The notes under the pieces are model-generated. The model saw only the letters and a program-made list of their open reading frames with translations, searched no databases and was not told where the DNA came from. A stretch of DNA of 64,000 bases, taken from assembly GCA_030583725.1 (NCBI GenBank), contig CP129472.1, positions 270,958-334,957 on the forward strand, given 5' to 3'. The translations under genes were made by a program, and so were the position numbers. Shown here in pieces: positions 1 through 64,000 of this stretch. This stretch comes from a bacterium (GTDB lineage: Bacteria; Patescibacteriota; Microgenomatia; UBA8517). How positions within the stretch are numbered: the stretch's first letter is position 1; the number at the start of each line of letters is the position of its first letter.

Positions 1-1216
1 TACCCCATGTGTCTAAATTGGTAACAATGACCATATCATCAGTAGTTACCTCTTTTAACTTATATGACATCTCTACATAAATAGGTGCCTTATCGGTGTT
101 GACCATTTTATTTTTAAACCTTGAATCTAAAAATATAATTCCTAATGTTTGACCAACAGAGAAAAATAGAATTAAAAATATTGAAATTACAACTACAAAT
201 TTTTGTTTTGTAATTGGAGACCTTTTTATTATTTCTACTAATGTAGCCACTGCAACAATATATACAAGTGGAACAACAGGATGAATATATCTGTAAAAAG
301 GAATTGTTAAGGCAGTGACTAAAAAGGTTAACAGTGCTACAAACAAAACTGAAATCTTAAAAGAATTTTGCAATTTAACTTTACCCCAACTAAACATTCC
401 AATAACAAACAATCCCCACATATAAGGACTGGCAATTTCTGGAAGCGCTTTGTAAAAGTTGTAAAGGTTGTAAAAGACTTTTTTCACAACGTCCAGAGAT
501 GACAACGACGAACCTACAACACCCCTTAAACCGTCAGATACGGCCATATTAGGAGAATAAGTCAGTATTGACTGCAAACCTCTCATGAGAATAGGTGTAA
601 CTGGATACTTAAACGAAAGTGGATAAATTACAAACTTGTCCACCAAATACCCCAGTATTCCTAAGCCAAAAAAAGAAATTAGTGCTTTCTTGACACCAAA
701 TCTGACAATAAGCCAGTATAAAACTATACCTGCCATAGAGATGATAGCTTGAGGTCGACTGAAGTACATCAATATCAAAGTAACTATTGCCAACAAGTCA
801 GTAAACTTACTTTTAAAGCTAACAAGATACAAACCCAAAACTATTTCGAATGCAAAAAGTGTTTCCGATGCCCCACTTGTAGCATAGTCAATAAAATTAT
901 AATTTGAAGCAATAGATAAAGACGCTAACATACCAGTTGTTTTATCGAATAACCTACTGGCGAGCAAAAAAACAAAGATAATCAAAAAAATAAAAAAGAA
1001 GAAAGAAAATGAAATAACAGCAAAGTCATTAACACCAAAAAGTTTCATAAATAGGCTCATCAAGTGAGGTACTAGTATAGAAATACCACTCGTACTAAAA
1101 AAGCCACTGCCCCAAAAAGAGAAGTCTGTAGCATATACACCCGTATCAACTAGATTCCTGGCAATCAAAGAAAACTTTGCCCCATCTGAAAATGTTAGAT
1201 AGATACTATTAATCAT
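1..1216 (-). CDS. Polytopic membrane protein, GT-C fold ArnT/PMT_2-like glycosyltransferase. Partial: the C-terminal part lies beyond the window edge
   Basis: Open minus-strand frame from ATG at 1214-1216 (MINSIYLTFSDGAKFSLIARNL...) down to position 1 with no stop. It is absent from the ORF track because no stop falls inside the window. The N-terminal loop FSDGAKFSLIARNLVDTGVY parallels the ArnT first periplasmic loop DEARYAEISREMLASGDW, and many hydrophobic helices follow. Confidence 0.55.
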   Translation of the reverse strand, partial: MINSIYLTFSDGAKFSLIARNLVDTGVYATDFSFWGSGFFSTSGISILVPHLMSLFMKLFGVNDFAVISFSFFFFIFLIIFVFLLASRLFDKTTGMLASLSIASNYNFIDYATSGASETLFAFEIVLGLYLVSFKSKFTDLLAIVTLILMYFSRPQAIISMAGIVLYWLIVRFGVKKALISFFGLGILGYLVDKFVIYPLSFKYPVTPILMRGLQSILTYSPNMAVSDGLRGVVGSSLSSLDVVKKVFYNLYNFYKALPEIASPYMWGLFVIGMFSWGKVKLQNSFKISVLFVALLTFLVTALTIPFYRYIHPVVPLVYIVAVATLVEIIKRSPITKQKFVVVISIFLILFFSVGQTLGIIFLDSRFKNKMVNTDKAPIYVEMSYKLKEVTTDDMVIVTNLDTWG

Positions 1217-2750
1217 TTTTGCAGTTTATTTGTTGTACAAAAATCATATCAGTGCCTTCGATATCCCTATATTTATACTTATACCTACTTTTATATTCTA
1301 ACACGACAGACAAGTTGTTTTTGTTTAAAATCATTCCATCCCAACAGAAAAGGTCAATTGTGGCAGAAACGTTATAGTTATCATAAATTAATAACTTTTC
1401 GCCATATGATAGCAGCCAGTTATTAGTAATAATCTTATCCATTTGAGTTACATAAAAATACTCCGACCAATCTCTGCCCCTAATTATTGCATACTGCCTA
1501 GTGGGTGCAACCGAATCCCAAATTAACGTTGATTTTTTTGGCAAAGAATCTGAAAATTGCTGCAAATTATATGATTTAGATATCTCTCTCCTTTCGTTGA
1601 TAAAATCATCTCGTACAAAATATATTGCAAATACGGACACCAAACACAATAGAAATATTTTGTATCTCAGCTTTAACTCATTAAACAAGAATGTGATCAT
1701 AATGCAAACGAGTAAAATATTTCCAGCTTGATAGTGAATCTCCCTATATTTTGAAAATATTAATATTCCAATAAATGAACTAATAAAAATAGATTTTACA
1801 AGTAAATATTTCTTATCTAGCTTCTGAATCAGGATAATAATAGTGACTAAAAGCAACAATAGGAAAATATTATAATGCCCAAACCAGAATATTATATTCT
1901 GGTTAATATTTGATAATTCAAAAAAACCAAAATCACCTCCGCCACTTCTCCCAGTTCTAGTCAATAAACTCCATAACCAGTTAATAATGGATGGATATTT
2001 TCTGATAACAACTGACGTGCCCAATATAAATCCTCCTAGGATACCGCCTATTGTAAGCTGAATAACTTTTTTGTTTTTAGTAAAAAATGACAATACGAGC
2101 GTTGTAAAACCAACAAACAAAAATGTAAGCTTTGAAGAAATTGATAACCCAGCAATAATAGACGCTAAAACCAGATAGTCTTTTTCTTTTTTGCGTAAAT
2201 ATGTAACGATAAAATTCAACCAAATACCTGTAAAAAATAGGCCAAACACTTCGGGGGTTATTATTCTCTGCATTCTTAAAAACATAGGTGATAAGAACAA
2301 TATGAGGAATAAAAACAAATTTACTAACCTAGATTTAAAATATCTATATATTGCAAGGTGAATTAGAAATACACCAATTACAAATACTACCCATACAGAA
2401 AAAATTGATAACCAATAAACCAGTGTAAAGTTTTCGAGACTCCACAATGAGAAATCAGTAACTCCAGTGAGCTTGACAATTATTTTTACCACGTATATCG
2501 GAATCGATAAGAATACTGTCAATGGTGTCCCTGGATGATCTACAATAAATATTTTCTTTATTTGGATAAACTCCAAAGCGTTCGCGACATAGGCAGGACC
2601 TGGATCAATGATATAAAATGGAGTGGTCGGTTTAATGATGAGCGGTAAAATACCAAAAAACGAAGACGTTAATGTTAAAATAAGCAACCAATAAAAATTA
2701 TTTGCAGTTAAAAAACTCTTCAACTTTTTTAGAAACATAATCAACTTCAT
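1209..2750 (-). CDS. Polytopic membrane protein, GT-C-like glycosyltransferase with a C-terminal soluble domain
   Basis: 513-aa ORF with 10 or more hydrophobic helices followed by a hydrophilic tail of about 140 aa, the same architecture as the other ArnT-like proteins in the window. The IIDPGPAYVANAL segment resembles the LIGP...GN...GP.YYYL loop of the 55635/57764/60288 subfamily. The predicted start overlaps the upstream aminotransferase gene by about 50 nt, so the true start is probably further downstream. Confidence 0.5.
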   Translation of the reverse strand: MKLIMFLKKLKSFLTANNFYWLLILTLTSSFFGILPLIIKPTTPFYIIDPGPAYVANALEFIQIKKIFIVDHPGTPLTVFLSIPIYVVKIIVKLTGVTDFSLWSLENFTLVYWLSIFSVWVVFVIGVFLIHLAIYRYFKSRLVNLFLFLILFLSPMFLRMQRIITPEVFGLFFTGIWLNFIVTYLRKKEKDYLVLASIIAGLSISSKLTFLFVGFTTLVLSFFTKNKKVIQLTIGGILGGFILGTSVVIRKYPSIINWLWSLLTRTGRSGGGDFGFFELSNINQNIIFWFGHYNIFLLLLLVTIIILIQKLDKKYLLVKSIFISSFIGILIFSKYREIHYQAGNILLVCIMITFLFNELKLRYKIFLLCLVSVFAIYFVRDDFINERREISKSYNLQQFSDSLPKKSTLIWDSVAPTRQYAIIRGRDWSEYFYVTQMDKIITNNWLLSYGEKLLIYDNYNVSATIDLFCWDGMILNKNNLSVVLEYKSRYKYKYRDIEGTDMIFVQQINCKND

Positions 2751-3801
2751 TTGACTTCATTGTAGGATAGCACGGTAAAGATAGTATTTCATTAACAAAC
2801 TGACGAACAACAGGTAAATTAATCTTTTCATATTTACCACCAAACAAAGGCTGATCTGGAATAGAAATAGGGTAGTGTACTAGAGATGGAATTCCTTTTT
2901 CTTTTAAATAATTTTGCAATTCATTCCTCTTTTTGGTTTTTATGACAAATAAATGAAAATTCGAGTCATTAATGTCTGTTGGTGCAATAATCTGTAAGCC
3001 ACCCACATCTTTAAGACTATCTATATATTTTCTTGCAATTGATAATCTTTTTCTGTTATCTGACTTCAAAAACCTTAGCTTTACCCTTAAGATAGAGGCT
3101 TGAAGTTCGTCTAGCCTACTATTTAGTCCATATCTAATGTGTTTGTATTTTGATTCTTGTCCATAGTCTCTCAGTTGATACAATATTTTAGCCAATTTAT
3201 CACTGTTAGTGGTTATTGCTCCACCATCTCCAATTGCTCCCAAGTTTTTTGTAGGGTAAAAACTATAACAAGCTACATCTCCAAAACTCCCTACTGGTAC
3301 ACCGTTGTAACTTGTGCCATGTGCCTGGCAAGCATCTTCAATTAAAAATAATTTATTTTTCTTGCAAATACTTTTAACTTTTTCAATCTCAAGAGGTTGC
3401 CCATACAAATGAACTGGAATTATTGCTTTAGTTCTTTTTGTAACTGCTTTCTCAACTAAATTCTCGTCAATCTGTCCATTTTCTTTTACATCTACAAATA
3501 CTGGAGTTGCACCGACAGCAAGAATGGAAAGGGTTGTTGCAACAGCTGATAAGGGAGTCGTTATTACTTCGTCATCCTTACCAACATCTAAAGCCATTAA
3601 TGAAATCTGGAGCGCCTCCAGGCCATTTGCCACACCTATACAGTGACTGCTACTTGTAAAATCAGAAAACTCTTTTTCAAATTGTTTTACCTCATCACCT
3701 AAAACATACACACCCTTCTTCATTACAGAATCAAATGCATTCTTATATTCCTTTTTCCTGATTGAATAATCTTTTTTGAAATCTAAATAATTAATTTGCA
3801 T
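2698..3801 (-). CDS. DegT/DnrJ/EryC1/StrS-family PLP-dependent sugar aminotransferase (FdtB/QdtB-like dTDP-3-keto-6-deoxyhexose transaminase)
   Basis: 367 aa. Carries the SFYPTKNLGAIGDGGAI motif with the PLP-binding lysine and DACQAHG, with a full-length fit to the DegT/ArnB/WecE fold. It lies directly downstream of an FdtA-like isomerase. Confidence 0.9.
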   Translation of the reverse strand: MQINYLDFKKDYSIRKKEYKNAFDSVMKKGVYVLGDEVKQFEKEFSDFTSSSHCIGVANGLEALQISLMALDVGKDDEVITTPLSAVATTLSILAVGATPVFVDVKENGQIDENLVEKAVTKRTKAIIPVHLYGQPLEIEKVKSICKKNKLFLIEDACQAHGTSYNGVPVGSFGDVACYSFYPTKNLGAIGDGGAITTNSDKLAKILYQLRDYGQESKYKHIRYGLNSRLDELQASILRVKLRFLKSDNRKRLSIARKYIDSLKDVGGLQIIAPTDINDSNFHLFVIKTKKRNELQNYLKEKGIPSLVHYPISIPDQPLFGGKYEKINLPVVRQFVNEILSLPCYPTMKSNEVDYVSKKVEEFFNCK

Positions 3802-4195
3802 ATGACTTTAGAAAATCCTCATAACTTCTAACATAATCACTGGCATCATGTCTTTTGGAAGCCAATATTAATAGTATTGTATTCTTTTTGAAATCTGACA
3901 TCTCATGCCAGACGCGAGGGTCTAGTATAACTCCAATATTTGGTTTATCAAGATGAACTGTTTCTTTGTTATGACCATCATCAAGTATGATATCTATTTC
4001 GCCCTGAATACAAAATATTGCTTGAATAGTTTCCTTGTGGGTATGGGCACCCCTGACGGCCCCCTCTGAAACTCCGTAAATAAAATATACCCTTTCAATT
4101 TTAAAAGGTATTTCATCCAAGTATTGTAGTTGGCAAAGAGACCCATCTGTAGTTAGAAGTGGTGCTTCTATTATTTTAGTTAGTTTATTTGCCAT
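3791..4195 (-). CDS. dTDP-4-keto-6-deoxy-D-glucose 3,4-ketoisomerase, FdtA/QdtA (WxcM-like cupin)
   Basis: 134 aa. IERVYFIYGVSEGAVRGAHTHKETIQAIFCIQGEIDIILDDG ... VILDPRVWHEMSDF ... LILASKRHDASDYVRSYEDF aligns almost residue for residue with Aneurinibacillus FdtA (IKRVYYIFD..RGFHAHKKLEQVLVCLNGSCRVILDDG..VWHEMHDFS..VLASDYYDETDYIRQYDNF). Confidence 0.88.
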   Translation of the reverse strand: MANKLTKIIEAPLLTTDGSLCQLQYLDEIPFKIERVYFIYGVSEGAVRGAHTHKETIQAIFCIQGEIDIILDDGHNKETVHLDKPNIGVILDPRVWHEMSDFKKNTILLILASKRHDASDYVRSYEDFLKSYAN

Positions 4196-5166
4196 CCCTT
4201 AATCCTCCAGTAAAATGGTCCTATGTATTTTGCCAACTTATGTTTAATTAGTTGTATTTTATTCCCACCATTTTTTGGGGGGCTTATTTGAAAACTTTTA
4301 TCATATTTCTTAACAAACTTATATTGTTTTATCAATTCCTTTTCGTATGGTTCGTAAATATGTTTGACCACATCTTTTGAAAGAGTATATCCCAAAACTC
4401 GACTAAAGTTGGTTGGGCCTAACACCTGAAACTGATGAAAATGATAACAAACCAACTTTGTTTTGTTAATGTAAATATCACTCTTTACTTTTCTAACCTT
4501 ATATTGCGAGTGGTTCCATGGAGCAACATTTACACCAATATTTTTAGAAATGACTAGTTTCTTTCCATACAACCTTGGCCATTCATTCAAATAAAGCTGG
4601 TCACCAAGTTTTCCGTCTTCGAACCTCCAATAACACCAATCTAGACATTGATTTCTCCATCTTTTAAGGCATTTGATACCTGTTGAATCATTTTTAAACA
4701 CGTTTACTGCAACATTAAATTGTCCATCTTCAACGATCAGCCTTTCCATACCCTTTAGGTATCGATGCTCAACTGCAAGCATTGAACCTTTATATGCCTC
4801 ATCTATTATAATTTGGGGGTTTGAATAAAAATACTCGTCTGCATCTAGATAACAAACATACATTGTTTTTGGAGACTTTTTAAATATATACAATGGCCAT
4901 GAAGGAGTTGTTGTCCATATGTACTCCACTTTCGTTCTTGTATCTTTAATGGCTAGTAGCTCTTTATCTTCAAATTCTCTTAAGGGCACTACTGTCACAC
5001 CTTTTAGTTTCATTTTCCTTAGTACATCTTCCGTATATTTATCAAAAGCTAATACCCAAAGTTTTGCATCTGGGTTGTATTTTATTAATGAAGCGTGAAG
5101 TGCAAGACCTTTAGTTAAAAAGCCTTTATCAAAGTATGTGCAATAAATTATTTTTTCCTGTTTCAT
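4180..5166 (-). CDS. Putative GT-A-fold nucleotide-diphospho-sugar glycosyltransferase (DXD motif)
   Basis: 328-aa soluble protein. The N-terminus (IIYCTYFDKGFL..LHASL) looks like a Rossmann-type nucleotide-sugar-binding start, and a YLDADEYFY DXD motif follows. Family not recognised precisely. Confidence 0.45.
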   Translation of the reverse strand: MKQEKIIYCTYFDKGFLTKGLALHASLIKYNPDAKLWVLAFDKYTEDVLRKMKLKGVTVVPLREFEDKELLAIKDTRTKVEYIWTTTPSWPLYIFKKSPKTMYVCYLDADEYFYSNPQIIIDEAYKGSMLAVEHRYLKGMERLIVEDGQFNVAVNVFKNDSTGIKCLKRWRNQCLDWCYWRFEDGKLGDQLYLNEWPRLYGKKLVISKNIGVNVAPWNHSQYKVRKVKSDIYINKTKLVCYHFHQFQVLGPTNFSRVLGYTLSKDVVKHIYEPYEKELIKQYKFVKKYDKSFQISPPKNGGNKIQLIKHKLAKYIGPFYWRIKGWQIN

Positions 5167-5200
5167 TTTTAGATTATAACATTATTCTTACCCTGAAATA

Positions 5201-6115
5201 CTAACTTTTTAACACTTTAACTAACTTGGGAATCAAAACAAAGGGGTAAACATTTAACAAATAATGGAAAGCTTTACCTACTACAACTAAATAATTCAAA
5301 GCTAAATAATTTGTAGGGCAATGTTTTTTTACAAATTTAAAATGATCGACTATGTTAACTTTAGATTTTCTTGAAAACAGCAAGTTATAATATTCTCTAA
5401 AAGACATATTTTGTTTGATGCTATCCCCCATCCCTGTCCTTTCAATTTTGTTCATAACTAAAGATTTATAACTTACGACTGGGATATACCCGCTTTTTTT
5501 GGCGACATAAAAATAATCATAATCTGAAAGATAGTGTGGAAAGTTTTTTTTATCAAAGTTACCAATTTTTCGAATTAAAGATATGGGAAACAAAGTACCT
5601 TTTGAAGAAAGCGTGTCAAAGATTTTTGAACACAACATATTATGTTTAATATCATATTTATTTCTCTTATAATCTGAGGAGAAACTTAGATAATTCCATT
5701 TGATATTTACACCTGCATCCCAAACTTTTTTAGTGTTATTATCTAATACGCATGATCCAACTATAAATTTTAGGTCATTTTTTGCTACCTTAACTAAACT
5801 TGATACATATTTCCTGTTAAATGTGCAATCATTATTTATAGTCAAAATATAGTCATTCTCCGAAGACCGATTTACAATATCTCTAATACCTCTATAAAGT
5901 GATCCGGTCCACCATAAATTTCCATCTCCTTTGATTAACCTGACCTTTGGATAGTTCTTCTTTATAAATTCGTATGTTCCATCATTAGATCCATCGTCAA
6001 CAATTGTTACATCAATATTATGATAATCTTGCTTATCAAGTGATTTTAAAAACTTTTTAGTATATTCAATCTGATTATGAACAGCTGTCAACATAAACAC
6101 TCTCGGATTATTCAT
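5201..6115 (-). CDS. Glycosyltransferase family 2
   Basis: 304 aa. N-terminal GT-A core with VTIVDDGSNDGT ... TINNDC (DXD-like). Confidence 0.85.
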   Translation of the reverse strand: MNNPRVFMLTAVHNQIEYTKKFLKSLDKQDYHNIDVTIVDDGSNDGTYEFIKKNYPKVRLIKGDGNLWWTGSLYRGIRDIVNRSSENDYILTINNDCTFNRKYVSSLVKVAKNDLKFIVGSCVLDNNTKKVWDAGVNIKWNYLSFSSDYKRNKYDIKHNMLCSKIFDTLSSKGTLFPISLIRKIGNFDKKNFPHYLSDYDYFYVAKKSGYIPVVSYKSLVMNKIERTGMGDSIKQNMSFREYYNLLFSRKSKVNIVDHFKFVKKHCPTNYLALNYLVVVGKAFHYLLNVYPFVLIPKLVKVLKS

Positions 6116-7080
6116 TTTGGTTCTAATTCTATCAAAAAGCTTTCGCCATGGCCCAAAGCGTCAACTACTCTATTAACAGGTAAAATAATGAGTGGTGCGA
6201 ACTTATTAGCAAAGTATATAACTAGACCAGCTACTTTAGTAACAAAATTTGTATTACCTGAACCACGTCTAGATTTACTATCCCAAACATCTGACTTTTT
6301 TCCCATCTTAGTGGGATAGAATAAACAACGTATTTGTATCAAGGTCCATAAATTTGGAGTTATGGTTTTAAGATTTAATATTTTTAAATCTGCTTTTTTG
6401 GCCAATTTAATTATTGATTCTTTAGAAAAGTGGTTTATATGGTATGGAATATGCCAATGAATCCAACGTCTACCAAACAACTTTCGATACAAGGCATCAG
6501 AGTTTGGAAAAGTAAGTATTACTTTTCCATCAGTTTTTAATTTCTTTTTAATATCTAAAAGAAACTTTAAGGGATTCGGCTCATGCTCAATCACTTGGCT
6601 TGCTGTTACAAAATCAAATTTTAACTTTGGGAATGGATTATCAGAGATAAACCCATTGTAAACATTTAAACCTAATTTTTTTGCAAAAATCTGGGCAGTT
6701 GAGTCCGGTTCAACCCCATATGCCTCAGATCCTAATGCCTTAATTTCAAGTAATGACACACCGCTAGCAGACCCAATATCTAAAACCTTAGAATTTCGAT
6801 TAACATATAAATGAGAAACATTGTTTGTTCCTAGAAGCCATTTTTTTAAGTTATTTTTGTAATCAACTTGCCTTTTAATTTGGCTTGAATTTGTTTTGTT
6901 TAATGGATAATATTTTTTGTAGAATGCACCAATTTTTTCTTTTTTAAGTGCTGGGGCAGTCCTACCAAAACCACATTTTTTACATTTGTATATATCATAG
7001 TACCCCTTAGCACCATATCTATCATCAAACATTTTCCGAAACCATAGTTTTACTGTAGACGAACATAAATTACATTTCAT
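6112..7080 (-). CDS. Class I SAM-dependent methyltransferase with N-terminal C4 zinc ribbon
   Basis: 322 aa. CNLCSS...CKKCGF zinc ribbon, then VLDIGSASGVS (motif I) and an acidic motif II. Paralogous architecture to 50075..50941. Confidence 0.75.
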   Translation of the reverse strand: MKCNLCSSTVKLWFRKMFDDRYGAKGYYDIYKCKKCGFGRTAPALKKEKIGAFYKKYYPLNKTNSSQIKRQVDYKNNLKKWLLGTNNVSHLYVNRNSKVLDIGSASGVSLLEIKALGSEAYGVEPDSTAQIFAKKLGLNVYNGFISDNPFPKLKFDFVTASQVIEHEPNPLKFLLDIKKKLKTDGKVILTFPNSDALYRKLFGRRWIHWHIPYHINHFSKESIIKLAKKADLKILNLKTITPNLWTLIQIRCLFYPTKMGKKSDVWDSKSRRGSGNTNFVTKVAGLVIYFANKFAPLIILPVNRVVDALGHGESFLIELEPK

Positions 7081-7081
7081 A

Positions 7082-7903
7082 CTATTTCTTTTCTAATAAA
7101 TACTGAACCAGCACAATTTTCTCCTCAACTCCTTTTACATTAAATATCTCAGACGAATAATCTCGTACAACTATTTTAAAACCATTTCTAACCAGTTCGT
7201 TTTCTAATTCATCTCTGTTCAAAACAACAAAATAATGATTTTCTATACCGTCAACACCTACTACTCTCTGATGCACATAAAATGTTTTATTACGTTTAGT
7301 GACAGGTGTTCGAGTAATATAAACGTATCTTTTGGCGACTCTTTCCATATCTTTGAGAACATTTTTCCATCCAGTCTGTGAATAATGCAAAATGCCACTG
7401 TATAGTATGAAGTCGAAATATTTATCAGGCTTATTAACTTTTTCGGCAAAAGATACAAAAAAGGAAGCTTTTGCATTGAATTTATTACATATATTGACAA
7501 TTTCGGAATTTATTTCACATCCATAATATTTAATGTGTCGGAAAGGTGAGTCATTTCTAGTAAGTATTTTGCTATATATACCACTTCCACAACCAACATC
7601 TAAAAACTTTGAATTTCTTTTAATCAAACCTATATGTTTTATGGTCTCTTTTTCTAAAAAAAACAAATTTTCACTTACAGCGTTATCCTTAATAAGAGTA
7701 TCCATTTTTATCTTAGTTTCTATTGAAGCTTGATATCTTTTTAACAAATTGCCCATGTCAAAGTCGTAACCAGTCCGTCCATTTTTCGGAGCGTTTATTT
7801 TTTCATAGGAGATAAGCATTACGTTACTTATAGCCTGTCTACCCTCAAGCAAAGAAATTATCGTTTTTAAAATTCGAATAACTATGTCTATAATTTTATG
7901 CAT
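7082..7903 (-). CDS. Class I SAM-dependent methyltransferase (TIGR04325-like O-antigen-cluster methyltransferase)
   Basis: 273 aa. FLDVGCGSGIYSKIL motif I and DFILYSGILHY motif. Start overlaps upstream gene by 8 nt. Confidence 0.65.
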   Translation of the reverse strand: MHKIIDIVIRILKTIISLLEGRQAISNVMLISYEKINAPKNGRTGYDFDMGNLLKRYQASIETKIKMDTLIKDNAVSENLFFLEKETIKHIGLIKRNSKFLDVGCGSGIYSKILTRNDSPFRHIKYYGCEINSEIVNICNKFNAKASFFVSFAEKVNKPDKYFDFILYSGILHYSQTGWKNVLKDMERVAKRYVYITRTPVTKRNKTFYVHQRVVGVDGIENHYFVVLNRDELENELVRNGFKIVVRDYSSEIFNVKGVEEKIVLVQYLLEKK

Positions 7904-9008
7904 ACATTTGTAAAATCCGAGATAATTCCGTTATTCTAACATAGTAGGTATGGTCGTTTAATGTCCTAGTCTGGCCACTGGAAGAGATTCTTAATCTATC
8001 TCTGTCATGTTTTAAATGGTAATTAATCTTTTTTATTAGATCATTCTGATCAGAATATTCAATAACTTCTTTTCCAATTTCAAATAAATTCTTCAAATTA
8101 TCTTTTTTATCAGTTAAAAGCATTGCTCCCATACCAGTTGCCTCATATAATCTCATATTATTTGCATAATTTTCAGCAACATCAATATGTCTGTTTATCG
8201 TAATTTTACTTTGTGCTAGCAATTTATACATGTCTAGTGACCACGCTTCCCCATGGTGATATTTGTATAATTTGCTGGTAGGCAATAAAAACTCCTTTCC
8301 ATAACCCCAAACATCCAGTTTGATTTTACTCGCAACATAATTTAACAATTTTAGCCCTTTCTTGTGAGAAGGACTAATACCTCCTATAAATGTCACATCA
8401 TATTTTTTAGGTTGTTTACCTACTATCTTTAGAACTCTAGGGTCAAAACCAATTTTAAAGTATTCACTATTAATGCCCATCTTTTTAAATCTTTTAACAT
8501 AGTGTGGGAAAGAAGTCAGTATTAAATCAAACTGCTTTAAATTTTCTTCATTGGGTAGTGGACAAGCAATCTGACCGACCAGCAACTTACAATATTTCTT
8601 TATTTTTTTTAAAGAGTCTGGGTTTAAAATACTCAAATCTTGCATATACACGACGTCAGGTGAATATTTTCTTATTTGTGCTAAGGTTATATTCTGAATC
8701 CAGTCCGGACGTCCGATAATTCTATGCAGAAGTGGCATCATCTGTAATTTGGACAGAAATTTATTCTGATTGACTTCGATGTCATTTTCTTTCGCCCACT
8801 TTGACTGCAATTTATAATCGTTGACAATTAACTCCTCAGCATTATGACCTAACTTTTTAAGATAATACGAATAAGAATCCCCAGTACCAAAAAATTGATT
8901 AAGTAGTAGTTGTCTATGATTTTTAAAACTTAGCCTGTCTATTTTTTGTTTTTTGTAAAAGCTATCTAAAAAACCTTGATAATACGTATCGATTATTAAT
9001 AATTTCAT
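7896..9008 (-). CDS. CgeB-family glycosyltransferase (DUF3880 plus GT1-like C-terminal domain)
   Basis: 370 aa. N-terminus MKLLIIDTYYQGFLDSFY is typical of CgeB/DUF3880. C-terminus RLYEATGMGAMLLTDKKDNLKNLFEIGKEVIEY matches the conserved CgeB block (RLFEAAACG..LLTD...LFEPGKEIV.Y). Confidence 0.65.
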   Translation of the reverse strand: MKLLIIDTYYQGFLDSFYKKQKIDRLSFKNHRQLLLNQFFGTGDSYSYYLKKLGHNAEELIVNDYKLQSKWAKENDIEVNQNKFLSKLQMMPLLHRIIGRPDWIQNITLAQIRKYSPDVVYMQDLSILNPDSLKKIKKYCKLLVGQIACPLPNEENLKQFDLILTSFPHYVKRFKKMGINSEYFKIGFDPRVLKIVGKQPKKYDVTFIGGISPSHKKGLKLLNYVASKIKLDVWGYGKEFLLPTSKLYKYHHGEAWSLDMYKLLAQSKITINRHIDVAENYANNMRLYEATGMGAMLLTDKKDNLKNLFEIGKEVIEYSDQNDLIKKINYHLKHDRDRLRISSSGQTRTLNDHTYYVRITELSRILQMYA

Positions 9009-9604
9009 TTGATTGCTGTTACATAGATTGACGAAAATCTAATATTTATATCTTCACTAGTTTTAACTTTTCTTACCGTTACTTTCTTAAATCCCACATA
9101 TTTTAACTTTTGGACGATTGATACCTTATCAAAGAACACTTTATGTTCACCGTTTCTATACAATAACCACATCATTATATCAAACGGATTATCAAAGACT
9201 TTTTTATACTTTTTTGGTATATCGTTAATTTTTGACTTTAAAAAACTTATATCATTTTTAACATACGCGTTAATATATGGGTCGATATGGGGAACAGTAA
9301 AATCTAGTATTCCTCCTTTTTTAAGAACACGTCTACACTCATTAAAAATATAAATCAGTTCATCAATCTTAAGATGTTCGAAAAAATGATCAGATTTTAT
9401 TTCATCTACAGAATCGTCTCCGAAAGGTATCCCCCACAATAGATCCCAACTTATATCCGCACCTTTTGAAAAATCAATTCCAACAAAACCCTTACGTTTA
9501 TAATCTCCCGATCCCAAATCTAGTTTTAATATATCCCTAGCACTATATTTATATGACTTATACTTACCAGTAATATACATTAAATATTGTTTAATTTTTT
9601 TCAT
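9005..9604 (-). CDS. Class I SAM-dependent methyltransferase
   Basis: 199 aa. LKLDLGSGDYKRKGFVGIDF (motif I) ... KKGGILDF (motif III-like). ATGA overlap with the downstream gene. Confidence 0.6.
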   Translation of the reverse strand: MKKIKQYLMYITGKYKSYKYSARDILKLDLGSGDYKRKGFVGIDFSKGADISWDLLWGIPFGDDSVDEIKSDHFFEHLKIDELIYIFNECRRVLKKGGILDFTVPHIDPYINAYVKNDISFLKSKINDIPKKYKKVFDNPFDIMMWLLYRNGEHKVFFDKVSIVQKLKYVGFKKVTVRKVKTSEDINIRFSSIYVTAIK

Positions 9605-9608
9605 ATCG

Positions 9609-11639
9609 TTACAAATCTATAGTCACAAGCACGTTTCTATTATAATTAGCTGCATTACCATACTTATTTTTATCAATTCTAGTACTAGCACCACTCCATG
9701 TGATGTTAATTTTAGAATCTTCAAGTGCTTTAACCGACCGGATTAATTTAACCAAAGTTCTTATGTCAACTATATTTTGACTAGAATACTTTCCGAAATT
9801 AATACTATCTCTGTCATGTTCAAGAACAACAATTCTCTTTGAGCTTAATGAGGCTCTTTCTAAAACCTTAACAAAACTCTTAAAAGACACACCATTACCT
9901 AACAATATATGCATGATCACTGTTTCAGTATCACCAATACCTTTTGTTTTTATATACTTATCATAATTTACAGTCCTAAGATGTTCATGAAAACCCCATG
10001 TACCTTCTTTTTTATGTATTATTTCTACAGTATTGCCAATAAGAAGTGGTTTAACTTCACCCCATAACCACTGGTGCGAATCTGACCTTTCAATTAACAA
10101 TTTCTGAGAATTAAATATATTTCCTTGACTATCAACTAGCCAAAAATGCCCACTAACCTTTTTAATGAAATCATTGAAACCAATAAAACCATCAATCCAC
10201 TGTTTTCGAAATGAACTGATTATATGTTTTGGAATTATTGTATTTTCAACTTCACTTAAAGAATGGTCAGCATACGAGTCATTTAACCAATCCTCCTCTC
10301 CGATATTGCTCGTATATAAAACTCCACCATCCTTTACGAAACCAACTACTTTCTCATCCACAATAGTAGCTGTTTTAATTTTAGAATTTATTAGAACGTT
10401 TTTTACATAACCATAGTTTTTTGCAAACTCACTGTTTCTGTAAACAACATTCACGGCAGGTCCCGGTTTAAACATCTCCTCGTTAAGTATAGTAATACTT
10501 TGGCACATTGAATTATTATCAATTATTAATGTTGGTAACTCATTGTTTAATTTGAGATATTTGGCAAAAGCGATTTTTTTAATTGTTTTATAAAAAATTT
10601 CCCTATCGCTTACAACATTAACCAGTTTTTTGTAAATCTTTGGGTCATATTCCTGCCTTAAAAATATTTCGTTATTTGCATTGTATCTTCTCACAAACAA
10701 ATTCTCTATAAAATTTTCAAAAGTTTTGGAGATACTCATAATTTCAACCAACAGCTTTAGATATCTAACTTGATAGTCGTTTATATCAAAAAGTAAAATT
10801 TCTTTTGGTTTAATGTGTGGAATGATATTCAAAAAAAACAAACTTCCGATTACAGATGCAAACTTTCTATTGCTAACTTTCTCCTTATCGATATCTTCAA
10901 AGTTATTAAGTATCTGGATAGAATCACAGTTAAAAAAATATACAGGAAAATCCGCTTTGTCATTCTTTTCGACAGGTAATAGCCCAGCTAAATTCAAGAG
11001 TCTCGACTTGTGTATATTTTTTTTACAGTAAATCAAACTGTTACCGTCACGAGACAGTATCTGTGTTGAATCCACCTTAAATCCATTTTTGTTTAGTAAA
11101 ATTTTAAGTGTCTCGTGGTCAATAAACCTTTTAATTTCATTGTTTGAGTTTAAAAATAAGGTATTTAATCTAGTAACAAAACTGGACTGCAGATATCTTT
11201 TTTTTGTTACCCAATCTTTTTGCTCTAATTTACCACCAATTTTCGATAAAGCTATTTTGGAATCCAGAAACAAAACCTTAAGATCTGAAGAATTGTTAAT
11301 TATACGATTACACTCACCCAAAAAATCTTCATATACAGTTTGATCTTGTATCTCCTCTAAAAAGTATTCAACCAGTATTTCATCAACACTACTGTCGTCA
11401 AAATATAATCTTATAGGTTTGTTACTATCTACTTGTATATCACACTTATAACTGAAACCAACGGTCAGATATCCTTGACGACTGTCGCCATTATTTAAAA
11501 GCAACCTTACTTTCCCATATCTACTTTTATAATGTTGAAAAACTGTTTTGTGTGCAATCGGTATATTAACAAACTTACCAATAACTTTTTTAATGATAAA
11601 TGGTATATATTTTGAAACTATTGGTACGATTTTTTTCAT
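9609..11639 (-). CDS. Large soluble protein of unknown function (676 aa) adjacent to the Wzt/Wzm exporter
   Basis: Long uninterrupted ORF with no transmembrane segments and no canonical motif that I can assign. The C-terminal region (TETVIMHILLGNGVSFKSFVKVL...IVVLEHDRD) is faintly Rossmann/MTase-like. Position is in an operon with CapA-like, FkbM, Wzt and Wzm. Confidence 0.8.
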   Translation of the reverse strand: MKKIVPIVSKYIPFIIKKVIGKFVNIPIAHKTVFQHYKSRYGKVRLLLNNGDSRQGYLTVGFSYKCDIQVDSNKPIRLYFDDSSVDEILVEYFLEEIQDQTVYEDFLGECNRIINNSSDLKVLFLDSKIALSKIGGKLEQKDWVTKKRYLQSSFVTRLNTLFLNSNNEIKRFIDHETLKILLNKNGFKVDSTQILSRDGNSLIYCKKNIHKSRLLNLAGLLPVEKNDKADFPVYFFNCDSIQILNNFEDIDKEKVSNRKFASVIGSLFFLNIIPHIKPKEILLFDINDYQVRYLKLLVEIMSISKTFENFIENLFVRRYNANNEIFLRQEYDPKIYKKLVNVVSDREIFYKTIKKIAFAKYLKLNNELPTLIIDNNSMCQSITILNEEMFKPGPAVNVVYRNSEFAKNYGYVKNVLINSKIKTATIVDEKVVGFVKDGGVLYTSNIGEEDWLNDSYADHSLSEVENTIIPKHIISSFRKQWIDGFIGFNDFIKKVSGHFWLVDSQGNIFNSQKLLIERSDSHQWLWGEVKPLLIGNTVEIIHKKEGTWGFHEHLRTVNYDKYIKTKGIGDTETVIMHILLGNGVSFKSFVKVLERASLSSKRIVVLEHDRDSINFGKYSSQNIVDIRTLVKLIRSVKALEDSKINITWSGASTRIDKNKYGNAANYNRNVLVTIDL

Positions 11640-11640
11640 T

Positions 11641-12810
11641 TTATTTAAAATTATTTTTGATGTATTTCTTTAAATAACCATATTTCTGAACAAAAATATC
11701 ATTAAATTTCTTTGTAATCTCTGAATATTTTATTTTCAATGCTCTTTCAATAAATTCGGAGTGAGACTTATTTCTAATTAAATTCAAGAATAGGAGCTCT
11801 CTGTTTTCTTCTCTCTCAATATCTGCTTGTTTAACATACCATCTTCGACTACTAGCATCTAGTATGCGTTGTACATACCTACCATAATAGTCTTTGTACA
11901 TGTCAACAGATTGTACTTGCAACATCAAATCGTAATCATTCTGAGTTAATAAAATATCATTTATTCTGCTTAAATAATCCAGTTGATTAACGGTTAGCTC
12001 ATCGATATTTAATTTACCGGCACTCACATTAGCTGCATATGGTTTTACAGATATTTGACCTCTAGAATCATCTACAAGGAGTTTTAACAACATCCCCCAA
12101 GATTTAGAGTACGAGTCGTGTATAAAATTACCTAAACTATAAAAAATATATTTGCTTTTATATATTTCATAACCCTGTGGAACATGTGGGTGGTGGCCAA
12201 TAATGATGTCCGCACCTGCATCTATTATTTCTCTATATCTTGAATAGATATATTTTGAGGGCAATGGCACTTCTTCACCACCGCCATGCGGGCAAACAAT
12301 TACCACTTTTCTTTTTTTCTTTAATACTTGTATTGATTTTATAATTTCACTGCCATAAATACTCAGATACCCTGAAGTGTTAGACGAGGCCACACCAAAT
12401 TCCTCTTCAGCAGTAGACAACACTACAATGTTTGTTTTTCCCAGAGTCATTGGTCGTGTAGCGTTTTGTATGTTTTTTCCAAAACCTGTGTGACCAATTC
12501 CCTTGTTCATTAAGTAGTCTATTGTGTAATCAAGTCCGTCTTGACCATAATCAAATATATGGTTGTTGGCTCCAACGAGATAATTTACACCTAAATTGGC
12601 TAGTAATGCATTGAGACTATCTGTTTTCTGAGCTAGATTTGGTCCAGATTTTTTGTGTGAATATGCTTTTTTTCGACCATCTAAGACAGGCGCTTCCAAA
12701 TTAAGGATCGAAAAATCAGAATTATTAAATAGATTGATATTATCCTTAATTAAGTAACTATGTTTCAGATACAAATCACCACCAATTGTTATTTTATACA
12801 TTTTTTTCAT
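11641..12810 (-). CDS. CapA/PGA_cap-family metallophosphatase
   Basis: 389 aa. NNHIFDYG ... IIGHHPHVPQGYE ... LGNFI matches the calcineurin-like metallophosphoesterase motifs of the poly-gamma-glutamate capsule protein CapA family. Confidence 0.72.
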   Translation of the reverse strand: MKKMYKITIGGDLYLKHSYLIKDNINLFNNSDFSILNLEAPVLDGRKKAYSHKKSGPNLAQKTDSLNALLANLGVNYLVGANNHIFDYGQDGLDYTIDYLMNKGIGHTGFGKNIQNATRPMTLGKTNIVVLSTAEEEFGVASSNTSGYLSIYGSEIIKSIQVLKKKRKVVIVCPHGGGEEVPLPSKYIYSRYREIIDAGADIIIGHHPHVPQGYEIYKSKYIFYSLGNFIHDSYSKSWGMLLKLLVDDSRGQISVKPYAANVSAGKLNIDELTVNQLDYLSRINDILLTQNDYDLMLQVQSVDMYKDYYGRYVQRILDASSRRWYVKQADIEREENRELLFLNLIRNKSHSEFIERALKIKYSEITKKFNDIFVQKYGYLKKYIKNNFK

Positions 12811-13627
12811 TTAAGACGGCTAAAACGTCACCATGTTTTTGATTATCCCAAATATTGTTTTTTAATATTTTTGTATCTCCATTTGCAAATATTTCAAACA
12901 ATCTATAACTTTTATCTTTAAAAAAAGATATTACTGATTGTGCATCTCGCTTATGCCATACAAGCATTTTTGGTGAAATTTCAAATATTATTTTTTTGAT
13001 TTTACCATTTTTGATCATTTTTTTAGCACCATTAAGAACATCAAGTTCAGCACCCTCAACATCAATTTTTAATAAATCTATATTACTTATATTATTATTT
13101 TTACAAAATCTATCAATCGTGACAGTTTTAACTTTCGCTGTTGTAACTTCGTTTTTGTTTATATCATCATCCAATTTTGGATCACCTAATGACTGCCAAC
13201 CATTTTGATTACGTATAATACTCAAAAGCATGAATGAATCTTTATGGCTTACTGCCTGATTATATACATATTTCGTAGGCATGCGATTTAAACTTAAATT
13301 ATCTTTTATCTTTTTTATATTTTTCTTATCAGCTTCAAATGAATAAACTTTTCCCTCTTTGCAAACTGTTTTCCAAAATGGAACAGATATTGCACCAATA
13401 CACGCGCCAATATCAAAGCAAGTATCTCCCTTTTTTAAATTTTTATATGCATAATTGACAACATTAAGTGAATCAGTTACAGATTTTCTGTTAAAATTAA
13501 AGATCAAATCATCTTTTTTATCTTGCCAATACAAATTACCATCAGAACTGAGGAACTTATGTCTATAACTAGAAATATAAATTCTAATTTTTACTAGATG
13601 TAAATAAATTTTTTTGTTTATATCCAT
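12794..13627 (-). CDS. FkbM-family SAM-dependent methyltransferase
   Basis: 277 aa. CFDIGACIGAISV ... IDLLKIDVEGAELDVL matches the Methyltransf_21/FkbM signature. Confidence 0.8.
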   Translation of the reverse strand: MDINKKIYLHLVKIRIYISSYRHKFLSSDGNLYWQDKKDDLIFNFNRKSVTDSLNVVNYAYKNLKKGDTCFDIGACIGAISVPFWKTVCKEGKVYSFEADKKNIKKIKDNLSLNRMPTKYVYNQAVSHKDSFMLLSIIRNQNGWQSLGDPKLDDDINKNEVTTAKVKTVTIDRFCKNNNISNIDLLKIDVEGAELDVLNGAKKMIKNGKIKKIIFEISPKMLVWHKRDAQSVISFFKDKSYRLFEIFANGDTKILKNNIWDNQKHGDVLAVLNEKNV

Positions 13628-13634
13628 TTTCTAA

Positions 13635-14876
13635 TTAATAATTTGACCACTTACTATCAATCAGAAAAGGACTATGATTTACCACAATTTTGGATGCATT
13701 ATTAAAAAAATCACCAGAATTTACTTGGAAATTTTTTACAACTCCCGGATTATCCACAACACCATTTTTATTCTCTAAATATAGACCAATCTTGTATCTA
13801 CCTTCAGACAAAGGAAATGAATTAATCGAACATTTGAAAATATTTTTTTTGGTCATAAGTTTAATATCAAATTTTTTATAATCGGTCCTATGTAAAATTA
13901 ATGAATGTTCAAAATTATCCAAAATAGAAAAACTAATTTTAAAGTCTGTCAATTTCTTTTTACCCCTTTGTCTTATTTCAAATACAAAATTGACATCCTG
14001 TCCACTTCTTATTGATTCAATTTTATTTCCTCTGGAATTCTCTAACCAAAAACGAGTAAATTGATACTCTTGTGAACCTTGTCTGTTTGCAGCAACTATA
14101 TTGTCATCATTTTGCAAGTCATTACTTCTAGACATATATTTGTCTATCACCTTATCAGTATCCCCATGCGTCGTTATTTTTCCTCCATCAAGTAATATGC
14201 ATTTAGAACAAAGGCCTTCTATTGCACTTAAATTGTGACTAACAAATAAAATAGTCCTTCCTTCATTTTTAGTTATATCTTCCATCTTTCCTAAAGATTT
14301 TTTTTGAAATTCAGCATCCCCTACCGAAAGAACCTCATCTACTAATAAAATCTCCGGTTCCAAAAAAGCAGCCACGGAAAAGGCCAATCTTGTTGTCATT
14401 CCTGAAGAATAATATTTAACAGGTGTGTCTAAAAACTTTTCAACACCTGAAAAATCTACAATTTCATCAAACTTTTTCTTAATCTCATATTGTTTCATAC
14501 CAAGTATTGAACCATTTAAATAAATGTTTTCTCTACCTGACAACTCTTGATGGAAACCCGTACCAACTTCAAGCAAACTTCCCACTCTTCCCTTAATAAG
14601 AGCGCTACCACTTGTAGGTGGAGTTATTCTACTAAGAATCTTTAAAAGGGTTGACTTTCCTGCACCATTTCTACCAATCAAACCTAGAACCTCGCCTTTC
14701 TTGACATTAAAAGATACATCTTTTAATGCCCAAAATATCTTTCTAGCTTTCGATTCCCTACTTTTATTAAAAGAGAAGACTGACGATATTTTATCCCTCA
14801 AAGTGTCATAATGTGCACCCTGATTCATAACATACTTTTTAGATATCTTGTTTACCTCAATTATATTTTCAGACAT
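13635..14876 (-). CDS. wzt: ABC transporter ATP-binding protein Wzt/KpsT/TagH-type with a C-terminal extension of about 160 aa (Wzt_C-like glycan-binding domain)
   Basis: 413 aa. Walker A GRNGAGKST, signature SSGMTTRLAF, Walker B ILLVDEVLSVGD, H-loop VSH. The NBD ends near residue 250 and a hydrophilic beta-rich domain follows. It is adjacent to an ABC-2 permease. Confidence 0.88.
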   Translation of the reverse strand: MSENIIEVNKISKKYVMNQGAHYDTLRDKISSVFSFNKSRESKARKIFWALKDVSFNVKKGEVLGLIGRNGAGKSTLLKILSRITPPTSGSALIKGRVGSLLEVGTGFHQELSGRENIYLNGSILGMKQYEIKKKFDEIVDFSGVEKFLDTPVKYYSSGMTTRLAFSVAAFLEPEILLVDEVLSVGDAEFQKKSLGKMEDITKNEGRTILFVSHNLSAIEGLCSKCILLDGGKITTHGDTDKVIDKYMSRSNDLQNDDNIVAANRQGSQEYQFTRFWLENSRGNKIESIRSGQDVNFVFEIRQRGKKKLTDFKISFSILDNFEHSLILHRTDYKKFDIKLMTKKNIFKCSINSFPLSEGRYKIGLYLENKNGVVDNPGVVKNFQVNSGDFFNNASKIVVNHSPFLIDSKWSNY

Positions 14877-14882
14877 ATACTA

Positions 14883-15707
14883 TTAAATGACATCAGTAAA
14901 AACATCTTCAGTTTTCTTAAAAAGAAATATTCCAACCACTAACATAATTACAAGTGATGCTAATGATACAGGTATTAGGTCAAAATACAAAAATTGGCCC
15001 CCTGTAAACATCCATCTACCCGCTTCAATAACAATTGCCATCGGATTTATCGCCATTATCATTCTATTTCCTGGATCAACAATACTTAGTGGGTAAATTA
15101 CTGGAACCAAAAACATTGATATTTGAATAAAAAACGGCAAAACATATCTGACATCTCTATATCTTACATTAATCGACGAAAGTACAAGACCTAAACCCAG
15201 AGCGGTACCAATCGTAATTAATCCCAACACAGGGATCAAAAGCACTGATATCAACGCAGGGTAGTATGCTAAATAAACCGCTAATATTAAAAGAAGTGTT
15301 AGATTCAACCCAAAATCTACAAAAGATCCTAAGACTGCTGATATTGGTAGTATCAATCTTGGAAAATATACCTTTTTAACAATTCCTTCATTAACAACTA
15401 TAGAGTCGCTTGCCTTTGATATTGAATTTGAAAATAAGTTCCAAAATGTTAATCCAATTAAAGAGAATAATGTATAAGGTAGGTCGCCCGAAGGTATTTT
15501 TGCTAACTTACCGAAAAAAATGGTGAATATTATCATGCTAAATAAAGGCTGTAGAATTACCCACAATATTCCCAACACTGTCTGTTTATATCTGACTTTA
15601 AGATCACGCCATATAAAGACTTTCAGTAACTCACGAGAGTTAATAAGTTCTAAAAATGAGCTAGATACTCCCTTGACGGCATTAATTTCTATGTTTTTTT
15701 TATTCAT
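14883..15707 (-). CDS. wzm: ABC-2-type polysaccharide exporter permease Wzm
   Basis: 274 aa with 6 hydrophobic helices in the ABC2_membrane pattern, immediately upstream of the Wzt ATPase. Confidence 0.85.
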   Translation of the reverse strand: MNKKNIEINAVKGVSSSFLELINSRELLKVFIWRDLKVRYKQTVLGILWVILQPLFSMIIFTIFFGKLAKIPSGDLPYTLFSLIGLTFWNLFSNSISKASDSIVVNEGIVKKVYFPRLILPISAVLGSFVDFGLNLTLLLILAVYLAYYPALISVLLIPVLGLITIGTALGLGLVLSSINVRYRDVRYVLPFFIQISMFLVPVIYPLSIVDPGNRMIMAINPMAIVIEAGRWMFTGGQFLYFDLIPVSLASLVIMLVVGIFLFKKTEDVFTDVI

Positions 15708-15772
15708 ACTTCTTTAACTAATGTATATTTCTAATATCAAAAACATTGATCTCATGTTAGAATTTTACCATT
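15708..15772. promoter_or_regulatory. Divergent intergenic region (wzm on minus, GT2 on plus) with an extended -10-like element TGtTAGAAT close to the plus-strand ATG
   Basis: 65-bp AT-rich gap. TGTTAGAAT lies about 10 nt upstream of the ATG at 15773, with no Shine-Dalgarno sequence between them. This may indicate a short-leader or leaderless transcript. Confidence 0.25.
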
Positions 15773-16471
15773 ATGAAGGCAAAAAGAGTATCTATAGTAA
15801 TGCCAGTTTTTAATGAGGCCTCAACTATTTCAAAAATTATCTCAGATGTTTTGAAATCGGATGTTCTTGGACTTAGAAAAGAAGTTATTGTTGTTGACGA
15901 TGGGTCTACTGATGACACTTTTAAAATACTATCTAAAATCAAGAGTGCCAGACTAAAAATTATTGCTTTAAAAAGAAACATGGGTAAAGGTTATGCCCTC
16001 CGAACTGGGTTTAAATACTCAACTGGTGACATCATTATTGTTCAAGATGCGGACCTTGAGTATTCACCAAAAGAATTTCCAAAACTATTAAAGCCAATTG
16101 TTCTTAATAAATCCAGAGTTGTATATGGCTCAAGAGAAATGTCAGGTAAAAATGTCCATTCCTCACTAATATTCCACGCAGGAGGTAGATTAGTTACTTT
16201 CATTACTAACTTGCTGTATGGGAGCAACTTGACGGATGAAGCCACGGGGTATAAAGTTTTTGATGCAAGGCTACTAAAAAAAATTAAATTGAAATGTATC
16301 CGTTTTGAATTTTGTCCAGAAGTTACAGCTCACATATTGAAGTCGAATGAGAAAATAGTTGAGGTACCAATTAAGTATAATGCAAGACATCGTCATGAAG
16401 GCAAAAAAATTAAAGCGAGAGATGGCATTGAAGCAATATTTACCCTACTCAGAATAAAATTTAATCTATGA
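15773..16471 (+). CDS. GT2 polyprenyl-phosphate hexosyltransferase (DPM1/ArnC/GtrB-like)
   Basis: 232 aa. SIVMPVFNEASTI ... VVDDGSTDDT ... VQDADLEY ... fits the dolichyl/undecaprenyl-phosphate sugar synthase layout. First gene of a plus-strand operon of three genes. Confidence 0.85.
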   Translation: MKAKRVSIVMPVFNEASTISKIISDVLKSDVLGLRKEVIVVDDGSTDDTFKILSKIKSARLKIIALKRNMGKGYALRTGFKYSTGDIIIVQDADLEYSPKEFPKLLKPIVLNKSRVVYGSREMSGKNVHSSLIFHAGGRLVTFITNLLYGSNLTDEATGYKVFDARLLKKIKLKCIRFEFCPEVTAHILKSNEKIVEVPIKYNARHRHEGKKIKARDGIEAIFTLLRIKFNL

Positions 16472-17052
16472 ATAGAAAAAGATCTTGGGGAGAAGAAAAT
16501 AAAAGTACTCTTGACACAATAATTGAATACTTGCGTTTTAACAAAATTAATAAATACATACCCCAGAACTGTGTTCTCCTCGATCTGGGTTGTGGATATA
16601 ACGGCACCTTACTAAAAAAATATAGAAACTCGATCAAAAAAGGTGTCGGAATCGACCTTTCTGTAAACGATAAAGACACAGATATAAAACTCATAGAAGG
16701 TCGTATCGACAAGAAAATCAAGTTACGAAGTAATGAATTTGATATTATTACATCATTGGCGGTCATTGAACACGTTGAGTCACCAAAAACAATGCTAAAA
16801 GAAGCTTATCGACTCCTCAAAAAGGATGGTATTCTCCTAATCACAACTCCATCAAAATACAATAAACCGATTTTAGAATTTTTAGCTTTTAGGATTAATG
16901 TTATCAGCAAAGATGAGATAAAAGATCACAAAAGATACTATGATAAATTTTCTCTTGAAAAAGAGTTGGCTCTGGCTGGCTTTTCAAAAAATAAAATAAA
17001 GGTAGAATATTTTCAACTTGGTTTAAATATATTTGCTATTGCTAAAAAATGA
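16468..17052 (+). CDS. Class I SAM-dependent methyltransferase
   Basis: 194 aa. VLLDLGCGYNGTL (motif I) ... DIITSLAVIEHVESP ... KDGILLITTP. ATGA-type overlaps with both neighbours. Confidence 0.7.
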   Translation: MNRKRSWGEENKSTLDTIIEYLRFNKINKYIPQNCVLLDLGCGYNGTLLKKYRNSIKKGVGIDLSVNDKDTDIKLIEGRIDKKIKLRSNEFDIITSLAVIEHVESPKTMLKEAYRLLKKDGILLITTPSKYNKPILEFLAFRINVISKDEIKDHKRYYDKFSLEKELALAGFSKNKIKVEYFQLGLNIFAIAKK

Positions 17053-18917
17053 ACAGGGTTGATTTACTATTATATTCTTTGTCATTCATCACTCTTGTTT
17101 GGATATATGCTTCTACTGGTAACCTATTCATTAAAAATCTCGGCAAAAGAATTCCTTCGATATCTGTATATGGCATTAGCACCTTAATAGGATTTGGTAT
17201 TATAAATAACATACTATTAATAGTAGGGATTATCTGGAGATTTGACCAAACTACAGTATTAACAACTCACGCAATATTTTTATTAATTTCTTTTTTTAGA
17301 CCTCCAATTACACTACTAGATGTCAAGAAACTAGTTACTTACATTGGAAATTCATGGCGTAAAAACTTATTACCCTATTTTTTTCTAGCATTGTCATCTG
17401 TAATACTTGGATCGTTATACTTATCAGCACTACAACCCCCTCATTCTCCAGACGAGTTACATTACCACCTGCCTCAAATACGACAGATATTAGAAGAAAA
17501 AGGTGTAGATATTCACTTTGGTGGTCACTTTTTTTATGGAAACATACCAAAGTTAGTAGAGGTGTCATTTGCAGGTGTTTCGACACTGTTTGACTATAAT
17601 TTCACACACTTAGTCAATCTATCAATCTTTATCGCCTTCTTGGTAGTGGTTTTTGGAATAATTAACCGAAAGTTTGGTCTATTCACTGCTTCATTATCCA
17701 CCATGCTTCTACTGATGTTTGATGACCTAACTTGGAATGCTACCACTGGATATATTGACACAGCAACTCTAAGTTTTGAAATATCTTCACTCATAATCCT
17801 TACCTATCTACTAACCACAAAAGACAAAATCGAGAAGTATGTGTATATCATTCCAGGATTGTTAATGGGGTTAGGGCTTGCCTCAAAATATTCACCGGCG
17901 CCAACGCTATTATATATGGGGGTATTGATGTTAATTTTTAGGAAGAAAATTATCTATTTTATAAACTTTGGGTTGGGTGTCTTTATCTTTGGATCTTTTT
18001 GGTATATGAAAAACTTATTGCTTTACCTCAATCCTTTCTATCCACTATATCTTGGACACAAAAATGTACCGGAGGATTTGTATAAATCACTTGTGGACGC
18101 AATACAAGAATTCGGCCCAAAAACCTTGAATTATTTCTTGAAAATAGTTTCTCGGTACTTAACAACTAACGGCACACTTGTATATTTAAGTATTTTTATT
18201 GCACCATTTGGATTAATAGAATGGAAAAAGAATAAGTTTGTATTGATATTATCTTTATACTATGTTTTATATTCAGCGTACTGGTTCTTCTTGGGTACTC
18301 ACCAAATTAGGTTTCTTGCACCTGCACTGGTGGTTGCCATACTTATTACTTCTTATCTAGTTAGTAAAATTAATCAAAAAATTATTTTTTGTATATCAAC
18401 CTTAGCTTTTTCTATACTATTTATATTAGGCCAACCGTGGTATTCCTTTTGGAATACCAAATTACGCGTAAACGAGCGGCAATACGCAGTTGGGAACCTA
18501 ACAGAATCTCAGTTTTTAAACAGACACTTTGGATGCCAGTATCAAGTAATTAAATATTTAGATGATAATAATATAGTTGGAAGCGTAATTGACAACTGGT
18601 CTGTCTGGCATGCACCATCTGTTTCTTTTTATGCGACTAAAAATCAATTCCAAACATACAGCACAACAACTTTAAAATCCGAACAACAAATTAAGCAGGA
18701 GATTAATGATGGAAATATTAGTTTTATTTATTTTAATTCCAAAGTTAGACAAAAACACTTATTAAACGATGATTCAATCGTGGTGAGAACTAGAGACGAA
18801 AAGCTTCCTGTTGAAAACTACCTACTTAAAAATAGTAAATTAGAATTTAATGAAAGCGACTGTTACTTATACAGAATAGATTTAAACAATGTGGTCACTG
18901 ATAAATTAATAAACTAG
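17049..18917 (+). CDS. Polytopic membrane protein, GT-C-like glycosyltransferase (partner of the upstream GT2 lipid-sugar synthase)
   Basis: 622 aa with 12 or more hydrophobic helices and a C-terminal hydrophilic domain of about 150 aa. It sits in an operon directly after a DPM1-like GT2, which is the classical lipid-linked-donor plus GT-C arrangement. Confidence 0.5.
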   Translation: MNRVDLLLYSLSFITLVWIYASTGNLFIKNLGKRIPSISVYGISTLIGFGIINNILLIVGIIWRFDQTTVLTTHAIFLLISFFRPPITLLDVKKLVTYIGNSWRKNLLPYFFLALSSVILGSLYLSALQPPHSPDELHYHLPQIRQILEEKGVDIHFGGHFFYGNIPKLVEVSFAGVSTLFDYNFTHLVNLSIFIAFLVVVFGIINRKFGLFTASLSTMLLLMFDDLTWNATTGYIDTATLSFEISSLIILTYLLTTKDKIEKYVYIIPGLLMGLGLASKYSPAPTLLYMGVLMLIFRKKIIYFINFGLGVFIFGSFWYMKNLLLYLNPFYPLYLGHKNVPEDLYKSLVDAIQEFGPKTLNYFLKIVSRYLTTNGTLVYLSIFIAPFGLIEWKKNKFVLILSLYYVLYSAYWFFLGTHQIRFLAPALVVAILITSYLVSKINQKIIFCISTLAFSILFILGQPWYSFWNTKLRVNERQYAVGNLTESQFLNRHFGCQYQVIKYLDDNNIVGSVIDNWSVWHAPSVSFYATKNQFQTYSTTTLKSEQQIKQEINDGNISFIYFNSKVRQKHLLNDDSIVVRTRDEKLPVENYLLKNSKLEFNESDCYLYRIDLNNVVTDKLIN

Positions 18918-18918
18918 T

Positions 18919-19698
18919 TCATTTTTTAACCCAAACATAAAAACCTGCGCTCAATAAGTTGGGAGAGAGTTTAACTATTAACGACCTTATTTTTCTAGGT
19001 AGAACAGTGTTAAATAGTTTCCAAATGATTTTTAGAAACTCTACAACGTAGTAGTTAGTTTCAAGTTGCCGATGATAACTAATAACCATTTCTGGTTGAC
19101 TATAATGAGCAAGGGTACCAAAATCCCAAAATTCTTTGACTATTTTTAACTTTGCCTTTCTAATCATTTTTTGAAAACCGTTCCAAGTAAAAAACCTCAG
19201 GTGCATATAGTCCCATTCTTCAAAAAGCTTGGTATGATCATGACCCAACGTCTTCCATATTAAATTCTTTCCCAACAAATTTCTCAATCTAAAAGTGATA
19301 TAAAAATGATTTGGCACACTTAGAACTATATAGCCAGTTTTTTTCGTCACTCTTCTTAATTCCTCAAGTAAAAGAAGTGGATTCTCTATGTGCTCAAGAA
19401 TATCCTTTGCAACGACTACATCGAATTCGTCGTCTTTATATTGTATTTTCTTGTTTATACGCGACACTACTGTCTTAACATTAAATTTCTTAGCTATAGA
19501 GGTGGCCCGGGCTGAAATATCAATTCCATGAACGTCGTTCGCAACTGCTAAATATTTTGTATCTCTTGCTGTACCAACACCAACTACAAGTATTTTGTTA
19601 CCCTTTAAACTTTTTGAATCAGTGATTTTGTAGTCAGGTAAATCAATGTCGACATATTTCTTGTCTTTGTATATTGAATTGTAAATCTTGTCCTGCAT
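18919..19698 (-). CDS. Class I SAM-dependent methyltransferase
   Basis: 259 aa. ILVVGVGTARDT (motif I-like) ... DVVVAKDILEHIENP ... TGYIVLSVPN. Confidence 0.65.
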   Translation of the reverse strand: MQDKIYNSIYKDKKYVDIDLPDYKITDSKSLKGNKILVVGVGTARDTKYLAVANDVHGIDISARATSIAKKFNVKTVVSRINKKIQYKDDEFDVVVAKDILEHIENPLLLLEELRRVTKKTGYIVLSVPNHFYITFRLRNLLGKNLIWKTLGHDHTKLFEEWDYMHLRFFTWNGFQKMIRKAKLKIVKEFWDFGTLAHYSQPEMVISYHRQLETNYYVVEFLKIIWKLFNTVLPRKIRSLIVKLSPNLLSAGFYVWVKK

Positions 19699-19699
19699 T

Positions 19700-20512
19700 C
19701 TATAAAGTTTTTAAATACAATATCCTAAAATAATTATTAATCTTATGTGTATATACAAAAATTACATTCTTTGAATGTTTTCTGACAATCTTTATATCCA
19801 TACTAAACAGCTCGTTGTACATAACAGAACTGATACTACCTTCACTAATTCTGAATTTTGACAAATACATGTCAATTACAACTGGCATTTGATCTTTTCC
19901 AATTTTTAACCACATATCATATTCCATAACTGCAAATTTTGTTCCAGTAAATAAACCATATTTTCTAAGTGCTTTTTTAGTTAGAAAGACCGATGGTTGC
20001 ATAAGATAGTTGGTCATAAGCAAGAGGTTGTACAAATTAAATTTCAACAAAAAACTTTTGTAAACTGTTGCAATTTTTGCAATTTCAATATCATTTTCAT
20101 CAATTACAATTCCTTTTCCAGCAAACCACAAAGCATTTGGATTTTCTTTGTAATACTCAGCCACTGTAAAAAGTGCATCTTTTTCATATACATCATCTGC
20201 ATTGATAAAAGTTACTATTTCCCCTTTTGCTTTCTTTAGTCCCTTATTTATAGCATCTAGTTGCCCATCATCTTTTTTTGAAACAAACTTAATTAATTTA
20301 GGGTATTTCTTTGCATATTTTTTAATTATGTCAAGTGTTCCATCTGTTGACCCTCCATCTTGAATTATTACTTCTACTCTAACATTTTTTTGAGTCACAA
20401 TAGACCGGAGTGTTTTTTCTATATATTTAACTTTATTATATGAAGGAATGATAATGGAGATTAAGGGATACATATTATCTAAGTGTATAGTATGTTGACC
20501 TACCTCCGCCAT
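19700..20512 (-). CDS. Glycosyltransferase family 2
   Basis: ISIIIPSYNKVKYI ... IQDGGSTDGT ... INADDV. The true start is probably the internal Met of MYPLISIIIP (about 20473), which removes the overlap with fic. Confidence 0.85.
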   Translation of the reverse strand: MAEVGQHTIHLDNMYPLISIIIPSYNKVKYIEKTLRSIVTQKNVRVEVIIQDGGSTDGTLDIIKKYAKKYPKLIKFVSKKDDGQLDAINKGLKKAKGEIVTFINADDVYEKDALFTVAEYYKENPNALWFAGKGIVIDENDIEIAKIATVYKSFLLKFNLYNLLLMTNYLMQPSVFLTKKALRKYGLFTGTKFAVMEYDMWLKIGKDQMPVVIDMYLSKFRISEGSISSVMYNELFSMDIKIVRKHSKNVIFVYTHKINNYFRILYLKTL

Positions 20513-21512
20513 TACGAGAAATTATACCCATATCAATTAAGTCATTGAAATCCTTTACCCTTGACGCTTTTGATCTTTTAACTAATTTTGAATAGTCGGT
20601 GTTAGTAATGAAACCCTTATTCTTAATGTATTCAATAATATTTTGATGATACTTTTCAAGTTTATTTTTTGGATTTCCAATATAATCTGGCAATACATTT
20701 TTAACTCTAATAAGTTCATCAATGATTCCACCAGTAAAATACTCAAGCCAGTTTGTAAAATTTATTCTATCTTTTATCTCGTAATAATCTCCAAACTCAC
20801 CGACGTTTTGAAAATACTTGGTTACATTTTGATTGTAATAATTTTCAAAGCTGAATAATTTAAATGTATTAAGACCCATATTTGCCAATAGAAACTTTGT
20901 GATCAATCTGGTGGTTCGGCCGTTTCCGTCCATAAAAGGATGAATTATTACCATCTGTTTATGAAGCAAACCTGCTAATATCAAAGGGTCAATACTATTT
21001 ATATTTTTATTAATAAACGTGACCAAATTAAGCATTAATGAATCGACATCTTTAAAGTCTGGTGGTATATATACCACCTTATTAACTCTGGGGTCGTTGA
21101 CAACGACAGGCTTGTTTCTTAATTTACCAACTTCATTTTCTTCTAATAGATTTTGTGTCACTTCCCTGTGTATCTTTAGTATCAAATCTACATCAATTTG
21201 GACAACTTTATTATCAATTAGTTTATCCAGATTTTCTAAAGCGTGATTATAATTTAAAACTTCTGTTTCAGAATCTCTTAAATTAGAAGGTTTGTTCTTA
21301 ATGAGTTCTATTACTGCAGTAAGAGGTAAGGGATTACCTTCAATACTTGTGGATGCGTGGGCTGAGACTTCTCTTGCTTTTCTTTGAAACTCAACCAAAA
21401 CAACGTGCGTAAATCTTGTGTTATTTAATTCATTTATTAAACTATTTATTCGCTTTATATTTTCTAGTAATTGATGAGAAATTGTATATGAAGGATTAAA
21501 CATTGTAGTCAA
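20475..21512 (-). CDS. fic: Fic/Doc-family protein (class II Fic with an N-terminal inhibitory motif)
   Basis: 345 aa. Canonical Fic active-site motif HPFMDGNGRTTR (HPFx[DE]GNGR). The upstream TSIEGN fits the [ST]xxxE[GN] inhibitory-helix motif. A C-terminal winged-helix-like tail follows. The ORF track start is TTG at 21512, and an ATG follows at the MFNPSY residue. Confidence 0.88.
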   Translation of the reverse strand: MTTMFNPSYTISHQLLENIKRINSLINELNNTRFTHVVLVEFQRKAREVSAHASTSIEGNPLPLTAVIELIKNKPSNLRDSETEVLNYNHALENLDKLIDNKVVQIDVDLILKIHREVTQNLLEENEVGKLRNKPVVVNDPRVNKVVYIPPDFKDVDSLMLNLVTFINKNINSIDPLILAGLLHKQMVIIHPFMDGNGRTTRLITKFLLANMGLNTFKLFSFENYYNQNVTKYFQNVGEFGDYYEIKDRINFTNWLEYFTGGIIDELIRVKNVLPDYIGNPKNKLEKYHQNIIEYIKNKGFITNTDYSKLVKRSKASRVKDFNDLIDMGIISRNGGGRSTYYTLR

Positions 21513-21548
21513 ATAATAGTCGAATAATAGACGGATGTCAAGTACGGA

Positions 21549-21875
21549 TTATTTCTCTTTCAATGCCAGCTTACGAACCAACTCTTCAATCTTTTTTTCT
21601 AATTTATTGACCCTAATGTATGCAGATGAGACCATTATAAATAAAACTATAAAAGCTCCCCCAATTAGAAGATCCAAGACTCTAGAAATTGCAAAACTAG
21701 CTGCATATACTCTAATGATCTCTGGGAAAACTATGATTAAGATTACAGCTACCCATATACCTATCCAACTAGCTATTTCCATACCACTCAAGTTGCCCTT
21801 TTTATAATGCAAAACTGCAAAATAAATCATTGTTAATGAAAAAAGTATTCCTGTTATTTGTAGACCTAAAATCAT
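21549..21875 (-). CDS. DUF2304-family small membrane protein (GT2-associated)
   Basis: 108 aa with 3 to 4 helices and a C-terminal LEKKIEELVRKLALKEK tail. It matches the DUF2304 pattern (FAVLHYKKG ... ELVR.LAL..K) and lies immediately downstream of a DPM1-like GT2, which is the usual pairing. Confidence 0.75.
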   Translation of the reverse strand: MILGLQITGILFSLTMIYFAVLHYKKGNLSGMEIASWIGIWVAVILIIVFPEIIRVYAASFAISRVLDLLIGGAFIVLFIMVSSAYIRVNKLEKKIEELVRKLALKEK

Positions 21876-21894
21876 AGATTTAAAAAATTTTTTT

Positions 21895-22566
21895 CTATTT
21901 TATATATATTTTCCAATAAACTAAGTTAAGCAAGATTCCAAAAGCATCTATTATTGATACACCCTTGTAATTATCAAAGTATATAGTCTCAATAGGTATT
22001 TCACAATATTTTAAGTTTCTTTTCTTGATTCTAATTACCATCTCAGTTTCTACACCATAACCTGTTGAGTCCCATTTAATTTTGCCATATGCTTTTTTAG
22101 TTATAGCTCGAAAGCCCGATATTAGATCAGAAACATATATACCAAACATCAGATTAATAATGACTGAAGCCACCTTATTACCTATGAATCTGATAAATGG
22201 CATACCCAAGTTTAGATTCCTTGAGCCAAAAATGACTTCGTATTTACCTGTCTTTAATTTCTCAATGAATTTATGTAGGTCATTAACTGCATGTTGACCA
22301 TCTGAATCCATTAGTATTACTGCATCAGCACCATGGGAAAATGCATATTCACAACCAGTTTTTAATGCCGATCCCTTACCTAAATTAACTTTGTGATGAA
22401 GTACTGTAATATTTGGTTTCTTTATACTGTGGAGCTTTAACTTGGTAGCATCATTGCTCCCATCATCAACCACAACTGCCTCATGGCCTAACTTAGTCAG
22501 TTTACTTAAGACTATTAAAACCCCACTTCCTTCGTTATAAACAGGCAATACGATACTAACCTTCAT
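21895..22566 (-). CDS. GT2 polyprenyl-phosphate hexosyltransferase (DPM1-like)
   Basis: 223 aa. VSIVLPVYNEGSGV ... VVVDDGSNDAT ... LMDSDGQH. Confidence 0.85.
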   Translation of the reverse strand: MKVSIVLPVYNEGSGVLIVLSKLTKLGHEAVVVDDGSNDATKLKLHSIKKPNITVLHHKVNLGKGSALKTGCEYAFSHGADAVILMDSDGQHAVNDLHKFIEKLKTGKYEVIFGSRNLNLGMPFIRFIGNKVASVIINLMFGIYVSDLISGFRAITKKAYGKIKWDSTGYGVETEMVIRIKKRNLKYCEIPIETIYFDNYKGVSIIDAFGILLNLVYWKIYIK

Positions 22567-23497
22567 ATTTATTTTTTTTGTACCAATCTATTGTCTCTTT
22601 TAAACCTATTTCAAATGAAGTCTTAGCCTTAAAACCAAATTCTTTTTTAGCTTTTAAGGTAGACAACTTTCTTCTTGGCTGCCCATCTGGTTTTGTCTTG
22701 TCCCAAACTATTTTACCTTTAAAGTTAGTTAACTTTTTAATTAACCCAGCTAGATCTTTAATCGATATCTCAAAGCCTGCCCCCAAGTTTACAGGTTCTG
22801 ACTTATCATACTTCTCACAAGCCATTAAGATACCTTCTACGGCATCCTTAACATACAAAAATTCTCTAGTTGCTGTGCCTGTTCCCCAAACAACAACTTC
22901 TTTCTTGTTTGTCTTTTCTGCAGTAACAAATTTTTTAATTAAGGCAGGAATAACATGGCTTGATTTTGGATTGAAATTATCTCCTGGACCATATAAATTA
23001 ACTGGCAACAAAAAGATAGAATTAAAACCAAATTGATCCCTGTAGCTTTGTGACTGAACCAATTGCATTTTTTTAGCTAGACCATAGGGTGCATTTGTCT
23101 CCTCAGGGTATCCATTCCAAAGGCTTTCTTCTTTAAAAGGTACGGGTGTGAATTTAGGATATGCACATATTGTTCCAAGTGCTAAATATTTTTTAACTTT
23201 ATTTATTCTTGAGGCCTTCATCATAAAAGTGCCCATTAGGATATTGTCATCAAAAAGATCTGCTGGAAATTCTCTATTAAACCCTATTCCACCTACTTTT
23301 GCAGCTAGATGAATAACCAAGTCCATTCCTTTTGAAGCTTTCAGGCAATCCTCATATTTGGTTAAATCATATTCGTCACGATCAGCAACCCTAATCATTT
23401 TAGGCTTTAGTTCTTTTAGTTTTTCAATCAAATGAGTACCTAAAAAACCCTTACCCCCTGTAATTAAAACTTTTTTGTTTTTAAAATAGTTATTCAT
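22556..23497 (-). CDS. NAD(P)-dependent epimerase/reductase of the extended SDR family, GDP-L-fucose synthase (Fcl)-like
   Basis: 313 aa. VLITGGKGFLGTHL glycine-rich motif, YGLAKKM (YxxxK), and a block AAKVGGI..N..FP..F..N ... LGTICAYPKFTPVPFKEE ... ETNAPYGLAK ... PVNLYGPGDNF ... SHVIPALI ... VWGTGTATREFLYV that tracks the Fcl/WcaG consensus. Confidence 0.7.
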   Translation of the reverse strand: MNNYFKNKKVLITGGKGFLGTHLIEKLKELKPKMIRVADRDEYDLTKYEDCLKASKGMDLVIHLAAKVGGIGFNREFPADLFDDNILMGTFMMKASRINKVKKYLALGTICAYPKFTPVPFKEESLWNGYPEETNAPYGLAKKMQLVQSQSYRDQFGFNSIFLLPVNLYGPGDNFNPKSSHVIPALIKKFVTAEKTNKKEVVVWGTGTATREFLYVKDAVEGILMACEKYDKSEPVNLGAGFEISIKDLAGLIKKLTNFKGKIVWDKTKPDGQPRRKLSTLKAKKEFGFKAKTSFEIGLKETIDWYKKNKYEG

Positions 23498-23518
23498 ATA
23501 ACGTAAAAAAATACTTGT

Positions 23519-24658
23519 CTAGCTAACAAAGTAGCCCCTGAAAAATAAGATTTCAGCTAGTGTTCCCATTATAGCTAAAAATACATAAATACCAAGCCTT
23601 AAGTATTTATTGGACTTCTCAAGTAGTATTGAAGCAAAAATAAACATCGGAAATAATAACAATGCATACCTAGGAAGTGATGAAAAACTACCTGACACTG
23701 TAGGTATCAAATACCCAAATACGGAAAATAACCAGTAGTCCCAACGTATTTTTCGAAAGCTATACAAAATAACTATCAAAAATAATAAAGCAATTCCAAA
23801 TTCTAATAAAACCGTAAAGACAACAGGCGGATAACTCCAAGATAAGTTGGGTATTATTTTTGCCACATAGCGGTAAAAAACCTGAGGTAAAAGAATAATA
23901 CTGTCTGACCTCTGCTCCCCAAACAAAGTATATGCCTGATATAGTTTTATAGAACCTCCCCAATATAAAAATATATAGTACATATAAGCCAATAACCCCA
24001 AGGGGATAAAGAGCAATGACAAAAGTCGTTTGTTAATAAGTTTTCTATCCAAAAAGACATTAATTAAAAACACAGGTAATAAGGTTATACCAACAGCCCT
24101 AGTTCCAGAAGCCAGCATTCCCAAAAGTGACGCAAATAATACTTTGTTTTTCCTAAACAAGTAAAATGACCACACAGCTAGACATAAAAATAAGCTTTCA
24201 GTGTATACCGCTGCAAAATAAAAAGATGTTGGGAAAACAAGCATTAAAATGATACTTAACTTAGCTATCCTTTCTGAGTAATCCAAAGACACCAACTTGT
24301 ATAACCCTATTAAACCCAAGAAAAGTGATAAGTTTGAAATTAAAATACCACTCCAAACATAAATGTATAATTCCCTTCCAAAAAGGGACCCTATTAAATC
24401 AATTAAAAATGGGTAAAAAGGAAAATAGAACTGCTGAAGGCTTTTATACCCATAAAGTGCAATTGAAGTAAAATGCTCTCCATCAAAGTTTGCCCAACCC
24501 CAAAACAAAGGATTTTGTAAGTAGTTAACCAACTTGCCTCCAAAAAAGTTTTCCCCAAATAAAGGAACATAATAAACAGAAAACATTGCAACTAAAGTTA
24601 CTAAAACTCTCCACACAATGAAGCTTTTTAAAACGAATAAAAAATCAAATCTTTTCAT
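23519..24658 (-). CDS. Polytopic membrane protein, GT-C-like (PIG-V/DUF2029-like mannosyltransferase-type)
   Basis: 379 aa with about 10 helices. The first loop carries WANFDGEHF, which is shared with 62604..63734 (ANYDGPLY). No large soluble domain. Confidence 0.45.
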   Translation of the reverse strand: MKRFDFLFVLKSFIVWRVLVTLVAMFSVYYVPLFGENFFGGKLVNYLQNPLFWGWANFDGEHFTSIALYGYKSLQQFYFPFYPFLIDLIGSLFGRELYIYVWSGILISNLSLFLGLIGLYKLVSLDYSERIAKLSIILMLVFPTSFYFAAVYTESLFLCLAVWSFYLFRKNKVLFASLLGMLASGTRAVGITLLPVFLINVFLDRKLINKRLLSLLFIPLGLLAYMYYIFLYWGGSIKLYQAYTLFGEQRSDSIILLPQVFYRYVAKIIPNLSWSYPPVVFTVLLEFGIALLFLIVILYSFRKIRWDYWLFSVFGYLIPTVSGSFSSLPRYALLLFPMFIFASILLEKSNKYLRLGIYVFLAIMGTLAEILFFRGYFVS

Positions 24659-25607
24659 AAACCTTAATCATTTCTTTTGCAGTTTTTTCCCAACTATATT
24701 CCCTTGGTAGTTTTATCTTTTTATTAGGGTTTAATAAAGCTTTTGCTAAAGCTCTTGGGCTAGTAGGGTCTACATATCTTATTTCCTGCCCTAAAATCTC
24801 AACTAATGCTTGTGTTTTAGTCGCAACCAAAGGGGTCCCAACTGTCACAGACTCAAGAGCTGGCAACCCAAAACCTTCATATAAAGAGGGTTGTACATAT
24901 ACACTTGCAAGGTTATACAGTTTATTTATATCTTCATCACTAACGTAGCCCAACCTAGTTACATTTTTAAAATTTACTCCTTTAAGGTGTTCCAGTTCTG
25001 GGTGGTTTAAATCCATACTTTCTATTTCACTTGCCTGTTTACCTGCAATAACCAATGGTATTTTTGCAATTTCACAAGCTTTAACAAGATTTGGTATATT
25101 TTTGTTAAAGTTAATATCCCCAATGTACAATGCAAAACGTTTTGGTAAATTGAATATATTTGCAGTAGTTTTCTTTTTAAATATTTCTTTTGGTGCAAGA
25201 TAGACAACATCAACAATATTAGGGTCAACTCCCAAGAACCTGACAATATCCTTTTTACTAGTTTCAGAAATTGTGACAATTCTATCTACATACAACTTAA
25301 TTAGTAACTTATTAACAAAAAACTTAATTTTTCCCCTGACACCTGCAGGATAGTGGTCTGGATATACCAAATATATTAAGTCATGAATTGTTAAAACCAA
25401 TTTTTTAGAAGGTTTAAAAAAAGGAAGGGAAATAAAATAAGGATTAAATTTTGTGTAATGGACAATATCAGCATCCTTAGTCTCATTTGATATTTCTACC
25501 CCCCCATATCTTACAAGTGCTTTTACAAGCTCATTCGTATGCACCCCAATCCCCCTAACACTATCACCCTCGGTAACAATCTTGGGAACAAATGCAATTT
25601 TGACCAT
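24645..25607 (-). CDS. Glycosyltransferase family 4 (GT-B)
   Basis: 320 aa. YEGFGLPALESVTVGTPLV gives the E-x7-E motif of retaining GT4 enzymes. Confidence 0.85.
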   Translation of the reverse strand: MVKIAFVPKIVTEGDSVRGIGVHTNELVKALVRYGGVEISNETKDADIVHYTKFNPYFISLPFFKPSKKLVLTIHDLIYLVYPDHYPAGVRGKIKFFVNKLLIKLYVDRIVTISETSKKDIVRFLGVDPNIVDVVYLAPKEIFKKKTTANIFNLPKRFALYIGDINFNKNIPNLVKACEIAKIPLVIAGKQASEIESMDLNHPELEHLKGVNFKNVTRLGYVSDEDINKLYNLASVYVQPSLYEGFGLPALESVTVGTPLVATKTQALVEILGQEIRYVDPTSPRALAKALLNPNKKIKLPREYSWEKTAKEMIKVYEKI

Positions 25608-25637
25608 ATGAAGTAATTATACTATTAATAACTAAAA

Positions 25638-26387
25638 TTATTTAGGTTCTGGTTTGTTCCATTCTCCAAAACCATAATCTCCTGGGTAAAGTGTGTATTC
25701 CACCTCCCTGTCGGTGTCCTTAATTATCTCAACCAGTTTGTCCCCCACCCATTCAGGAGTAAAGTAGGCCTTTCCACTTTCCATATCTTTTTTCTTTTCT
25801 TCAAAGCTCATAGGTCCAAAGCTTGTTAGTGTACTACCTAGAGTAATTAAACAGAATTTAGGGTTTCCAATCCTTTTAAATTCCTCAGCCAAACTTAAAA
25901 TAAAACCCCTTAAGCCGAATTTCATTGCACAATAAAGACTTCTCCCTGACATAGGTATAACTCCAGCCCCAGAACCAATAGTTAGGACTAAGGAATCTTC
26001 TGAGGTGTTAAGACTTGGCATTAGCTCTTTAATAAAAACGAAAGTGGAAGTCAAACCAATATTTATAGTTTTGTTCCATTCATCTAGTGTAGCTAACTCA
26101 ATTGGTTTGTAAATTCCAATACCCGTAGCATTAATCAATACATCAATTTTTGAAAAATCACTTTGTATTTCTTTTGCAGTTTTTACTGTTTTTTCTTGAT
26201 CTGAAAAATCAGAAACATAATACTTACTTTCTTTATTTTCCAAACTTTTTAATAAATTAGAAAGTTCAGTTTCAGTTCTAGAAACCAAAATCAGTGTAGC
26301 ACCCTCATTATCTAATCTCTTGACAATCTCTCGTCCTATTCCACCTGTTGCTCCTGTTATGACTATAACTTTATTTTTCAATTTCAT
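25638..26387 (-). CDS. Short-chain dehydrogenase/reductase (classical SDR)
   Basis: 249 aa. VIVITGATGGIGREI (TGxxxGxG) and SLYCAMKFG (YxxxK). Confidence 0.85.
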   Translation of the reverse strand: MKLKNKVIVITGATGGIGREIVKRLDNEGATLILVSRTETELSNLLKSLENKESKYYVSDFSDQEKTVKTAKEIQSDFSKIDVLINATGIGIYKPIELATLDEWNKTINIGLTSTFVFIKELMPSLNTSEDSLVLTIGSGAGVIPMSGRSLYCAMKFGLRGFILSLAEEFKRIGNPKFCLITLGSTLTSFGPMSFEEKKKDMESGKAYFTPEWVGDKLVEIIKDTDREVEYTLYPGDYGFGEWNKPEPK

Positions 26388-27250
26388 ACTTTTTCTAGTT
26401 TATTATCTGTTACATACTTAAAGTATGCAATTGGGAAGTGCCAAGATGAGAACAAACTCCAAAGAAAACCATTTGTCCCATCTAGAATCCCTTTGTGTCT
26501 AAAATATAAATTTAAAAATGTATAGGTTGGTTTAAAAAAAACATAATTTGTAAAACCACTTAAACCTTTATTTACTTTTTCTCTAACCAACTCATTTTTT
26601 TGTAAATCAGTATATCTATTTAATCTTGCAAAATATCTTTTTAATGTTGGTGAATCATAATGCAATAAGGACTCATTTAACCACCCAACCCTACCATTTA
26701 ACTCTATTTGCTCATGGACAGACTTACAAGGAAACTTAGCATAACCATTCTTAACAAGTCTTATAACCCCATCTGGATATACTCCTGCGTGAATTAGTGG
26801 TTTTCCTAAAAACATATTCCTTCTTGGCACAAAGTAACCAACAACTTCACCAGTGTCTTTACCAATTTTTCCATCCCTCTCTTCAATAAGTTGTTGATGT
26901 TTTATAAAAAGTTTGTTTTGTGGAGAGCTATTAGTGGTAGGTCTATTATTAACAATATCTAAAATTTCTTTTGATAGTTCCCTTGTTACTACTTCATCAG
27001 CATCAAGTTGTAATATCCATTCACCAGTAGCTTTCTCAAGAGCTTTTTGTTTAGTGATATGAAAGATATCATTATGTTTTTCCAAATAGACCTTTGCCCC
27101 ATAACTCTCTGCAATTCTCTTGGTATCATCTGTTGAGTGTTCATCAAACACAATTATTTCATCTGCAATTTTTTTTACAGATTTCAAACACCTTGCAATA
27201 TTTTCCGCTTCATTCCTTGTGGCTAATACAACACTTAACTTCATATTCAT
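26384..27250 (-). CDS. Glycosyltransferase family 2 (WaaE/KdtX-like)
   Basis: 288 aa. LSVVLATRNEAENI ... IVFDEHSTDDT ... LQLDADEV. Paralogous to 46776..47504 and 47501..48403. Confidence 0.75.
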   Translation of the reverse strand: MNMKLSVVLATRNEAENIARCLKSVKKIADEIIVFDEHSTDDTKRIAESYGAKVYLEKHNDIFHITKQKALEKATGEWILQLDADEVVTRELSKEILDIVNNRPTTNSSPQNKLFIKHQQLIEERDGKIGKDTGEVVGYFVPRRNMFLGKPLIHAGVYPDGVIRLVKNGYAKFPCKSVHEQIELNGRVGWLNESLLHYDSPTLKRYFARLNRYTDLQKNELVREKVNKGLSGFTNYVFFKPTYTFLNLYFRHKGILDGTNGFLWSLFSSWHFPIAYFKYVTDNKLEKV

Positions 27251-27260
27251 ATATTTTACA

Positions 27261-28838
27261 CTACTGCCCCTGTCCTTCTACTATATAAAAAGCATCACTG
27301 TTATCTGGATATTTTATTAACCTTTTAACATCAAACTGTGGGGCAAAACGTAATCCTGTGTAGTAACTTGGTGTTACAGCATACAATATCCCATTATTTG
27401 GATAACTTTCAATTATGTTCCAACCTCCAAATTGATATCTTCCAAACGATAAAACAGTATTAAAGCTTTTTGAACTTGATTGGTCATATTTTACCGTTTT
27501 TAACAATTCTGGAAGAGAAACTTTGTTGTAGTAAAGAAAGTAGATATATGGCTGTTGTCTAATATTATCTACATACATCTTGTAAAAGTCAGGGCTCTCC
27601 CTTGTGTATTCAACAATTTCTTTCATACCATATTGCCACTCTATCGCTTCTTTAGTAGGGTATACTTTTGTGTAGTAATTTAAATAATTAGTTACTTCTC
27701 TAAATAAAAAGGTTAATATAATTACTAACATAAATGCTTTTAACCATTTACTTTTAAACAGAGATAGCAATGCATCTGCACCGCATGCAGACAGGAGTAA
27801 CATAGGTATTATCATGAAAATTCCCCTAATAGAACTTGGGTCGGTTGAAGAAACTGCACTTGGGATTGGTGACAATAATAACCAAGTAAAAATAACGGCT
27901 AATGCTTGCCATTTTTTTCTGTAAAGTAAGGAAATAAAACCAATACCCAATAAAATCAAGTCAATTCTATAAAACTGACCAACCACTTTAACTGATGCCC
28001 TTGGACCTTGATCTCCATTCTCAAAAAGATATTTATGTGTAAAATGTTTTTTGTAATTTTCAAAAACTAAATTTAATTTACCACCAGCGTTTAATATCAG
28101 TTCTTCAGAAAATTTCGTCTGTCCCATACGAGCAAAACCTAAAATTCTTGTATCTTTAATAATTAGAATCCCAAATAACAATGTAATTAAAACTGAAACC
28201 ATCAACAAAGTCTTGTTTTTAAGTAGCTTCTTTAAATTTATTAAACAAACAAGAAAGACCACTACTGGAACAACAACTTTTGCAGAGTGATATGAAAAGA
28301 AACTTAAACCAAAAAACAAAAAGGATATGGGTATTAAATATTTTTTAGTTCTTAAACCAATATAAAAACTAGCAAGTCCCGTTATTAAAAAGAATAATGC
28401 AAAGTTGTTCTCCCAGAGCCCTCTTGAAAAATGTATGTGGTATGGCGAAACAGCCAAAAATAATGCAGCAAATAAGCCTGCTAAATTACTTCTTAACAAC
28501 TCGCGAGCGAACAAGAATATAGCAATAACAGACAAAGTTCCAATTAAAGCACTACTAGACCTAACACTGTAATCATTAAGTCCAAATATTTTTACAATAA
28601 CTGAAGTAATATAAATGTGGACTGGGTGTTTGTCATCATAAAAAGATGTAAAAACAGTTGGAAATTTATCTCCGTATTCATCCATTCCCCAATTTGCAAT
28701 TGTGTAAGCATTGTATCCTGCAGCAACTTCATCCCAGTTTAATGAAGCAGGTATTTGATCTAGCTTATAAAACCTCATAAACCCAGCCAGAATTACAATA
28801 ATCGCAAGTACAATATATGTTAATTTGTTTCTCCACAT
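27261..28838 (-). CDS. GT-C glycosyltransferase, ArnT/PMT (GT39/GT83)-like, tandem paralog 1 of 5
   Basis: 525 aa. N-terminal helix, then a loop IPASLNWDEVAAGYNAYTI with the WDE acidic motif typical of lipid-phosphate-sugar-dependent GT-C enzymes, about 11 helices, and a C-terminal soluble domain. Confidence 0.75.
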   Translation of the reverse strand: MWRNKLTYIVLAIIVILAGFMRFYKLDQIPASLNWDEVAAGYNAYTIANWGMDEYGDKFPTVFTSFYDDKHPVHIYITSVIVKIFGLNDYSVRSSSALIGTLSVIAIFLFARELLRSNLAGLFAALFLAVSPYHIHFSRGLWENNFALFFLITGLASFYIGLRTKKYLIPISFLFFGLSFFSYHSAKVVVPVVVFLVCLINLKKLLKNKTLLMVSVLITLLFGILIIKDTRILGFARMGQTKFSEELILNAGGKLNLVFENYKKHFTHKYLFENGDQGPRASVKVVGQFYRIDLILLGIGFISLLYRKKWQALAVIFTWLLLSPIPSAVSSTDPSSIRGIFMIIPMLLLSACGADALLSLFKSKWLKAFMLVIILTFLFREVTNYLNYYTKVYPTKEAIEWQYGMKEIVEYTRESPDFYKMYVDNIRQQPYIYFLYYNKVSLPELLKTVKYDQSSSKSFNTVLSFGRYQFGGWNIIESYPNNGILYAVTPSYYTGLRFAPQFDVKRLIKYPDNSDAFYIVEGQGQ

Positions 28839-30196
28839 ACTTTTGGAAAGGTGTAGCTACCAAATGATTTTACAGTTGAAAAACCCCAATCAGAAACAGG
28901 ATTTAACTCTCTTGTGTCTATAAAATAGTTGGGGTCAACCTTATTGTAATACAGTGCAAAAATATAGGGTTGTGCATACTGGTCACTAACACAACCTTCT
29001 TTTTGTCTTTCAAATATTTCTTTGTATTCATATTGCCATACATTTACTGACAAATCATTGTAAACAGTTCCAAATTTATACATATATCCTTCAAATGAGA
29101 GAGTATACAAAACAACTACAGCAATCAATATAATTTGTTTTTGTTTCTTAAAAATTTCAGACAAGTAATAAATTCCAAGAGCAGAGATAATAGATAACAT
29201 TGGGGACATTAATATTGATCTTAAAGCGTGAGGATTTTCTTTTGTAATTGATGCAGGAATTGGAGCAAGTAGTAATAATCCCAAAACTATAAACAACTTT
29301 GGATTTTTTGACTTTAAAATATATAAAACCCCCAAGGCCAAAAATATTGCATCTAAATAATATAGTTGTGATTCTCCAGGAATTTGACTCCTAGGGTTAC
29401 TATCACCATCTATAAATAAAAAGGTAGGAGAAAAGTTTTTTAAGTAGTTTGTAAAAATTGTAGACGAACCAACTGCTTGTAATCTTGATAGACCAGAATC
29501 GTGTTTGTAAAGTTTATATAATGGGAAAAAACTTGCAGACAAAACTAAAACAGACAAAATTAATACAGCAAATTGTTTTTTGTAAAGGTGGTATACAAAA
29601 CCAAGACCTAAAACTATTGGTGTTAGTATTCTAAAACTATTATAACTATAAAATGACCCGATAAATAACATTGTTGACAGAAAAAGATGCTTTTTTTCAG
29701 TAGCTGATTTCAATAAAAAGTAAGTTGCCCAAATAAATAAAGCCAAACCAGCAACCGCTTCATAACCTGTTCTTGAAAAAATAAAAAACCAGGGGGTTAT
29801 TGAAAACAAAAAAAAACTAAGTAGGGAAACACTTTTTTGTTTTGTTAGTTGTAATACCAAAAGATACAAACCAATTATGGAAAATAAACCAAAGATAACT
29901 GCAGGAAAACGAAGAGCAAAAGTATTCATCCCAAATACAAATTGAGAGGCAACAACTGAATAAATATAAACAGGTAACTTAAACTCTCCAAAAGCCCTGA
30001 AGTGAAGAGGTAAAAACTCACCCCATTCATCTTTACCTGTTGTTAGTATGGAATATGCATTATATCCAATTGAGGCCTCATCCCAATAGACAGATGCAGG
30101 TATTGAGTCAATCCTAAATAATCTAGTTCCTAAAAAAAGTAAGCAGATTACTATTAAAACAAAGTTAGTTTGTAACAATTTCAAAAGCTGTTTCAT
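28820..30196 (-). CDS. GT-C glycosyltransferase, ArnT/PMT-like, tandem paralog 2 of 5
   Basis: 458 aa. IPASVYWDEASIGYNAYSILTTGKDEWGEFLPLHFRAFGE is collinear with the neighbouring paralogs. Confidence 0.75.
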   Translation of the reverse strand: MKQLLKLLQTNFVLIVICLLFLGTRLFRIDSIPASVYWDEASIGYNAYSILTTGKDEWGEFLPLHFRAFGEFKLPVYIYSVVASQFVFGMNTFALRFPAVIFGLFSIIGLYLLVLQLTKQKSVSLLSFFLFSITPWFFIFSRTGYEAVAGLALFIWATYFLLKSATEKKHLFLSTMLFIGSFYSYNSFRILTPIVLGLGFVYHLYKKQFAVLILSVLVLSASFFPLYKLYKHDSGLSRLQAVGSSTIFTNYLKNFSPTFLFIDGDSNPRSQIPGESQLYYLDAIFLALGVLYILKSKNPKLFIVLGLLLLAPIPASITKENPHALRSILMSPMLSIISALGIYYLSEIFKKQKQIILIAVVVLYTLSFEGYMYKFGTVYNDLSVNVWQYEYKEIFERQKEGCVSDQYAQPYIFALYYNKVDPNYFIDTRELNPVSDWGFSTVKSFGSYTFPKVCGETN

Positions 30197-31817
30197 TGTT
30201 TAAGAAATTTATCCTTTCTAGTATTTTTACCTCACTTGGAAAATCTCCAACTTTACCTATAAATAGTATTTTTTTATCTGGATTATCTATTACAATATCT
30301 TCATACCTTGTCCCATCATCACCTAGATCTGGAAAATAGTATTTATCAAACCTTAATACTCTTACCCAATCAAACGTTTCAAACCTTTCCAAATTATTAA
30401 TTTCTTGAAATTTTTTTGGATCATAATTTAAATTAAATAAGGTAAAAATATGGGGCTCACCATATACTCTTGAGTAAACAACTAGGTCATAATCATCTTG
30501 ATTCTCTTTTATATACTCAACTACTTGTTTATTTCCATGCTGCCAGTCTCTTGAATAGTTAACAGAATAGTCAACATATAACTTTTTTAAATAAATTGAA
30601 AAGTTAATCAAAAACAAAACAACAGCAAGTAATAGTAATAACTTGACAAGTTTTTTGTTGTTATTTAGTTTTACAAAATAGTAAATACCAATTGCTGTAA
30701 AAACTTGATAAACAGGAACTGCAATTAAAGTTCTAAGCGCGTTTGGAATACTATCATTAGTCATTGATACGGGCACAAATGCCAGTAGTAACCATGGAAG
30801 TAAAACTTTCAAAGACCAGTCTTTACGTTTCAACAATAGATAAAGTCCATATAGTAAAAATGGGGCTTGAATCCAGTACAATTCTCCAACACCTTGCACA
30901 TGGTGTTGTCTGTGGCCTGCACCGTTAACGAATAAGAAGTCTGGAGTAAAGTGAGATAAATAATTAACAGAAAAGTAATATGTATTATATGTATATCTGT
31001 TGTGAATTAGTTTTGTAACTAGTGGCGGAAGCTTAGACAAATTCCTTCTTTCTTCAATCCTAGGAATTAGACCAGCATCATCAGTGATACTAACAAGTTT
31101 GTATCTGGCAGATGCCTCTCCAGACAACACAAATGGTATAAGTGGAATTAATAAAACTACAAAAGCTAGAGTACTAAGTACCATATACTTAAAATTCTTA
31201 AACAAAAACTTAATATTTAATAAATAATAAACAAGTAAGAAAAATGGAGTAAAAACACGCGCAGTATTATAAGTATAGACAGATATTGCAAAGGGTATCA
31301 TTGAGACAATAAACCAAATTGGCTTTTTGAAACCTTTAACCAAAAACCAAACCGCCATAACAAACCAAAACAGTGAAAATGATGATTCAAATGAACCTCT
31401 TGTTAACTGTATGTGCCAAGGAGAAACTGCAAGAAGAAAAGATGATATCAAAGCAATCTCACGTTTCTTGAATATTTCATAAACTAAAAAATATAACAAT
31501 AAAACTGTTAATGTTCCATAAACCACAGGTGTGATCCTAACACCAAGTTCATTTAATCCAAAAAAATAAATTCCAGGTATTGAAGCATATATTTGAGCAG
31601 GTAATTTATATTCTCCAAAAGATCTAAAATGCAAAGGCATAAACTCACCCCACTCATCCTTTCCAGTTTTTAGTATTGAATATGCATTGTAACCAATTGA
31701 GGTTTCATCCCAATTTAGAGAAGGTGGGACTGAAGTAACTTTGTATAATCTCAATCCAAAAGCAAGGATTAAAATAATAAAAAGCCAAAAGTTATTTTTT
31801 AACAAATTCTTGATCAT
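30165..31817 (-). CDS. GT-C glycosyltransferase, ArnT/PMT-like, tandem paralog 3 of 5
   Basis: 550 aa. VPPSLNWDETSIGYNAYSILKTGKDEWGEFMPLHFRSFGE. The C-terminal domain shares the block WQ.G.K..VEY......Y..VVYSRVYGEPHIF with paralogs 1 and 2. Confidence 0.75.
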   Translation of the reverse strand: MIKNLLKNNFWLFIILILAFGLRLYKVTSVPPSLNWDETSIGYNAYSILKTGKDEWGEFMPLHFRSFGEYKLPAQIYASIPGIYFFGLNELGVRITPVVYGTLTVLLLYFLVYEIFKKREIALISSFLLAVSPWHIQLTRGSFESSFSLFWFVMAVWFLVKGFKKPIWFIVSMIPFAISVYTYNTARVFTPFFLLVYYLLNIKFLFKNFKYMVLSTLAFVVLLIPLIPFVLSGEASARYKLVSITDDAGLIPRIEERRNLSKLPPLVTKLIHNRYTYNTYYFSVNYLSHFTPDFLFVNGAGHRQHHVQGVGELYWIQAPFLLYGLYLLLKRKDWSLKVLLPWLLLAFVPVSMTNDSIPNALRTLIAVPVYQVFTAIGIYYFVKLNNNKKLVKLLLLLAVVLFLINFSIYLKKLYVDYSVNYSRDWQHGNKQVVEYIKENQDDYDLVVYSRVYGEPHIFTLFNLNYDPKKFQEINNLERFETFDWVRVLRFDKYYFPDLGDDGTRYEDIVIDNPDKKILFIGKVGDFPSEVKILERINFLNNETAFEIVTN

Positions 31818-32958
31818 AATAATTTATTGTTGTTGGAAAAATGTTTTCCACTCTCTTAGCATACTCAAACCAATAGTCATTTACAAAAAACCAGTAACCA
31901 ATAAGGACTGTGGTCATTATAATTAAGCCAATGATTTTGTTCATAGATAAGTATCCTATTGTTGAGATAATCACATAGAACGGTACTAACGCAAGTAGCC
32001 TACTTGCTCTATATATATCTGGAACAAATCCAAATAGTAAGGGTAATAAAAAGAAAGAGCAAAGGATTAAAACTTCAAAAGGCTTCTTTCTCTTTAATAT
32101 ATCCCATACCCCTGCTAAAAATAGTGGTAGTGTAAAAATAAGAAACATTCCTGATTTCCCAGTTGAATGATAGGAACTTATATCTCCCTTTAAGAACATA
32201 AAACTTAAGTCAAACACGCTTAAGTATCGTAATGCAAATTCATAAAAAGAAGGGGCAGTAGAACTAAAACTTCCCACCACCGCACTAGGGTAGTAAAAGT
32301 TAGCAACATATAAAAGAATGAAAAATGGTAATACTCCTACCAAGAATAATACACATTGTTTAAAACTTTTTCTTAAGTATATTAAGGTTATTAGTGATAG
32401 AACAGGAACAATTATCCTCATACCTAGATAGGAAAATATACCAGCACCTAAAAATGCCCCAGCTAAAATAAAATGTATAGGTTTTTTTTGCTTTACAAGC
32501 ATCAATAGCCACAAAAATATAAATGGTAAAACCGCAATGTTTTCTAAAGCCAAATGTGACTGGATCATAATAATTGGAGTAGTTATTAGTATTATGAAAC
32601 CAACTAAGAAAAACTTTAAGTTGAAAACTTCTTTGGACAAAAAGTAAAAAATTATTATTGAGGCAACGACAAACAACACACTAGTCATTCTAAGTGCTGC
32701 AAAAGAAACACCAAACACTTTAAAAATTGCAGCTGTTGTGTAAACAGTTACAGGCTGTTTCCAATCAGATGTTTTTGCAAATATAAATAGCGGTAGAAAA
32801 TTATTATTCTCATCTGTCAAACTTTTAGACATCAGTGCTGCGTTATGGGCTATACCTACCTCATCTCCATTTATTCCAGGGGGGACTTCAGTAATTCTAA
32901 ATGAAAAAAGTAAAAAAGCTAAAAAACAAAAAAGAGTAACTATAAAAATATTTTTCAT
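31792..32958 (-). CDS. GT-C glycosyltransferase, ArnT/PMT-like, tandem paralog 4 of 5, short form lacking the C-terminal soluble domain
   Basis: 388 aa. VPPGINGDEVGIAHNAALM loop, with a GDE motif in place of WDE. The membrane core is retained but the sequence ends shortly after the last helices. Confidence 0.65.
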   Translation of the reverse strand: MKNIFIVTLFCFLAFLLFSFRITEVPPGINGDEVGIAHNAALMSKSLTDENNNFLPLFIFAKTSDWKQPVTVYTTAAIFKVFGVSFAALRMTSVLFVVASIIIFYFLSKEVFNLKFFLVGFIILITTPIIMIQSHLALENIAVLPFIFLWLLMLVKQKKPIHFILAGAFLGAGIFSYLGMRIIVPVLSLITLIYLRKSFKQCVLFLVGVLPFFILLYVANFYYPSAVVGSFSSTAPSFYEFALRYLSVFDLSFMFLKGDISSYHSTGKSGMFLIFTLPLFLAGVWDILKRKKPFEVLILCSFFLLPLLFGFVPDIYRASRLLALVPFYVIISTIGYLSMNKIIGLIIMTTVLIGYWFFVNDYWFEYAKRVENIFPTTINYYDQEFVKK

Positions 32959-34439
32959 TTGTCAGAAATTGTCACATTATCATATATTTTTGGGAGCTTG
33001 CCATATTGAGAAATCACATCTTTTGGATCGATTTTTGCATATACAGGGTATGCATACTCTATGTTGTCAATTTTTGTCGAGAGAGTAATATCAATATTCT
33101 TGTCAGTCTTTATTGTAGCCAGAGAAACCATCTTTGCTTCAGCAGACCAAAAACTGCCAAACTTATTTGGTGCAAAATAATAAATAGTTATTAAAACGTA
33201 AATTAATTGAACAACCATTAATAAAACTATTGTTACAATCCATTTTTTTGAAAGGTTAGATAAAGCGAAAGCTGAAACTAAGATAAAAGCTGGTAACATT
33301 AAGTTATTCCTGAGTCCATGTGTTTGCCCCATTAACATTGTAGCCAAGGGAACAATCAAAATCCAAGAAACAAGTAGAAGTAAACTTTTCTTATTCATAC
33401 TTGCCAGCTTGTAAAAACCAAATAAAATTAAAGGTAACTCAACTAAATACATCATACCCCATTCACCAGGATTGACTCGTGGGTTTCTGTCACCTCTTAA
33501 AAATAAAAATTCTGGGGATAAATTTTCTAGATAATTTTCAAAAAGAATTCTTGTATATGCAAGTGGCTTGTTATAAACAATAGGCTTAATCATCACTGGT
33601 AAAGTTGATAAGGTTCTTTGCTCATTGATCTTTTGTATGACAGACTCCTGTCTGTTTCTATCAGAAAAGATGTTCAAATCCAAAAAACGTACTTCTGAGG
33701 TACCTTTGAAGGTTTCATTCAATGAAAATACACTAAAAACAACCAACACTAATAAAGATAACTTAAACTTGTTATTTTTAAAAGTCTCCCTAAAACCAGA
33801 AAAACCTATTAATACTAAAAACAATAAAGGCAGTGTTAACTTAAAAGTAGGATATGTAAATATTGTTAACCCCCAAAGAAGGGCCATCCAAATGTATTTT
33901 TTATGCAAAAACATTAATATCCCAAAGGTTGCCAAAAACAAGGCAAAATGAGCTTCAAACCCAGCGCGTGATAAATAAATATCCCATAATGAGATTGAAG
34001 TTAAAAATGAAGCCCATAAACCAACCTTTTTACTAAACAACTTCTTACCTAAAAAGTACATTAGAATTATTATTCCAATTCCAGAAATTAAAGATAAGCT
34101 TCTTACCCCCCATTCAGATGGTCCAAACAACGCCACGAACGGTATACTACCGTAAACATAACCTGCAGGCCTACCTGCTCCCATTTTAAAGGTTAATGGA
34201 AGGCTTTCTCCAGTCTGGTCCATACCTGTTTTTAGAACGCTGTAAGCATCGTAAACCATAGTTAGTTCATCACCATACATAGGTAAGCTGTCAAGCTTAA
34301 AAACACGAAGTAGAGTCCCAAGAATAATGATTAAGAGTAGTATATAATTTAGATATGGAAGTTGTTTTAATGGGTTCAATTTTTGTGTTTTCTGCTGCCA
34401 CCCTAGTTTCATATCTTTTAATTGTACTAAATATTCCAT
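32955..34439 (-). CDS. GT-C glycosyltransferase, ArnT/PMT-like, tandem paralog 5 of 5
   Basis: 494 aa. LPMYGDELTMVYDAYSVLKTGMDQTGESLPLTFKMGAG is collinear with paralogs 1 to 3. The ORF-track start overlaps the divergent plus-strand gene, so the true start is probably an alternative codon further downstream. Confidence 0.7.
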   Translation of the reverse strand: MEYLVQLKDMKLGWQQKTQKLNPLKQLPYLNYILLLIIILGTLLRVFKLDSLPMYGDELTMVYDAYSVLKTGMDQTGESLPLTFKMGAGRPAGYVYGSIPFVALFGPSEWGVRSLSLISGIGIIILMYFLGKKLFSKKVGLWASFLTSISLWDIYLSRAGFEAHFALFLATFGILMFLHKKYIWMALLWGLTIFTYPTFKLTLPLLFLVLIGFSGFRETFKNNKFKLSLLVLVVFSVFSLNETFKGTSEVRFLDLNIFSDRNRQESVIQKINEQRTLSTLPVMIKPIVYNKPLAYTRILFENYLENLSPEFLFLRGDRNPRVNPGEWGMMYLVELPLILFGFYKLASMNKKSLLLLVSWILIVPLATMLMGQTHGLRNNLMLPAFILVSAFALSNLSKKWIVTIVLLMVVQLIYVLITIYYFAPNKFGSFWSAEAKMVSLATIKTDKNIDITLSTKIDNIEYAYPVYAKIDPKDVISQYGKLPKIYDNVTISDK

Positions 34440-36190
34440 ATTTAATCATTCCTATTTTACTCTTAACATTAATCTACTTCTACAAGCCACTAATTAAAGC
34501 TGTAAAAAACGTCAAAATCACCTTTAATTTAAAGTTTTTGATAGTTTTTGTAGTTTTTAGCATAGGCATTCTTGGCCAACTTGCAATTATTTCTCCAAGT
34601 GGCAACTATCAAGATGGAAACTTAGTCTTTTGGAGTGCACATGGACATGATGGACCATGGCACATTGCCCTAGTGGAGGAGATGAAAAAAGGTTACCCAT
34701 TTGAAAACCCAATTTTTGCAGGTGAAAAATTAACAAATTACCATTTCTTTTCAGATATTCTGCCAACTATGGTAAGCCTCTATACACCAATATCAAACAC
34801 GGATTCGTATTTTAGAGTTTTCCCTTTTTTCTACTCTTTATTTCTAGGTGCTTCTGTTTTCTACCTAACAAAAAAGTTAACAAAAAGTTTTAATGCAAGT
34901 ATTTGGGCAGTTATCTTTACATACTTTGCAGGTAGTTTTGGTTATTTAATAGGAAAGGGAGAAAGCGTATTTTGGGCAACACAAATACAAAGCTCAAGTG
35001 GTAACCCACCACAAATTATTTCTAATTTTTTGTTTCTTGCAGGTATCTATTATGTATTAGTTTTTCTTGACCAAAAAGAGAAAATGCAAAGATTAAAATA
35101 TTTTTTAATTTCCTTAGTAATTTTAGGAACCATATCATCTTTTAAAATCTATGCAGGTTTTGTATTACTACTAACCATTGCTTTGGTTGGCACCTGGAAC
35201 CTGATATTTAAAAAAGATTTTAGATTATTTTTACTTTCACTAACAAGTGGTATTGTTGCACTACTTTTATATCTTCCAAATTCTGCAAACTCTACTTCAT
35301 TTTTAATATATGAACCTTGGTGGTATATAAGAACATTGATCGTAGAACCATCAAGGTTAAATCTCCTAGACTGGGAATTAAGACGTCAAACATACATAGT
35401 TGAAAACAATTGGAAAAGAGTTATTTGGCTTGAGGGAATGGGTTTTTTAATATTTTTCTTTGGAAACCTAGGAATGAGAGCCATTGGTCTATGGGAATTC
35501 GTGAAATCAAACTCTATTTTTAAAATTGCAATTATCATCTCGATTACTATGCCTCTTTTATTTTTACAAAAAGGTGTAGCCAGTAATACTGCACAATTTT
35601 TACAATATTTTATATTACTTTTTGGGATAATGGCTGGAATTGCTGTATCAAAAATACTTAACACTAAACTAAAAACAATTACATTAGGAACTGTAATTAT
35701 TATTTTAATGATCCCAACACAACTTACATTATTAAAAGATTTCTACGTCGCGGATGGCCATATCAGACCTCCATTTACTAAAGTTAACTCGTCAGAACTG
35801 GAAGCTCTTGAATTTATTAAAAACAACACAGAAATAAATTCTGTAATAATTACACCACCATACAATCAGTACCTTGATCAGAAAAAGAATATACCTGAAA
35901 TATGGGACTGGTTTGACACTTCATATGTTTCTGCCTTTTCCGCAAGAAGAACTTATTTTGATGACTATGAACAAGTTGACATCATGGGCTATGACTACAG
36001 ACCAAGACTTAAAACAAAAGAGGTTGTCTTTAGTGAAAAAGACGAAACGAAAGTTAAAGAAGCCATACTTTCAACAAATGCAAACCTACTTTACTTTCCA
36101 AAAGATTTAAAACCCCAAGTTAAACTAGATAGAATTGGATTTACCCTATTTTATGAAAACACTACTGTAGAAGTTTGGAAAATAAATTAG
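34355..36190 (+). CDS. Polytopic membrane protein with a C-terminal soluble domain, member of a two-gene family defined by a GHDGxWHIAL...NP.F.GE.L.NYH motif (GT-C-like, unnamed)
   Basis: 611-aa ORF. Clear paralog of 48423..50090, with shared blocks GESVFWATQ/GESMFWSQQ, KIYAGFVLL/KAYAAILVL and GNLGMRAIGLWEF/GNMGLRVIGFWYF. Alignment with the paralog places the real start near a TTG at about 34538, which would leave a divergent intergenic region of about 100 bp. Confidence 0.6.
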   Translation: MEVVLMGSIFVFSAATLVSYLLIVLNIPYLIIPILLLTLIYFYKPLIKAVKNVKITFNLKFLIVFVVFSIGILGQLAIISPSGNYQDGNLVFWSAHGHDGPWHIALVEEMKKGYPFENPIFAGEKLTNYHFFSDILPTMVSLYTPISNTDSYFRVFPFFYSLFLGASVFYLTKKLTKSFNASIWAVIFTYFAGSFGYLIGKGESVFWATQIQSSSGNPPQIISNFLFLAGIYYVLVFLDQKEKMQRLKYFLISLVILGTISSFKIYAGFVLLLTIALVGTWNLIFKKDFRLFLLSLTSGIVALLLYLPNSANSTSFLIYEPWWYIRTLIVEPSRLNLLDWELRRQTYIVENNWKRVIWLEGMGFLIFFFGNLGMRAIGLWEFVKSNSIFKIAIIISITMPLLFLQKGVASNTAQFLQYFILLFGIMAGIAVSKILNTKLKTITLGTVIIILMIPTQLTLLKDFYVADGHIRPPFTKVNSSELEALEFIKNNTEINSVIITPPYNQYLDQKKNIPEIWDWFDTSYVSAFSARRTYFDDYEQVDIMGYDYRPRLKTKEVVFSEKDETKVKEAILSTNANLLYFPKDLKPQVKLDRIGFTLFYENTTVEVWKIN

Positions 36191-36764
36191 AATAAACTAG
36201 CTTCACTGTCTCTAGTCTACTGTCTGGTTTGTGAAATGTAACAATTGGAGCACCACCTATATGTAACTCTTCATCGTATATATACTCCAATATTTCATCT
36301 GTTTTCTCTGTTAAAAATATCTCAATTATTTCTTCATCCCCTGCACTTGGCGAAGAAAGAGTAAAGTAATATTTCTTACTTTCAGAGTCTGGTATTTTAT
36401 CAAAAACAATCTTTACAAAATCTCCATCCCCAATATTGAAACCGTTTAAAGTTACTGATCTTACTAATCTTGCGTTTTCCTGATATAGATCAAAAAAAAT
36501 ATCTTTCTTGTTGTGTAGGTTTGGATTTTTAATAGTTGTCCCAACAGCGGTTAAGTTTTTGTTTTTTGACACAAAGTATTGGGTGAAAATTCTTTCTCCA
36601 TAGACTGAAACTCTTCCCATGTCACCATACCCTGGCTGGTCATCTGCAGGTATCATCTGGATTAACATTGCCATCAAACCTGGAAATAGAAATAATAAAA
36701 ACAAGATTGTAGCAATTGTAAAAACTGAAAACTTACTTTGTAAAAACATACTTTTTTTATTCAT
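36162..36764 (-). CDS. Membrane-anchored, probably exported, small protein of unknown function
   Basis: 200 aa. N-terminal signal-anchor helix (FSVFTIATILFLLFLFPGLMAMLI), then a hydrophilic acidic domain. Co-oriented and overlapping with the downstream GT-C gene. Confidence 0.45.
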   Translation of the reverse strand: MNKKSMFLQSKFSVFTIATILFLLFLFPGLMAMLIQMIPADDQPGYGDMGRVSVYGERIFTQYFVSKNKNLTAVGTTIKNPNLHNKKDIFFDLYQENARLVRSVTLNGFNIGDGDFVKIVFDKIPDSESKKYYFTLSSPSAGDEEIIEIFLTEKTDEILEYIYDEELHIGGAPIVTFHKPDSRLETVKLVYSNLFSKLLQ

Positions 36765-38016
36765 TTAATTTTAATTTACTCTTCTTAAATAAATTATATG
36801 ACAAAATAACTGACAAACCAGCTAGGGCTGAGTGGATCAGACTTTGTAAACCATATGGATCATATATTTTTTGTATAAATGTAAATGGAGTTGGTAACAA
36901 ATCAAACCATGTTGAGTAAATCCTAAATAGTGACAAAGTCATTGACCTGTCTGAATAAAACAGAGGAATAGAGATTGCCAGTACTGACCAAATAAATATA
37001 GGTATAGCTAGTTCTTTTCTTTTAACTGCAAGGATTACCAAAAAAGGAGCAATCCATAAAAGCCATGAAATATGGAAGTGGGAAAATGAAAACAGTATTA
37101 AAAGTATCGCAACAAAGTAGTGAAATAACTTTATTTTTGTGTCATTCAACCAACAATAGAAAAACAGTGCAGTGATTAAAAGAAGTCCCACAATTATAGA
37201 CTCGCCAAACCCTATTACAAAATTTGGGGTAAATATTCTAGTCGATAACCCTGACAAAAGTGCAGAATTGACAAAAGCCTTTGACCAAAAAGGAATTATA
37301 GAAACTACAAATATAGATAGTGGGACAATAACAGTTAGTATTCTTGTCTTAGTGCTCTTTGCCTTTAAAAACAAAAATGGCACAAATAACAAAGCATACA
37401 ACTTAAAGGAAATGGCAAGACCCAGAAACACGCTCGCCTTAATTAGTTTGTCAGTTTTTAGGTACAAGAGAGCAACTACTGTTAATAAAACAGCATACAT
37501 GTCGATATTTGAAAAGGCATAGATGAGTATTATTGTAAATGGATTAAACAACCACAACTCAAATGCTTTGTCACCATTTTCTGATCTTTTGAAAAACTTA
37601 AGTAACAGATAAGCAATGGAAATATCTAATATTAGGAGTGGTAATTTAAGCGTAATTAAGTATTTAAAAATGTTTGGGTTGTTAACAACAGTATTTGCAC
37701 CCGCGTCCATTATCCAGCTGCCAAAGTCACTACCTAAAACAGGCGAGATAATTGCCTGATAGGCTCCAATTGTAAAATATGTTAGAGGAAAATAAACAAA
37801 CTCTTCTTTTAATGGAAGACTTGACTTATTATCACTTAAATAATTATATATGTCAGTCACCCCAGACTTTAAAAATGAGGTTTGAAATGCAATTGTTTTT
37901 ACATCTGGATGAAACAAAAGTGCAGAAACTAGCAGACGCAATATAACGGCAGTTAAAAGCAATTTAATTTTCATTTTTTTTAATTCGGAAATAATAATAA
38001 ATATAATATACTGCAA
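36757..38016 (-). CDS. Polytopic membrane protein, GT-C-like (DUF2029/GT87-like), tandem paralog 1 of 2
   Basis: 419 aa with about 11 helices. ELWLFNPFTIILIY and GLAISFKLYALLFVPFLF are collinear with LWMINPINLYATY and GLGAGFKIFPLLFIVPLAF in the next gene. Confidence 0.5.
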   Translation of the reverse strand: MQYIIFIIISELKKMKIKLLLTAVILRLLVSALLFHPDVKTIAFQTSFLKSGVTDIYNYLSDNKSSLPLKEEFVYFPLTYFTIGAYQAIISPVLGSDFGSWIMDAGANTVVNNPNIFKYLITLKLPLLILDISIAYLLLKFFKRSENGDKAFELWLFNPFTIILIYAFSNIDMYAVLLTVVALLYLKTDKLIKASVFLGLAISFKLYALLFVPFLFLKAKSTKTRILTVIVPLSIFVVSIIPFWSKAFVNSALLSGLSTRIFTPNFVIGFGESIIVGLLLITALFFYCWLNDTKIKLFHYFVAILLILFSFSHFHISWLLWIAPFLVILAVKRKELAIPIFIWSVLAISIPLFYSDRSMTLSLFRIYSTWFDLLPTPFTFIQKIYDPYGLQSLIHSALAGLSVILSYNLFKKSKLKLNE

Positions 38017-39208
38017 TACCTACAAAAACAGAATGGAACAAACTACGCATCAAATTAACGTCTAGATTTAGTCCTAGTTGTGACCATATACCCGCTTGAC
38101 CATAAAGTGATGGGTTAATTGGGGCAAATAACCATATAGAAAGACCTGGGTCGAAAAAGGTAACCAACATTATAAAACTTATAAATATTCCTAGTAACAA
38201 CGGCCAATGTTTAAACTTTGAGACAACTAAGTCAATTATCAAAAATGGAGTTATCCATAGTAGCCACTGAGGGTGAGAATGGGTAAAGATGAAAAATATT
38301 AATAAAACAGAAAAGAATCTTTGCCACAAAAACTCGATGCGAGTTTTGTGGTAAAAATAAAAAATATAAAGGAAAATGACAGCTACTAAGAACAGAATAA
38401 CAGACTGGCCACCCGACACAGGAATTTGAGCGTAAAAACTTTTGGTAGTTTGACTAGCTAAAAGTGCAGTTTTCCTAAATCCTTCAGACATTATAAACGG
38501 ATAAGCAAATAAAGCATATGTTATTCCAGACGTAAACAAGATTTTTATTCTTTCCCACCAACTTTGCTTAAAAAAAGCTAGAGGAACTATAAAAAGTAAT
38601 GGAAATATTTTAAATCCTGCACCTAGACCCAGTAAGATTGCGCTTAAGGTTAAGTTGTCTTTCTTGATTGCATAATACAATGCAGCGACGCTTAAAAAGG
38701 TTGGGATAATATCAAATTGTCCAACCATATAGGTTGCATACAGATTTATGGGGTTTATCATCCATAGTCCAAAAACAATGATCTTTTCCTTTCTTTCTTT
38801 AAAGAATGTCATCAAGATGAAAGCTACTGCTATGTCAAAAATAAAGTAGGGAAGTTTTAACAAAAACAACAATAAATTAAGTTGAACATTACCCAGCGTG
38901 GACTCAAAATCAAGTATAAAAGCTGTATGGACGCCACTATCAACTATCCAAGTAGTTAATAGTGAGGCACCTCCTAAGAAAAAGTAGGGTAATGGTGGAT
39001 AGTTAAATAGGTGTCTAGGGTAAATTGAAAGATAAGGATGATCTTCTGGCAAATCCCAGAGATAATCGTAAAAATTAGTAACATTACCACCACCAATTAC
39101 TTTTCCTGCGAAATCAAATACTGGGGTATCTGAATGGTAAGTAGTGGAAGCTAAAAATATACGCAACAAAATCCCAACTGTTAAAATTATTAACACAATT
39201 CTATTCAT
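37964..39208 (-). CDS. Polytopic membrane protein, GT-C-like (DUF2029/GT87-like), tandem paralog 2 of 2
   Basis: 414 aa. See previous feature. Confidence 0.5.
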   Translation of the reverse strand: MNRIVLIILTVGILLRIFLASTTYHSDTPVFDFAGKVIGGGNVTNFYDYLWDLPEDHPYLSIYPRHLFNYPPLPYFFLGGASLLTTWIVDSGVHTAFILDFESTLGNVQLNLLLFLLKLPYFIFDIAVAFILMTFFKERKEKIIVFGLWMINPINLYATYMVGQFDIIPTFLSVAALYYAIKKDNLTLSAILLGLGAGFKIFPLLFIVPLAFFKQSWWERIKILFTSGITYALFAYPFIMSEGFRKTALLASQTTKSFYAQIPVSGGQSVILFLVAVIFLYIFYFYHKTRIEFLWQRFFSVLLIFFIFTHSHPQWLLWITPFLIIDLVVSKFKHWPLLLGIFISFIMLVTFFDPGLSIWLFAPINPSLYGQAGIWSQLGLNLDVNLMRSLFHSVFVGIAVYYIYYYFRIKKNEN

Positions 39209-40866
39209 TTTTTATATATTAAGTAGATTGATACTCCCAAGGCCATTAATGAAACTATATCAAAAACAAGTCTTGTTGGCGACTCTCTATATTTTATTTC
39301 TACAATATGCTCCCCACTGGGGACCAAAAATGAAATTTGACCATATGGTTTACCTGACAGAATATTAACTCTTTGGCCATCTATATCTGCAATCCAACCT
39401 GGATAGTTATACTTTGAGTAATTTAAAACAAAATCAATCTGGCTGCTTGTGGTAATGCTTGCATCCAGTGCATTTAGCTCTTGTATAGTAAGCTCTACTT
39501 CCTCACTTTCGGTGTAAGCCCTAGGATAATTCTTATTAGGTCTTATCTCATTTTCTTTAGGAAGCCGCAAATATTCCTCTCCTGTTTTTTTGTATTCTTC
39601 ACTTGCAGTAGGATATGGAATAAATCTATTTATATAATAGTCATCTGTCCTACCTAAATATTCACTGGTTTTAAAATAATTAAAGTTAAAAACAATTGCT
39701 CCAGCTATTATTACAATTGGTAAAAACCTTAAACTCTTAAATTTTGATAAAACTATTATAAAAATTGGACTAACCAATGTTATCATAGCCAAAAACCTCC
39801 AAGGAAATTGAAAGTAAGGTAATAGGGGAATGCTCCTCCATAAAAAGGCAGATCTATGATTCATCATAAATACACTAACCAGCACAACAAAGAATGACCA
39901 GCCAATAAATACTTTCTCACTTTTAGAAAATTTTTTGTTCTTTATAAAGAATAAGATTGTTCCAAGTGCAATTGTCACCAACCCAACAAGACCAACATAA
40001 AAAGACATTGTGTCATAGGGTCCCGGTACTGAAGCACCATAACCCCAATAAGGAGTAATAAATTGTTTTAAAGTCGGGTAGTGATCATAGAAGTTAAAAA
40101 CAGTATCATACTTCATTAACCTACTTTCAAAAATAGCTGGAACCCAAAAATAACTTGAAATTAGCAGACCAATAATTAAACCCTTAAAGCTACTCAAAAT
40201 TGCGTATCTTTTGTCCTTAACTAACCAATAAATTCTCATGGCAATAAACACTAATAGGAATGGTGTAAACATATACGCCATAATATTGTGCGACAGAATA
40301 AGTCCAGCAGTTCCCAAGCCCGCAATCCCCAACCACTTTAGTGATCTTTTTTCACTTGTCAGTTTTATATAAGACATTAAAATTAATGGAAAGAAAATAA
40401 AGGCAACAATCTCCCCTATCGTCCCCCGCACAAAAAGCTCAAGGGCCCGATATGGAGCATAGACATATAAAACTGCACCTGCTAATGAGAAATCCTCTTT
40501 CATATAAATCCTAAAAAGCTTATATGCAAAAACCATTGATAATGGGATTGATAACCCAAACACCAACTTAATACTATTTACTAGCGAAAAACCAACTAAA
40601 TGGAAAATCTCTGCTACATAAAACGGTAGTGGGTAGACAAAAGTAAAAAGTGGGTAACCAAAACCAAAAGAAAGATCAGGGACAAATCTGGGTGGAAACT
40701 GCAAACTCCTAACAACTCTATCCATTTCAAAAAGCCAACCAATATGAAGGTCATCTGAAACTCCAAAATACCCATCCACAAAAAGATATCTGACGGCAGG
40801 CAAAGAAAGTAAAATTATCACCAAATATGTATATCTTGAAATAAACATTTGGAATGACTGTATCAT
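39205..40866 (-). CDS. Polytopic membrane protein resembling the PTPS-related (6-pyruvoyl-tetrahydropterin-synthase-related, PF10131-like) putative GT-C family, tandem paralog 1 of 3
   Basis: 553 aa. The N-terminal block SDDLHIGWLFEMDRVV..FPPRFVPDLSFGFGYPLFTFVYPLPFYVAEIF matches, in my recollection, the family signature (D.L....R......FP.RWVPD...GYGYP.FNFYPPLPYY). C-terminal extracytoplasmic domain. Confidence 0.55.
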   Translation of the reverse strand: MIQSFQMFISRYTYLVIILLSLPAVRYLFVDGYFGVSDDLHIGWLFEMDRVVRSLQFPPRFVPDLSFGFGYPLFTFVYPLPFYVAEIFHLVGFSLVNSIKLVFGLSIPLSMVFAYKLFRIYMKEDFSLAGAVLYVYAPYRALELFVRGTIGEIVAFIFFPLILMSYIKLTSEKRSLKWLGIAGLGTAGLILSHNIMAYMFTPFLLVFIAMRIYWLVKDKRYAILSSFKGLIIGLLISSYFWVPAIFESRLMKYDTVFNFYDHYPTLKQFITPYWGYGASVPGPYDTMSFYVGLVGLVTIALGTILFFIKNKKFSKSEKVFIGWSFFVVLVSVFMMNHRSAFLWRSIPLLPYFQFPWRFLAMITLVSPIFIIVLSKFKSLRFLPIVIIAGAIVFNFNYFKTSEYLGRTDDYYINRFIPYPTASEEYKKTGEEYLRLPKENEIRPNKNYPRAYTESEEVELTIQELNALDASITTSSQIDFVLNYSKYNYPGWIADIDGQRVNILSGKPYGQISFLVPSGEHIVEIKYRESPTRLVFDIVSLMALGVSIYLIYKK

Positions 40867-42485
40867 TGTTTTCTTTTTTTCCGTAATACTATTAATCCTA
40901 CAAAACTTATAATTGATATTAAGTTCGATACTGCCCTAACTGGTGTGTTGTTAAATCTACCTTCTACTTCATAGTTTCCCTTATCTAGACTGATTGAAAT
41001 CCTACCCAATAAATTATCATCTGAAATTGGATGTTTTACGCCATTTACTTTTACACTCCAATTAGGAAAATAAAAAATAGGCATATGTATTTCTGTTTTA
41101 TCTAAAACCTCAATATTAAAATTAAAACTATTTGAGCGATTTATATAATTATCAATCTCCGCCTCGCCAGTTATGATAAGTGGTAAGTCAGGTGCTTTCT
41201 CCCTCGGCTCTAGTGCAGTTTCTGGTAGATAGTCTAAAAGCGCACCCCTTGTTTGTTGTTCCCAAAGTTCACCAGACACTTTTTGTGATTCACTAATTGG
41301 ATAAAATTCTTTTGGACGAAAGTAGCCCCAATTTAATAAAATCGTAATAATTATAATAAAAACACTTAAATACTTTTTCCATTTATCATTAACCAAGAAC
41401 ACAACAAAACCACCCAATATAGACGCTGTTAATATTGATAAAGATAGAAATCTCCAAGGGAACTGAAAATACTTTAGTATGCTAAAAGACTCCCAAATAA
41501 AGGTTGATTTATTATGTGTCATAAAGACTGACATTAAAAACAACACAAAAATACTAACGACCAATATTATATTGTGTTTTTTAACTCTGTTTAAAAATAT
41601 AAAAATTAAAGATAGAACAGCAAGTATCCAATATGGCCATCCTACTTGAAAATTCATTCCACCCTCAGGACCTGGTATAGAAGTACCATAACCCCAAGAT
41701 CTATCCAAAAACAACTGCCTTAGGCCTACAAAGTTGGCCCTGTAATCAAGCTCAAAACGAGTCAGGCTTTCGGTCTGGACAAGATCTTTTTCAATAAAGG
41801 CAGGAATAGTAAAAAAAGCAGATAAACCAAAGGCTATAAAAAAGGATATCGTAATTACTTTCAGGTTTTTTAAATTACTTGTTAAAAGCAAGTATACTGC
41901 CAATAAACCTACAATTGGGACAAAAATAACAGTCATAATATTGTGAGTTATTAAAAATAGGAAAAAAGTTAAAGAAAAAAGAAAATATTTCTTTCTAATT
42001 AAAAAATATAAAACAAAAGGAATGATTGTAAGTGCCATTCCCTCACCCAACGCACCTCTAACATATATATCAAGTGCCTTATATGGTGCAAACATATAAA
42101 GAACAGCCGAAGTCAAACCTGCGTACTTGCCCCACAACTCCTTGACCAAAAGATACATACCGAAACTCCCAGCAGTAAGGCTTATGAAAAAAAGTATTTT
42201 GGCTGAAATTAAGTATCCCACCAGATAACTAATAAGTGCCCCAAGATAATAGGTGGATACACCATAGAAATTAAAAAGTGGATAACCATTTCCCCAACCC
42301 ATATCAGGTACCCAACGGCAGGGAATTTGAAAATCTGAAAAACATTTTCGCATTTCAACAAGTCTTATGATTTGAAGGTCATCTTGATGCGAGAAATAAC
42401 CACTTTTAAAAAGTGGCCAAGAGATTGAAAGTCCTAGAATAAAAATTAAAATAATTTGCCAATTTCTTTTTAAATAGTTAATCAT
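40863..42485 (-). CDS. PTPS-related-like polytopic membrane protein, tandem paralog 2 of 3
   Basis: 540 aa. SHQDDLQIIRLVEMRKCFSDFQIPCRWVPDMGWGNGYPLFNFYGVSTYYLGAL. Confidence 0.55.
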   Translation of the reverse strand: MINYLKRNWQIILIFILGLSISWPLFKSGYFSHQDDLQIIRLVEMRKCFSDFQIPCRWVPDMGWGNGYPLFNFYGVSTYYLGALISYLVGYLISAKILFFISLTAGSFGMYLLVKELWGKYAGLTSAVLYMFAPYKALDIYVRGALGEGMALTIIPFVLYFLIRKKYFLFSLTFFLFLITHNIMTVIFVPIVGLLAVYLLLTSNLKNLKVITISFFIAFGLSAFFTIPAFIEKDLVQTESLTRFELDYRANFVGLRQLFLDRSWGYGTSIPGPEGGMNFQVGWPYWILAVLSLIFIFLNRVKKHNIILVVSIFVLFLMSVFMTHNKSTFIWESFSILKYFQFPWRFLSLSILTASILGGFVVFLVNDKWKKYLSVFIIIITILLNWGYFRPKEFYPISESQKVSGELWEQQTRGALLDYLPETALEPREKAPDLPLIITGEAEIDNYINRSNSFNFNIEVLDKTEIHMPIFYFPNWSVKVNGVKHPISDDNLLGRISISLDKGNYEVEGRFNNTPVRAVSNLISIISFVGLIVLRKKRKQ

Positions 42486-44148
42486 GTTTTTTTCTCACCA
42501 AAAGGAAGGCTATAACAATCATACCTAATATTGTTAAGTAATTGCCAATTTTTCTAATTGGAGTATCCAGTAACCTTACTTCTACATCATAATCACCAAT
42601 AGGTAAGTCAATTGAAATTAGTCCATAACAAAAATCATGCCCCCTACAATCATTGTTGTAATGCTCAACCTTTTCTCCATTAACTTTTACGGTCATTCCA
42701 GGAAAGTCAAAAAGAGGAAACCTAATTGATGCGTCTTCAGTAATATTAATTGTTCCATATTGGAAATCACTTCCCTTTTTGTATCCTATTACTTCAGCCT
42801 TGCCATCCATAATCTCAGGTAATTTTGGAGCTTCATTTATCGGAGGAAGAATGGAATAAATAGGTAAATAATCAAAAATAGATATTGTCATTTGTTTTTG
42901 CCAACTAACACCTGAAAATTTGTCGGTATCTGTTATGTATAACCAATCTTTAGGAACGAAAAATGAAAGATTGGTAACTATTGCCACAGTGACAACCAAA
43001 ACACCAATTACATATTTTGATTTTTTAAAGTAAAGAATAAAAATTCCTGAAAGTAAACAGAGTAAAAATATACTTAAGGCTAAAAATCTCCAAGGGAATT
43101 GCATATACCAAAGAAAAGGAAGCTCGGACCATATAAAACTTGATTTCATATGCATCATAAAGATACTTGCCAGAGACAAGAACCCCAACCCAATAACTAA
43201 CAATGACTTTTTTTTGTCTTTCTTAAAATTAACTAGTGCCAAAACTACTGCTACTATACCAATTAACCATTGTATGATCCCAAGGGACAAGTTTAATTTC
43301 TCATCGGGAAATCCCGACGAACCATAACCCCATTCCGTCGAAAAGAAAAGTTTATGTAAACTAACAAAATGAGCTCTATAGTCAAAGTACCCTGATAACA
43401 TACTTTCTATGTGCACAAACTTTCTTTCAAAGGCTACTGGTAATAGATAAAAAGCTGATAGCAAAAAACCGATCAACCCACTCCAAACTACATTTAACAA
43501 ATTGTTCCATTTTTCATCCCATAACCAATAAACTGCCCACAGAATGGCTGCGGGCGCAAAGATCATGGTCATTAATGTATGTGTTAGTGCAAGTAATGCA
43601 ATTGAAACTGCAAGTATTATTAAATATTTTTGTTTGCCGGTTTTAATCAGTTTGTAAATAAACAAAAAGATCAACGGGAAAAATATTTGAGCCCAAAACT
43701 CACTTAATGCCCCCCTGACATAGACCTCAACAGCTTTGTAGGGTATATAGGTATAAACAACAGCAGACACAAAACCCGCCCACTTGCTTTTAAATAAGGA
43801 GCTGACTAAAACAAACATTGTAAGTGCTGAGAGTATGTAGCCTGCAACAAACAATATTTTTACACTGTCTATATATTGAAAACCTACTCTATGAAGTAGA
43901 GCTCCTACATAGTATGGCAGTGGTGGATAGTAATTAAACTGAGGATAACCATAGCCATACCCACCATCTGGAACCCAACGACATGGTATTTGGTAGTCTT
44001 CAAGACATTTATCTAGCTGTTGAATCCTAAAAGCTTGCAAGTCATCCTGCATTGAAAAAAATCCCGGTCTTAACAGATTCCAAAACGTTGGAATTGTAAA
44101 AATAATGACTAACACAATCCAAAGTATATTATTTTTGATGAAGGTCAT
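42478..44148 (-). CDS. PTPS-related-like polytopic membrane protein, tandem paralog 3 of 3
   Basis: 556 aa. SMQDDLQAFRIQQLDKCLEDYQIPCRWVPDGGYGYGYPQFNYYPPLPYYVGAL. Confidence 0.55.
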   Translation of the reverse strand: MTFIKNNILWIVLVIIFTIPTFWNLLRPGFFSMQDDLQAFRIQQLDKCLEDYQIPCRWVPDGGYGYGYPQFNYYPPLPYYVGALLHRVGFQYIDSVKILFVAGYILSALTMFVLVSSLFKSKWAGFVSAVVYTYIPYKAVEVYVRGALSEFWAQIFFPLIFLFIYKLIKTGKQKYLIILAVSIALLALTHTLMTMIFAPAAILWAVYWLWDEKWNNLLNVVWSGLIGFLLSAFYLLPVAFERKFVHIESMLSGYFDYRAHFVSLHKLFFSTEWGYGSSGFPDEKLNLSLGIIQWLIGIVAVVLALVNFKKDKKKSLLVIGLGFLSLASIFMMHMKSSFIWSELPFLWYMQFPWRFLALSIFLLCLLSGIFILYFKKSKYVIGVLVVTVAIVTNLSFFVPKDWLYITDTDKFSGVSWQKQMTISIFDYLPIYSILPPINEAPKLPEIMDGKAEVIGYKKGSDFQYGTINITEDASIRFPLFDFPGMTVKVNGEKVEHYNNDCRGHDFCYGLISIDLPIGDYDVEVRLLDTPIRKIGNYLTILGMIVIAFLLVRKKHD

Positions 44149-44165
44149 ATTATTTAGATAAAACT

Positions 44166-45068
44166 TTAAAGATTAAACTTGGCAAATATTGCTTCGTCGG
44201 AAACGATAGACTCCTTAATCTCTTTTTTCCTAGCTCTTAGGGCAATAGGCAACCTTAATAAGGCCATAAAAATTATTATGAAGTATCCGGGGTGTCTAAG
44301 TGCCCTTGTTATAATTGCAATAACGTGGTTTTGTATCATTTTATTACTTTGTATATTTTTCCAGAGCATTAATAACTGATTACGTTCTTTTACTCTGGCT
44401 ACATACTTTTTTGGAAACTTTGAAATTGTTGACTCATGCTTATGAACCACTTTTCCGTTAGGTTCCCAAACGTTTAGATATCCTCTTTTCCATGCCCTGT
44501 AACAAAGATCGATATCTTCCCAATAGAATGGGGATAACAGTTTTTCGTCCATTCCACCCAATTCCTTCCAAATACTTTTTCTAAAAACACCGCTTCCACC
44601 GCTAACATAGAAGCTTATATGAGACTCCTTTGTTTCCTTTGTCATCCCCAGCTGAATATATCCTTCAGAAAAGTAACCCCTGGCGCCCCCATATCCTTCT
44701 TCGTGTGTAGAAACAGCAAAAACCTTTAGATTTTCAAAATGCGGTAACACTGGCTCTAAAAAATTTGGTTCTGGAATAACGTCTGTGTTTATTAAAAGTA
44801 TCAAATCTCCCTTACTCGCTCGGACACCAGTATTTACAGCAGCCGAGAAACCCCTGTTCTTAGTATGCTTTATTAGCTTAACCTTATCCCCATATTCTTT
44901 ATTTAAGAAAACAACACTGTCGTCCCAACTACCGTCGTCAACCACTATTACCTCTAAAATGTGATTATTAGGATTATCTACTGCTTTAAAAAGTGCTGGA
45001 AAGTTTTTCTCCATTATCGTCTTACCGTTAATATTTGGCATTACCACTGATACTGTTAATTTTTTCAT
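44166..45068 (-). CDS. Glycosyltransferase family 2
   Basis: 300 aa. VSVVMPNINGKTI ... VIVVDDGSWDDS ... INTDVIP. Rhamnosyltransferase-like GT-A layout. Confidence 0.85.
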   Translation of the reverse strand: MKKLTVSVVMPNINGKTIMEKNFPALFKAVDNPNNHILEVIVVDDGSWDDSVVFLNKEYGDKVKLIKHTKNRGFSAAVNTGVRASKGDLILLINTDVIPEPNFLEPVLPHFENLKVFAVSTHEEGYGGARGYFSEGYIQLGMTKETKESHISFYVSGGSGVFRKSIWKELGGMDEKLLSPFYWEDIDLCYRAWKRGYLNVWEPNGKVVHKHESTISKFPKKYVARVKERNQLLMLWKNIQSNKMIQNHVIAIITRALRHPGYFIIIFMALLRLPIALRARKKEIKESIVSDEAIFAKFNL

Positions 45069-45070
45069 AG

Positions 45071-45715
45071 TTATTTTCTAACCTTTACTAAGTGTAACAT
45101 TCCTAAGTTAAATTTTTTATCAAGTTCCACTTTAAATCCAGCCTTTTTACATAAAACCGGCAAATAGTTATCTCTATAGGTTTGTATGTGTGTCTCTTTC
45201 CAAACCCAACCTCTGGGATAAAAATTAAGCCATAGCCACCAAACAACCTTAAACAAATCATTGTCAGAAGGAACCAAGAACATTGCATAACCTCCTTTTT
45301 TAAGAACTCTTTTAACATCTTGCAAAACTTTTAAAGGATCTTCAACGTGCTCTAAGACTTCCATTATAAATACAGCATCAAAAGAATTGCTTTTAAACTT
45401 TAGGTTGTGAGCGTCTCCAACAATAAACTTTAATTTTTTATTTTTCTTCCAATGTTTTTTGGCCCAGTCAACTGAAGTCTTAACCACATCAATTGCAGTT
45501 AGTTTTTTTGCGTTTGTTGCCTTAAAAATTACATTTGTGAATACTCCATCTGCACAACCAATATCTAAAACATCATCTGCTTTTTCTGCATATTTTTTGA
45601 TAGCTTCAAATCGTGTTGTGTGCCAGTATCTTTGAAGTAAATCTTTCTTCAATGACTGATGATACCAATTTGCAGGTACGTGTTCATGTAGTTCTAGTGC
45701 TTTACTTTTTTTCAT
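45071..45715 (-). CDS. Class I SAM-dependent methyltransferase
   Basis: 214 aa. VLDIGCADGVFT (motif I) ... FDAVFIMEVLEHVEDP ... KGGYAMFLVP. Confidence 0.85.
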   Translation of the reverse strand: MKKSKALELHEHVPANWYHQSLKKDLLQRYWHTTRFEAIKKYAEKADDVLDIGCADGVFTNVIFKATNAKKLTAIDVVKTSVDWAKKHWKKNKKLKFIVGDAHNLKFKSNSFDAVFIMEVLEHVEDPLKVLQDVKRVLKKGGYAMFLVPSDNDLFKVVWWLWLNFYPRGWVWKETHIQTYRDNYLPVLCKKAGFKVELDKKFNLGMLHLVKVRK

Positions 45716-46803
45716 AAAATTTCTTCTATATTTTTCTTAAAAACTTCTTTGCCAAAATTTTGACTACTAATTTTTGCGGACTTAGACAGTTTACTCAATA
45801 AACCTTTTTCATTGATTAGCTTTGTAGTTAAATCCAAAAGGTCTTGTTCATTGTGCCATAAATATCCATTTTTACCACTACTAACTATTTCCAAATGTCC
45901 ACCATTTGAGGTAATAACTGGAACCACTCCAGCACTCATAGCTTCAACGACTGTCATCCCAAAGTGTTCTACTTTCTCAGGATTTTTGTTTTGATCTACA
46001 CCAAAACCAGATGCTGACCAAAATATTTTTGCTTTTCCATAAAGAGCCTGTAGTTCTTTAAATTTTGGACTTTCAACTATCTCAATTGGATAGTTATCAA
46101 CCATTAACTTCAGTTTGTATAACAATTCACTTGATCCAACCTCTACACCACCAGCTAACACCAATTTCCATGACTTATTTCCATAATCTTTAGAACTTTT
46201 AAAATCGTAAAGCTTTTTAAAAGTATTAACTAAAACGTCCTGCCCTTTTGACTGCAATAAACTTGAGAACCTACCCACATAAAGAATGATATTTTCTTTT
46301 CTCTTGGGATTAAACAATCTTGTCTCAATTGGTGGATATAAAACAATTGAATCAACACCGTATTCTTTATCTATTACGCTTTTTGTAAACCTTGAGTTAC
46401 AGATAACATCATTAATTCTAAAAAGTTTCATTTTATTTAAGAGAGACGATCCGTTTACATTTTTAAACGGAACCTGGAAATGAAGTATATTTTTTCTGGC
46501 ATTTAAAGTTGGGATACTACCATCACTAACCCAAAAACAAATATCATAGTCTTTACCTTTTTTAATATCTTCAACAACTTTTATATTTTGAGGAACCTTG
46601 ACGCCAAAACGATTGGATATTTTTTTAAGAATTTCACCATTTTTCCACTCAATGTCAACGTTGTAACCTATTTCAGACAGCACTCTGCAAAATTCAATAG
46701 TGTATCTCTCACCACCACCTAGGGTGTCTAGATATGGATTATAAATTGCAGCCTTCATTTTATTTTTTTTAAAATTTATTTTTGTGCTATTTGCATTTCC
46801 CAT
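45712..46803 (-). CDS. Glycosyltransferase family 4 (GT-B)
   Basis: 363 aa. EHFGMTVVEAMSAGVVPV gives the E-x7-E motif. Confidence 0.85.
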   Translation of the reverse strand: MGNANSTKINFKKNKMKAAIYNPYLDTLGGGERYTIEFCRVLSEIGYNVDIEWKNGEILKKISNRFGVKVPQNIKVVEDIKKGKDYDICFWVSDGSIPTLNARKNILHFQVPFKNVNGSSLLNKMKLFRINDVICNSRFTKSVIDKEYGVDSIVLYPPIETRLFNPKRKENIILYVGRFSSLLQSKGQDVLVNTFKKLYDFKSSKDYGNKSWKLVLAGGVEVGSSELLYKLKLMVDNYPIEIVESPKFKELQALYGKAKIFWSASGFGVDQNKNPEKVEHFGMTVVEAMSAGVVPVITSNGGHLEIVSSGKNGYLWHNEQDLLDLTTKLINEKGLLSKLSKSAKISSQNFGKEVFKKNIEEIL

Positions 46804-47504
46804 AATTTTGAATACGATATTAGCCTACTATATATTTGGTAAATTCCATATACAACGCCCTCCCTACCATCAAGAAATGCTTTTTGTTTTACAAACCTTA
46901 ATATAAATTCCCGAAATCCAGCAGTAAAAAACCTGAGCATATTCATTTTTGGGTGATTATCATCAAACATAAGCTTAGCTTCAATCTCTGACCATTTATT
47001 TGTTTTTTCAATCATCTGAGAAACCGTCATATTCTTGTGGTGAACAATGCAATTTTTTAAATACCCTAATCTTCCTATATATTTTGGCTGTTCATGAAGA
47101 TCTCCTGCCCACTCAATTAAGTTTTCTTTTTTAAATAGTCTTATCTGATAATCTGGATATTGCCCACTGTGTTTAAACTCTTTGGAAAAAATAATATTTT
47201 GTCTAGGAATAGCATAACATTTAACTTTTTGAGTGTTTTCAATTAATTGTAGGATTTCCTTTTTTAATTCGTTTGTTACCTCTTCGTCACTATCTAAATA
47301 TAGTATCCATTCTCCTTTTGCTTTTCTTAATCCTTCATTTCTCCAGTCACTAAAACCTTTTTCTTTCCCCTCGATTAAAACTGTTTCACCACACCAAGAA
47401 ACTGATTTCTTTGCTTTTTCGAAAAGCATCTTGTCATAATTACCTCCATAGACAATAACGGCTGAAATATGAGGTTTTAATATATCTTTCTTGTTATGAT
47501 TCAT
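46776..47504 (-). CDS. Glycosyltransferase family 2 (WaaE/KdtX-like)
   Basis: 242 aa. ISAVIVYGGNYDKM ... LYLDSDEEV ... ENLIEWAGDLHE. Paralog of 26384 and 47501. Confidence 0.7.
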   Translation of the reverse strand: MNHNKKDILKPHISAVIVYGGNYDKMLFEKAKKSVSWCGETVLIEGKEKGFSDWRNEGLRKAKGEWILYLDSDEEVTNELKKEILQLIENTQKVKCYAIPRQNIIFSKEFKHSGQYPDYQIRLFKKENLIEWAGDLHEQPKYIGRLGYLKNCIVHHKNMTVSQMIEKTNKWSEIEAKLMFDDNHPKMNMLRFFTAGFREFILRFVKQKAFLDGREGVVYGIYQIYSRLISYSKLWEMQIAQK

Positions 47505-48403
47505 AACCTACGAAGTATTTTTAACCAAATTCTTCTAAATATATTCTTACTACTTCTAATTTTTGATTCATCCAGCCACCATTCGATTTCTTTAAATGAC
47601 TTAAAAAATTCCTTACCAACATCTCCAAGTGGAACTTTGACTTTCTTAAATTTCTGTTTTTGCCATAACTTAGAATATACAACTACTTCGGAAAACGCTT
47701 GCAATAGTGATAGTGCCAAACCATGTAAACCATCCCTATATCCAGATTCTGCAAAAAACCTTCTTAAAAACTCTGATAGGGGTTTTGAAATTAACATAGA
47801 CCAAACAAATTCAACATTTTTTCTGTTTAATTCCCTTGACTGAACTGTTGTATATCTATTCATTCGAGAAATATAGTCTTCGACTGAAGAATAAGCTTTG
47901 TGCTTAATTGCTAAGCCCTCCTTTGCAGTTAAGTCAAAACCCCTACCTGTTGTAACAGGAACAGAATGTATTAACTGATTCCAAGAAACGTGACCTTTCT
48001 TAAAAAACCTAATATTGTAGTCTGGCCACCAGCCTGTGTGTTTAATCCATTTGCCAAAGATAATATTTTTTCGGGGAACTCTGTAGTAATCTGCTTTTGG
48101 ATCCCTTAACTCTTTTTTGATAAAAGACTTTAACTCTTCAGTTAGCTCCTCGTCAGCATCTAGAATAACAATCCAATCGTATTTGGTCTTTGATATTGCA
48201 AAGTTTCTGGCAGGCTCAACAAAACTAATCCTTTTATGTTTAAAAACCCTAGCTCTATATTTTTTTGCAATTTCACGCGTTTGGTCAGATGACATCATAT
48301 CAACAACAACAATCTCATTTGCAAAACTTTTAAGAGAAGCCAAACACCTGCCTATTTTTTTCTGGTCATTTAAGGTATTAATTACAACTGATATTTTTGG
48401 CAT
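47501..48403 (-). CDS. Glycosyltransferase family 2 (WaaE/KdtX-like)
   Basis: 300 aa. ISVVINTLNDQKKI ... VVVDMMSSDQT ... VILDADEEL. Confidence 0.75.
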   Translation of the reverse strand: MPKISVVINTLNDQKKIGRCLASLKSFANEIVVVDMMSSDQTREIAKKYRARVFKHKRISFVEPARNFAISKTKYDWIVILDADEELTEELKSFIKKELRDPKADYYRVPRKNIIFGKWIKHTGWWPDYNIRFFKKGHVSWNQLIHSVPVTTGRGFDLTAKEGLAIKHKAYSSVEDYISRMNRYTTVQSRELNRKNVEFVWSMLISKPLSEFLRRFFAESGYRDGLHGLALSLLQAFSEVVVYSKLWQKQKFKKVKVPLGDVGKEFFKSFKEIEWWLDESKIRSSKNIFRRIWLKILRRL

Positions 48404-48422
48404 ATAGGCATATTATACCAGT

Positions 48423-50090
48423 TTAGCGTGAATAAATAACAACAATTTCGTTTTCATAGATTTTAGTCAAATTTAAGTCTGAAGGACCAATCTTCATCAG
48501 TTCCCCACTTAAGGGTGTCATTTCTTTGACCAAATATAAATATTTAATATTGTTGTCTTCAAGAAAACTTCTGGCAAATTCCAAATCTAAACTTGTAAAA
48601 AAATTAAATACATTATCTCTTCTCTCTTTCCACTCATAACCCATGATATTTAAGTTAACTTCGTCTTCTATGTAAACATTTTTATGAGCGTATGCAGACA
48701 CATAGGCGGTTGAGTCATATGTATAAAGCGGACGAGGTGGATTCTTGAGGGCCTCTATTGCTTTATATTTGTCATAGGGATATGTCAAAACTACAGCGTT
48801 GGACTGCTGTTTCAGAAATGATAATGCCTCTAGTTCTGACTTTGTAACCATAGATTGAGGTTTGGGTGGCAGATAATGTTGTAACGTAGCCCAGGAACCA
48901 AAAATAGAAAATGTAATAAATAGTGCTTTTATGACCAATCCAGATCTACTAATCACAATACCTGCAAAAAGAGAAAAGATAAATAAATAGTAGTAGAAAA
49001 ACTGAATAGTGTTCCATGGAGTACCAACCTGAACAAAGAACATAGGTATTAACAATCCCACTCCAGAAATAGTAACCAGTATTATTAAAGTACTATCAAT
49101 TTTTAATTTCTTTTGCAAGAAATACCAAAATCCGATAACCCTAAGGCCCATATTTCCAACAATGAAGATTAAAAAGGCAGTTGCGTAAGCCAGCGTGGCC
49201 TTCAACCAGATATTACCCATTTTGTATGTAGTCATGGCTGAATAAAACCTTTCCCAACCCACCCTATCAGAATAAATCATCATTGTTTCCAAGAACCAAA
49301 AGGGGTACCACGTAAATACAGATACACTATCATTCTTAACCATAAAAAATAATATTATGTTAATAAGTAGTGAGCCACAAAAAACCTTCATAATATGGAA
49401 TTTATGATTTATTACTAATGAATATGCTCCAGAAACAAACAAACCACCAAGAACTAAGATTGCAGCATATGCCTTTATTTGGATAAGTAGACCAAAAAAG
49501 ACCATAGAGAGTAAAATATGGTAATTTTTGCGTGTTTGTTCATACTTCTGAAGAAAGATTAAACCAAGTAGAATAAAAATCAAAGATAAAGCAAGGGGTG
49601 GATTAACTAGAGTAGATAGAGATTGTTGGGACCAAAACATTGATTCTCCAGTTATTTCTCCATTGCGTAAAAAGGTCAGCAAGAAACCTAAACCACTTCC
49701 AAAATATACAAAGGCAGTCGACCAAAAAGCCTCACTCTTAGATTTTCTCCAAAGAAAGATAAATTTATAGGTCAATAAACCAATTAAAAAAGCCATAATT
49801 GGGGGAATAATTTGAAAATAAAGAGTGTTAACCGGTACTTTTATTATTTGATTAACTAAGGCAAGTAATAAATCAAAACCAATATGGTAATTCTTAAGTG
49901 GCTCTCCGGAAAATACTGGGTTATTAAGACTACCGCGCGCGAGACTTTCTGAGAGAGCTATGTGCCATACACCATCATGTCCATTTGGACCCCAAAAACC
50001 GATACCATAGCCATACAGCCATCCACTTCTAATCATGGTCAAAGACCATAGACTGGTTCCGATAATAATAAGTATTATTTTTGACCCCAT
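48423..50090 (-). CDS. Polytopic membrane protein, second member of the GHDGxWHIAL family (paralog of 34355..36190)
   Basis: 555 aa. GFWGPNGHDGVWHIALSESLARGSLNNPVFSGEPLKNYH plus collinear downstream blocks. C-terminal soluble domain of about 150 aa. Confidence 0.6.
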   Translation of the reverse strand: MGSKIILIIIGTSLWSLTMIRSGWLYGYGIGFWGPNGHDGVWHIALSESLARGSLNNPVFSGEPLKNYHIGFDLLLALVNQIIKVPVNTLYFQIIPPIMAFLIGLLTYKFIFLWRKSKSEAFWSTAFVYFGSGLGFLLTFLRNGEITGESMFWSQQSLSTLVNPPLALSLIFILLGLIFLQKYEQTRKNYHILLSMVFFGLLIQIKAYAAILVLGGLFVSGAYSLVINHKFHIMKVFCGSLLINIILFFMVKNDSVSVFTWYPFWFLETMMIYSDRVGWERFYSAMTTYKMGNIWLKATLAYATAFLIFIVGNMGLRVIGFWYFLQKKLKIDSTLIILVTISGVGLLIPMFFVQVGTPWNTIQFFYYYLFIFSLFAGIVISRSGLVIKALFITFSIFGSWATLQHYLPPKPQSMVTKSELEALSFLKQQSNAVVLTYPYDKYKAIEALKNPPRPLYTYDSTAYVSAYAHKNVYIEDEVNLNIMGYEWKERRDNVFNFFTSLDLEFARSFLEDNNIKYLYLVKEMTPLSGELMKIGPSDLNLTKIYENEIVVIYSR

Positions 50091-50941
50091 GCTTCAATTT
50101 CACCTGTATATGCTCGAAATGAGTAATCTTGAATACCTAACTTTTTTGAAAGCGTGACCATCATCTCAAAAAAATATGGAGAATAATATTTCAACCTGCT
50201 GAAAACATACTCCAAGCTTAAAACGTGATAAGTCTTTCTGGTCTCAATATTTTTGAATCCCGCCATTTCTAAAGCTAATCTTAACGATCCTTGTGTAAAA
50301 TACATGATATGTTCACCAGGTTTATAGTGATACCACATGGATTTTAATAATTTGTGCCACAACCCTCCAATATCAGGAGTTACTAAAAATATGAGTCCAT
50401 CTTTTTTTAAATATTTATACGCAATTTTTAACTCCTTAATGGGGTTGCTCACATGTTCAATCACATCTTGGTAGGTAATAATATCAAAATTGTTCCTTGG
50501 GTAACCAGAGTCTTCTAGCACAGTGTTTTTTATGTTAGTAACTCCCCTTTTTTTAGCCTGACTCACTGCAAACTCTGATACTTCCACACCATACGAGTCT
50601 TTCCATCCCAGATGTGTTGCGACTTCAAGACAATCACCCAGCGCAGCGCCTACATCTAATAACCTTCCTTTAAATTTCAGCTTTTTTTCTATTTTCTTCA
50701 ATCTATCAATAAAAGTTCTTTTATTTATTCTCATCCCTTCAAAATAATTTGTATAACCACCTTTTGGATTATCGTTTTGAAAGTAGGATTTATCATATTG
50801 AAGCAAAACATCCACTTGGTGATTTGAGTCCCAAACAAACTCACATTCTTTACATCTCGACAACTTATAACCATGCATTGCCCAATATTTGGTATTTCTT
50901 TTACTTTTGCAGATCGGACATTTATTAGTTAGTTTTGCCAT
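50075..50941 (-). CDS. Class I SAM-dependent methyltransferase with N-terminal C4 zinc ribbon
   Basis: 288 aa. CPICKS...CKECEF ribbon, then LLDVGAALGDCL (motif I) ... DIITYQDVIEHVSNP ... KDGLIFLVTP. Confidence 0.8.
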   Translation of the reverse strand: MAKLTNKCPICKSKRNTKYWAMHGYKLSRCKECEFVWDSNHQVDVLLQYDKSYFQNDNPKGGYTNYFEGMRINKRTFIDRLKKIEKKLKFKGRLLDVGAALGDCLEVATHLGWKDSYGVEVSEFAVSQAKKRGVTNIKNTVLEDSGYPRNNFDIITYQDVIEHVSNPIKELKIAYKYLKKDGLIFLVTPDIGGLWHKLLKSMWYHYKPGEHIMYFTQGSLRLALEMAGFKNIETRKTYHVLSLEYVFSRLKYYSPYFFEMMVTLSKKLGIQDYSFRAYTGEIEAWGQK

Positions 50942-52658
50942 TTTGAATCCATCTATTACAAAACTCGTCGCTGGTCATCTTTTCTATATGATAGTCAGAA
51001 ATCAAATGGGACCGTCGATATACCGCCAACTCACTTTGATTACATAGTCTATCATTAAAAATCTTAAAAGTGACACCCGAATCACTCTGGTTTTGTAATA
51101 CCAAGTATTTTTCATTTTCAATAACACAATCTAGTTTGGAATCTAAGAATACTACTCCAACCCGCCCTAACTCACTACAATCATCAGTTATCAGAACTTT
51201 TCCAATTTCATACCTACTTTTTTCTTTGCTCAAGTTGTTCATCGAAATATCAAAATAATCGCGGTTATAAAATATCAATTCATTAAATATAGAATACGGT
51301 GAAGTTGTTAAGACAGTAATCTCTTGATCTTTAACCATATCAACATAACTTGATATTAATCTGCCTTCTACAAAATTATTTGAATGCTGCCTTATGGGAT
51401 ATCTAAAAAAGTAAAAGATTAGAAAAACCACAAATAATGCAAGATAGGTAAAAAGTATAGTAAGCAATCCCAGAGTAAAGTATTTTTTAGGCAAAACTAG
51501 AATGGATTCGTATATACCTAGTGCAATTAAAATAATAAAAGACGGTACTAATAAGAAGGATCTGTAAAAATATGAATCACCGTTCAAACTCAGGGCAGAT
51601 GGTACTGGCGCCAGTACGAAAAAAAGTGCCAACGGCCATACTACATAACCATATTTCCTTAAAGAGTATATTCCAACAACTATAAATAACAAATCAAGCA
51701 AATAGATTAATCCGTGATCTTCAAATGTATACAACCCTCTTAGATCTCCCTTCCAAAAAAGAATATCTGAGCTTATATAACCGATATAGTTTTCCGTGAA
51801 TTTCAATCCAGTAAATGTATATTTATTTATTATTATCTCTTTATATGGAAAATCTATAGAGTTTTTCCTGTACTCATTTACTTTAGACATCAAATGATCG
51901 GGGTTTAAAAATATAAGTTCCTTATGGCTTCTTTGGTTGAATGTGGTGTTCTGACCTCCGTAAAGTGGAATAAAATAGACAACTGTAGTCAAAACAAAAA
52001 TTACCAAATAAACAAGGTAGAGATACATATTTTTTCTTTTGTTATATACATAATGAAAAATAAGCAATATGGGAACAAGAATCAATAAAATAGGTTTTGA
52101 ACCAAAGTAAGAGTAAAAACCGGCGATGAAGAAAGGTAATGAGTAGAATATTTTTTTGTTTCTAAACTTGGTCAAGATATAGGAACCGAGCATTATCATT
52201 AGAAGTGCGAAAGGAGCTTCTGTCGGCAACCTAGAATAAGTAAACAGCCAAGGGTTGATAAGACCAACAAACAAGGTAATATAAAAAACTAATATATCCT
52301 TTTTTTGCGTTAACTCGTACAACCAAAAACTAATAAACAGGATTGTCAAAAGATTAATCAAAACGAATATCAACCTCGACTCAGTTAGATTACCATTAAT
52401 AACTTTATATATAGGCGATAAAATAAGTGAGGGAAAACCAGCTATGCCTGCTTTTGTATCATTTGAGAATATTGACTTATACCAAGCAGTCCCAGACGAA
52501 TCAACAGAATAGTTGGCAATGGTTTTGGAACTCAATGCAACTTCAAACTGATCTGCATCCATCCCAACTGGAAAACTATTAAGCCAGATAAATCTGATAC
52601 CAATTAAAAGTATTAGACTAATTCCGATTAAATATTTGTTTAAAGCTTTTTTTAGCAT
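50925..52658 (-). CDS. GT-C glycosyltransferase, ArnT-like (DADQ-loop subfamily) with a C-terminal soluble domain
   Basis: 577 aa. The first loop FPVGMDADQFEVALSSKTI carries an acidic DxD-type motif in the ArnT position, then about 11 helices and a C-terminal domain of about 170 aa. Confidence 0.6.
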   Translation of the reverse strand: MLKKALNKYLIGISLILLIGIRFIWLNSFPVGMDADQFEVALSSKTIANYSVDSSGTAWYKSIFSNDTKAGIAGFPSLILSPIYKVINGNLTESRLIFVLINLLTILFISFWLYELTQKKDILVFYITLFVGLINPWLFTYSRLPTEAPFALLMIMLGSYILTKFRNKKIFYSLPFFIAGFYSYFGSKPILLILVPILLIFHYVYNKRKNMYLYLVYLVIFVLTTVVYFIPLYGGQNTTFNQRSHKELIFLNPDHLMSKVNEYRKNSIDFPYKEIIINKYTFTGLKFTENYIGYISSDILFWKGDLRGLYTFEDHGLIYLLDLLFIVVGIYSLRKYGYVVWPLALFFVLAPVPSALSLNGDSYFYRSFLLVPSFIILIALGIYESILVLPKKYFTLGLLTILFTYLALFVVFLIFYFFRYPIRQHSNNFVEGRLISSYVDMVKDQEITVLTTSPYSIFNELIFYNRDYFDISMNNLSKEKSRYEIGKVLITDDCSELGRVGVVFLDSKLDCVIENEKYLVLQNQSDSGVTFKIFNDRLCNQSELAVYRRSHLISDYHIEKMTSDEFCNRWIQNGKTN

Positions 52659-54081
52659 CTTCTATTAAAGACAATCCCATCATTGCCGTCATTGATGAAA
52701 TATAAACCATCGCACCAATAAGCGTCAAAACAATCATTGAATTAACACTTACATCCAAGAAGTTTCTAGTAACTAGTAGTACTGCTCCCATTACAATAGT
52801 TCCTATTAGTGGTTTAATCATTGAGTTGGTTATGGAAAAATTTACTTTTTGTTTTGCAACATAAATTGCAACAACTGATGAAACCCCAACTAAGGAGTAT
52901 CCAATTGATACGCCAACTACCCCAAATTTTATAGCCAATGGTGGAATAAAGATCCAAGTAAGTACGGTCCACATAATCATTAGATAAAAAGTGTACTTAA
53001 TTTTACCAATAGCATTTAACAAGTTGGTTAGTTGAGTAGTAGCTGCAGCAAATGCAAAATTTATAGCTATGAAAACGATTGGTACCAATGCAGGAACCCA
53101 CTGCTCGTACCTAGGTACAACCCTAACCAATAAAGGTGCCAATATTACTATTCCCATTAAACTTGGGAAAACAAAAAGACAAATGAAAAATATTGACCTT
53201 GTAACACTTCTTTCTAAGTTATCTCTGTCATCTTGTAATCTAGAAAAGGCAGGGAACATAACTTTAGTAACTGTATCCATAAAGAAAGTTAGAGGCAACC
53301 TAGTTATCTTTTGAGCAAATGAAAGTACTCCAACCCCAGCAGGTCCAATGATACCCCCTAAGACAATTACTAGCCCGTCATCCTTTAACGTCGCCAAAAA
53401 AGTATTTACTTGATATGGAATTCCAAACTTAAAGAGACCTTTTAATGTATCCAGTGAAAATGCAATGCCAATTTTCCATGGTTGCAAATAATATAGTGTA
53501 ATTAATCCAACAAAGCCTCTAACAACAACTGCAACACTAAAACTAAACAAGCCATAACCCTTCATGGCCATTACCACCAAAATAACGTTATATACAATCT
53601 GCTCTAAAATTTGAGGAAAAACCAACTTGGTAAATTCCAACTTTCTTTCCAACAAAACAGATGGGATACTTTTAAAAGAAGATAAAATTAAAGAAAAACT
53701 TAAGGCATAAAGAAGAATTTTTCCATCATAGGTTAGTGAATACTTTTCAACAAAGTAAGGTGTTAGAAAAATAACAATACCTATTAGGGTGAACACCAAC
53801 ACTTGTTGCACAAAGAATGTGGTTCTCAAATCAACATCTGTAGGTTTATCTTTTTTTTGAATTAACGCCGCAGCCAGACCAATATCAGAAAAGTAAACCA
53901 AAAAATTAACAATTGCGGAAACTATTGCAAAAACACCAAACTCATACGTTCCAAGATATGCAAAAAGTAAAAACTGAGCCACTAAGGCAACTATTTGAAG
54001 TAAAAAGGTTCTGCCAGTTAAAACTACAATACCACGCACTGACTTTTGTTTAATTGTATCTATTCCAATTTCTTCCTCCAC
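52618..54081 (-). CDS. wzx: Wzx-type polysaccharide / oligosaccharide flippase (MOP superfamily, Polysacc_synt)
   Basis: 487 aa with about 12 to 14 helices and the two-repeat architecture typical of Wzx. The N-terminal region SVRGIVVLTGRTFLLQIVALVAQFLLFAYLGTYEFGVFAIV is typical of Wzx. Confidence 0.75.
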   Translation of the reverse strand: MEEEIGIDTIKQKSVRGIVVLTGRTFLLQIVALVAQFLLFAYLGTYEFGVFAIVSAIVNFLVYFSDIGLAAALIQKKDKPTDVDLRTTFFVQQVLVFTLIGIVIFLTPYFVEKYSLTYDGKILLYALSFSLILSSFKSIPSVLLERKLEFTKLVFPQILEQIVYNVILVVMAMKGYGLFSFSVAVVVRGFVGLITLYYLQPWKIGIAFSLDTLKGLFKFGIPYQVNTFLATLKDDGLVIVLGGIIGPAGVGVLSFAQKITRLPLTFFMDTVTKVMFPAFSRLQDDRDNLERSVTRSIFFICLFVFPSLMGIVILAPLLVRVVPRYEQWVPALVPIVFIAINFAFAAATTQLTNLLNAIGKIKYTFYLMIMWTVLTWIFIPPLAIKFGVVGVSIGYSLVGVSSVVAIYVAKQKVNFSITNSMIKPLIGTIVMGAVLLVTRNFLDVSVNSMIVLTLIGAMVYISSMTAMMGLSLIEDAKKSFKQIFNRN

Positions 54082-54094
54082 AGGTTAAATTGTA

Positions 54095-55618
54095 TCACTT
54101 TACAATCTCAAAAAAGAGAAGTTCTTCCTGAGGGCCATATTTTGCATACTGATCAGAATCTGTTAACCTTAGACCTTTTGGATATTTTGCAATAAATTTG
54201 TAGCCAAGTTCCTCATAATCTGCTCTAAACCTTGATTTGTTAACAACTAAATAAGTTTTGTTCCCCGCTTCAACTGCTTCTTTCAAACTTTTGGGGGTCT
54301 CAGTAATTATCACACCCACCCCAATGACAACAATGTTTGGATGATCATTAACATATATCTGCAAACCGTCAGGAAGAGTTCCGAAATATCCTTCTGTACC
54401 TACTATGATTTGCTGATTATCAATTAATGACGATTCATTTTTTAAATATTCTGAAATTTCTTTAATTCCCTGTCCAGCAGTCCATTCTTCAAGATAACCT
54501 GATCTCTCACCTCTGGACAGATTGGCTTTTTCAGGGTTTGTTAACAAATAAAAATTAAAGATTGAACTTTGCACAAGAAAAACAGTTATTAACCCGTAAC
54601 CGATATAACGTAACCACTTTTGATCAGTAACTACCACTAGCCCCGCAAGAATAAAAAGATATGGAATTGTAAAATAAATATATCTTGCGGTAAAAGCAAG
54701 TGCCAGCTCTGACTGAATAAAAATAGGAACAAGCAACCACCCCAAAAGTAAAATTGTTGTTTTGAAGTTCTGCTTGAATCCCAAATATGCACCAATTAAA
54801 ACAACAGGGATAATGGCGGACGGACCAAAACTTGAAAGCCAGACTGCAACATCTTTTAAATGTGGTATTAAGGGGTCAAAAAAGTTAATAAAGATATGAT
54901 TTAAAGGCCTGACATAATCCCCTGTGCGAGAACTTAACATGTCAAAGTTTGGTCCTAGTCTCTGGACGTTGTACATTGCAAATGCTATTACATAGGTTGC
55001 TCCTAGCTTCCAAATACCTCTAAGGCCAGTAAGCCACCAAAATGAAGGCAATAAAAGTCCAACAAAAATGGCTGGTGATTTTGTCAAAAATGCAAAACCC
55101 AACATAAAACCTGTCAACATTGCAAGGTCCCATCGTTTGTGTTTTGCTGTTAAGTATCCAAAAACAGCAGTCCAAATACCAAACATTGAGAGCATCGAAT
55201 CAACTAAAGCCATCCTGTCAAAAAAGACGGAAAAGGGTGAGACGGTATATAAAAGAGTAGCAACCACAGCAGTCTTTTTATTTTTAAACAACAAATAAGA
55301 TAAAGTAAAAACTCCTAAAATAGTGCCCATACCTGTACCAACTGATATAAGTCTTCCCACAAACAATGGATCACTAAAGTATTTAATTAAAAACATTAGA
55401 ACCCACATAAAAAGAGGTTGCTTACCATCAGACAATGGTAAAAAACGAAGAGTTGGTTCGATAGCCATAACCTGTGACCACCTAACATATATTGCTTCGT
55501 CTACAAAGACTGGAAGTATTGTTAAATTGTAAAGTCTAATACCAAGCCCAATACCAGAAATTACAAATAATATGAATATTGTCCATCCCCACTCTTTAAA
55601 TATTTTATTGAGGTTCAT
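54095..55618 (-). CDS. GT-C glycosyltransferase, ArnT (GT83)-like
   Basis: 507 aa. The first loop LPVFVDEAIYVRWSQ matches the ArnT DE(A/T)RYA motif. About 12 helices and a C-terminal soluble domain. Confidence 0.75.
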   Translation of the reverse strand: MNLNKIFKEWGWTIFILFVISGIGLGIRLYNLTILPVFVDEAIYVRWSQVMAIEPTLRFLPLSDGKQPLFMWVLMFLIKYFSDPLFVGRLISVGTGMGTILGVFTLSYLLFKNKKTAVVATLLYTVSPFSVFFDRMALVDSMLSMFGIWTAVFGYLTAKHKRWDLAMLTGFMLGFAFLTKSPAIFVGLLLPSFWWLTGLRGIWKLGATYVIAFAMYNVQRLGPNFDMLSSRTGDYVRPLNHIFINFFDPLIPHLKDVAVWLSSFGPSAIIPVVLIGAYLGFKQNFKTTILLLGWLLVPIFIQSELALAFTARYIYFTIPYLFILAGLVVVTDQKWLRYIGYGLITVFLVQSSIFNFYLLTNPEKANLSRGERSGYLEEWTAGQGIKEISEYLKNESSLIDNQQIIVGTEGYFGTLPDGLQIYVNDHPNIVVIGVGVIITETPKSLKEAVEAGNKTYLVVNKSRFRADYEELGYKFIAKYPKGLRLTDSDQYAKYGPQEELLFFEIVK

Positions 55619-55634
55619 CTTTAGAATAATAATA

Positions 55635-57011
55635 TCATATCCCCGACCATAATAGACCTATTCCATCGTATGAATGGGTACCAACTATACCTTCAAAGCC
55701 CTGAGGGATAGCTACAGAAAATATTCTCGTTTCACCTATTTTGGGTGGGACATCTGCTTTTATTTGATAGTAGTCGAATATGTATTCAAAACCAAACCTA
55801 TCACCTCTCTTAGAATTTATAGATATTCCATAACCTTCTGTACCTCCTATTTCAACTATCTTTTGAGCAATATTTTCTTTAGCCTTTAAGTTCCAAGAAA
55901 CGTATCTTGAATCAATTTGCTTAAAATTAAAATAAACAGAAATAATAATTATTAAAAAAACAATCATTTTGTAACTGATCAACCTCTTCAAAAATAGAGC
56001 AAGTAATAATATAAGGGAGGGAACAGACATTAATAGATAATACTCAGAAAATTTCCCCTGTTGTAGATAAAACAGAATAGCTGGCAATAAAGCTGTTGTT
56101 AGTAACAACAATGACAAATTTTTTAATTTTTTGTCTCTTAATAAACTGAAAGCATTGACCAAGACCAATGCGAATAAACCTTTTGTGAATATTGTATCTA
56201 AAAGATTAGTATTCTTTGGATAAATAAGAGATGTAGCACTAGAATTTAAAACATTAATTACCTTATTAAGGCTTATAAAATAATCAACACTATCACCTCT
56301 AAACACTTCAAAAAGCTTTTTTAAATTTATAAAATTGTGACTTAAATCAAAAACTAAGTTGGGTAAAAAGCCAACAAATAATATTGCCACAGTAGCAATA
56401 GATGTCATAACTTTTGGTTTTACGGGTCTTACAAGGAGAAAGTAAACAAGCAAAGAAACAAAACTTAGGATTACTCCAAAATGGGACTGAAACGCTAGAA
56501 CCAAACCAACAGCCAAAATCAAATATCCTACTTGTTTTTTAATAGAAATGTATCCACCAGCAAGAATCAACATCTGTGCTGTATAAAACAATGAAGGTGC
56601 CCAAGGTTGCTGATCCCAAAATATTAGTTTACTAGAAATTGCAGCTAGAAATAGAACTAAGTAGGCTACTTTTAAATCTATAAAATATTTAGTAAATAAA
56701 AATAATGTAATCAAAAATAGAAGACCCAAAACAGCTGACAAGTAGGCACCTGCAACTGGTGCACCACTAAATAAAAAACTAAAAAATGCCCAAAGGTAAA
56801 TAAAACCTGGACCTATTGAAAAACTGCCGATTGAAGTAACAGGGCCCAATAGAGGTAAATCACCTTTTAATAACTCGGTTGCCCTAGTAGCCAACCACTC
56901 TTGGTCTGCGTCAAAGTGAGTTCTCTGGTGAAGATTGTTAAACCTTAAAAATAAGGCCAATAGTAAAACTAAAACTACAAATATTTTTTTGAAATTTAAA
57001 TACCTTTTCAT
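55635..57011 (-). CDS. GT-C glycosyltransferase, ArnT-like, downstream partner of a DPM1-like GT2
   Basis: 458 aa. THFDADQEWLATRATELL ... LLGPVTSIGSFSIGPGFIYLW. Same subfamily as 57764 and 60288. Confidence 0.65.
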   Translation of the reverse strand: MKRYLNFKKIFVVLVLLLALFLRFNNLHQRTHFDADQEWLATRATELLKGDLPLLGPVTSIGSFSIGPGFIYLWAFFSFLFSGAPVAGAYLSAVLGLLFLITLFLFTKYFIDLKVAYLVLFLAAISSKLIFWDQQPWAPSLFYTAQMLILAGGYISIKKQVGYLILAVGLVLAFQSHFGVILSFVSLLVYFLLVRPVKPKVMTSIATVAILFVGFLPNLVFDLSHNFINLKKLFEVFRGDSVDYFISLNKVINVLNSSATSLIYPKNTNLLDTIFTKGLFALVLVNAFSLLRDKKLKNLSLLLLTTALLPAILFYLQQGKFSEYYLLMSVPSLILLLALFLKRLISYKMIVFLIIIISVYFNFKQIDSRYVSWNLKAKENIAQKIVEIGGTEGYGISINSKRGDRFGFEYIFDYYQIKADVPPKIGETRIFSVAIPQGFEGIVGTHSYDGIGLLWSGI

Positions 57012-57017
57012 TAATAT

Positions 57018-57767
57018 TTATACTTTATATCTACCGTAAATTGCATTAATTCTAACCTTAACAAGATCCCTAAACCCTTCCCAAGAATCTTTAATTGGAT
57101 TTACTTTTGTCCCCTCTTTGTGATGCCAGACAACTGGAACTTCTGCAACTTTTAGTTTTAATTTTCTTGCAACATATAGAATTTCTAAATCAAACCCAGC
57201 TGAAACAGATGCCCCCGACTGGGCTTGTTTTTGATTGAAAACTTTAAGTCTTTTAAAAATCTTGTTAGATGCTGACATTGTAAAGGCCTTAAAACCACAT
57301 TGAGTATCTTTATAAGGAAGCTGCAATATTATATTTCTAAGAATTGAAAACCCATAGGCCATGGTTTTCCTAATTAGAGGTGCTCCTTCCCTACCTGCTC
57401 TTGAACCAATAACAATGTCGTAACCCTGTTTAAACTTTGGTAATACTTTTTCTAACTGATCTATGGGTGTGGCCTGATCCATATCATCAAATATTATTAT
57501 TTCCCCCTTTGCCTGAAGCATTCCTGCAATCACAGTTCCACCCTTCCCCCTGTGAGGCTCTCTTAAAACTCTCACATTTTTACGATTAACAGCAAATTTT
57601 TCAGCCAATTCACCCGTTTTATCTGTGGATCCATCATCAACGACTAATATCTCCCAAGTATATTTCTGGCCACCTAAATAGTCACATATACCCGAAAGAG
57701 CACCCGTTCTTATATTATTCTCTTCGTTATAAGACGGTATTACTACACTTAAAAATGGTCTTCTCAT
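57018..57767 (-). CDS. GT2 polyprenyl-phosphate hexosyltransferase (DPM1/ArnC-like)
   Basis: 249 aa. LSVVIPSYNEENNI ... LVVDDGSTDKT ... IFDDMDQATP. Confidence 0.85.
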   Translation of the reverse strand: MRRPFLSVVIPSYNEENNIRTGALSGICDYLGGQKYTWEILVVDDGSTDKTGELAEKFAVNRKNVRVLREPHRGKGGTVIAGMLQAKGEIIIFDDMDQATPIDQLEKVLPKFKQGYDIVIGSRAGREGAPLIRKTMAYGFSILRNIILQLPYKDTQCGFKAFTMSASNKIFKRLKVFNQKQAQSGASVSAGFDLEILYVARKLKLKVAEVPVVWHHKEGTKVNPIKDSWEGFRDLVKVRINAIYGRYKV

Positions 57768-59281
57768 TTTTCTATTCTATATCTTTTTTGTACTACAATT
57801 CCACCGAATCTTTCATCATCAACCACCATACCAATACCCTCTTGTCTGTCTAGCCATGCCTCAAGCCTCTCAGGGTGTGGTGGGTCAACTTCATAAACAG
57901 TATAAAGTAAACTTGTTTGTTCTGGAAATTGATCTAAGTTTTGCCATTTAAACAAGTAGTCATATGCGTGTGGTATTACTGGTGGTACATAGACATCAAC
58001 GTTAAAATCTGCATCGGAGTCATTCTTAATCCACTCAACCATATCCAACTGGTTCTTGAAAGCTATTATTTCAGGATCATTTAATGGTTTCTTATAATAT
58101 TCAAAACTGTTGTAATTTTGAATTGAAAAAATAATCAAAAAAGATATTCCTACTAACCTACCCCAATTTGACTGCCAAAGGGAATCAAGAACCACAGCGA
58201 ACATCAGAATAAAAACTAAATAGTAAGCAGTAAAATAATAATCATAAAAACCTCCTAAATTACTAACAAAAAATAACGTTCCTACAAATGGGGCTAAAAA
58301 TGTAATAAACAAAATTTGAAACTTTTTGTTTTTCCAAAGTACCTTGAAATTTTTAAATAGTAAATATACAAATAAAACAAGAAAGGGTAAAAAAAACAGA
58401 TCACCATCAACCCAAAACTTTGATGCAAAAAGGTCATAGTATTTTGAAAACCTGGCAGTTAATGTCTGTATAAAATCAATCGTAAAGGTCTTTTCATTAA
58501 ATACAAAGTTATAAAAAGCTTTTATCATTACGCCTTTATGTCTTACTTCAAATAATATTTGTGGTAAAAAGGTAAAAACAAAAACAAACACTGAGAGTGT
58601 TATAATTTTTAAGCTTGGAATTAACTTTTTGTTTAGAAATAAAATCAAAAGCAATGCGGGGATCAAATAAAGCTCAGTAGCAGCTCCAAAGTTTAAACCC
58701 ATACCGATGACAAATGAGGCCAGAGGCAAAGACCACCATCTTTTTTCAAGGAACTTTATCATTGAAAAAACAAATACCACACCCGTCAGCATTGTGGGAG
58801 TAGGATTTGAAAGCCACCTAGATGCCCCAATTATATAACTAGAAAAACTTGCAATTAATAATGCAAACAAACCCACTCTTTTATTAGATATATTTTTTGC
58901 AACTAAGTATAAAATAAGTAAAGCCAAAACTGATATGAATATCAAAAAATAATTTGCATACAATGGATTACCGTTAGAAAAATAGTAAGCGGGGGTAATT
59001 AAATAATAATACCAAGGACCTCTAAAGATACCGGTATTCCCCATCATTGGGCCTATTAAAAATAATTTACCATTATGAATTAAGTCCCAAATAACCAAAG
59101 CATCGCGACCTTGGTCATACCAAAAACCTAAAAGTTCAGGAAGTCTATATATTCGTACCAAAAAGGCTGTAATCAAAATTACGAAAATTAATATGTTCCA
59201 AGGAGTAAACAACTTCTTGCCACATAGCAAGAAGTTATGCTTAATTTTTGTTAAGAATTTCTTCTCAAGATTTATTGGCAT
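57764..59281 (-). CDS. GT-C glycosyltransferase, ArnT-like
   Basis: 505 aa. LLGFWYDQGRDALVIWDLIHNGKLFLIGPMMGNTGIFRGPWYYYL is collinear with 60288 (FLGDEGRDSIVVRNLLVHKDLFLIGPGTSVGNMYLGPLYYYL). Confidence 0.65.
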   Translation of the reverse strand: MPINLEKKFLTKIKHNFLLCGKKLFTPWNILIFVILITAFLVRIYRLPELLGFWYDQGRDALVIWDLIHNGKLFLIGPMMGNTGIFRGPWYYYLITPAYYFSNGNPLYANYFLIFISVLALLILYLVAKNISNKRVGLFALLIASFSSYIIGASRWLSNPTPTMLTGVVFVFSMIKFLEKRWWSLPLASFVIGMGLNFGAATELYLIPALLLILFLNKKLIPSLKIITLSVFVFVFTFLPQILFEVRHKGVMIKAFYNFVFNEKTFTIDFIQTLTARFSKYYDLFASKFWVDGDLFFLPFLVLFVYLLFKNFKVLWKNKKFQILFITFLAPFVGTLFFVSNLGGFYDYYFTAYYLVFILMFAVVLDSLWQSNWGRLVGISFLIIFSIQNYNSFEYYKKPLNDPEIIAFKNQLDMVEWIKNDSDADFNVDVYVPPVIPHAYDYLFKWQNLDQFPEQTSLLYTVYEVDPPHPERLEAWLDRQEGIGMVVDDERFGGIVVQKRYRIEK

Positions 59282-60266
59282 ATTTACGACATACAGTCAA
59301 AACTTTTTCCAAGGCCTCGTTAAATGGAGCTTCTACTTTGGCGCCTGACGCATATATATGACCACCGCCACCTAACTCTGTAGCAATTGCCGAGGTATCA
59401 AAACCGGTTCTCGACCTAAAACTTATAGCTAAAACATCTTTTTCTTGTTCTAAGGCAACAAATCCAAATTCAGTCCCCTCAACAACCTGACAAAACATAC
59501 TAGCGACAGACTCTTTAGCCATGGTCAGTTTATTATATTTCTGATAAACTTGGTGAGGTAATGCCGTCCAAACAAATTTATGCTCTTTATCGATTTGAAC
59601 ACTAGATAAGGCTTCTCCGTAAAACTTGATTAACTCAAAAGAGTCGCTTCTATATAAATTATGAATAGCTTTGTCTTTATCACCCCCCAGTTTCATTAAA
59701 GTGCTTACAGTATTAAAGGTCCTCTCATTCGCACCAGGGTATCTGAATGCCCCAGTATCTCCAACTATTCCTGCCATCAGTGAATCTGCAATTTCCTTGT
59801 TTAAAACAATATTCCAATCCTCAAAAACTAAATAAAGCAACTCTCCCACCGAGGTAACTTTTTGATCTATTAGGTTAATCTCGCCATACTTATTGTTAGT
59901 ATGATGATGATCGATAACTATAGTCCTAATATCTTTAGGTATAAAATTTTTTAAACCAGTCACCATATCCCAATTTGAAGAATCCAAGGTAATGAACAAC
60001 TCAAAACTTGAGAAGTCAAACTCATTGAAGTTGACACCTTTCTTGATTGTGTCAAAACCTGAAAGATAGCTAACATTTTGATACAGCTCGTCGCTCGGGC
60101 AGATGACCTCAACTTCTTTACCCATAGCCAAAAGCACACCTTTCATTGCCAAGGCACTACCAATTGAGTCGGGGTCTGGTGAACGATGACAGTTTAGAAG
60201 TATTCTTTTGACCCTTTTAATTTCCTCTAATATTAACTGTGATTCATTATAATTTGTTGTTTTCAT
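59265..60266 (-). CDS. nrnA: DHH/DHHA1 phosphoesterase, NrnA-like (nanoRNase / pAp phosphatase)
   Basis: 333 aa. CHRSPDPDSIGSALA (DHH motif I/II), VIDHHHTN (DHH motif III), and a C-terminal GGGH block (DHHA1). Confidence 0.82.
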   Translation of the reverse strand: MKTTNYNESQLILEEIKRVKRILLNCHRSPDPDSIGSALAMKGVLLAMGKEVEVICPSDELYQNVSYLSGFDTIKKGVNFNEFDFSSFELFITLDSSNWDMVTGLKNFIPKDIRTIVIDHHHTNNKYGEINLIDQKVTSVGELLYLVFEDWNIVLNKEIADSLMAGIVGDTGAFRYPGANERTFNTVSTLMKLGGDKDKAIHNLYRSDSFELIKFYGEALSSVQIDKEHKFVWTALPHQVYQKYNKLTMAKESVASMFCQVVEGTEFGFVALEQEKDVLAISFRSRTGFDTSAIATELGGGGHIYASGAKVEAPFNEALEKVLTVCRKYANKS

Positions 60267-60287
60267 AAAATTTATGATTTCTCTAAT

Positions 60288-61874
60288 TTATTGTTTTTTA
60301 CTGTGTACCAGTTTGTATATTATAACACCGTCCACTTCCCAAACACTTTCAACTTTGCTCCAACCAAAGTTGGCAACTTCTGCCTTAGGTGAATGAGTTG
60401 GGTCACATTTTTCTTTTGGTTTTTCACAGACAACAAAAAGTTGATCTTTTATTGATTCTTCTATCTGGGCGTCAATTTTGACAACTTTATCGCTTTCTTT
60501 TTCTAAAAAGTAACGGTATCCATCTTCGTAATTACTATCTGCAATCACAGCAAGGTTAAATTCAGCTGTCTTTGACTCATCTATTATTTTTGTAGCAACA
60601 TTTTGTGCCCTTGCCATTTGTCTGTTTGGCTCTTTAAGAATTGGTGTTTCAGATATGTTCCAAATAACCAAAAATCCTAACAATAAATATATTAGACCAA
60701 CACCAATTTTACTTAAGTTCTCAAGAATCCCATCAATAAAGCCTGCGAAGAACAAAAAAATCGCAGGAAATAGAAAACCAAAATAGTGATCATAGATAGG
60801 TTGTTTATATATTCCAAAACCTATAAACCCAAAAAATAACCAGACAGTTAAAAACAAGAATCCTTCTGCTTCGTTCTTGTGTAATTTTTTACGACTTAAC
60901 ACAAATAAAATTGATGGTATGGAGACAATTGTCAAAATAAGATTACCCAAATTTTTATTTCCAACTCCAAGTAAAGATGTTGAAATGTTTTCAGCAATTT
61001 CTGGAATTCTAGGTAAAGCACTCCATGGTTTTGCAGAGACAGTAGTTTCTCTTTCTGTTACGAATTTTACTAAGGAGTTTGTATTTAACCAATTGTGACG
61101 AATGTCAAAAGCCAAAAGTGGTGACATTAAAAACAAAAATGTTATTAAGCCAAAAATACTCATTCTCATAAAACTTGCTACTTCCCCAGTCCAGTTCCCT
61201 GCCAAGTTAAACCTTAAAACTTTCCATACCCAAAATAATAAAATTACAGGTGCCAAAAGCAAACCTAAATAGTGAGACTGCAAACAAAATGCAAATGAAA
61301 TACCAAGAACTACTAGCCAACTATACAATCCTTTTTTCCAAAACTTCCAGACTGAATAGACTGTTAGTAGGGCAAAGAAGGGCATTATGTTCGGATTCCA
61401 CGATGAATGAGAGAAAATTATAACAGTCGGGCTAACTGCAAAAAGAAGTGATGCAATTAAACCAGCTTTTTTACTGAACCACTCACAGCCCACAAAATAT
61501 ACAAACCATATCGTAAACACACCCAACAAAGCCACAAATACAGCAGGACCCACAGGGGAGAAATTGGCTAAAGCCAAGGGAATTGCAATCAAATAATAAT
61601 ATAGAGGACCCAAATACATATTCCCAACCGAGGTGCCAGGACCTATCAAAAATAAATCCTTATGAACAAGTAAATTTCTGACAACTATCGAATCCCTACC
61701 CTCATCCCCTAAAAAGGTCATATATTGGTCAATTTTATAGAGTCTCAAGAAAGCTCCCACCAATAAAATTAAAATAATCAGCCAATTAGTTTTTATAAAA
61801 TTAATAAATTTATAATTCATAAGTTTTAAGTTCATATGTTTGATGTCTATAAAGTTTATTTGAGTTTGCGCCAC
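60288..61874 (-). CDS. GT-C glycosyltransferase, ArnT-like, downstream partner of a DPM1-like GT2
   Basis: 528-aa ORF. The true start is probably an internal Met, MNLKLMNYKF or MNYKFINFI. Carries the LGDEGRD loop motif and a C-terminal soluble domain. Confidence 0.65.
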   Translation of the reverse strand: MAQTQINFIDIKHMNLKLMNYKFINFIKTNWLIILILLVGAFLRLYKIDQYMTFLGDEGRDSIVVRNLLVHKDLFLIGPGTSVGNMYLGPLYYYLIAIPLALANFSPVGPAVFVALLGVFTIWFVYFVGCEWFSKKAGLIASLLFAVSPTVIIFSHSSWNPNIMPFFALLTVYSVWKFWKKGLYSWLVVLGISFAFCLQSHYLGLLLAPVILLFWVWKVLRFNLAGNWTGEVASFMRMSIFGLITFLFLMSPLLAFDIRHNWLNTNSLVKFVTERETTVSAKPWSALPRIPEIAENISTSLLGVGNKNLGNLILTIVSIPSILFVLSRKKLHKNEAEGFLFLTVWLFFGFIGFGIYKQPIYDHYFGFLFPAIFLFFAGFIDGILENLSKIGVGLIYLLLGFLVIWNISETPILKEPNRQMARAQNVATKIIDESKTAEFNLAVIADSNYEDGYRYFLEKESDKVVKIDAQIEESIKDQLFVVCEKPKEKCDPTHSPKAEVANFGWSKVESVWEVDGVIIYKLVHSKKQ

Positions 61875-62554
61875 AATCTAAATAAATCCACAAAGCTTTT
61901 TACAATTACCTTCAAATCTCTACCAGTTCCTTTTCCTTGTGTTCTTGGATAATGTGTCACTGGGATCTCAACTATTTTAAAGCCTGCTTTTTTTGCTTTA
62001 ATCAAAAATTCTGAAGAAATAAATGCACCCCTCTCGCTTTCCAAACGTGGAATTTTTTTGATCACCTCACTTTTAATCAACTTAAAGCCGCAATCAATAT
62101 CTTTTACATATAATCCAAAAAGTAACATTACTGAAATCTCCCACATTTTGGAAGTAATTATTTTAAACTTACTTACCCTGCGTTTTTTATAATAACCAAT
62201 CACAAGGTCTGCGTTTGTTTCTTTCTGCTTTTTTATAAAATTATCAATTTCGGAAAGGTCAAATTGTCCATCTGAATCTGTAAATGCAATCCAGTCATAT
62301 TTTGCGTTATAAAACCCAGATTGTAAACTTGCTCCATAGCCTTTATTTTGTTTGTGGGTAATGACTTTTATTTTAGGATTTTTATTTCTTAATTGACTTG
62401 CAATCTGACCTGTTCTATCCGTAGAGCCATCATTAACCACAATTATCTCCCAACTTTTAAACCTTTTATTTAAGACATCAACAGCCTTATTCACAGTACC
62501 CTTGATATTTCCTTCTTCATTATATGTTGGAAAAAAGACAGAAAGAGAATCCAT
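61856..62554 (-). CDS. GT2 polyprenyl-phosphate hexosyltransferase (DPM1/ArnC-like)
   Basis: 232 aa. LSVFFPTYNEEGNI ... IVVNDGSTDRT ... FTDSDGQF. Confidence 0.85.
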   Translation of the reverse strand: MDSLSVFFPTYNEEGNIKGTVNKAVDVLNKRFKSWEIIVVNDGSTDRTGQIASQLRNKNPKIKVITHKQNKGYGASLQSGFYNAKYDWIAFTDSDGQFDLSEIDNFIKKQKETNADLVIGYYKKRRVSKFKIITSKMWEISVMLLFGLYVKDIDCGFKLIKSEVIKKIPRLESERGAFISSEFLIKAKKAGFKIVEIPVTHYPRTQGKGTGRDLKVIVKSFVDLFRLWRKLK

Positions 62555-62603
62555 ATATTGGTAAGTCTAACACATCCGAGCTTAGATGTGATATTATCAA
62601 ATT
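62555..62603. promoter_or_regulatory. Divergent intergenic region with an extended -10-like TGaTATTAT close to the plus-strand ATG
   Basis: 49-bp gap between the minus-strand GT2 start and the plus-strand ATG at 62604. TGATATTAT ends about 8 nt before the ATG, and no Shine-Dalgarno sequence is present. Confidence 0.2.
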
Positions 62604-63734
62604 ATGAGAAAGCTATCTAAATTCATACCTATTATCTTGTTTGCAATTGTTCCAACTCTTTTGATTTGGTTGCCTTTTTTTTTCAGATTGGAAAAATTTT
62701 GGAACATCCCACTACCAAACCAAGGTATGGCAACTATTGTTGCTAATTATGACGGACCGTTATACATTGTAGCTGCCAAAACACTATATGACCCCGAGTT
62801 GATTAGCGCCAATTATCAATTCCCCCTTACTAATGAATACTACTCAGCACACTTTCCCCTGTTTCCACTATTAATCAAAGCTTTTGGCTATATCTTAGGT
62901 CATCCATATTCAATGTTGGCTACAACAATATTAACAACTATCCTAGCTCTTTTCTTCTTTTATAAACATGCAAGAAAATATTTAGACAAAAACAATGCAC
63001 TCTGGCTGACGTTTGTGTTTTCAGTTTTTCCTGCAAGATGGTTAATAGTCAGATCGGTAGGTTCTCCTGAACCTTTTTTTATTGCAGCAATCCTTGCCTC
63101 AACATACTATTTTGATAAACAAAAATATTGGCTTGCAGGACTTTGGGGAATGCTAGCACAGATAACCAAGTCCCCTGCAATACTACTTTTTGGAGCATAT
63201 ATTCTCCAAATTGTTATTTCTCAGATACACAATCTAGATAAAATAAAAATTAAAAAATACATACCACTTCTCTTAATGCCTTTTGGAGTATTGTTAGTCT
63301 TTTCACTATATAAATATGCATATGGAGATTTCCTTACTTATTTTAAATCTGGAGATAATATGCACTTGTTTTTCCCACCTTTTCAAATTTTTAACTATTC
63401 AGACGTATGGGTAGGTACTTTTTGGCTTGAAGAGATAATATTTGTATATTTATTTGGAGTATTAGGAATTTATAAACTCTTTCAAGAAAAGCTATCAACA
63501 TATTTCTATTTCTCACTAATCTTTTTTATACCACTCTTATTTGTGGCACATAGGGATTTGTTAAGATATTCTTTACCTCTAGTACCATTCTTGTTGTTAG
63601 GTTATAAGGATTTTATAATAAAAACAGAATTTAAAATTGCAATGGCAGTTTTGATAATCCCAATTTATCTTTATTCACTAACCTTCATATCTCAAAACGC
63701 CATGCCAATATCTAACTGGGCTCCATTCCTTTAA
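62604..63734 (+). CDS. Polytopic membrane protein, GT-C-like (PIG-V/DUF2029-like), paralog type of 23519..24658
   Basis: 376 aa with about 10 helices. The first loop ATIVANYDGPLYIVAAKTLY is comparable to WANFDGEHFTSIALYGY in 23519..24658. Confidence 0.45.
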   Translation: MRKLSKFIPIILFAIVPTLLIWLPFFFRLEKFWNIPLPNQGMATIVANYDGPLYIVAAKTLYDPELISANYQFPLTNEYYSAHFPLFPLLIKAFGYILGHPYSMLATTILTTILALFFFYKHARKYLDKNNALWLTFVFSVFPARWLIVRSVGSPEPFFIAAILASTYYFDKQKYWLAGLWGMLAQITKSPAILLFGAYILQIVISQIHNLDKIKIKKYIPLLLMPFGVLLVFSLYKYAYGDFLTYFKSGDNMHLFFPPFQIFNYSDVWVGTFWLEEIIFVYLFGVLGIYKLFQEKLSTYFYFSLIFFIPLLFVAHRDLLRYSLPLVPFLLLGYKDFIIKTEFKIAMAVLIIPIYLYSLTFISQNAMPISNWAPFL

Positions 63735-63797
63735 TTACCTTCTAACAAAAATAAAGCCTGTGGGTTTTACACATATTCAAAGACTAATAATATACAA

Positions 63798-64000
63798 ATG
63801 GAAATAGCTAGACATTGGAGGCTAAAACAACAAAGATATAATCTGGTAGGAGAAGTGTGCCCACATTGTGATCACAAAATGTTTCCTCCTAGAGATATAT
63901 GTAACAACTGCGGAGACGAGGCAAAAGATCTTTTTACGTTTAGCGGTAAAGGGGAAGTCTATTCACATACTACTGTTTATGAAGCCCCAAGTGGTTATGA
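63798..64000 (+). CDS. DUF35-family Zn-ribbon/OB-fold protein (thiolase / HMG-CoA-synthase-associated), partial at the 3' window edge
   Basis: MEIARHWRLKQQRYNLVGEVCPHCDHKMFPPRDICNNCGDE shows the characteristic WR..RY.L.G..C..C....FPPR..C..CG rubredoxin-like ribbon of DUF35 proteins. The ORF is open to the window end. Confidence 0.6.
   Translation, partial: MEIARHWRLKQQRYNLVGEVCPHCDHKMFPPRDICNNCGDEAKDLFTFSGKGEVYSHTTVYEAPSGY

Follow-up and report, generated by a model that had tools for sequence, protein, structure and literature searches.

In mycobacteria and corynebacteria, arabinogalactan and LAM are assembled by many GT-C glycosyltransferases (EmbA/B/C, AftA-D, MptA-C and PimE), which draw on a few polyprenyl-phosphate sugar donors from cytoplasmic enzymes, decaprenyl-P-arabinose and polyprenyl-P-mannose, and synthesise a complex envelope glycan on the outer side of the membrane. 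A mycobacterial genome encodes about 15 GT-C enzymes. The locus described here, of which a 64-kb stretch (the window) was analysed, resembles this system. It has GT87-type members, and the structural matches of its GT-C proteins include AftA, AftB, AftD, EmbA and PimE. However, mycobacterial GT-C genes are scattered over a 4.4-Mb genome in small clusters only, whereas here at least 24 lie within ~82 kb of a ~0.84 Mb contig. The families also differ, with PMT_2, YfhO, PIG-V-like and STT3-like proteins instead of GT53, GT85 and GT89, in another phylum and with no mycolyl-AG context.

As in the three-component systems (GtrB/GtrA/GtrC, ArnC/ArnEF/ArnT, CsbB/GtcA/YfhO and PgfS/PgfM1/PgfE/PgfM2), DPM1-like GT2 genes adjoin GT-C genes, in one case with an epimerase (the g20-g21-g22 triad). 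The best PDB and NCBIfam resemblances of these GT2 are GtrB, ArnC and PgfS, and family C matches PTPS_related/YfhO, as in CsbB/GtcA/YfhO. Unlike the 1:1 arrangement of those systems, the window has four synthases and ~20 GT-C; the synthases have no TM anchor such as that of GtrB and ArnC, and the window holds no stand-alone GtrA-type flippase, the only GtrA seen being a GT2-GtrA fusion just outside.

The archaeal agl loci (AglB, the GT2 enzymes AglJ/G/I/E, the methyltransferase AglP and the Wzx-like flippase AglR) and Campylobacter pgl (PglB) are comparable to the conserved core of our locus, which combines a Wzx-type flippase and an STT3-fold GT-C having an AglB-like C-terminal domain with several GT2/GT4, a methyltransferase and a DPM1-like GT2. 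Unlike in agl/pgl, the WWD(YG) motif that defines N-OSTs is absent from g43, its paralogue g31 and 40/40 homologues, there is no sequon evidence, no phosphoglycosyltransferase that could initiate synthesis (Bac_transf or MraY/WecA type) was found across the 82 kb examined, and the host is a CPR bacterium. Family A shares with GT39 PMT/Pmt and GT83 ArnT the PMT_2/PMT matches, ~10-12 TM helices, a D-E motif in loop 1 and a C-terminal extracytoplasmic domain. It differs in forming tandem arrays of twelve divergent paralogues instead of one gene, and Pfam searches of the window proteins found no PMT_4TMC or MIR domain. A search of the accessible literature found no paper on such a locus.

The GT-C proteins and their putative donor synthases

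The source is a Candidatus Woesebacteria (Patescibacteria/CPR), a tiny-genome groundwater-type bacterium. The locus spans at least 82 kb, ~10% of the largest contig (842 kb), and the window covers its central 64 kb. The window is 99% coding, with 57 genes at a median intergenic distance of -4 nt, indicating operon-like packing (Table 1). Segments of the locus were found again in independent assemblies (three Logan runs and an NCBI MAG with an 841,695-bp contig), which rules out an assembly artefact.

ORF listing and a crude hydropathy scan, which also gave the TM counts, identified 24 polytopic membrane proteins: 22 GT-C candidates, which take up 51% of the window, the ABC-2 permease g13 and the Wzx flippase g46. 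The original prediction of 22 GT-C-like proteins in at least five sequence families was upheld by these data together with Pfam, BLASTP and homologue evidence, which support 22/22 as GT-C. They form six sequence groups: 12 PMT_2/ArnT-like, 2 GT87-like, 3 YfhO/PTPS_related-like, 2 PIG-V-like, 1 DUF2029-like and 2 without a Pfam family. The Pfam gathering threshold was reached by 13/22 (PMT_2 in g00, g01, g26-g30, g35, g47, g50 and g52; GT87 in g34; PTPS_related in g37), the other nine calls having sub-threshold or indirect support; g45, g48, g33 and g36 are tied to Pfam-matching members via BLASTP. PMT_2 or PMT matches occur in ~11-12 proteins, namely g35 and about 10-11 of the 12 in family A, several of which match PMT itself (PF02366) besides PMT_2. 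Among homologues of g16, PMT_2 was matched by 15/39 and GT87 by 11/39, and the homologue of g22 in the relative L089 matches PF04188. The tandem paralogues are 22-38% identical in BLASTP and are old.

All the acidic first-loop motifs quoted earlier (WDE, GDE, DADQ, VDEA, GDEGRD and YDQGRD) are indeed located right after TM1. An Asp lies shortly downstream of the first helix in 22/22 proteins. When 10 members of family A, the largest, are aligned, no other column is invariant; the Asp is also invariant in homologue alignments (g43 D39, g16 D135, g54 D50).

Four DPM1-like GT2 (g14, g20, g49 and g53) were counted where four or more had been expected; hydropathy indicates no TM anchor, and each is adjoined by a GT-C gene. 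Their joint profile gave full-length matches to Pyrococcus DPMS (1e-36), GtrB (1e-32) and ArnC (7e-27). Their top NCBIfam resemblances are PgfS (the best for g49), ArnC, AglJ and PpgS, with all scores far below equivalog cut-offs. The predicted extracytoplasmic, lipid-linked glycosylation machinery is the best reading of the locus, because the GT-C proteins are supported and the four GT2 match polyprenyl-phosphate sugar synthases.

Table 1. Genes of the window, with coordinates from its first nucleotide.
Gene	Feature	Coordinates	Strand	Evidence or occurrence
g00	GT-C family A (PMT_2-like)	1..1216	-	PMT_2 35.3 bits; 497 aa in full contig, 3' end beyond window start
g01	GT-C family A (marginal PMT_2)	1209..2750	-	PMT_2 26.6 bits (cutoff 26.1); ~10 TM
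g02	DegT-type sugar aminotransferase	2698..3801	-	PF01041 365 bits
	FdtA-like 3,4-ketoisomerase, 134 aa	3791..4195	-	PF05523 134 bits
g03	328-aa protein	4180..5166	-	no match in profile searches
g04	GT2	5201..6115	-	profile search
g05	SAM methyltransferase	6112..7080	-	profile search
g06	SAM methyltransferase	7082..7903	-	profile search
g07	CgeB-like Glyco_trans_1_2 transferase	7896..9008	-	PF13524 98 bits
g08	methyltransferase-like	9005..9604	-	Methyltransf_11 27.5 bits
g09	676-aa soluble protein	9609..11639	-	no family match; present in relatives L089, L005
g10	CapA/PGA_cap-like protein	11641..12810	-	PF09587 175 bits
g11	FkbM methyltransferase	12794..13627	-	profile search
g12	Wzt ABC ATPase, Wzt_C glycan-binding domain	13635..14876	-	PF00005, PF14524
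g13	Wzm ABC-2 permease	14883..15707	-	PF01061 63 bits
g14	TM-less DPM1/GtrB/ArnC-like polyprenyl-P sugar synthase (GT2)	15773..16471	+	
g15	methyltransferase	16468..17052	+	profile search
g16	GT-C, orphan in window (DUF2029/GT87/PMT_2-like), PDELHYH	17049..18917	+	homologue Pfam matches; D135 invariant
g17	methyltransferase	18919..19698	-	profile search
g18	GT2	19700..20512	-	profile search
g19	Fic-domain protein	20475..21512	-	PF02661; phrog_5978 1.7e-45
	DUF2304 small membrane protein, adjoins g20	21549..21875	-	PF10066
g20	DPM1-like polyprenyl-P sugar synthase (GT2)	21895..22566	-	
g21	NAD-dependent sugar epimerase/dehydratase	22556..23497	-	PF01370 178 bits
g22	GT-C family E (PIG-V/Gpi18-like)	23519..24658	-	PIG-V 18.3 bits; BLASTP to g54 1e-6
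g23	GT4	24645..25607	-	profile search
g24	short-chain dehydrogenase	25638..26387	-	profile search
g25	GT2	26384..27250	-	profile search
g26	GT-C family A (WDE)	27261..28838	-	PMT_2 55.5 bits, PMT 46.6 bits
g27	GT-C family A (WDE)	28820..30196	-	PMT_2 30.8 bits
g28	GT-C family A (WDE)	30165..31817	-	PMT_2 43.9 bits
g29	GT-C family A (GDE)	31792..32958	-	PMT_2 36.6 bits
g30	GT-C family A (GDE)	32955..34439	-	PMT_2 34.5 bits; start uncertain (441 or 494 aa)
g31	GT-C family D, STT3-like paralogue of g43	34355..36190	+	29% identity, 4e-72 to g43
g32	200-aa single-TM protein	36162..36764	-	no match in profile searches
g33	GT-C family B (GT87-like)	36757..38016	-	GT87 22.4 bits; 9e-41 to g34
g34	GT-C family B (GT87)	37964..39208	-	GT87 31.1 bits (cutoff 25)
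g35	GT-C family C (YfhO/PTPS_related-like; DD motif)	39205..40866	-	PMT_2 28.6 bits; BLASTP to g36, g37
g36	GT-C family C	40863..42485	-	PTPS_related 17.5 bits; 2e-120 to g37
g37	GT-C family C	42478..44148	-	PTPS_related 40.5 bits (cutoff 26.4); YfhO 23.2 bits; 50/54 relatives
g38	GT2, C-terminal TM, core	44166..45068	-	51/54 relatives
g39	methyltransferase	45071..45715	-	36/54 relatives
g40	GT4, core	45712..46803	-	54/54 relatives
g41	GT2-like, core	46776..47504	-	54/54 relatives
g42	GT2, core	47501..48403	-	53/54 relatives
g43	GT-C family D, no Pfam family, universal core gene	48423..50090	-	STT3/AglB/PglB-like
g44	methyltransferase	50075..50941	-	profile search
g45	GT-C family A (DADQ)	50925..52658	-	no Pfam match; BLASTP to g26, g27, g28, g30, 1e-10 to 1e-15
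g46	Wzx flippase, core	52618..54081	-	Polysacc_synt_3 179.5 bits; 54/54 relatives
g47	GT-C family A (VDEA)	54095..55618	-	PMT_2 47.7 bits; 44/54 relatives
g48	GT-C family A (DADQ)	55635..57011	-	no Pfam match; BLASTP to g52 3e-17
g49	DPM1-like polyprenyl-P sugar synthase (GT2)	57018..57767	-	40/54 relatives
g50	GT-C family A (YDQGRD)	57764..59281	-	PMT_2 36.3 bits; 40/54 relatives
g51	DHH/DHHA1 NrnA-like phosphoesterase, embedded in array	59265..60266	-	equivalent position in L008
g52	GT-C family A (GDEGRD)	60288..61874	-	PMT_2 46.3 bits
g53	DPM1-like polyprenyl-P sugar synthase (GT2)	61856..62554	-	
g54	GT-C family E (Gpi18/PIG-V-like)	62604..63734	+	highly conserved; 60-78% identical to at least 120 homologues among the matches listed

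The conserved core and its STT3-like protein

A genome-context comparison established that the array is conserved across Microgenomates. In 54 species, 3-10 GT-C genes per 21.6 kb surround a universal core of Wzx, g43, GT2, GT2, GT4 and GT2. The Wzx-g43-g42-g41-g40 unit is present in 53-54 of the 54 loci and g38 in 51, and the Wzx gene is mostly the immediate neighbour of the g43 homologue; in one database representative, Wzx and a g43-like module are fused into a single ORF. The order and content of the right half of the window are kept across the 54 species, whereas the left half varies among close relatives, with methyltransferases, g10, g11, g17 and the Fic gene gained or lost in L006 and L089. 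The density of GT-C genes is a lineage trait of Microgenomates, not a peculiarity of the window, and already sits unannotated in public genomes.

Two methods agree that g43 is nearest to OST catalytic subunits. At its C terminus, it has a domain that matches the corresponding one of AglB. The nearest structural kin of both g43 and g31 are the oligosaccharyltransferases STT3/AglB/PglB, C-terminal domain included. No sequence-level link between g43 and STT3 was found, neither the Pfam nor the PDB sequence searches giving an STT3 match. In hhalign, H38-D39 of g43 falls opposite the D-E pair of WDE, and g31 has every invariant column of the g43 homologue alignment. Structurally, the two proteins are closest to the N-glycosylating OSTs, as previously unclassified relatives, a kinship missed in the original prediction.

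Proposed working of the locus and alternatives

We consider it likely that the window is a cell-envelope glycosylation locus with three cooperating arms. What we infer are the donors, reaction order and acceptors; the analyses described above show the assignments to families and folds, the conservation of the catalytic Asp, and the gene order and its conservation. In the lineage-wide core arm, the cytoplasmic GT2/GT4 and the methyltransferase (g38-g42) would assemble an oligosaccharide on a polyprenyl phosphate carrier. By analogy only, with archaeal AglJ, a DPM1-like GT2 could start it on the monophosphate. The flippase g46 would bring the lipid-linked oligosaccharide to the outer face, where g43, and perhaps g31 too, would pass the whole chain in one step to a conserved acceptor. 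In the single-sugar arm, g14, g20, g49 and g53 would charge polyprenyl phosphate with single sugars and, after flipping, ~20 GT-C (PMT_2/ArnT-, GT87-, YfhO- and PIG-V-like) would act at the outer face, each attaching a single sugar in a defined linkage. Its closest analogies are mycobacterial Emb/Aft/Mpt (arabinan, mannan) and YfhO or GtrC (teichoic acid, O-antigen). The variable arm, g02-g13, encodes Wzm, Wzt with Wzt_C, several methyltransferases including FkbM, plus DegT and FdtA, and would make a methylated polymer with a 3-amino-6-deoxyhexose that the Wzm/Wzt ABC transporter exports.

We lean somewhat towards most of the GT-C extending or decorating a glycan chain, rather than each targeting proteins. 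It is possible, but doubtful, that they are mainly protein glycosyltransferases, with the PMT_2-like enzymes O-glycosylating S-layer, pilin or other surface proteins in the manner of actinobacterial Pmt or of the Pgf proteins (PgfS/PgfM1/PgfE/PgfM2) of S. mutans, and with g43 as a protein OST of non-canonical sequon. The PMT matches in family A, the mirroring of the Pgf operon by g20-g21-g22, the resemblance of g49 to PgfS and the STT3/AglB/PglB kinship of g43 are consistent with such a role; the missing PMT_4TMC, MIR and WWD features argue against it, and no candidate acceptor protein gene lies within the locus. In known systems, one or two PMT-type enzymes are enough for proteome-wide O-glycosylation, and ~20 paralogues therefore suit linkage-specific glycan building better.

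The paralogues are unlikely to be alternative, strain-variable decoration modules of the Gtr serotype-conversion type that diversify the surface against phage or host instead of forming one pathway. The varying left half, the mere 40 homologues of g16 and the likeness of the GT2 and GT-C pairs to Gtr/three-component modules would suit this explanation. However, the right half is kept across species, the tandem paralogues have diverged widely, and g43 and g54 are 50-78% identical to their homologues among the matches listed from other Woesebacteria and Patescibacteria, unlike variable antigens. That most of the membrane proteins are transporters or other polytopic proteins with coincidental acidic motifs is highly improbable and close to refuted. 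Six proteins lack a direct Pfam match and the TM counts are crude, but profile and fold searches put no GT-C in a transporter family and the loop motif is kept in homologues.

Accessory genes and exporters

The remaining counts predicted from the sequence were exact: six other GT2 (g04, g18, g25, g38, g41 and g42), two GT4 (g23 and g40), one CgeB-like transferase, eight methyltransferases (g05, g06, g08, g11, g15, g17, g39 and g44), sugar-tailoring enzymes (DegT aminotransferase, FdtA isomerase, epimerase and SDR) and two exporters (Wzm/Wzt and Wzx). The Fic-domain gene g19 is missing from the corresponding place in L089 and is probably an inserted passenger.

The GT-C glycosyltransferases of the window

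The window has a GC content of ~32% and is 99% coding. Nearly all of its 57 genes are encoded on the minus strand, and with a median intergenic distance of -4 nt their organization is operon-like. No match was found in a tRNA scan and an Rfam scan of the window. A hydropathy scan revealed 24 polytopic membrane ORFs: the ABC-2 permease g13, the Wzx flippase g46 and 22 GT-C candidates, whose genes take up 51% of the window (32.8 kb).

Members of the GT-C superfamily are polytopic, typically with 11-13 TM helices, and their first extracytoplasmic loop carries, close behind TM1, the hallmark acidic motif of the type DxD, DD or DE (PMC6801728). The hydropathy scan detected 6-12 segments per GT-C protein, a crude lower bound, and AlphaFold2 models of g43 and g54 contain 10-13 membrane helices. 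The acidic motif is seen after TM1 in all 22 proteins, its place in g01 being ambiguous. The Asp is the sole invariant column in the alignment of family A (10 members), and it is also invariant in the homologue sets of g43 (D39), g16 (D135) and g54 (D50). In hhalign, H38-D39 of g43 aligned to the D-E of the WDE motif in family A.

Thirteen of the 22 proteins reach a Pfam gathering threshold, with PMT_2 for g00, g01, g26-g30, g35, g47, g50 and g52, GT87 for g34, and PTPS_related for g37. The remaining ones were tied in by BLASTP, by Pfam matches of their homologues or by hhalign. The original prediction had at least five sequence families; all-against-all BLASTP resolved six groups. Group A contains 12 PMT_2-like proteins, including g45 and g48, which have no Pfam match. 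Group B consists of g33 and g34, group C of g35, g36 and g37, group D of g31 and g43, and group E of g22 and g54; g16 is an orphan. In Pfam, family A has only N-terminal PMT or PMT_2 matches and no PMT_4TMC or MIR. The GT87 model (PF09594, cut-off 25) is matched by g34 with 31.1 bits and by g33, below the cut-off, with 22.4 bits. In group C, g37 matches PF10131 (PTPS_related) with 40.5 bits, above the cut-off of 26.4, and YfhO (PF09586) with 23.2 bits, below the cut-off of 28.5; g36 matches PF10131 with 17.5 bits, and g35 matches PMT_2 instead.

Two groups had no usable profile matches; for them, homologue alignments and AlphaFold2 models were built. The hhalign probability to family A is 92.8% for family D and 95.3% for family E, and both families have the GT-C fold. 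For g16, hhalign gave only 67%. The orphan g16 has no direct Pfam match, and its homologues match PMT_2 (15 of 39) or GT87 (11 of 39); a PDB sequence-profile search with the g16 family gave nothing useful. Among NCBIfam models, the Pfam-less membrane proteins matched only AZOBR_p60025, below threshold, for g54 and g22. A direct Pfam match is missing for six of the 22 proteins, and current profile libraries thus under-annotate GT-C enzymes; two of the six families are not recognized by Pfam. The searches assigned none of the 22 proteins to a transporter family.

The 22 GT-C-like membrane proteins of the original prediction, and the acidic first-loop motif on which it drew, are borne out by Pfam, BLASTP, hhalign and the invariant Asp after TM1; neither a transporter-family placement nor an unconserved loop motif was found. 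All 22 proteins likely belong to the GT-C superfamily, and on circumstantial evidence they may use polyprenyl-phosphate-linked sugar donors. The same operons hold four DPM1-like synthases and the Wzx flippase.

Partner genes, extent and conservation of the locus

The GT2 proteins g14, g20, g49 and g53 form one group (223-249 aa, 0 or 1 hydrophobic segment). Their profile matches Pyrococcus DPMS (5mlz) at 1.3e-36 (positions 4-229 of the 238 in the profile), GtrB (5ekp) at 1e-32 and ArnC at 7e-27, the best matches being full-length to polyprenyl-phosphate sugar synthases. The closest NCBIfam models are PgfS, ArnC, AglJ, Dol-P-hexose transferase and PpgS, all under their equivalog cut-offs. At least four DPM1-like GT2 synthases had been expected, and these are the four. 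In the hydropathy scan they have no C-terminal TM anchor of the kind in GtrB, ArnC and Pyrococcus DPMS, and in this they resemble the anchor-less DPM1 or Ppm1. Each adjoins a GT-C gene. The g20 gene is preceded by an epimerase gene and the GT-C gene g22, a triad that resembles the S. mutans Pgf operon, and is followed by a gene for a small DUF2304 membrane protein. The g20-DUF2304 pair also occurs in a relative (L089). DPM2/DPM3 serve as membrane anchor or partner of eukaryotic DPM1, and by analogy we speculate that the DUF2304 protein may anchor or assist the g20 synthase.

Both predicted exporters are present. Wzx (g46) matches Polysacc_synt_3 with 179.5 bits, Wzm (g13) matches ABC2_membrane with 63.3 bits, and Wzt (g12) matches ABC_tran with 80.4 bits and Wzt_C with 40.7 bits, all above the gathering thresholds. 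The other counts also agree with the prediction: six other GT2, two GT4, one CgeB-like transferase and eight methyltransferases, and the sugar-tailoring enzymes are a DegT, an FdtA, an epimerase and an SDR.

The flanks were read from a 122.7-kb Logan contig in which the window occupies positions 39,488-103,487. Glycosylation genes run on for 10 kb beyond the window on both sides. Those on the left comprise two more GT-C genes, another Wzx and additional GT2 and GT4 genes, and those on the right a GT2-GtrA fusion, four GT2 genes, RmlC and an RmlD-like gene. This brings the locus to a length of at least 82 kb, or ~10% of the 0.84-Mb contig, and its GT-C genes to at least 24; the complete Woesebacteria genomes among the g43-family loci are 0.81-0.92 Mb. 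No initiating phosphoglycosyltransferase was found in the 82 kb examined. An NCBI MAG (841,695-bp contig) encodes two proteins, QY322_01635 and QY322_01830, whose sequences are the same as those of two window proteins, and the named homologues are from Candidatus Woesebacteria or Patescibacteria. An archaeal origin, suggested by the low GC and by a DUF35 gene next to the window, was rejected on account of these homologues and of the adjacent TrmD. An assembly artefact was rejected as the source of the locus.

The g43 family occurs in 226 GTDB species genomes, and the best 80 g43 loci are all from Microgenomates (Woesebacteria, Blackburnbacteria and Amesbacteria). Counted with in-house HMMs in 21.6-kb windows around the g43 orthologue, relatives have 3-10 GT-C genes per 21.6 kb versus 7.4 in this window; the GT-C density is not special to this window. 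Gene frequencies were obtained by assigning each ORF of a relative to its best-matching window protein in 54 full-length loci. The universal core consists of Wzx (54 loci), g43 (54), the GT2 g42 (53), the GT2-like g41 (54), the GT4 g40 (54) and the GT2 g38 (51), and g37 (50), g47 (44), g49 (40), g50 (40) and g39 (36) are frequent. The same gene order is found in Pfam-annotated contigs of other Woesebacteria, and the left half (g02-g25) varies even among close relatives. The locus thus has a conserved core and a variable periphery. The proposal of lipid-linked extracytoplasmic glycosylation is supported and can be refined: with the arrangement conserved in Microgenomates relatives (n = 54 full-length loci), it is a trait of the lineage and not a one-off. 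Many GTDB-representative records with Microgenomates-type g43 loci (L012, L020, L021, L024 and others; 44-62% identity, same synteny) are titled 'uncultured Gammaproteobacteria bacterium' (MAG TPA_asm); these titles are evidently placeholders or mislabels.

The g43 family and oligosaccharyltransferases

The g43 family comprises ~900 clusters at 50% identity (E<=1e-30), and there is no Pfam or NCBIfam model for it. A Pfam scan of 41 members returned no family and one weak PMT_2 match. Of the listed homologues and GTDB loci, all that carry a name are Microgenomates or Patescibacteria, barring mislabelled titles. Catalytic subunits of oligosaccharyltransferases (OSTs) ranked first in two independent structure comparisons with g43. 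In Foldseek, the top 13 hits are all STT3, AglB or PglB (3e-9 to 5e-7); DPY19 comes next, and ArnT, AftA, AftD and PMT are far behind. Both g43 and g31 combine an STT3-type TM fold with a C-terminal globular domain. The gene context is also OST-like, since g43 adjoins the Wzx flippase and cytoplasmic glycosyltransferases, as in agl and pgl loci. In one representative (P0316), a single 1,639-aa ORF fuses Wzx N-terminally to a g43-like module; this single case supports a functional coupling of the two.

The catalytic Asp of OSTs is located in EL1 (D56 in PglB, D47 in AglB), EL2 carries a D-x-D/E metal-binding motif, and the WWD(YG) motif binds the +2 Ser/Thr of the sequon (PMC7226087). In g43, H38-D39 is invariant in 41 sequences. 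E149 lies in a conserved G-E-S-M-F-W stretch (>=90% conserved) with no DxD/E there. The conserved D39 (EL1), E149 and E268 are putative equivalents of the OST acidic residues (PMC7226087). A W[WYF]D motif is present in 0 of 40 g43-type sequences; the sole exception is the paralogue g31, with a WFD at residue 519. A conserved P-L-Y-x-Y-[DE]-S-T stretch (residues 454-461) is a candidate for what takes the place of WWD in g43. Sequence-profile searches against the PDB with the whole g43 family and with the C-terminal domain matched no solved OST, so the link to OSTs is structural. Because WWD is absent and a sequence-level link to solved OSTs was not found, we do not classify g43 as an OST. Tentatively, and with rather long odds, the g43 family may represent an unrecognized bacterial branch of the STT3/AglB lineage that acts with Wzx in a WWD-free, en bloc transfer of a lipid-linked oligosaccharide to surface proteins or the wall. 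If so, a major CPR lineage would use Agl/Pgl-like glycosylation for housekeeping, with the ~20 other GT-C enzymes remodelling the g43-transferred glycan outside the cell. Through an STT3-fold enzyme without WWD, a new acceptor specificity might come to light, which would matter to glycoengineering and to ideas on how N-glycosylation evolved.

Among the best g43-family representatives, ~28% (42 of 150; e.g. P0281, P0287, P0300 and P0316) are 740-1640 aa long. Most of these 42 have an extracytoplasmic N-terminal domain of ~430-560 aa behind a signal or TM segment. Its similarity is weak and to DUF3863/3lm3 only, and it therefore gives no clue to the g43 acceptor.

Proposed pathway and other genes of the locus

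What was observed are the families and folds of the proteins, a conserved catalytic Asp, the gene adjacency and the conserved arrangement; on this basis we propose a pathway with three arms. In the first, cytoplasmic GT2/GT4 enzymes and a methyltransferase would build an oligosaccharide on polyprenyl phosphate, Wzx would flip it, and a conserved acceptor would receive it en bloc through g43. In the second, the four DPM1-like synthases would provide polyprenyl-P-monosaccharides, to be used by ~20 GT-C enzymes on the outer face. We somewhat favor a glycan that these enzymes extend or decorate; proteins are a less likely target for them. The third arm, variable and ABC transporter-dependent, would export a methylated polymer containing an amino-deoxyhexose. 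The system is closer to mycobacterial arabinogalactan/LAM assembly than to any O-antigen or S-layer cluster: both pair few donors with many GT-C enzymes, and there are structural matches to Aft, Emb and PimE.

All components are from known superfamilies. New are the extreme GT-C concentration in a reduced genome, its conservation in a CPR lineage and the STT3-fold family without WWD. In a literature search of incomplete coverage, no relevant paper was found on GT-C, OST, mannosyltransferase, GT39 or S-layer glycosylation in CPR/Patescibacteria. Genome reduction is drastic in these bacteria, and attachment to host cells is their presumed way of life. Extracytoplasmic glycosyltransferases make up >2% of the genes in this lineage, and surface glycans are a prime candidate for mediating its envelope integrity and host contact. 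The locus provides a defined gene set: a conserved core with Wzx and the STT3-like enzyme, the four lipid-sugar synthases and GT-C enzymes of six families.

Coordinates of individual features in and next to the window
Feature	Position	Strand	Observation
g03	4180-5166	-	328 aa, adjoins FdtA/DegT; no match in Pfam or in those of NCBIfam, PDB sequences and PHROGs searched with it
g09	9609-11639	-	676 aa, soluble; no match in Pfam or in those of NCBIfam, PDB sequences and PHROGs searched with it; kept in related strains
g19	20475-21512	-	Fic domain; best PHROG phrog_5978, 1.7e-45
DUF2304 protein	21549-21875	-	108 aa, directly downstream of g20
g30/g31 overlap	34355-34439		maximal ORFs of divergent g30 (-) and g31 (+) share 85 nt at their 5' ends
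g32	36162-36764	-	200 aa, one TM; no match in Pfam or in those of NCBIfam, PDB sequences and PHROGs searched with it
g51	59265-60266	-	DHH/DHHA1 NrnA-like phosphoesterase, between GT-C genes g50 and g52
Left flank	L005 13114-14840		second Fic gene and NYN nuclease, just left of the window
Right flank	L003 11195-12740		DUF35 (zf-ChsH2/OB_ChsH2_C) protein and GT2 fused to a GtrA_DPMS_TM flippase-like domain, immediately right of the window

The starts of g30 and g31 are uncertain, as gene callers give g30 441 aa versus 494 aa in two assemblies. In the right flank, the DUF35 and GT2-GtrA genes are followed by a bacterial TrmD, the four GT2, the RmlD-like gene and RmlC. The Fic gene g19 lies inside the glycosylation operons and is missing from the corresponding place in L089, and it thus resembles an inserted passenger or toxin-type gene. 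An NrnA-like gene amid GT-C genes, as with g51, is also found in three other Woesebacteria loci (L008, L010 and L064).

Follow-up and report, generated by a model that had tools for sequence, protein, structure and literature searches.

The array and its neighbouring genes

ORF calling on the 64-kb window (the whole stretch of DNA analysed, 64,000 nucleotides) recovered the five co-oriented genes of the original prediction, all on the minus strand, with open reading frames of 525, 458, 550, 388 and 494 aa. We refer to them as C1 to C5; on this strand the order of transcription is C5, C4, C3, C2, C1. These genes, the members of the downstream gene string and a further paralog are as follows.

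32955..34412, minus strand: C5, first gene of the array; GT-C (PMT_2) paralog; 485 aa from the conserved ATG
31792..32958, minus strand: C4, short paralog, 388 aa
30165..31817, minus strand: C3, 550 aa; best conserved of the five
28820..30196, minus strand: C2, 458 aa; WDE; C-terminal domain shortened
27261..28838, minus strand: C1, 525 aa; last GT-C of the array; WDE; full C-terminal domain
26384..27250, minus strand: GT2 glycosyltransferase, 288 aa, directly downstream of C1 (Pfam Glycos_transf_2, E 4e-20)
24645..25607, minus strand: GT4-type glycosyltransferase, conserved string member (Pfam families, NCBIfam GT4 matches, synteny)
23519..24658, minus strand: polytopic membrane protein resembling PIG-V/Mannosyl_trans2, which may be a further GT-C; conserved string member
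21895..22566, minus strand: PpgS/GacI/AglJ-like GT2, 223 aa; candidate polyprenyl-monophosphate-sugar synthase
21549..21875, minus strand: small membrane protein of 108 aa with DUF2304, as in GacJ and Rv3632
50925..52658, minus strand: sixth, distant paralog, 577 aa, outside the array

In the other seven genomes, TAG or TAA stands where the C5 ORF has its first ATG (34439, giving 494 aa), and an ATG at 34412 is conserved in eight genomes; the latter is most likely the true start, yielding a protein of 485 aa. Junctions within the array overlap by 4, 26, 32 and 19 nt, and gaps within the co-directional gene string do not exceed 36 nt. The original prediction held that the overlaps imply co-transcription and translational coupling. 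The overlaps themselves stand, and from them C5–C1 may be expressed as an operon with coupled translation; a promoter and terminator scan scored at chance level, and in two related loci (L003 and L007) an unrelated gene lies between C3 and C2.

The 288-aa GT2 that follows C1 is matched in NCBIfam only over its N-terminal, generic GT2 region; this is not the pattern of a polyprenyl-P-sugar synthase, and the enzyme probably works in the cytoplasm with nucleotide-sugar donors. A better candidate synthase, the 223-aa GT2, lies about 5 kb downstream. It matches NCBIfam PpgS (E 5e-31, positions 2–218 of 226, under the equivalog cutoff) as well as AglJ, PgfS and a Dol-P-hexose transferase, and could serve other GT-Cs of the 64-kb cluster. 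The 108-aa protein next to it scores 74.2 bits against Pfam DUF2304 (cutoff 25.5), the family of GacJ, which stimulates GacI; Rv3632 likewise stimulates PpgS (10.1101/180810). The PIG-V-like protein remains under the Pfam threshold (PF04188, E 0.0016), although precomputed annotation assigns its orthologs in L014 and L016 to PF04188.

Roughly 18–20 GT-C-like genes are found in the whole window, which also codes for Wzm/Wzt, a Wzx-like flippase and many cytoplasmic glycosyltransferases, a combination typical of polysaccharide assembly. The sixth paralog aligns collinearly with C1–C5 and is detected by blastp with C1, C2, C3 and C5 (E 1e-10 to 4e-15); a Pfam search with it gave no match.

Family membership, fold and conserved motifs

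All five proteins exceed the 26.1-bit cutoff of Pfam PMT_2 (C1 55.5, C2 30.8, C3 43.9, C4 36.6 and C5 34.5 bits). The related PMT family (PF02366) is reached by C1 (46.6 bits) and C3 (36.4 bits); C2 is under its threshold, and C4 and C5 show no match to it. An NCBIfam search with C3 was negative, and sequence similarity to characterised enzymes is remote (ArnT, E 6e-4 to 5e-3). The AF2 model of C3 (pLDDT 90.4, pTM 0.89) has approximately 11 TM helices, the WDE motif at residues 36–38 and a C-terminal alpha/beta domain (residues ~421–550) that opens with WQHG (425–428). In Foldseek, this model matches the GT-C class A structures AglB (E 3.5e-9), STT3, ArnT (E 1e-7, TM-scores 0.56/0.57), PglB, Pmt4 and ALG9/12. 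Profile matches and predicted fold thus agree with the original assignment of the five genes as polytopic, ArnT/PMT-like GT-C glycosyltransferases, which on this evidence would belong to class A.

By blastp, the copies resemble each other far beyond chance: C2–C3 35% identity (E 9e-77), C1–C2 32% (E 2e-59), C3–C5 31% (E 8e-41), C1–C3 28.5% (E 6e-48) and C4 versus C1, C2 or C3 25–30% (E 1e-16 to 1e-21), with C4–C5 the sole weak pair (E 4e-4). Together with a collinear alignment containing invariant D36, D53, R93, E143 and R338 (C1 numbering), these values mark the five genes, at 25–35% identity, as true paralogs by sequence. Across the five ortholog clades, 16 residues show conservation of 95% or more, including D37, E38, D54, R94, E144 and R362. 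In the C3 model, D37 and E38 occupy the N-terminal end of the first loop helix to follow TM1; this Asp-Glu pair, found where the first extracytoplasmic loop begins, is best read as the putative catalytic residues of each copy.

The motifs first described for the array needed some revision. The full N-terminal consensus fits C2 and C3, but C1, C4 and C5 keep just its skeleton, P...[WG]DE...A......D..G..P. C4 does read GDE, as had been claimed; however, so does C5, and GDE is the conserved state of the entire C4 and C5 ortholog families, the D-E pair being invariant. The C-terminal block (W-Q-[YH]-[GE]-x-K ... QP[YH]I[FY] in the alignment) is real but had been credited to only three copies: because C5 carries a degenerate version, FWSxEAK...IEYAYPVY, it is present in four of the five. 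In C2 the C-terminal domain is reduced to about 70 aa with the WQYE.K and QPYIF motifs retained, and C4, with its TM core intact, ends approximately 25 aa past the last TM helix.

The C-terminal domain also exhibits the highest ratio of identity within to identity between ortholog clades (0.61 versus 0.21), and the long loop after TM7 (50–89 aa) has a clade-specific length. A profile of the domain matched 1750 cluster representatives; among the matches listed, in full-length proteins of ~500–580 aa, it lies at or a few residues from the C-terminus. The same profile found nothing in PDB sequences and Pfam, and a Foldseek search with the domain model returned no OST domain (best E 0.34, TM-score no higher than 0.37). 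We regard it as a family-specific domain, where the paralogs differ most and for which the structure search gave no fold relative.

Age of the array, selection and the variable slot

Every copy has 1:1 orthologs in other Woesebacteria (41–79% identity; C3 60–79%, C5 50–70%), and each forms its own ortholog clade with 95–100% bootstrap support (C1 95.5%, C2 100%, C5 100%). Identity is 54–70% within clades versus 22–34% between them, and deep branching among the paralogs is weakly supported, with bootstraps of 18–77%. The array is syntenic in at least seven Woesebacteria loci; C5, C3, C2 and C1 are always found together, with an unchanging order and overlapping reading frames. In Woesebacteria and Daviesbacteria alike, the 288-aa GT2 invariably accompanies C1 (syntenic in all loci, 41–73% identity), synteny of the PIG-V-like gene extends to Daviesbacteria, and the latter share the order C4-C3-C2-C1-GT2-GT4. 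The orthologs and the shared Daviesbacteria order indicate that the duplications are ancient. Similarity between paralogs tracks adjacency in the ancestral order C5-C3-C2-C1, as fits tandem duplication. The proposed serial tandem duplication with divergence is thus upheld as to shared ancestry but not as an ongoing process; the array is an ancient, conserved gene block, neither a recent nor a variable expansion.

Multiple alignment and dN/dS estimation, two of the checks suggested with the original prediction, yielded collinear copies and ratios near 0.1 throughout (0.08–0.15); all five are under purifying selection. No sign of gene conversion was found in the C2–C3 EL1 comparison (identity 0.657 in the same genome versus 0.654 between genomes), and a search for long identical tracts, simple-sequence repeats, phase-variation tracts and repeat machinery was negative.

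C4 was thought to have lost its C-terminal domain, and its lineage has indeed lost the extension: the Woesebacteria family is stable at 387–392 aa (60–81% identity), relatives at 43–53% identity measure 475–511 aa, and two Daviesbacteria (L020, L021) carry a long ortholog (496–498 aa) upstream of C3, at the same array position. It is not, however, a degraded copy of a neighbour, since it falls outside the C1/C2/C3/C5 clade. C4, whose dN/dS is 0.09, is the short but conserved version of a gene that was ancestrally longer. It is present in L014, L016, L017 and L018 and absent in L001 and L003–L008; many lineages have lost it. The C5|C3 junction takes four forms: some loci have nothing there, others C4, C4 with an inverted PMT, or a GT2 with another paralog. 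Variation is seen only between genomes, as module gain and loss at this one variable slot.

Proposed role and comparison with known systems

The explanation that we consider probable, albeit with real room for doubt, is that C1–C5 are non-redundant, polyprenyl-phosphate-sugar-dependent transferases that act outside the membrane on one surface glycoconjugate; donor type, extracytoplasmic action and sequential, non-redundant roles are what we infer here. A cytoplasmic GacI/PpgS-like GT2, aided by the DUF2304 protein, would load a polyprenyl-monophosphate carrier with sugar, which each enzyme would transfer, at the outer face of the cytoplasmic membrane, to the glycoconjugate, be it a wall or membrane-anchored polysaccharide or a glycoprotein. 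As the copies differ from one another in the C-terminal extracytoplasmic domain and in the length of the long loop after TM7, they probably differ too in the acceptor, linkage or donor that they recognise in a single pathway. The C-terminal concentration of divergence fits such a diversification of specificity, in line with the original proposal. The paralogs are inherited as the fixed block C5-[C4]-C3-C2-C1-GT2-...-GT4-PIG-V-like, and glycan diversity would arise between lineages, as GT-C modules, alone or together with a donor synthase, are gained or lost at C5|C3, rather than within a genome.

A less likely but serious alternative is that the paralogs are PMT-type protein O-glycosyltransferases (e.g., O-mannosyltransferases), each with its own set of secreted or surface proteins such as pilins, S-layer proteins or adhesins, with no polysaccharide extension. 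C1 and C3 exceed the Pfam PMT threshold, the number of TM helices (~11) is that of PMTs, Foldseek matches include Pmt4 and Pmt1/2, and the neighbouring GT2s match the protein-glycosylation enzymes PgfS and AglJ in NCBIfam; the loop-1 D-E pair, which we take from the Pmt1-Pmt2 structure 6P25 to be a PMT hallmark, counts in the same direction. However, C2 is below that threshold and C4 and C5 lack a PMT match, ArnT and oligosaccharyltransferases match equally well or better, and the Wzm/Wzt, flippase and cytoplasmic glycosyltransferase genes of the window point to polysaccharide assembly. We find it rather improbable that the paralogs instead form one hetero-oligomeric GT-C complex like Pmt1-Pmt2 or EmbA-EmbB, in which gene overlaps would ensure matched stoichiometry and C4 would be an optional accessory subunit. 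Strict co-occurrence, fixed order and overlapping frames fit a complex as well as sequential action, and such complexes, along with Pmt4 homodimers, are among the fold matches; but the full catalytic core in all five copies means that none looks like a pure scaffold, and unrelated genes may stand between C3 and C2. A complex would, in any case, be compatible with the transferase explanation that we prefer.

An oligosaccharyltransferase-like mode, with en bloc transfer of a preassembled glycan off a polyprenyl-diphosphate carrier, seems very improbable. Although AglB, STT3 and PglB give the best Foldseek E-values, and a W-x-[YH]-G motif directly after the last TM helix (W-Q-Y-G) recalls the OST WWDYG, C4 and C5 lack this motif or have a degenerate form of it, Pfam STT3 gives no match, and neither sequence nor model of the C-terminal domain relates it to OSTs. 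We give as little credence to the reservoir for glycan variation that had also been envisaged, read here as a dynamic, recently expanding and partly redundant set undergoing copy-number change, recombination or phase variation, with C4 decaying. Slot content does vary across genomes, C4 lacks the C-terminal domain, and in L003 and L006 C1 has diverged unusually far (43–46% identity, versus 64–77% for C2 and C3 there). Yet the paralogs are only 22–35% identical and their 1:1 orthologs reach across classes of Microgenomates, dN/dS is ~0.1 including C4, whose short form is itself conserved, and the searches for gene conversion, identical tracts and repeats were negative, so that this possibility is already largely refuted.

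Among known systems, ArnT (undecaprenyl-phosphate-L-Ara4N:lipid A transferase, GT83; 5EZM/5F15) is the sole solved structure that sequence comparison picks up (E 6e-4 and 5.5e-3), and no other match has as high a mutual TM-score with the C3 model. ArnT and the array enzymes are all members of Pfam PMT_2, the lysine of the ArnT EKPP motif aligns with the near-invariant K71 of the array family, and ArnT D158 lies one column from the invariant E144. Nevertheless, identity is ~10%, there is no ArnT-level NCBIfam match, the C-terminal domain is unrelated, ArnT has 13 TM helices rather than the ~11 of the model, and arn genes are absent here; this CPR bacterium presumably makes no lipid A. The PMTs (GT39; yeast Pmt1-Pmt2 6P25, Pmt4; actinobacterial Pmt) share the loop-1 Asp-Glu pair and helix number, and their TM core superposes with C3 at ~4–5 Å rmsd over ~250 residues. 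Unlike them, the array enzymes lack a MIR domain, have in the equivalent loop after TM7 a paralog-dependent 50–89 aa, possess their own C-terminal domain and, for C2, C4 and C5, fall below the PMT threshold. AglB, PglB and STT3 resemble the array enzymes in fold (E 3.5e-9 to 1e-5), with GT-C class A architecture and a C-terminal extracytoplasmic domain; the array enzymes lack WWDYG and an STT3 match, and their C-terminal domain is unrelated in sequence and fold.

In mycobacteria, embC-embA-embB is likewise a tandem set of GT-C paralogs whose C-terminal domains are extracytoplasmic, and the Emb arabinosyltransferases use polyprenyl-P-sugar donors, each copy having a distinct acceptor. Emb structures are among the weaker fold matches of C3, but the proteins belong to another Pfam family, are twice the size (>1000 aa) and carry carbohydrate-binding C-terminal modules, so that the likeness is one of organisation, not family membership. 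The synthase-like GT2 gene and the DUF2304 gene that share a string with the GT-C genes recall, finally, the three-component glycan decoration systems GacI-GacJ-GacL and PpgS-Rv3632-Rv3779, in which the synthase makes sugar-P-polyprenol, the DUF2304 protein stimulates it, and the GT-C transfers the sugar outside the membrane (10.1101/180810). Here, five tandem GT-Cs take the place of one, and the GT2 scores under the PpgS equivalog cutoff; by analogy with these systems, the 223-aa synthase would be paired with the GT-Cs of the array.

Gene layout and similarity among the copies

The five GT-C genes of the array are open reading frames (ORFs) that lie back to back on the minus strand (27261-34439), each with an ATG start codon. 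They were named C1 to C5 in order of increasing coordinate, and transcription runs in the direction C5, C4, C3, C2, C1:

27261-28838, minus strand: C1, 525 aa
28820-30196, minus strand: C2, 458 aa
30165-31817, minus strand: C3, 550 aa
31792-32958, minus strand: C4, 388 aa
32955-34439, minus strand: C5, 494 aa as an ORF

All-against-all blastp of the window ORFs confirmed that these are five co-oriented paralogs, with the coordinates and lengths originally predicted. C2 and C3 share 35% identity over 504 columns (E 9e-77), C1 and C2 32% (E 2e-59), C3 and C5 31% (E 8e-41), and C1 and C3 28.5% (E 6e-48); C4 is 25–30% identical to C1, C2 and C3 (E 1e-16 to 1e-21), while its similarity to C5 is weak (E 4e-4). 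A multiple alignment was collinear over the full length and contained invariant polar residues. Finer features that had been read from the sequence hold in part: an N-terminal motif is indeed shared, but the full consensus quoted for it describes C2 and C3; GDE does replace WDE in C4, but C5 reads GDE too; and the C-terminal block reported for three copies exists, with C5 additionally bearing a degenerate form.

The reading frames overlap by 4, 26, 32 and 19 nt at the successive junctions from C5 to C1, which had been taken to imply translational coupling. The overlaps stand, but unrelated, tightly packed genes intervene in related loci from other genomes, lying between C3 and C2 in L003 (11584-12231, 215 aa) and L007 (11641-12300, 219 aa) and between C1 and the following GT2 gene in L001 (14634-15002, 122 aa). 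Direct coupling at every junction is therefore not obligatory. In the window, the array is the first part of a run of genes that share one direction and lie no more than 36 nt apart, in the order C5, C4, C3, C2, C1, GT2 (26384), SDR, GT4, PIG-V-like, epimerase, GT2 (21895), DUF2304 and Fic. The last of these, which immediately follows the DUF2304 gene within this glycan string, is a Fic/DOC-domain protein of 345 aa (20475-21512) with a possible C-terminal HTH. A promoter and terminator scan was uninformative, its counts being at chance level (69 sites versus 75 expected, and 10 versus 8).

C5 most likely comprises 485 aa (32955-34412), because in an alignment of its 5' region the ATG at 34412 is kept in all eight genomes, while the other seven have TAG or TAA in place of the first ATG of the ORF, at 34439. 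The internal methionine chosen by the source gene caller, which would yield 441 aa and remove the first transmembrane (TM) helix, is very likely wrong. From 34412, C5 stands head-to-head with a divergent plus-strand gene for a 611-aa membrane protein (ATG at 34355 or 34370). The 5' coding ends of the two genes overlap by 43–58 nt (34355-34412 in the window) in eight of eight aligned genomes, and this overlap and the surrounding DNA are unusually highly conserved; the promoter of each gene must lie inside the other.

Family membership, fold and C-terminal domain

All five proteins exceed the curated Pfam cutoff of 26.1 bits for PMT_2 (PF13231), with scores for C1 to C5 of 55.5, 30.8, 43.9, 36.6 and 34.5 bits, so that the proposed ArnT/PMT-like GT-C assignment proved correct. 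For the PMT profile (PF02366, cutoff 22.7 bits), C1 (46.6) and C3 (36.4) score above the cutoff and C2 (21.6) below it, and C4 and C5 have no match. The C3 protein is recorded in NCBI as 'glycosyltransferase family 39 protein', with close relatives from Candidatus Woesebacteria (Microgenomates, Patescibacteria).

C3 was modelled with AlphaFold2 from 38 aligned sequences (pLDDT 90.4, pTM 0.89), and the model was searched against the PDB with Foldseek. The top matches were all GT-C class A enzymes, and AglB (E 3.5e-9), STT3 (E 5e-8), ArnT (E 1e-7), PglB, PMT (Pmt4, Pmt1/2) and ALG9/12 were matched at a probability of 1.00 and TM-scores of about 0.5–0.57, ArnT having the highest mutual TM-scores (0.56/0.57); Emb, AftD and DPY19 were weaker. 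About 11 TM helices can be counted in the model, which also shows a first loop (residues 25–89), a long loop (232–316) and a C-terminal alpha/beta domain (about 421–550). The predicted fold is thus a polytopic GT-C fold, modelled for C3 and carried over to C1, C2, C4 and C5 by their collinear alignment with it.

Sixteen residues are at least 95% conserved in 35 sequences from the five ortholog clades: P31, D37, E38, D54, P61, Y77, G87, R94, E144, Y183, Y286, L295, G299, G311, G324 and R362. D37-E38 (in WDE or GDE) begins the helix of the first loop after TM1, at the position of the catalytic-acid site of GT-C class A enzymes. K71 aligns with the lysine of the EKPP motif of ArnT, and E144 lies one column off D158 of ArnT; both of these ArnT residues are functionally important in that enzyme. 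Given this conserved core, all five copies, the short C4 included, look catalytically competent.

The similarity to ArnT falls short of the equivalog level, C3 having no NCBIfam match. ArnT (5EZM) is the sole solved relative by sequence (E 6e-4 to 5.5e-3), and the match covers the TM2-TM7 region. None of arnA, arnB, arnC and arnD was found in the 64-kb window; its GT2 enzymes match the ArnC model weakly, far under the cutoff, and a DegT aminotransferase is present 25 kb away.

Divergence between the copies is unevenly distributed. The first-loop segment that carries D37-E38 (EL1) is the most conserved between paralogs, with an identity of 0.42 between and 0.75 within clades, while the C-terminal domain is the most divergent between clades (0.21, versus 0.61 within). 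Clades also differ in the length of the long loop after TM7, which is 85–89 aa in C3 and C5, 50–69 aa in C1, 50 or 82 aa in C2 and 52 aa in C4, and 14 positions are clade-specific. A profile of the C-terminal domain gave 1750 matches in 1.84 billion cluster representatives. Among the matches listed, full-length proteins (about 500–580 aa) carry the domain at, or a few residues from, the C-terminus, with one exception in which it ends about 27 residues short; the shorter matches listed mostly look like gene fragments. The domain is thus a module specific to the family, and we consider it the best candidate for an acceptor-specificity element.

Age of the array and the variable C5|C3 slot

In a tblastn comparison of the neighbourhood with 13 related loci, the order C5-C3-C2-C1-GT2 was the same in L001 and L003–L008, with identities of 64–79% except for C5 of L003 (about 51%) and C1 of L003 and L006 (43–46%); the flanking genes are conserved to a similar level. 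These two C1 orthologs (L003:13574-15205 and L006:12959-14533) adjoin C2 and C3 genes of 64–77% identity, which suggests divergent C1 allelic types or single-gene replacement. Three of the loci (L002, L009 and L010) are labelled 'uncultured Gammaproteobacteria bacterium' yet bear a Woesebacteria-type array with 60–79% identical orthologs; the labels on these MAGs are probably wrong.

Best-hit analysis showed clean 1:1 orthology of the copies. In a neighbour-joining tree (51 sequences, 455 columns, 200 bootstraps), the C2, C3 and C5 clades each had 100% support, as did C4 with its L010 relative, and the C1 clade had 95.5%; identity is 54–70% within clades versus 22–34% between them. C1, C2, C3 and C5 form a group with tandem members from L010, L012, L014 and L016 (77%), outside which C4 falls, with a placement support below 40%. 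More distant genomes (L010, L012) hold five or six tandem family members. The Daviesbacteria locus L021, which the L020 array resembles, has the order long C4 (53% identical), C3 (59.5%), C2 (45%), C1 (41%), GT2 (54%), GT4 (39%) and PIG-V-like (36%). The array is therefore older than the split of these Microgenomates classes. Since L010, L020 and L021 yielded no C5 ortholog, C5 seems restricted to Woesebacteria, through gain in that group or loss from the others. The serial tandem duplication proposed originally is upheld solely as an ancient event, and C4 is not a degraded copy of a neighbour.

C4 orthologs of 60–81% identity are 387–392 aa long, and relatives of 43–53% identity are 475–511 aa long; homology between the C-terminal part of the long relatives and the domain of C1–C3 was not detectable (hhalign probability 0.6%). 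A lineage-specific insertion of C4 was rejected in view of its presence in the same slot, between C5 and C3, in L014, L016/L017 and L018, and of the long C4 ortholog that immediately precedes C3 in Daviesbacteria. On this reading, C4 is ancestral: it started out full-length, became truncated in Woesebacteria and subsequently disappeared from many lineages. At least four states of the slot occur: empty; C4; C4 with an inverted 500-aa PMT (L016/L017); and, at L002:7436-9700, a Ppm/PpgS-like GT2 with another paralog of the family. The inverted PMT (L016:11191-12693) clusters with the window gene at 1209-2750.

Proposed donor supply and the wider glycan locus

The GT2 at 21895-22566 gives a full-length match to PpgS, the polyprenyl-P-GalNAc synthase (E 5e-31), that stays under the equivalog cutoff, and it also matches AglJ, PgfS and Dol-P-hexose transferases. 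The next gene (21549-21875) encodes a DUF2304 protein (74.2 bits). This pair lies on the same strand as C1, 5 kb downstream, and together they form a GacIJL-like GT2-DUF2304-GT-C locus. GacI (GT2) makes GlcNAc-P-undecaprenol, GacJ (DUF2304) stimulates GacI, and GacL (GT-C) moves the sugar onto a wall polysaccharide; similarly, mycobacterial Rv3632 stimulates PpgS (Rush et al., 10.1101/180810). From this gene context and precedent, and from the K71 alignment, we propose that C1–C5 would be extracytoplasmic transferases that depend on polyprenyl-monophosphate sugars and carry out non-redundant steps on one surface glycoconjugate. We regard this reading as reasonably probable; the functional link of the pair to C1–C5 in particular is inferred.

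Among the alternatives, PMT-like protein O-glycosylation, whose enzymes are among the structural matches of C3, seems rather improbable, and an assembly of the five co-encoded, diverged copies into a hetero-oligomeric complex is less likely still. En bloc transfer of the OST type had been suggested by a W-Q-Y-G sequence after the last TM helix, which resembles WWDYG, and AglB, STT3 and PglB are among the Foldseek matches. It was rejected: there is no STT3 Pfam match, the C-terminal profile finds no relative in Pfam or the PDB, OST included, and a Foldseek search with a domain-only AlphaFold2 model (pLDDT 83.5) gave nothing significant and no OST domain (best E 0.34). We give this reading very little credence.

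A rapidly varying reservoir for glycan variation, as the original prediction envisaged, is equally hard to credit. The dN/dS check that it proposed gave purifying-range ratios of 0.08–0.15 for every copy, C4 included (Nei-Gojobori; orthologs in L001, L005 and L018), values that are approximate because dS is near saturation (1.5–2.4, and undefined against L014). No notable tandem or inverted repeats, and none for phase variation or recombination, were found. The sole long DNA repeat is a 180-nt direct repeat (74% identity) in the EL1-coding parts of C2 and C3, which suggested gene conversion; this was rejected, as C2-C3 EL1 identity is the same within genomes (0.657) as across them (0.654). The similarity therefore reflects constraint on the active-site loop.

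The whole window forms a single, very large glycan locus and makes up about 7.6% of an 841,695-bp contig. GC content is about 32% throughout, and the region is therefore not a compositional island. Ten of its proteins reach the PMT_2 threshold, and two more (50925-52658 and 55635-57011) are relatives by BLAST only; counting these and the GT87-, YfhO/PTPS- and PIG-V-like genes (two weak PIG-V-like proteins), about 18–20 genes are of GT-C type. Further paralog sets are:

36757-39208: GT87-like tandem pair, polytopic membrane proteins of 419 and 414 aa, 29% identical (E 2e-40)
39205-44148: second tandem set, three co-oriented genes, 540–556 aa, 29–38% identical (E 1e-61 to 4e-120)
34355-36190 (plus strand) and 48423-50090 (minus strand): paralogous membrane proteins of about 555–611 aa, 29% identical (E 8e-72)

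The tandem triple, which is kept in related Woesebacteria loci, consists of one PMT_2 and two YfhO/PTPS_related proteins, one of the latter being related to the family at an hhalign probability of 93%. The third set has no Pfam or NCBIfam match, and its 611-aa member matches the GT-C family profile marginally (hhalign probability 43%); these two proteins may belong to a GT-C-like family that has gone unrecognised. The GT87-like pair is followed by a conserved protein of 200 aa (36162-36764) that matches no family. The window further encodes about ten GT2 or GT4 enzymes, Wzm/Wzt, a Wzx-like flippase, sugar-modifying enzymes and at least six methyltransferases.

Tentatively, the array could form the centre of an extracytoplasmic assembly line for glycans in the style of mycobacteria, combined with a module-swap hotspot at the C5|C3 junction and a new acceptor-recognition module; as a whole, we think this possible but doubtful. 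If it is true, the 18–20 GT-C-like genes in 64 kb would assemble a complex lipoglycan or wall polymer at the surface, for the most part with sugars supplied on polyprenyl phosphate, and at the hotspot lineages would exchange GT-C modules, in some cases together with a donor synthase of their own. The resulting lineage-specific surface glycans could determine how these episymbionts attach to hosts or are recognised by phages, and the C-terminal domain, with no detectable fold relative, would be the new recognition module.

CPR/Patescibacteria genomes are tiny, yet a large coding share is devoted here to membrane GT-C glycosyltransferases. To our knowledge, the Microgenomates cell envelope is essentially uncharacterised, and the literature searched contained nothing relevant on GT-C, GT39, ArnT or mannosyltransferase in Woesebacteria, Microgenomates, Patescibacteria or CPR. 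The four or five specialised GT-C enzymes of the conserved block, linked to the candidate polyprenyl-P-sugar synthase, offer concrete targets for expression, glycan analysis of enrichments or structural work on what these cells present at their surface, and the variable slot a marker for lineage-specific surface differences. Noteworthy are the strong conservation of the block, the variable slot with which it begins and the C-terminal domain without known relative. The array is no new kind of system. Its products, which NCBI already lists under GT39, belong to a known enzyme class, within which they form a CPR-centred subfamily that is uncharacterised; like GacI-GacJ-GacL, its string brings GT2, DUF2304 and GT-C together in one locus.

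Follow-up and report, generated by a model that had tools for sequence, protein, structure and literature searches.

Three tandem, predicted GT-C-type membrane proteins in a Microgenomates glycan locus represent separate, conserved orthologous lineages

Sequence comparisons indicate that three adjacent membrane protein genes of a Microgenomates (CPR) bacterium with a tiny genome, called P3, P2 and P1 here in the order of their transcription, are an ancient set, in which three separate orthologous lineages have been kept across Microgenomates; they are not the local expansion implied by their original description as a triplicated array. We favor the idea, as the probable one, that they are three non-redundant GT-C(A)-type transferases that act outside the cytoplasm and elaborate one envelope glycan. 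New here are the rejection of a local expansion, the natural fusions of the trio's members, and the presence of 16 GT-C-type genes in the window (the 64-kb stretch of DNA that was analysed).

The three co-oriented reading frames were confirmed at the positions and lengths predicted for them, all on the minus strand (Table 1). The coding sequences overlap (P3 with P2 by 8 nt, P2 with P1 and P1 with the next gene by 4 nt each), and the proteins are related over their full lengths in BLASTP comparisons: P2 and P3 are 38.5% identical (E 3.6e-120), P1 and P3 29.5% (E 4e-71), and P1 and P2 29.3% (E 1.4e-61). BLASTP found no further relatives among the window's ORFs at E 1e-3. Promoter and terminator scans gave chance-level results, which speak neither for nor against a single operon.

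Table 1. Features of the trio and its surroundings (positions in the 64-kb window).
Feature	Position	Strand	Remarks
Two tandem GT87-like GT-C genes (414, 419 aa)	36757-39208	-	Directly downstream of P1; PF09594 31.1, 22.4 bits
P1	39205-40866	-	553 aa ORF, third in trio, most divergent; predicted GT-C fold
P2	40863-42485	-	540 aa ORF, second in trio; P3 paralog over full length
P3	42478-44148	-	556 aa ORF, transcribed first in trio; predicted GT-C fold membrane glycosyltransferase
P3 beta-sandwich, residues 397-529	42562-42960	-	Predicted (AF2) extracytoplasmic, between TM11 and anchor TM12 (530-555)
QFPWRF codons, P3 residues 350-355	43084-43101	-	Outer end of TM10; present in P1, P2, P3
DD codons, D35-D36 of P3	44041-44046	-	After TM1, first extracytoplasmic loop; proposed catalytic acid/base
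GT2 (300 aa)	44166-45068	-	17 nt upstream of P3; PF00535 84.7 bits; cytoplasmic GT-A
Wzx-type flippase	52618-54081	-	Same co-directional block; Polysacc_synt_3 179.5 bits
Small GT2 (249 aa)	57018-57767	-	Candidate lipid-linked donor supplier; polyprenyl-phosphate-sugar synthase-like
Second small GT2	61856-62554		Same kind

Each paralog has its own orthologs, with 48-76% identity; the relation is one-to-one at 48-66%, as against 29-38% among the paralogs; P3 orthologs are 60-76% identical, and the positional orthologs of P2 in two other loci (L001 and L004) 48-49%. The tandem order P3-P2-P1 is found in 49 of 71 informative Microgenomates species-representative loci, and at least three tandem members are present in 52 of the 71. 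At 32 positions the residue is at least 90% conserved inside each paralog group and differs between the groups, mostly in EL1 (9), the beta-domain (9) and EL4 (5). Among the 120 closest clusters 30 have natural GT2::P3 fusions, and head-to-tail P2::P1 fusions occur as well. The GT2 partner of P3 in these fusions is rhamnosyltransferase-like, with no copy in this window, and is no donor synthase, so the fusions do not directly support a model with a monophosphate donor.

The original prediction assigned the proteins to a PF10131-like family (PTPS_related, clan CL0111). Pfam profile searches uphold this for P3, the sole trio member above the gathering score (40.5 bits, cutoff 26.4), but P2 falls under it (17.5 bits) and P1 has no PF10131 match. 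P1 passes the PMT_2 cutoff (28.6 bits against 26.1), and P3 has a match to YfhO (PF09586) of 23.2 bits, under that family's cutoff. The PF10131 proteins, of unknown function, belong to the GT-C clan and cross the membrane several times (PMC7801869), as is predicted for the trio members; however, the match covers just the first half of the model (positions 1-307/327 of 621), and the C-terminal half of the trio, a beta-sandwich and single TM anchor, lies outside it. In keeping with the original remark that no activity had been demonstrated, the searchable literature has PF10131 only as "function unknown" (PMC7801869). NCBI product names are "6-pyruvoyl-tetrahydropterin synthase-related protein" for P3 and "glycosyltransferase family 39 protein" for P1. 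Precomputed PF10131 matches exist for many orthologs of all three proteins, including the majority of P2 orthologs, with PF09586 matches in some orthologs and an STT3 (PF02516) match in one P2 ortholog. Alignment by hhalign with the window's PMT_2 paralogs gave 98.3% probability (E 1.4e-14, 379 columns) and placed the DD motif on the nearly invariant Asp of their "DE" motif. Neither Pfam nor NCBIfam finds a PTPS domain in the trio proteins, so that the family is misnamed. The trio is best viewed as part of an uncharacterised family placed between Pfam PF10131, PMT_2 and YfhO.

A shared N-terminal signature had been proposed as well; it exists, but the pattern as literally written fits none of the three paralogs, because the proteins have a spacer of 10 residues and not 6 and each paralog has other mismatches (P1 reads S-DDL, P3 reads M-Q-DDL, and P2 is without LP[FY]Y). 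Corrected to DDL[HQ]xx[WR][LI]x(10)Q[FI]PxR[FW]VPDxx[FWY]GxGYPxF[TN][FY], the motif fits all three, and a six-frame translation of the whole window contains its core Q[FI]PxR[FW]VPD three times and no more. Among 135 sequences D35 of P3 is invariant and D36 has a conservation of at least 90% (P1 has D38-D39 and P2 has D35-D36 in their place), and Q350, F351, P352, W353 and R354 are invariant. R57, D61, K97, R145, E150, H190 and E241 of P3 are also invariant, as is a WGYG motif in the TM7-TM8 loop. The invariant polar residues all lie on outer loops or outer helix ends, and P1, P2 and P3 each retain every invariant residue and an intact reading frame.

AlphaFold (AF2) models of P3 (pLDDT 94.5, pTM 0.93) and P1 (pLDDT 92.4) were compared to the PDB with Foldseek. 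The P3 model has 12 TM helices and a beta-sandwich, and the significant matches of both models are exclusively GT-C enzymes (probability 1.00, TM-score 0.36-0.49), among them STT3, PglB, AglB, AftA, AftD, ArnT and Emb; P1 matches STT3, AftD, AglB, AftA, ArnT and AftB. The nearest solved structure has a TM-score of ~0.49 and 10-15% identity. The models support the predicted glycosyltransferase nature of the proteins, as members of the GT-C clan. A PF10131 hit (in P3) and a GT-C core (in both models) were found, the two points on which the original prediction had been staked. The beta-sandwich has weak local Foldseek matches to accessory beta-sandwich domains of GH30, GH5 and GH44. We predict an N-in/C-in topology of 12 TM helices with the DD loop outside. 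The predicted cytoplasmic loops are K/R-rich (KSK, KLIKTGKQK, NFKKDKKK, FKKSK, RKKHD), in keeping with the positive-inside rule, and N-in/C-in has independent support from two kinds of natural fusion, one with a cytoplasmic GT2 at the N terminus and the other joining P2 and P1 head to tail.

The neighbors bear out the presumed glycan locus. The genes are co-directional and overlap or abut, and around them lie genes for the Wzx flippase, GT2, GT4 and methyltransferase proteins and two GT87-like GT-Cs, and the window holds 13 GT-C-type genes besides the trio. Several other paralog arrays are present in the same window. The GT2 adjoining P3 is a conserved neighbor, with an ortholog in L001 (8288-9193, 64.6% identity), and is not the fusion partner that P3 has elsewhere. 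It is not DPM1-like; DPM1/PpgS/ArnC-like small GT2 genes lie 13-18 kb off. Four polyprenyl-P-sugar-synthase-like small GT2s are found in the window, the nearest ~13 kb from the trio; in NCBIfam the one at 57018-57767 resembles PgfS, ArnC, Dol-P-hexose transferase, AglJ and PpgS, all under equivalog cutoffs. Two of the four have orthologs that, in 39 of 80 loci, are placed 2-6 kb upstream of the array. The GT87-like pair is syntenic in L001 and L004 at 52-56% identity and co-occurs with the trio across loci. The Wzx flippase is 73-74% identical in L001 and L004, and in 48 of 80 loci it is no more than 8 kb away; it is the only flippase identified in the window, where no GtrA type was identified.

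Beyond the paralogy, fold, topology, motif conservation, synteny and fusions described above, we infer a donor type, an acceptor, an order of action and a possible complex as follows. The active site would face outward, made up of the first outer loop (DD, R57, D61) with K97, R145, E150, H190, E241 and QFPWR. The donor would be a polyprenyl-phosphate sugar that a small GT2 synthase of the locus makes in the cytoplasm before it is flipped, and at the membrane's outer face its sugar would be added to an envelope glycan, lipoglycan or wall polymer under construction. The neighboring GT2 and GT4 enzymes may build the lipid-linked core of this acceptor, and the Wzx flippase may export it. The trio, followed by the two GT87-like enzymes, would carry out successive distinct steps, possibly as a physical complex. 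Such a pathway would parallel, by analogy, the way in which mycobacteria use GT-Cs in series to assemble LM/LAM and arabinogalactan, and also the "multi-component transmembrane glycosylation systems" (GT-A, flippase and GT-C) of Firmicutes, for which there is precedent (PMC8035078).

Two other readings also make the proteins transferases. They might be PMT/GT39-type protein O-glycosyltransferases that move single sugars from polyprenyl-phosphate to Ser/Thr of secreted, S-layer or pilus proteins, as the PMT_2 score and GT39 name of P1, the hhalign result and the presence of Pmt4 and DPY19 among P3's fold matches would allow; streptococcal GT-C enzymes are described in one report as glycosylating Ser/Thr-rich regions (PMC12041528). 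We judge this unlikely: PMT_2 is a broad family that includes lipid A and wall polymer modifying enzymes (PMC8035078), Pfam finds no MIR domain or other PMT-specific feature, both fold searches rank Pmt4 under STT3, Aft and ArnT, and Wzx, the many cytoplasmic GTs and the GH-accessory-like beta-sandwich suit a glycan acceptor better. Transfer en bloc of a Wzx-flipped oligosaccharide from polyprenyl-pyrophosphate to protein or polymer, as by an oligosaccharyltransferase, seems to us less likely again. STT3, PglB and AglB are the best Foldseek matches of both models, the Wzx, GT2 and GT4 genes share the block, one P2 ortholog has the STT3 match, and WGYG is invariant; yet WGYG lies in the TM7-TM8 loop and not in a C-terminal domain past the last TM, WWD[YWF]G is absent, the window's trio proteins have no STT3 Pfam match, STT3 TM-scores (0.45-0.49) are no better than those of AftD (0.45-0.46), and three conserved serial paralogs with 13 more GT-Cs in the window are untypical of such a system. 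Oligosaccharyltransferases, the best matches, use pyrophosphate-linked oligosaccharides as donors, so the trio's donors may be of either the monophosphate or the pyrophosphate class.

The remaining readings are contradicted by the data. Adjacent, like-sized, homologous genes in a window with other paralog arrays might raise the suspicion of a tandem duplication that is recent and confined to this lineage, with copies that are redundant or decaying and do not matter much for function, but the ortholog identities in many species exceed those among paralogs, the order is kept, and invariant residues and frames are intact, so that this is very improbable. A pterin-related enzyme, for which nothing speaks beyond the family and NCBI product names, is more improbable still, as no PTPS catalytic domain (Pfam, NCBIfam) and no pterin genes in the neighborhood were found, and GT-C core, beta-sandwich and TM anchor account for the whole protein.

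Extracytoplasmic elaboration of an envelope glycan, the reading we prefer, can be set beside several known systems. With PMT_2/GT39-like and GT83 (ArnT) GT-C(A) enzymes the trio shares profile homology and the first-outer-loop Asp, and ArnT and Pmt4 are among the fold matches; identity is only 10-17%, however, and the trio family has its own invariants (QIPxRWVPD, WGYG, QFPWRF) and the C-terminal beta-sandwich and anchor helix, without MIR domains. The CsbB/GtcA/YfhO system GlcNAc-glycosylates LTA and WTA in Bacillus, Staphylococcus and Listeria. YfhO is weakly similar in sequence to P3, is likewise operonic with GT-A enzymes, and carries, after its GT-C core, an extracellular domain that separates the last two TM helices (PMC5836110), the arrangement predicted for the trio; but it has ~860 aa, its outer domain has 389 residues where that of the trio has ~130, and its partners are a C55-P-GlcNAc synthase (2 TM helices) and a GtrA flippase, whereas the trio has a different GT2 as its immediate neighbor and a Wzx-type flippase. 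In mycobacteria AftA, AftB, AftD, EmbA/B/C, GT87 PimE and MptC serve as serial GT-Cs outside the membrane, using polyprenyl-phosphate sugars on one glycan. The top fold matches include AftA, AftD, AftB and Emb, and GT87-like genes directly follow the trio, although the phylum differs and the trio has no detectable sequence similarity to the mycobacterial enzymes. EmbA-EmbB (7bvc), one entry among the P3 Foldseek matches, acts as a heterodimer and is, by analogy, a precedent for a hetero-oligomeric GT-C. The UndP-Ribf transferase ORF12 of Citrobacter youngae O1 (GT136) has 11 TM helices and then a beta-rich periplasmic domain; its Asp after TM1 and an Arg near 349 are essential, and Tyr at 350 is important (PMC11127046). 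It differs in its EpsG family assignment (CDD) and in having no reported C-terminal anchor helix, but in a comparison by description only, its essential Asp and Arg parallel D35/D36 and R354 of P3.

The original prediction placed three open reading frames in 39205-44148, and these are present there on the minus strand with exactly the sizes it gave; their products are called P3, P2 and P1 in order of transcription, and together the trio. A gap of 17 nt separates P3 from the GT2 gene upstream of it; P3 and P2 share 8 nt of reading frame, P2 and P1 share 4 nt, and so do P1 and the next gene. Scans of the locus for promoters and terminators gave results at chance level. An all-against-all BLASTP comparison of the 55 window ORFs with 120 aa or more identifies the three proteins as full-length paralogs (P2-P3, 38.5% identity, E 3.6e-120; P1-P3, 29.5%, E 4e-71; P1-P2, 29.3%, E 1.4e-61), and it found no fourth family member among those ORFs. 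The N-terminal signature originally ascribed to them is genuine in substance, but the pattern as literally written matches none of the three; with a 10-residue spacer and relaxed flanks it matches all three, and the six-frame translation of the window contains its core, Q[FI]PxR[FW]VPD, exactly three times.

Coordinates of the trio, of parts of P3 and of other features. Positions are those of the window unless given as P3 residues or for L001 and L004, related loci from other genomes.
Feature	Position	Strand	Remarks
P3	42478-44148	-	556 aa; first transcribed
P2	40863-42485	-	540 aa; second transcribed
P1	39205-40866	-	553 aa; third transcribed
P3 TM1	residues 7-26		AlphaFold2 model
P3 first outer loop (EL1)	residues 27-91		short helices; AlphaFold2 model
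P3 ten more TM helices	as far as residue 396		AlphaFold2 model
Invariant WGYG	P3 residues 273-276, about 43321-43332		TM7-TM8 outer loop; equivalents in P1 and P2
P3 beta-sandwich	residues 397-529		TM11 to TM12; AlphaFold2 model
P3 C-terminal TM helix (TM12)	residues 530-555		AlphaFold2 model
Rhamnosyltransferase-like GT2	L004 10001-12427; L001 9195-10028		fused to P3 or directly upstream of it
Two tandem GT87-like GT-C genes	36757-39208	-	directly downstream of P1; 29% mutual identity
PMT_2-type GT-C paralogs, five in tandem	27261-34439	-	
Six further PMT_2-type paralogs	1209-2750, 50925-52658, 54095-55618, 55635-57011, 57764-59281, 60288-61874		
Paralogous multi-pass membrane pair	48423-50090 (-), 34355-36190 (+)		555/611 aa; 29% identical
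Wzm/Wzt-type ABC exporter pair	13635-15707	-	ABC2_membrane; ABC_tran + Wzt_C
Fic/DOC-domain protein	20475-21512	-	345 aa; TTG start; among glycosyltransferase genes
Sizeable ORFs without Pfam match	9609-11639 (-), 17049-18917 (+), 23519-24658 (-), 62604-63734 (+), 4180-5166 (-), 36162-36764 (-)		

All three proteins had been likened to the PF10131 family, and the profile bears this out for P3 (40.5 bits, E 1.6e-10; gathering threshold 26.4 bits), but P2, at 17.5 bits and with no other Pfam match, falls under the 26.4-bit cutoff, and P1 has no PF10131 match at E <= 0.01. Coverage of the 621-position model is partial (positions 1-307 for P3 and 1-327 for P2). Since P2 and P1 are homologous to P3 over their full length and many orthologs of each reach the PF10131 threshold, we regard both as relatives at the edge of the model. 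In precomputed Pfam annotation the orthologs of all three straddle the same cutoffs, being assigned to PF10131, PF13231, PF09586 or nothing. P3 itself scores 23.2 bits against YfhO (PF09586), under the gathering threshold of 28.5 bits, and the Pfam scan gave no match to that model in P1 or P2; no NCBIfam model matches P1, P2 or P3. NCBI names P3 a '6-pyruvoyl-tetrahydropterin synthase-related protein' and P1 a 'glycosyltransferase family 39 protein'. The PTPS catalytic domain is absent from the trio in Pfam and NCBIfam scans, which rules out 6-pyruvoyl-tetrahydropterin synthases and makes the database name of PF10131 a misnomer.

A 135-sequence profile found no solved structure in the PDB (top match a prefoldin chain, E = 2). 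Alignment of the trio profile to that of the window's eleven PMT_2-type proteins with hhalign (98.3%, E 1.4e-14, 379 columns) reveals clear homology and sets the trio's DD motif, D35-D36 of P3, against the single nearly invariant Asp (the 'DE' motif) of the PMT_2 set; hhalign comparison of the trio family with the GT87-like pair (23.9%) and with the unannotated 555/611-aa pair (1.9%) gave no usable relationship. At E <= 1e-3 the family profile retrieved 19,917 clusters (50% identity), 6,917 of them at E <= 1e-30, and a tblastn search of phages with P3 returned only three weak partial matches (27-30% of the query).

AlphaFold2 models of P3 and of P1, the most divergent paralog, were built from the 135-sequence alignment and have pLDDT 94.5 and pTM 0.93 (P3) and pLDDT 92.4 and pTM 0.92 (P1). 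Both contain 12 TM helices, in concordance with the hydropathy profile; the GT-C superfamily (Pfam clan CL0111) has a core of 8-13 TM helices. At E <= 1e-3 in Foldseek searches of the PDB, both models match GT-C enzymes only (STT3, PglB, AglB, AftA and AftD), with ArnT, EmbA/B/C, DPY19, AftB and Pmt4 at weaker E-values; these matches have probability 1.00, TM-scores of 0.36-0.49 and 10-15% identity. The match to ALG3, the one known GT-C(B) enzyme among the matches, is far weaker (E 0.13). The expected GT-C core was thus found in both models and, as judged from them, the trio are GT-C fold glycosyltransferases of an uncharacterized subfamily.

Basic predicted cytoplasmic loops (KSK, KLIKTGKQK, NFKKDKKK, FKKSK and the C-terminal RKKHD) indicate by the positive-inside rule that both termini lie inside and the DD loop outside, and natural GT2::P3 and head-to-tail fusions (below) support this N-in/C-in topology independently. 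A conserved DXD, DDX or DEX acidic motif in the first extracytoplasmic loop is a hallmark of GT-C enzymes. Straight after TM1 of the trio family, all 135 sequences have D35, and at least 90% of them retain D36. Conservation of 90% or more in every one of the three orthologous groups is seen at 49 positions, which lie mainly on outer loops, 11 of them in EL1 (including D35, D36, R57 and D61); others are R145 in the 134-147 loop, E150 at the outer end of TM4, H190, E241, G274, Y275, G276, S336, W340 and Q350-R354. This layout, as read from the alignment, is what might be expected of a GT-C active site, and the DD motif is a candidate catalytic dyad in each paralog. The invariant WGYG superficially recalls the WWDYG of oligosaccharyltransferases, but its structural position differs.

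Each paralog has hundreds of orthologs of its own, up to 72-76% identical, in Patescibacteria of the Microgenomates group (Woesebacteria, Daviesbacteria, Shapirobacteria and Dojkabacteria). Gene order in L001 and L004 matches that of the window: PMT_2, Wzx, several GT2, GT4, (methyltransferase), GT2, (GT2), P3, P2, P1, GT87, a 547-aa protein, GT87 and a 205-aa gene. The unknown protein of about 547 aa lies between the GT87-like genes in related genomes and is not in the window, where the syntenic block, which opens with the PMT_2 gene at 54095-55618, is closed by a 200-aa gene (36162-36764) with 42-49% identity in L001 and L004. Positional orthologs in these two loci are 64-66% (P3), 48-49% (P2) and 49-51% (P1) identical, compared with 29-38% between paralogs. 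A scan of species representatives found 331 stretches encoding relatives, and of the best 80 loci, which were analyzed, 71 had enough downstream sequence; among these 71 the P3-P2-P1 tandem is present in 49, at least three tandem members in 52 and at least two in 67. Within each group 32 positions are conserved that differ between groups, with a focus on EL1, the TM7-TM8 loop and the beta-domain, a pattern to be expected if the three enzymes recognize different substrates. Group-specific conservation, old and separate orthology and the kept tandem order exclude a recent redundant duplication. Many of the species-representative contigs bear the title 'uncultured Gammaproteobacteria bacterium' (L009, L011-L013, L017, L022 and others) yet carry a Microgenomates-type array at 45-72% identity; they appear to have been mislabelled in bulk submission.

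In 30 of the 120 closest P3 clusters the protein begins with a cytoplasmic GT2 domain fused N-terminally to P3; fusion of GT2 to P1 or P2 was never seen in the closest-cluster listings. Among representative-cluster proteins, P0361 is a head-to-tail P2-like::P1-like fusion, and P0416 and P0419 join a trio-family member to a PMT_2-type protein. Two to six family-domain copies, or a member plus a PMT_2 GT-C, are found in P0361, P0362, P0371, P0384, P0416, P0419 and P0504; one multi-domain polypeptide has 3,329 aa and six matched stretches, and the largest may be real genes or gene-calling artefacts. Because the GT2 fused to P3 is rhamnosyltransferase-like, we rejected the reading of GT2::P3 as a donor synthase plus transferase. 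No ortholog of this fusion-type GT2 was found in the window (best tblastn match 24.7% identity), and the window GT2 that precedes P3 (44166-45068) is orthologous to another gene; it is therefore not the fusion partner of P3. Among 23 loci of close relatives, 9 have the fusion-type GT2 immediately before P3 and 5 have the window-type GT2. The 44166-45068 GT2 is not polyprenyl-phosphate-sugar-synthase-like. Four small window GT2s (57018-57767, 61856-62554, 15773-16471 and 21895-22566; 223-249 aa) do resemble such synthases (PpgS, AglJ, ArnC, PgfS and Dol-P-hexose transferase), all below equivalog cutoffs. Two of the four, 13-18 kb from the trio in this window, have co-oriented orthologs at a distance of 2-6 kb upstream of the array in 39 of 80 loci.

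Nearly the whole 64-kb window (GC around 32%) is taken up by a glycan locus, in keeping with the original proposal. On this 841,695-bp contig it bears 16 GT-C-type genes (11 PMT_2-like, the trio and 2 GT87-like), along with about ten GT2 genes, three of GT4/GT1 type, a Wzx flippase, a Wzm/Wzt ABC exporter, several methyltransferases and amino-sugar genes. So many GT-C-type genes in 64 kb of a genome of about 1 Mb imply extracellular assembly of an elaborate envelope glycan, a point that bears on how CPR bacteria build their surfaces and attach to hosts. The GT87-like genes each have their own ortholog in related genomes (52-56% identity).

The best-supported reading is that the trio are outward-facing, lipid-phosphate-sugar-dependent GT-C transferases that carry out successive, distinct steps on one envelope glycan. 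It builds on what was observed of fold and topology, of motif conservation and orthology, and of synteny and fusions; for the donor class, the acceptor and the order of action we follow the logic of GT-A/flippase/GT-C systems and of mycobacterial serial GT-C assembly. Cytoplasmic GT2 and GT4 enzymes would make the lipid-linked core, Wzx would export it, P3, P2 and P1 would each add at its own successive step outside from lipid-phosphate sugars, and the GT87-like pair would act after the trio. Nothing in this is mechanistically unexpected. GT-A/flippase/GT-C combinations are described as 'multi-component transmembrane glycosylation systems' (PMC8035078), and the mycobacterial enzymes are themselves among the trio's top fold matches. 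We also infer complex formation, and the natural fusions lead to the testable prediction that the trio enzymes work as complexes. The P2::P1, GT2::P3 and member::PMT_2 fusions further suggest, tentatively and with the balance somewhat against it, that the trio and the two GT87-like enzymes are physically coupled subunits of one extracytoplasmic GT-C assembly line building a Microgenomates-specific lipoglycan or wall polysaccharide. If so, it would correspond in CPR bacteria to the synthesis of LAM and arabinogalactan in mycobacteria and would provide the first defined PF10131-type activities, with three distinct linkage specificities.

Protein O-glycosylation by the trio is unlikely. P1 marginally exceeds the PMT_2 (PF13231) gathering threshold (28.6 against 26.1 bits), and neither P2 nor P3 matches that model in the Pfam scan; luminal MIR domains are the mark of true GT39 protein O-mannosyltransferases, and the same scan found no MIR or other PMT-specific domain in the trio, whose sole outer domain is the C-terminal beta-sandwich. 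We consider oligosaccharyltransferase-like en-bloc transfer quite improbable, since the trio lack WWD[YWF]G, their WGYG lies in the TM7-TM8 loop and not in a domain C-terminal to the final TM helix, and the Pfam scan found no PF02516 (STT3) match in them.

That the family is catalogued as PF10131 in GT-C clan CL0111, with 'function unknown' (PMC7801869), is already known; this and the comparison with YfhO and GT136 are why we place the trio in an uncharacterized GT-C subfamily. The statement that no activity had been demonstrated for PF10131 proteins agrees with the searchable literature, in which we found none; searches on PF10131, 'PTPS-related' and CPR/Patescibacteria GT-C arrays gave no description of the trio family or array, PMC7801869 being the sole paper found on PF10131. 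YfhO, the nearest functionally studied relative, has a role supported by genetic evidence and, like P3, carries an outer domain between its penultimate and final TM helices; its loop there has 389 residues (PMC5836110), and the P3 domain is much smaller. GT136, a family founded in 2024 in which an Asp after TM1 is essential (PMC11127046), has an overall plan very similar to that of the trio, as judged from the published description of C. youngae O1 ORF12; CDD labels ORF12 EpsG family. What is new is the conserved non-redundant trio, its natural fusions and the dense packing of GT-C genes in a small CPR genome. PF10131-type proteins are a very large family, and the trio, with three clearly non-redundant members, confident models of P3 and P1 and a candidate catalytic dyad in each, is a well-defined and tractable system for assigning their function, in which the group-specific positions are a short list for specificity swaps.

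The occurrence of the Wzm/Wzt pair and Wzx in one window suggests two separate glycan export routes. The 555/611-aa membrane pair keeps its synteny with the trio and occurs in 32-33 of 80 related loci; it has no Pfam or PDB sequence match, and a six-sequence alignment contains 74 invariant columns, including a 'GPHGHDGVWH' block. The 5' ends of the 611-aa gene (34355-36190, plus strand) and of the divergent gene at 32955-34439 (minus strand) overlap by 85 nt (34355-34439); for at least one of the two, the start is probably annotated too far upstream.
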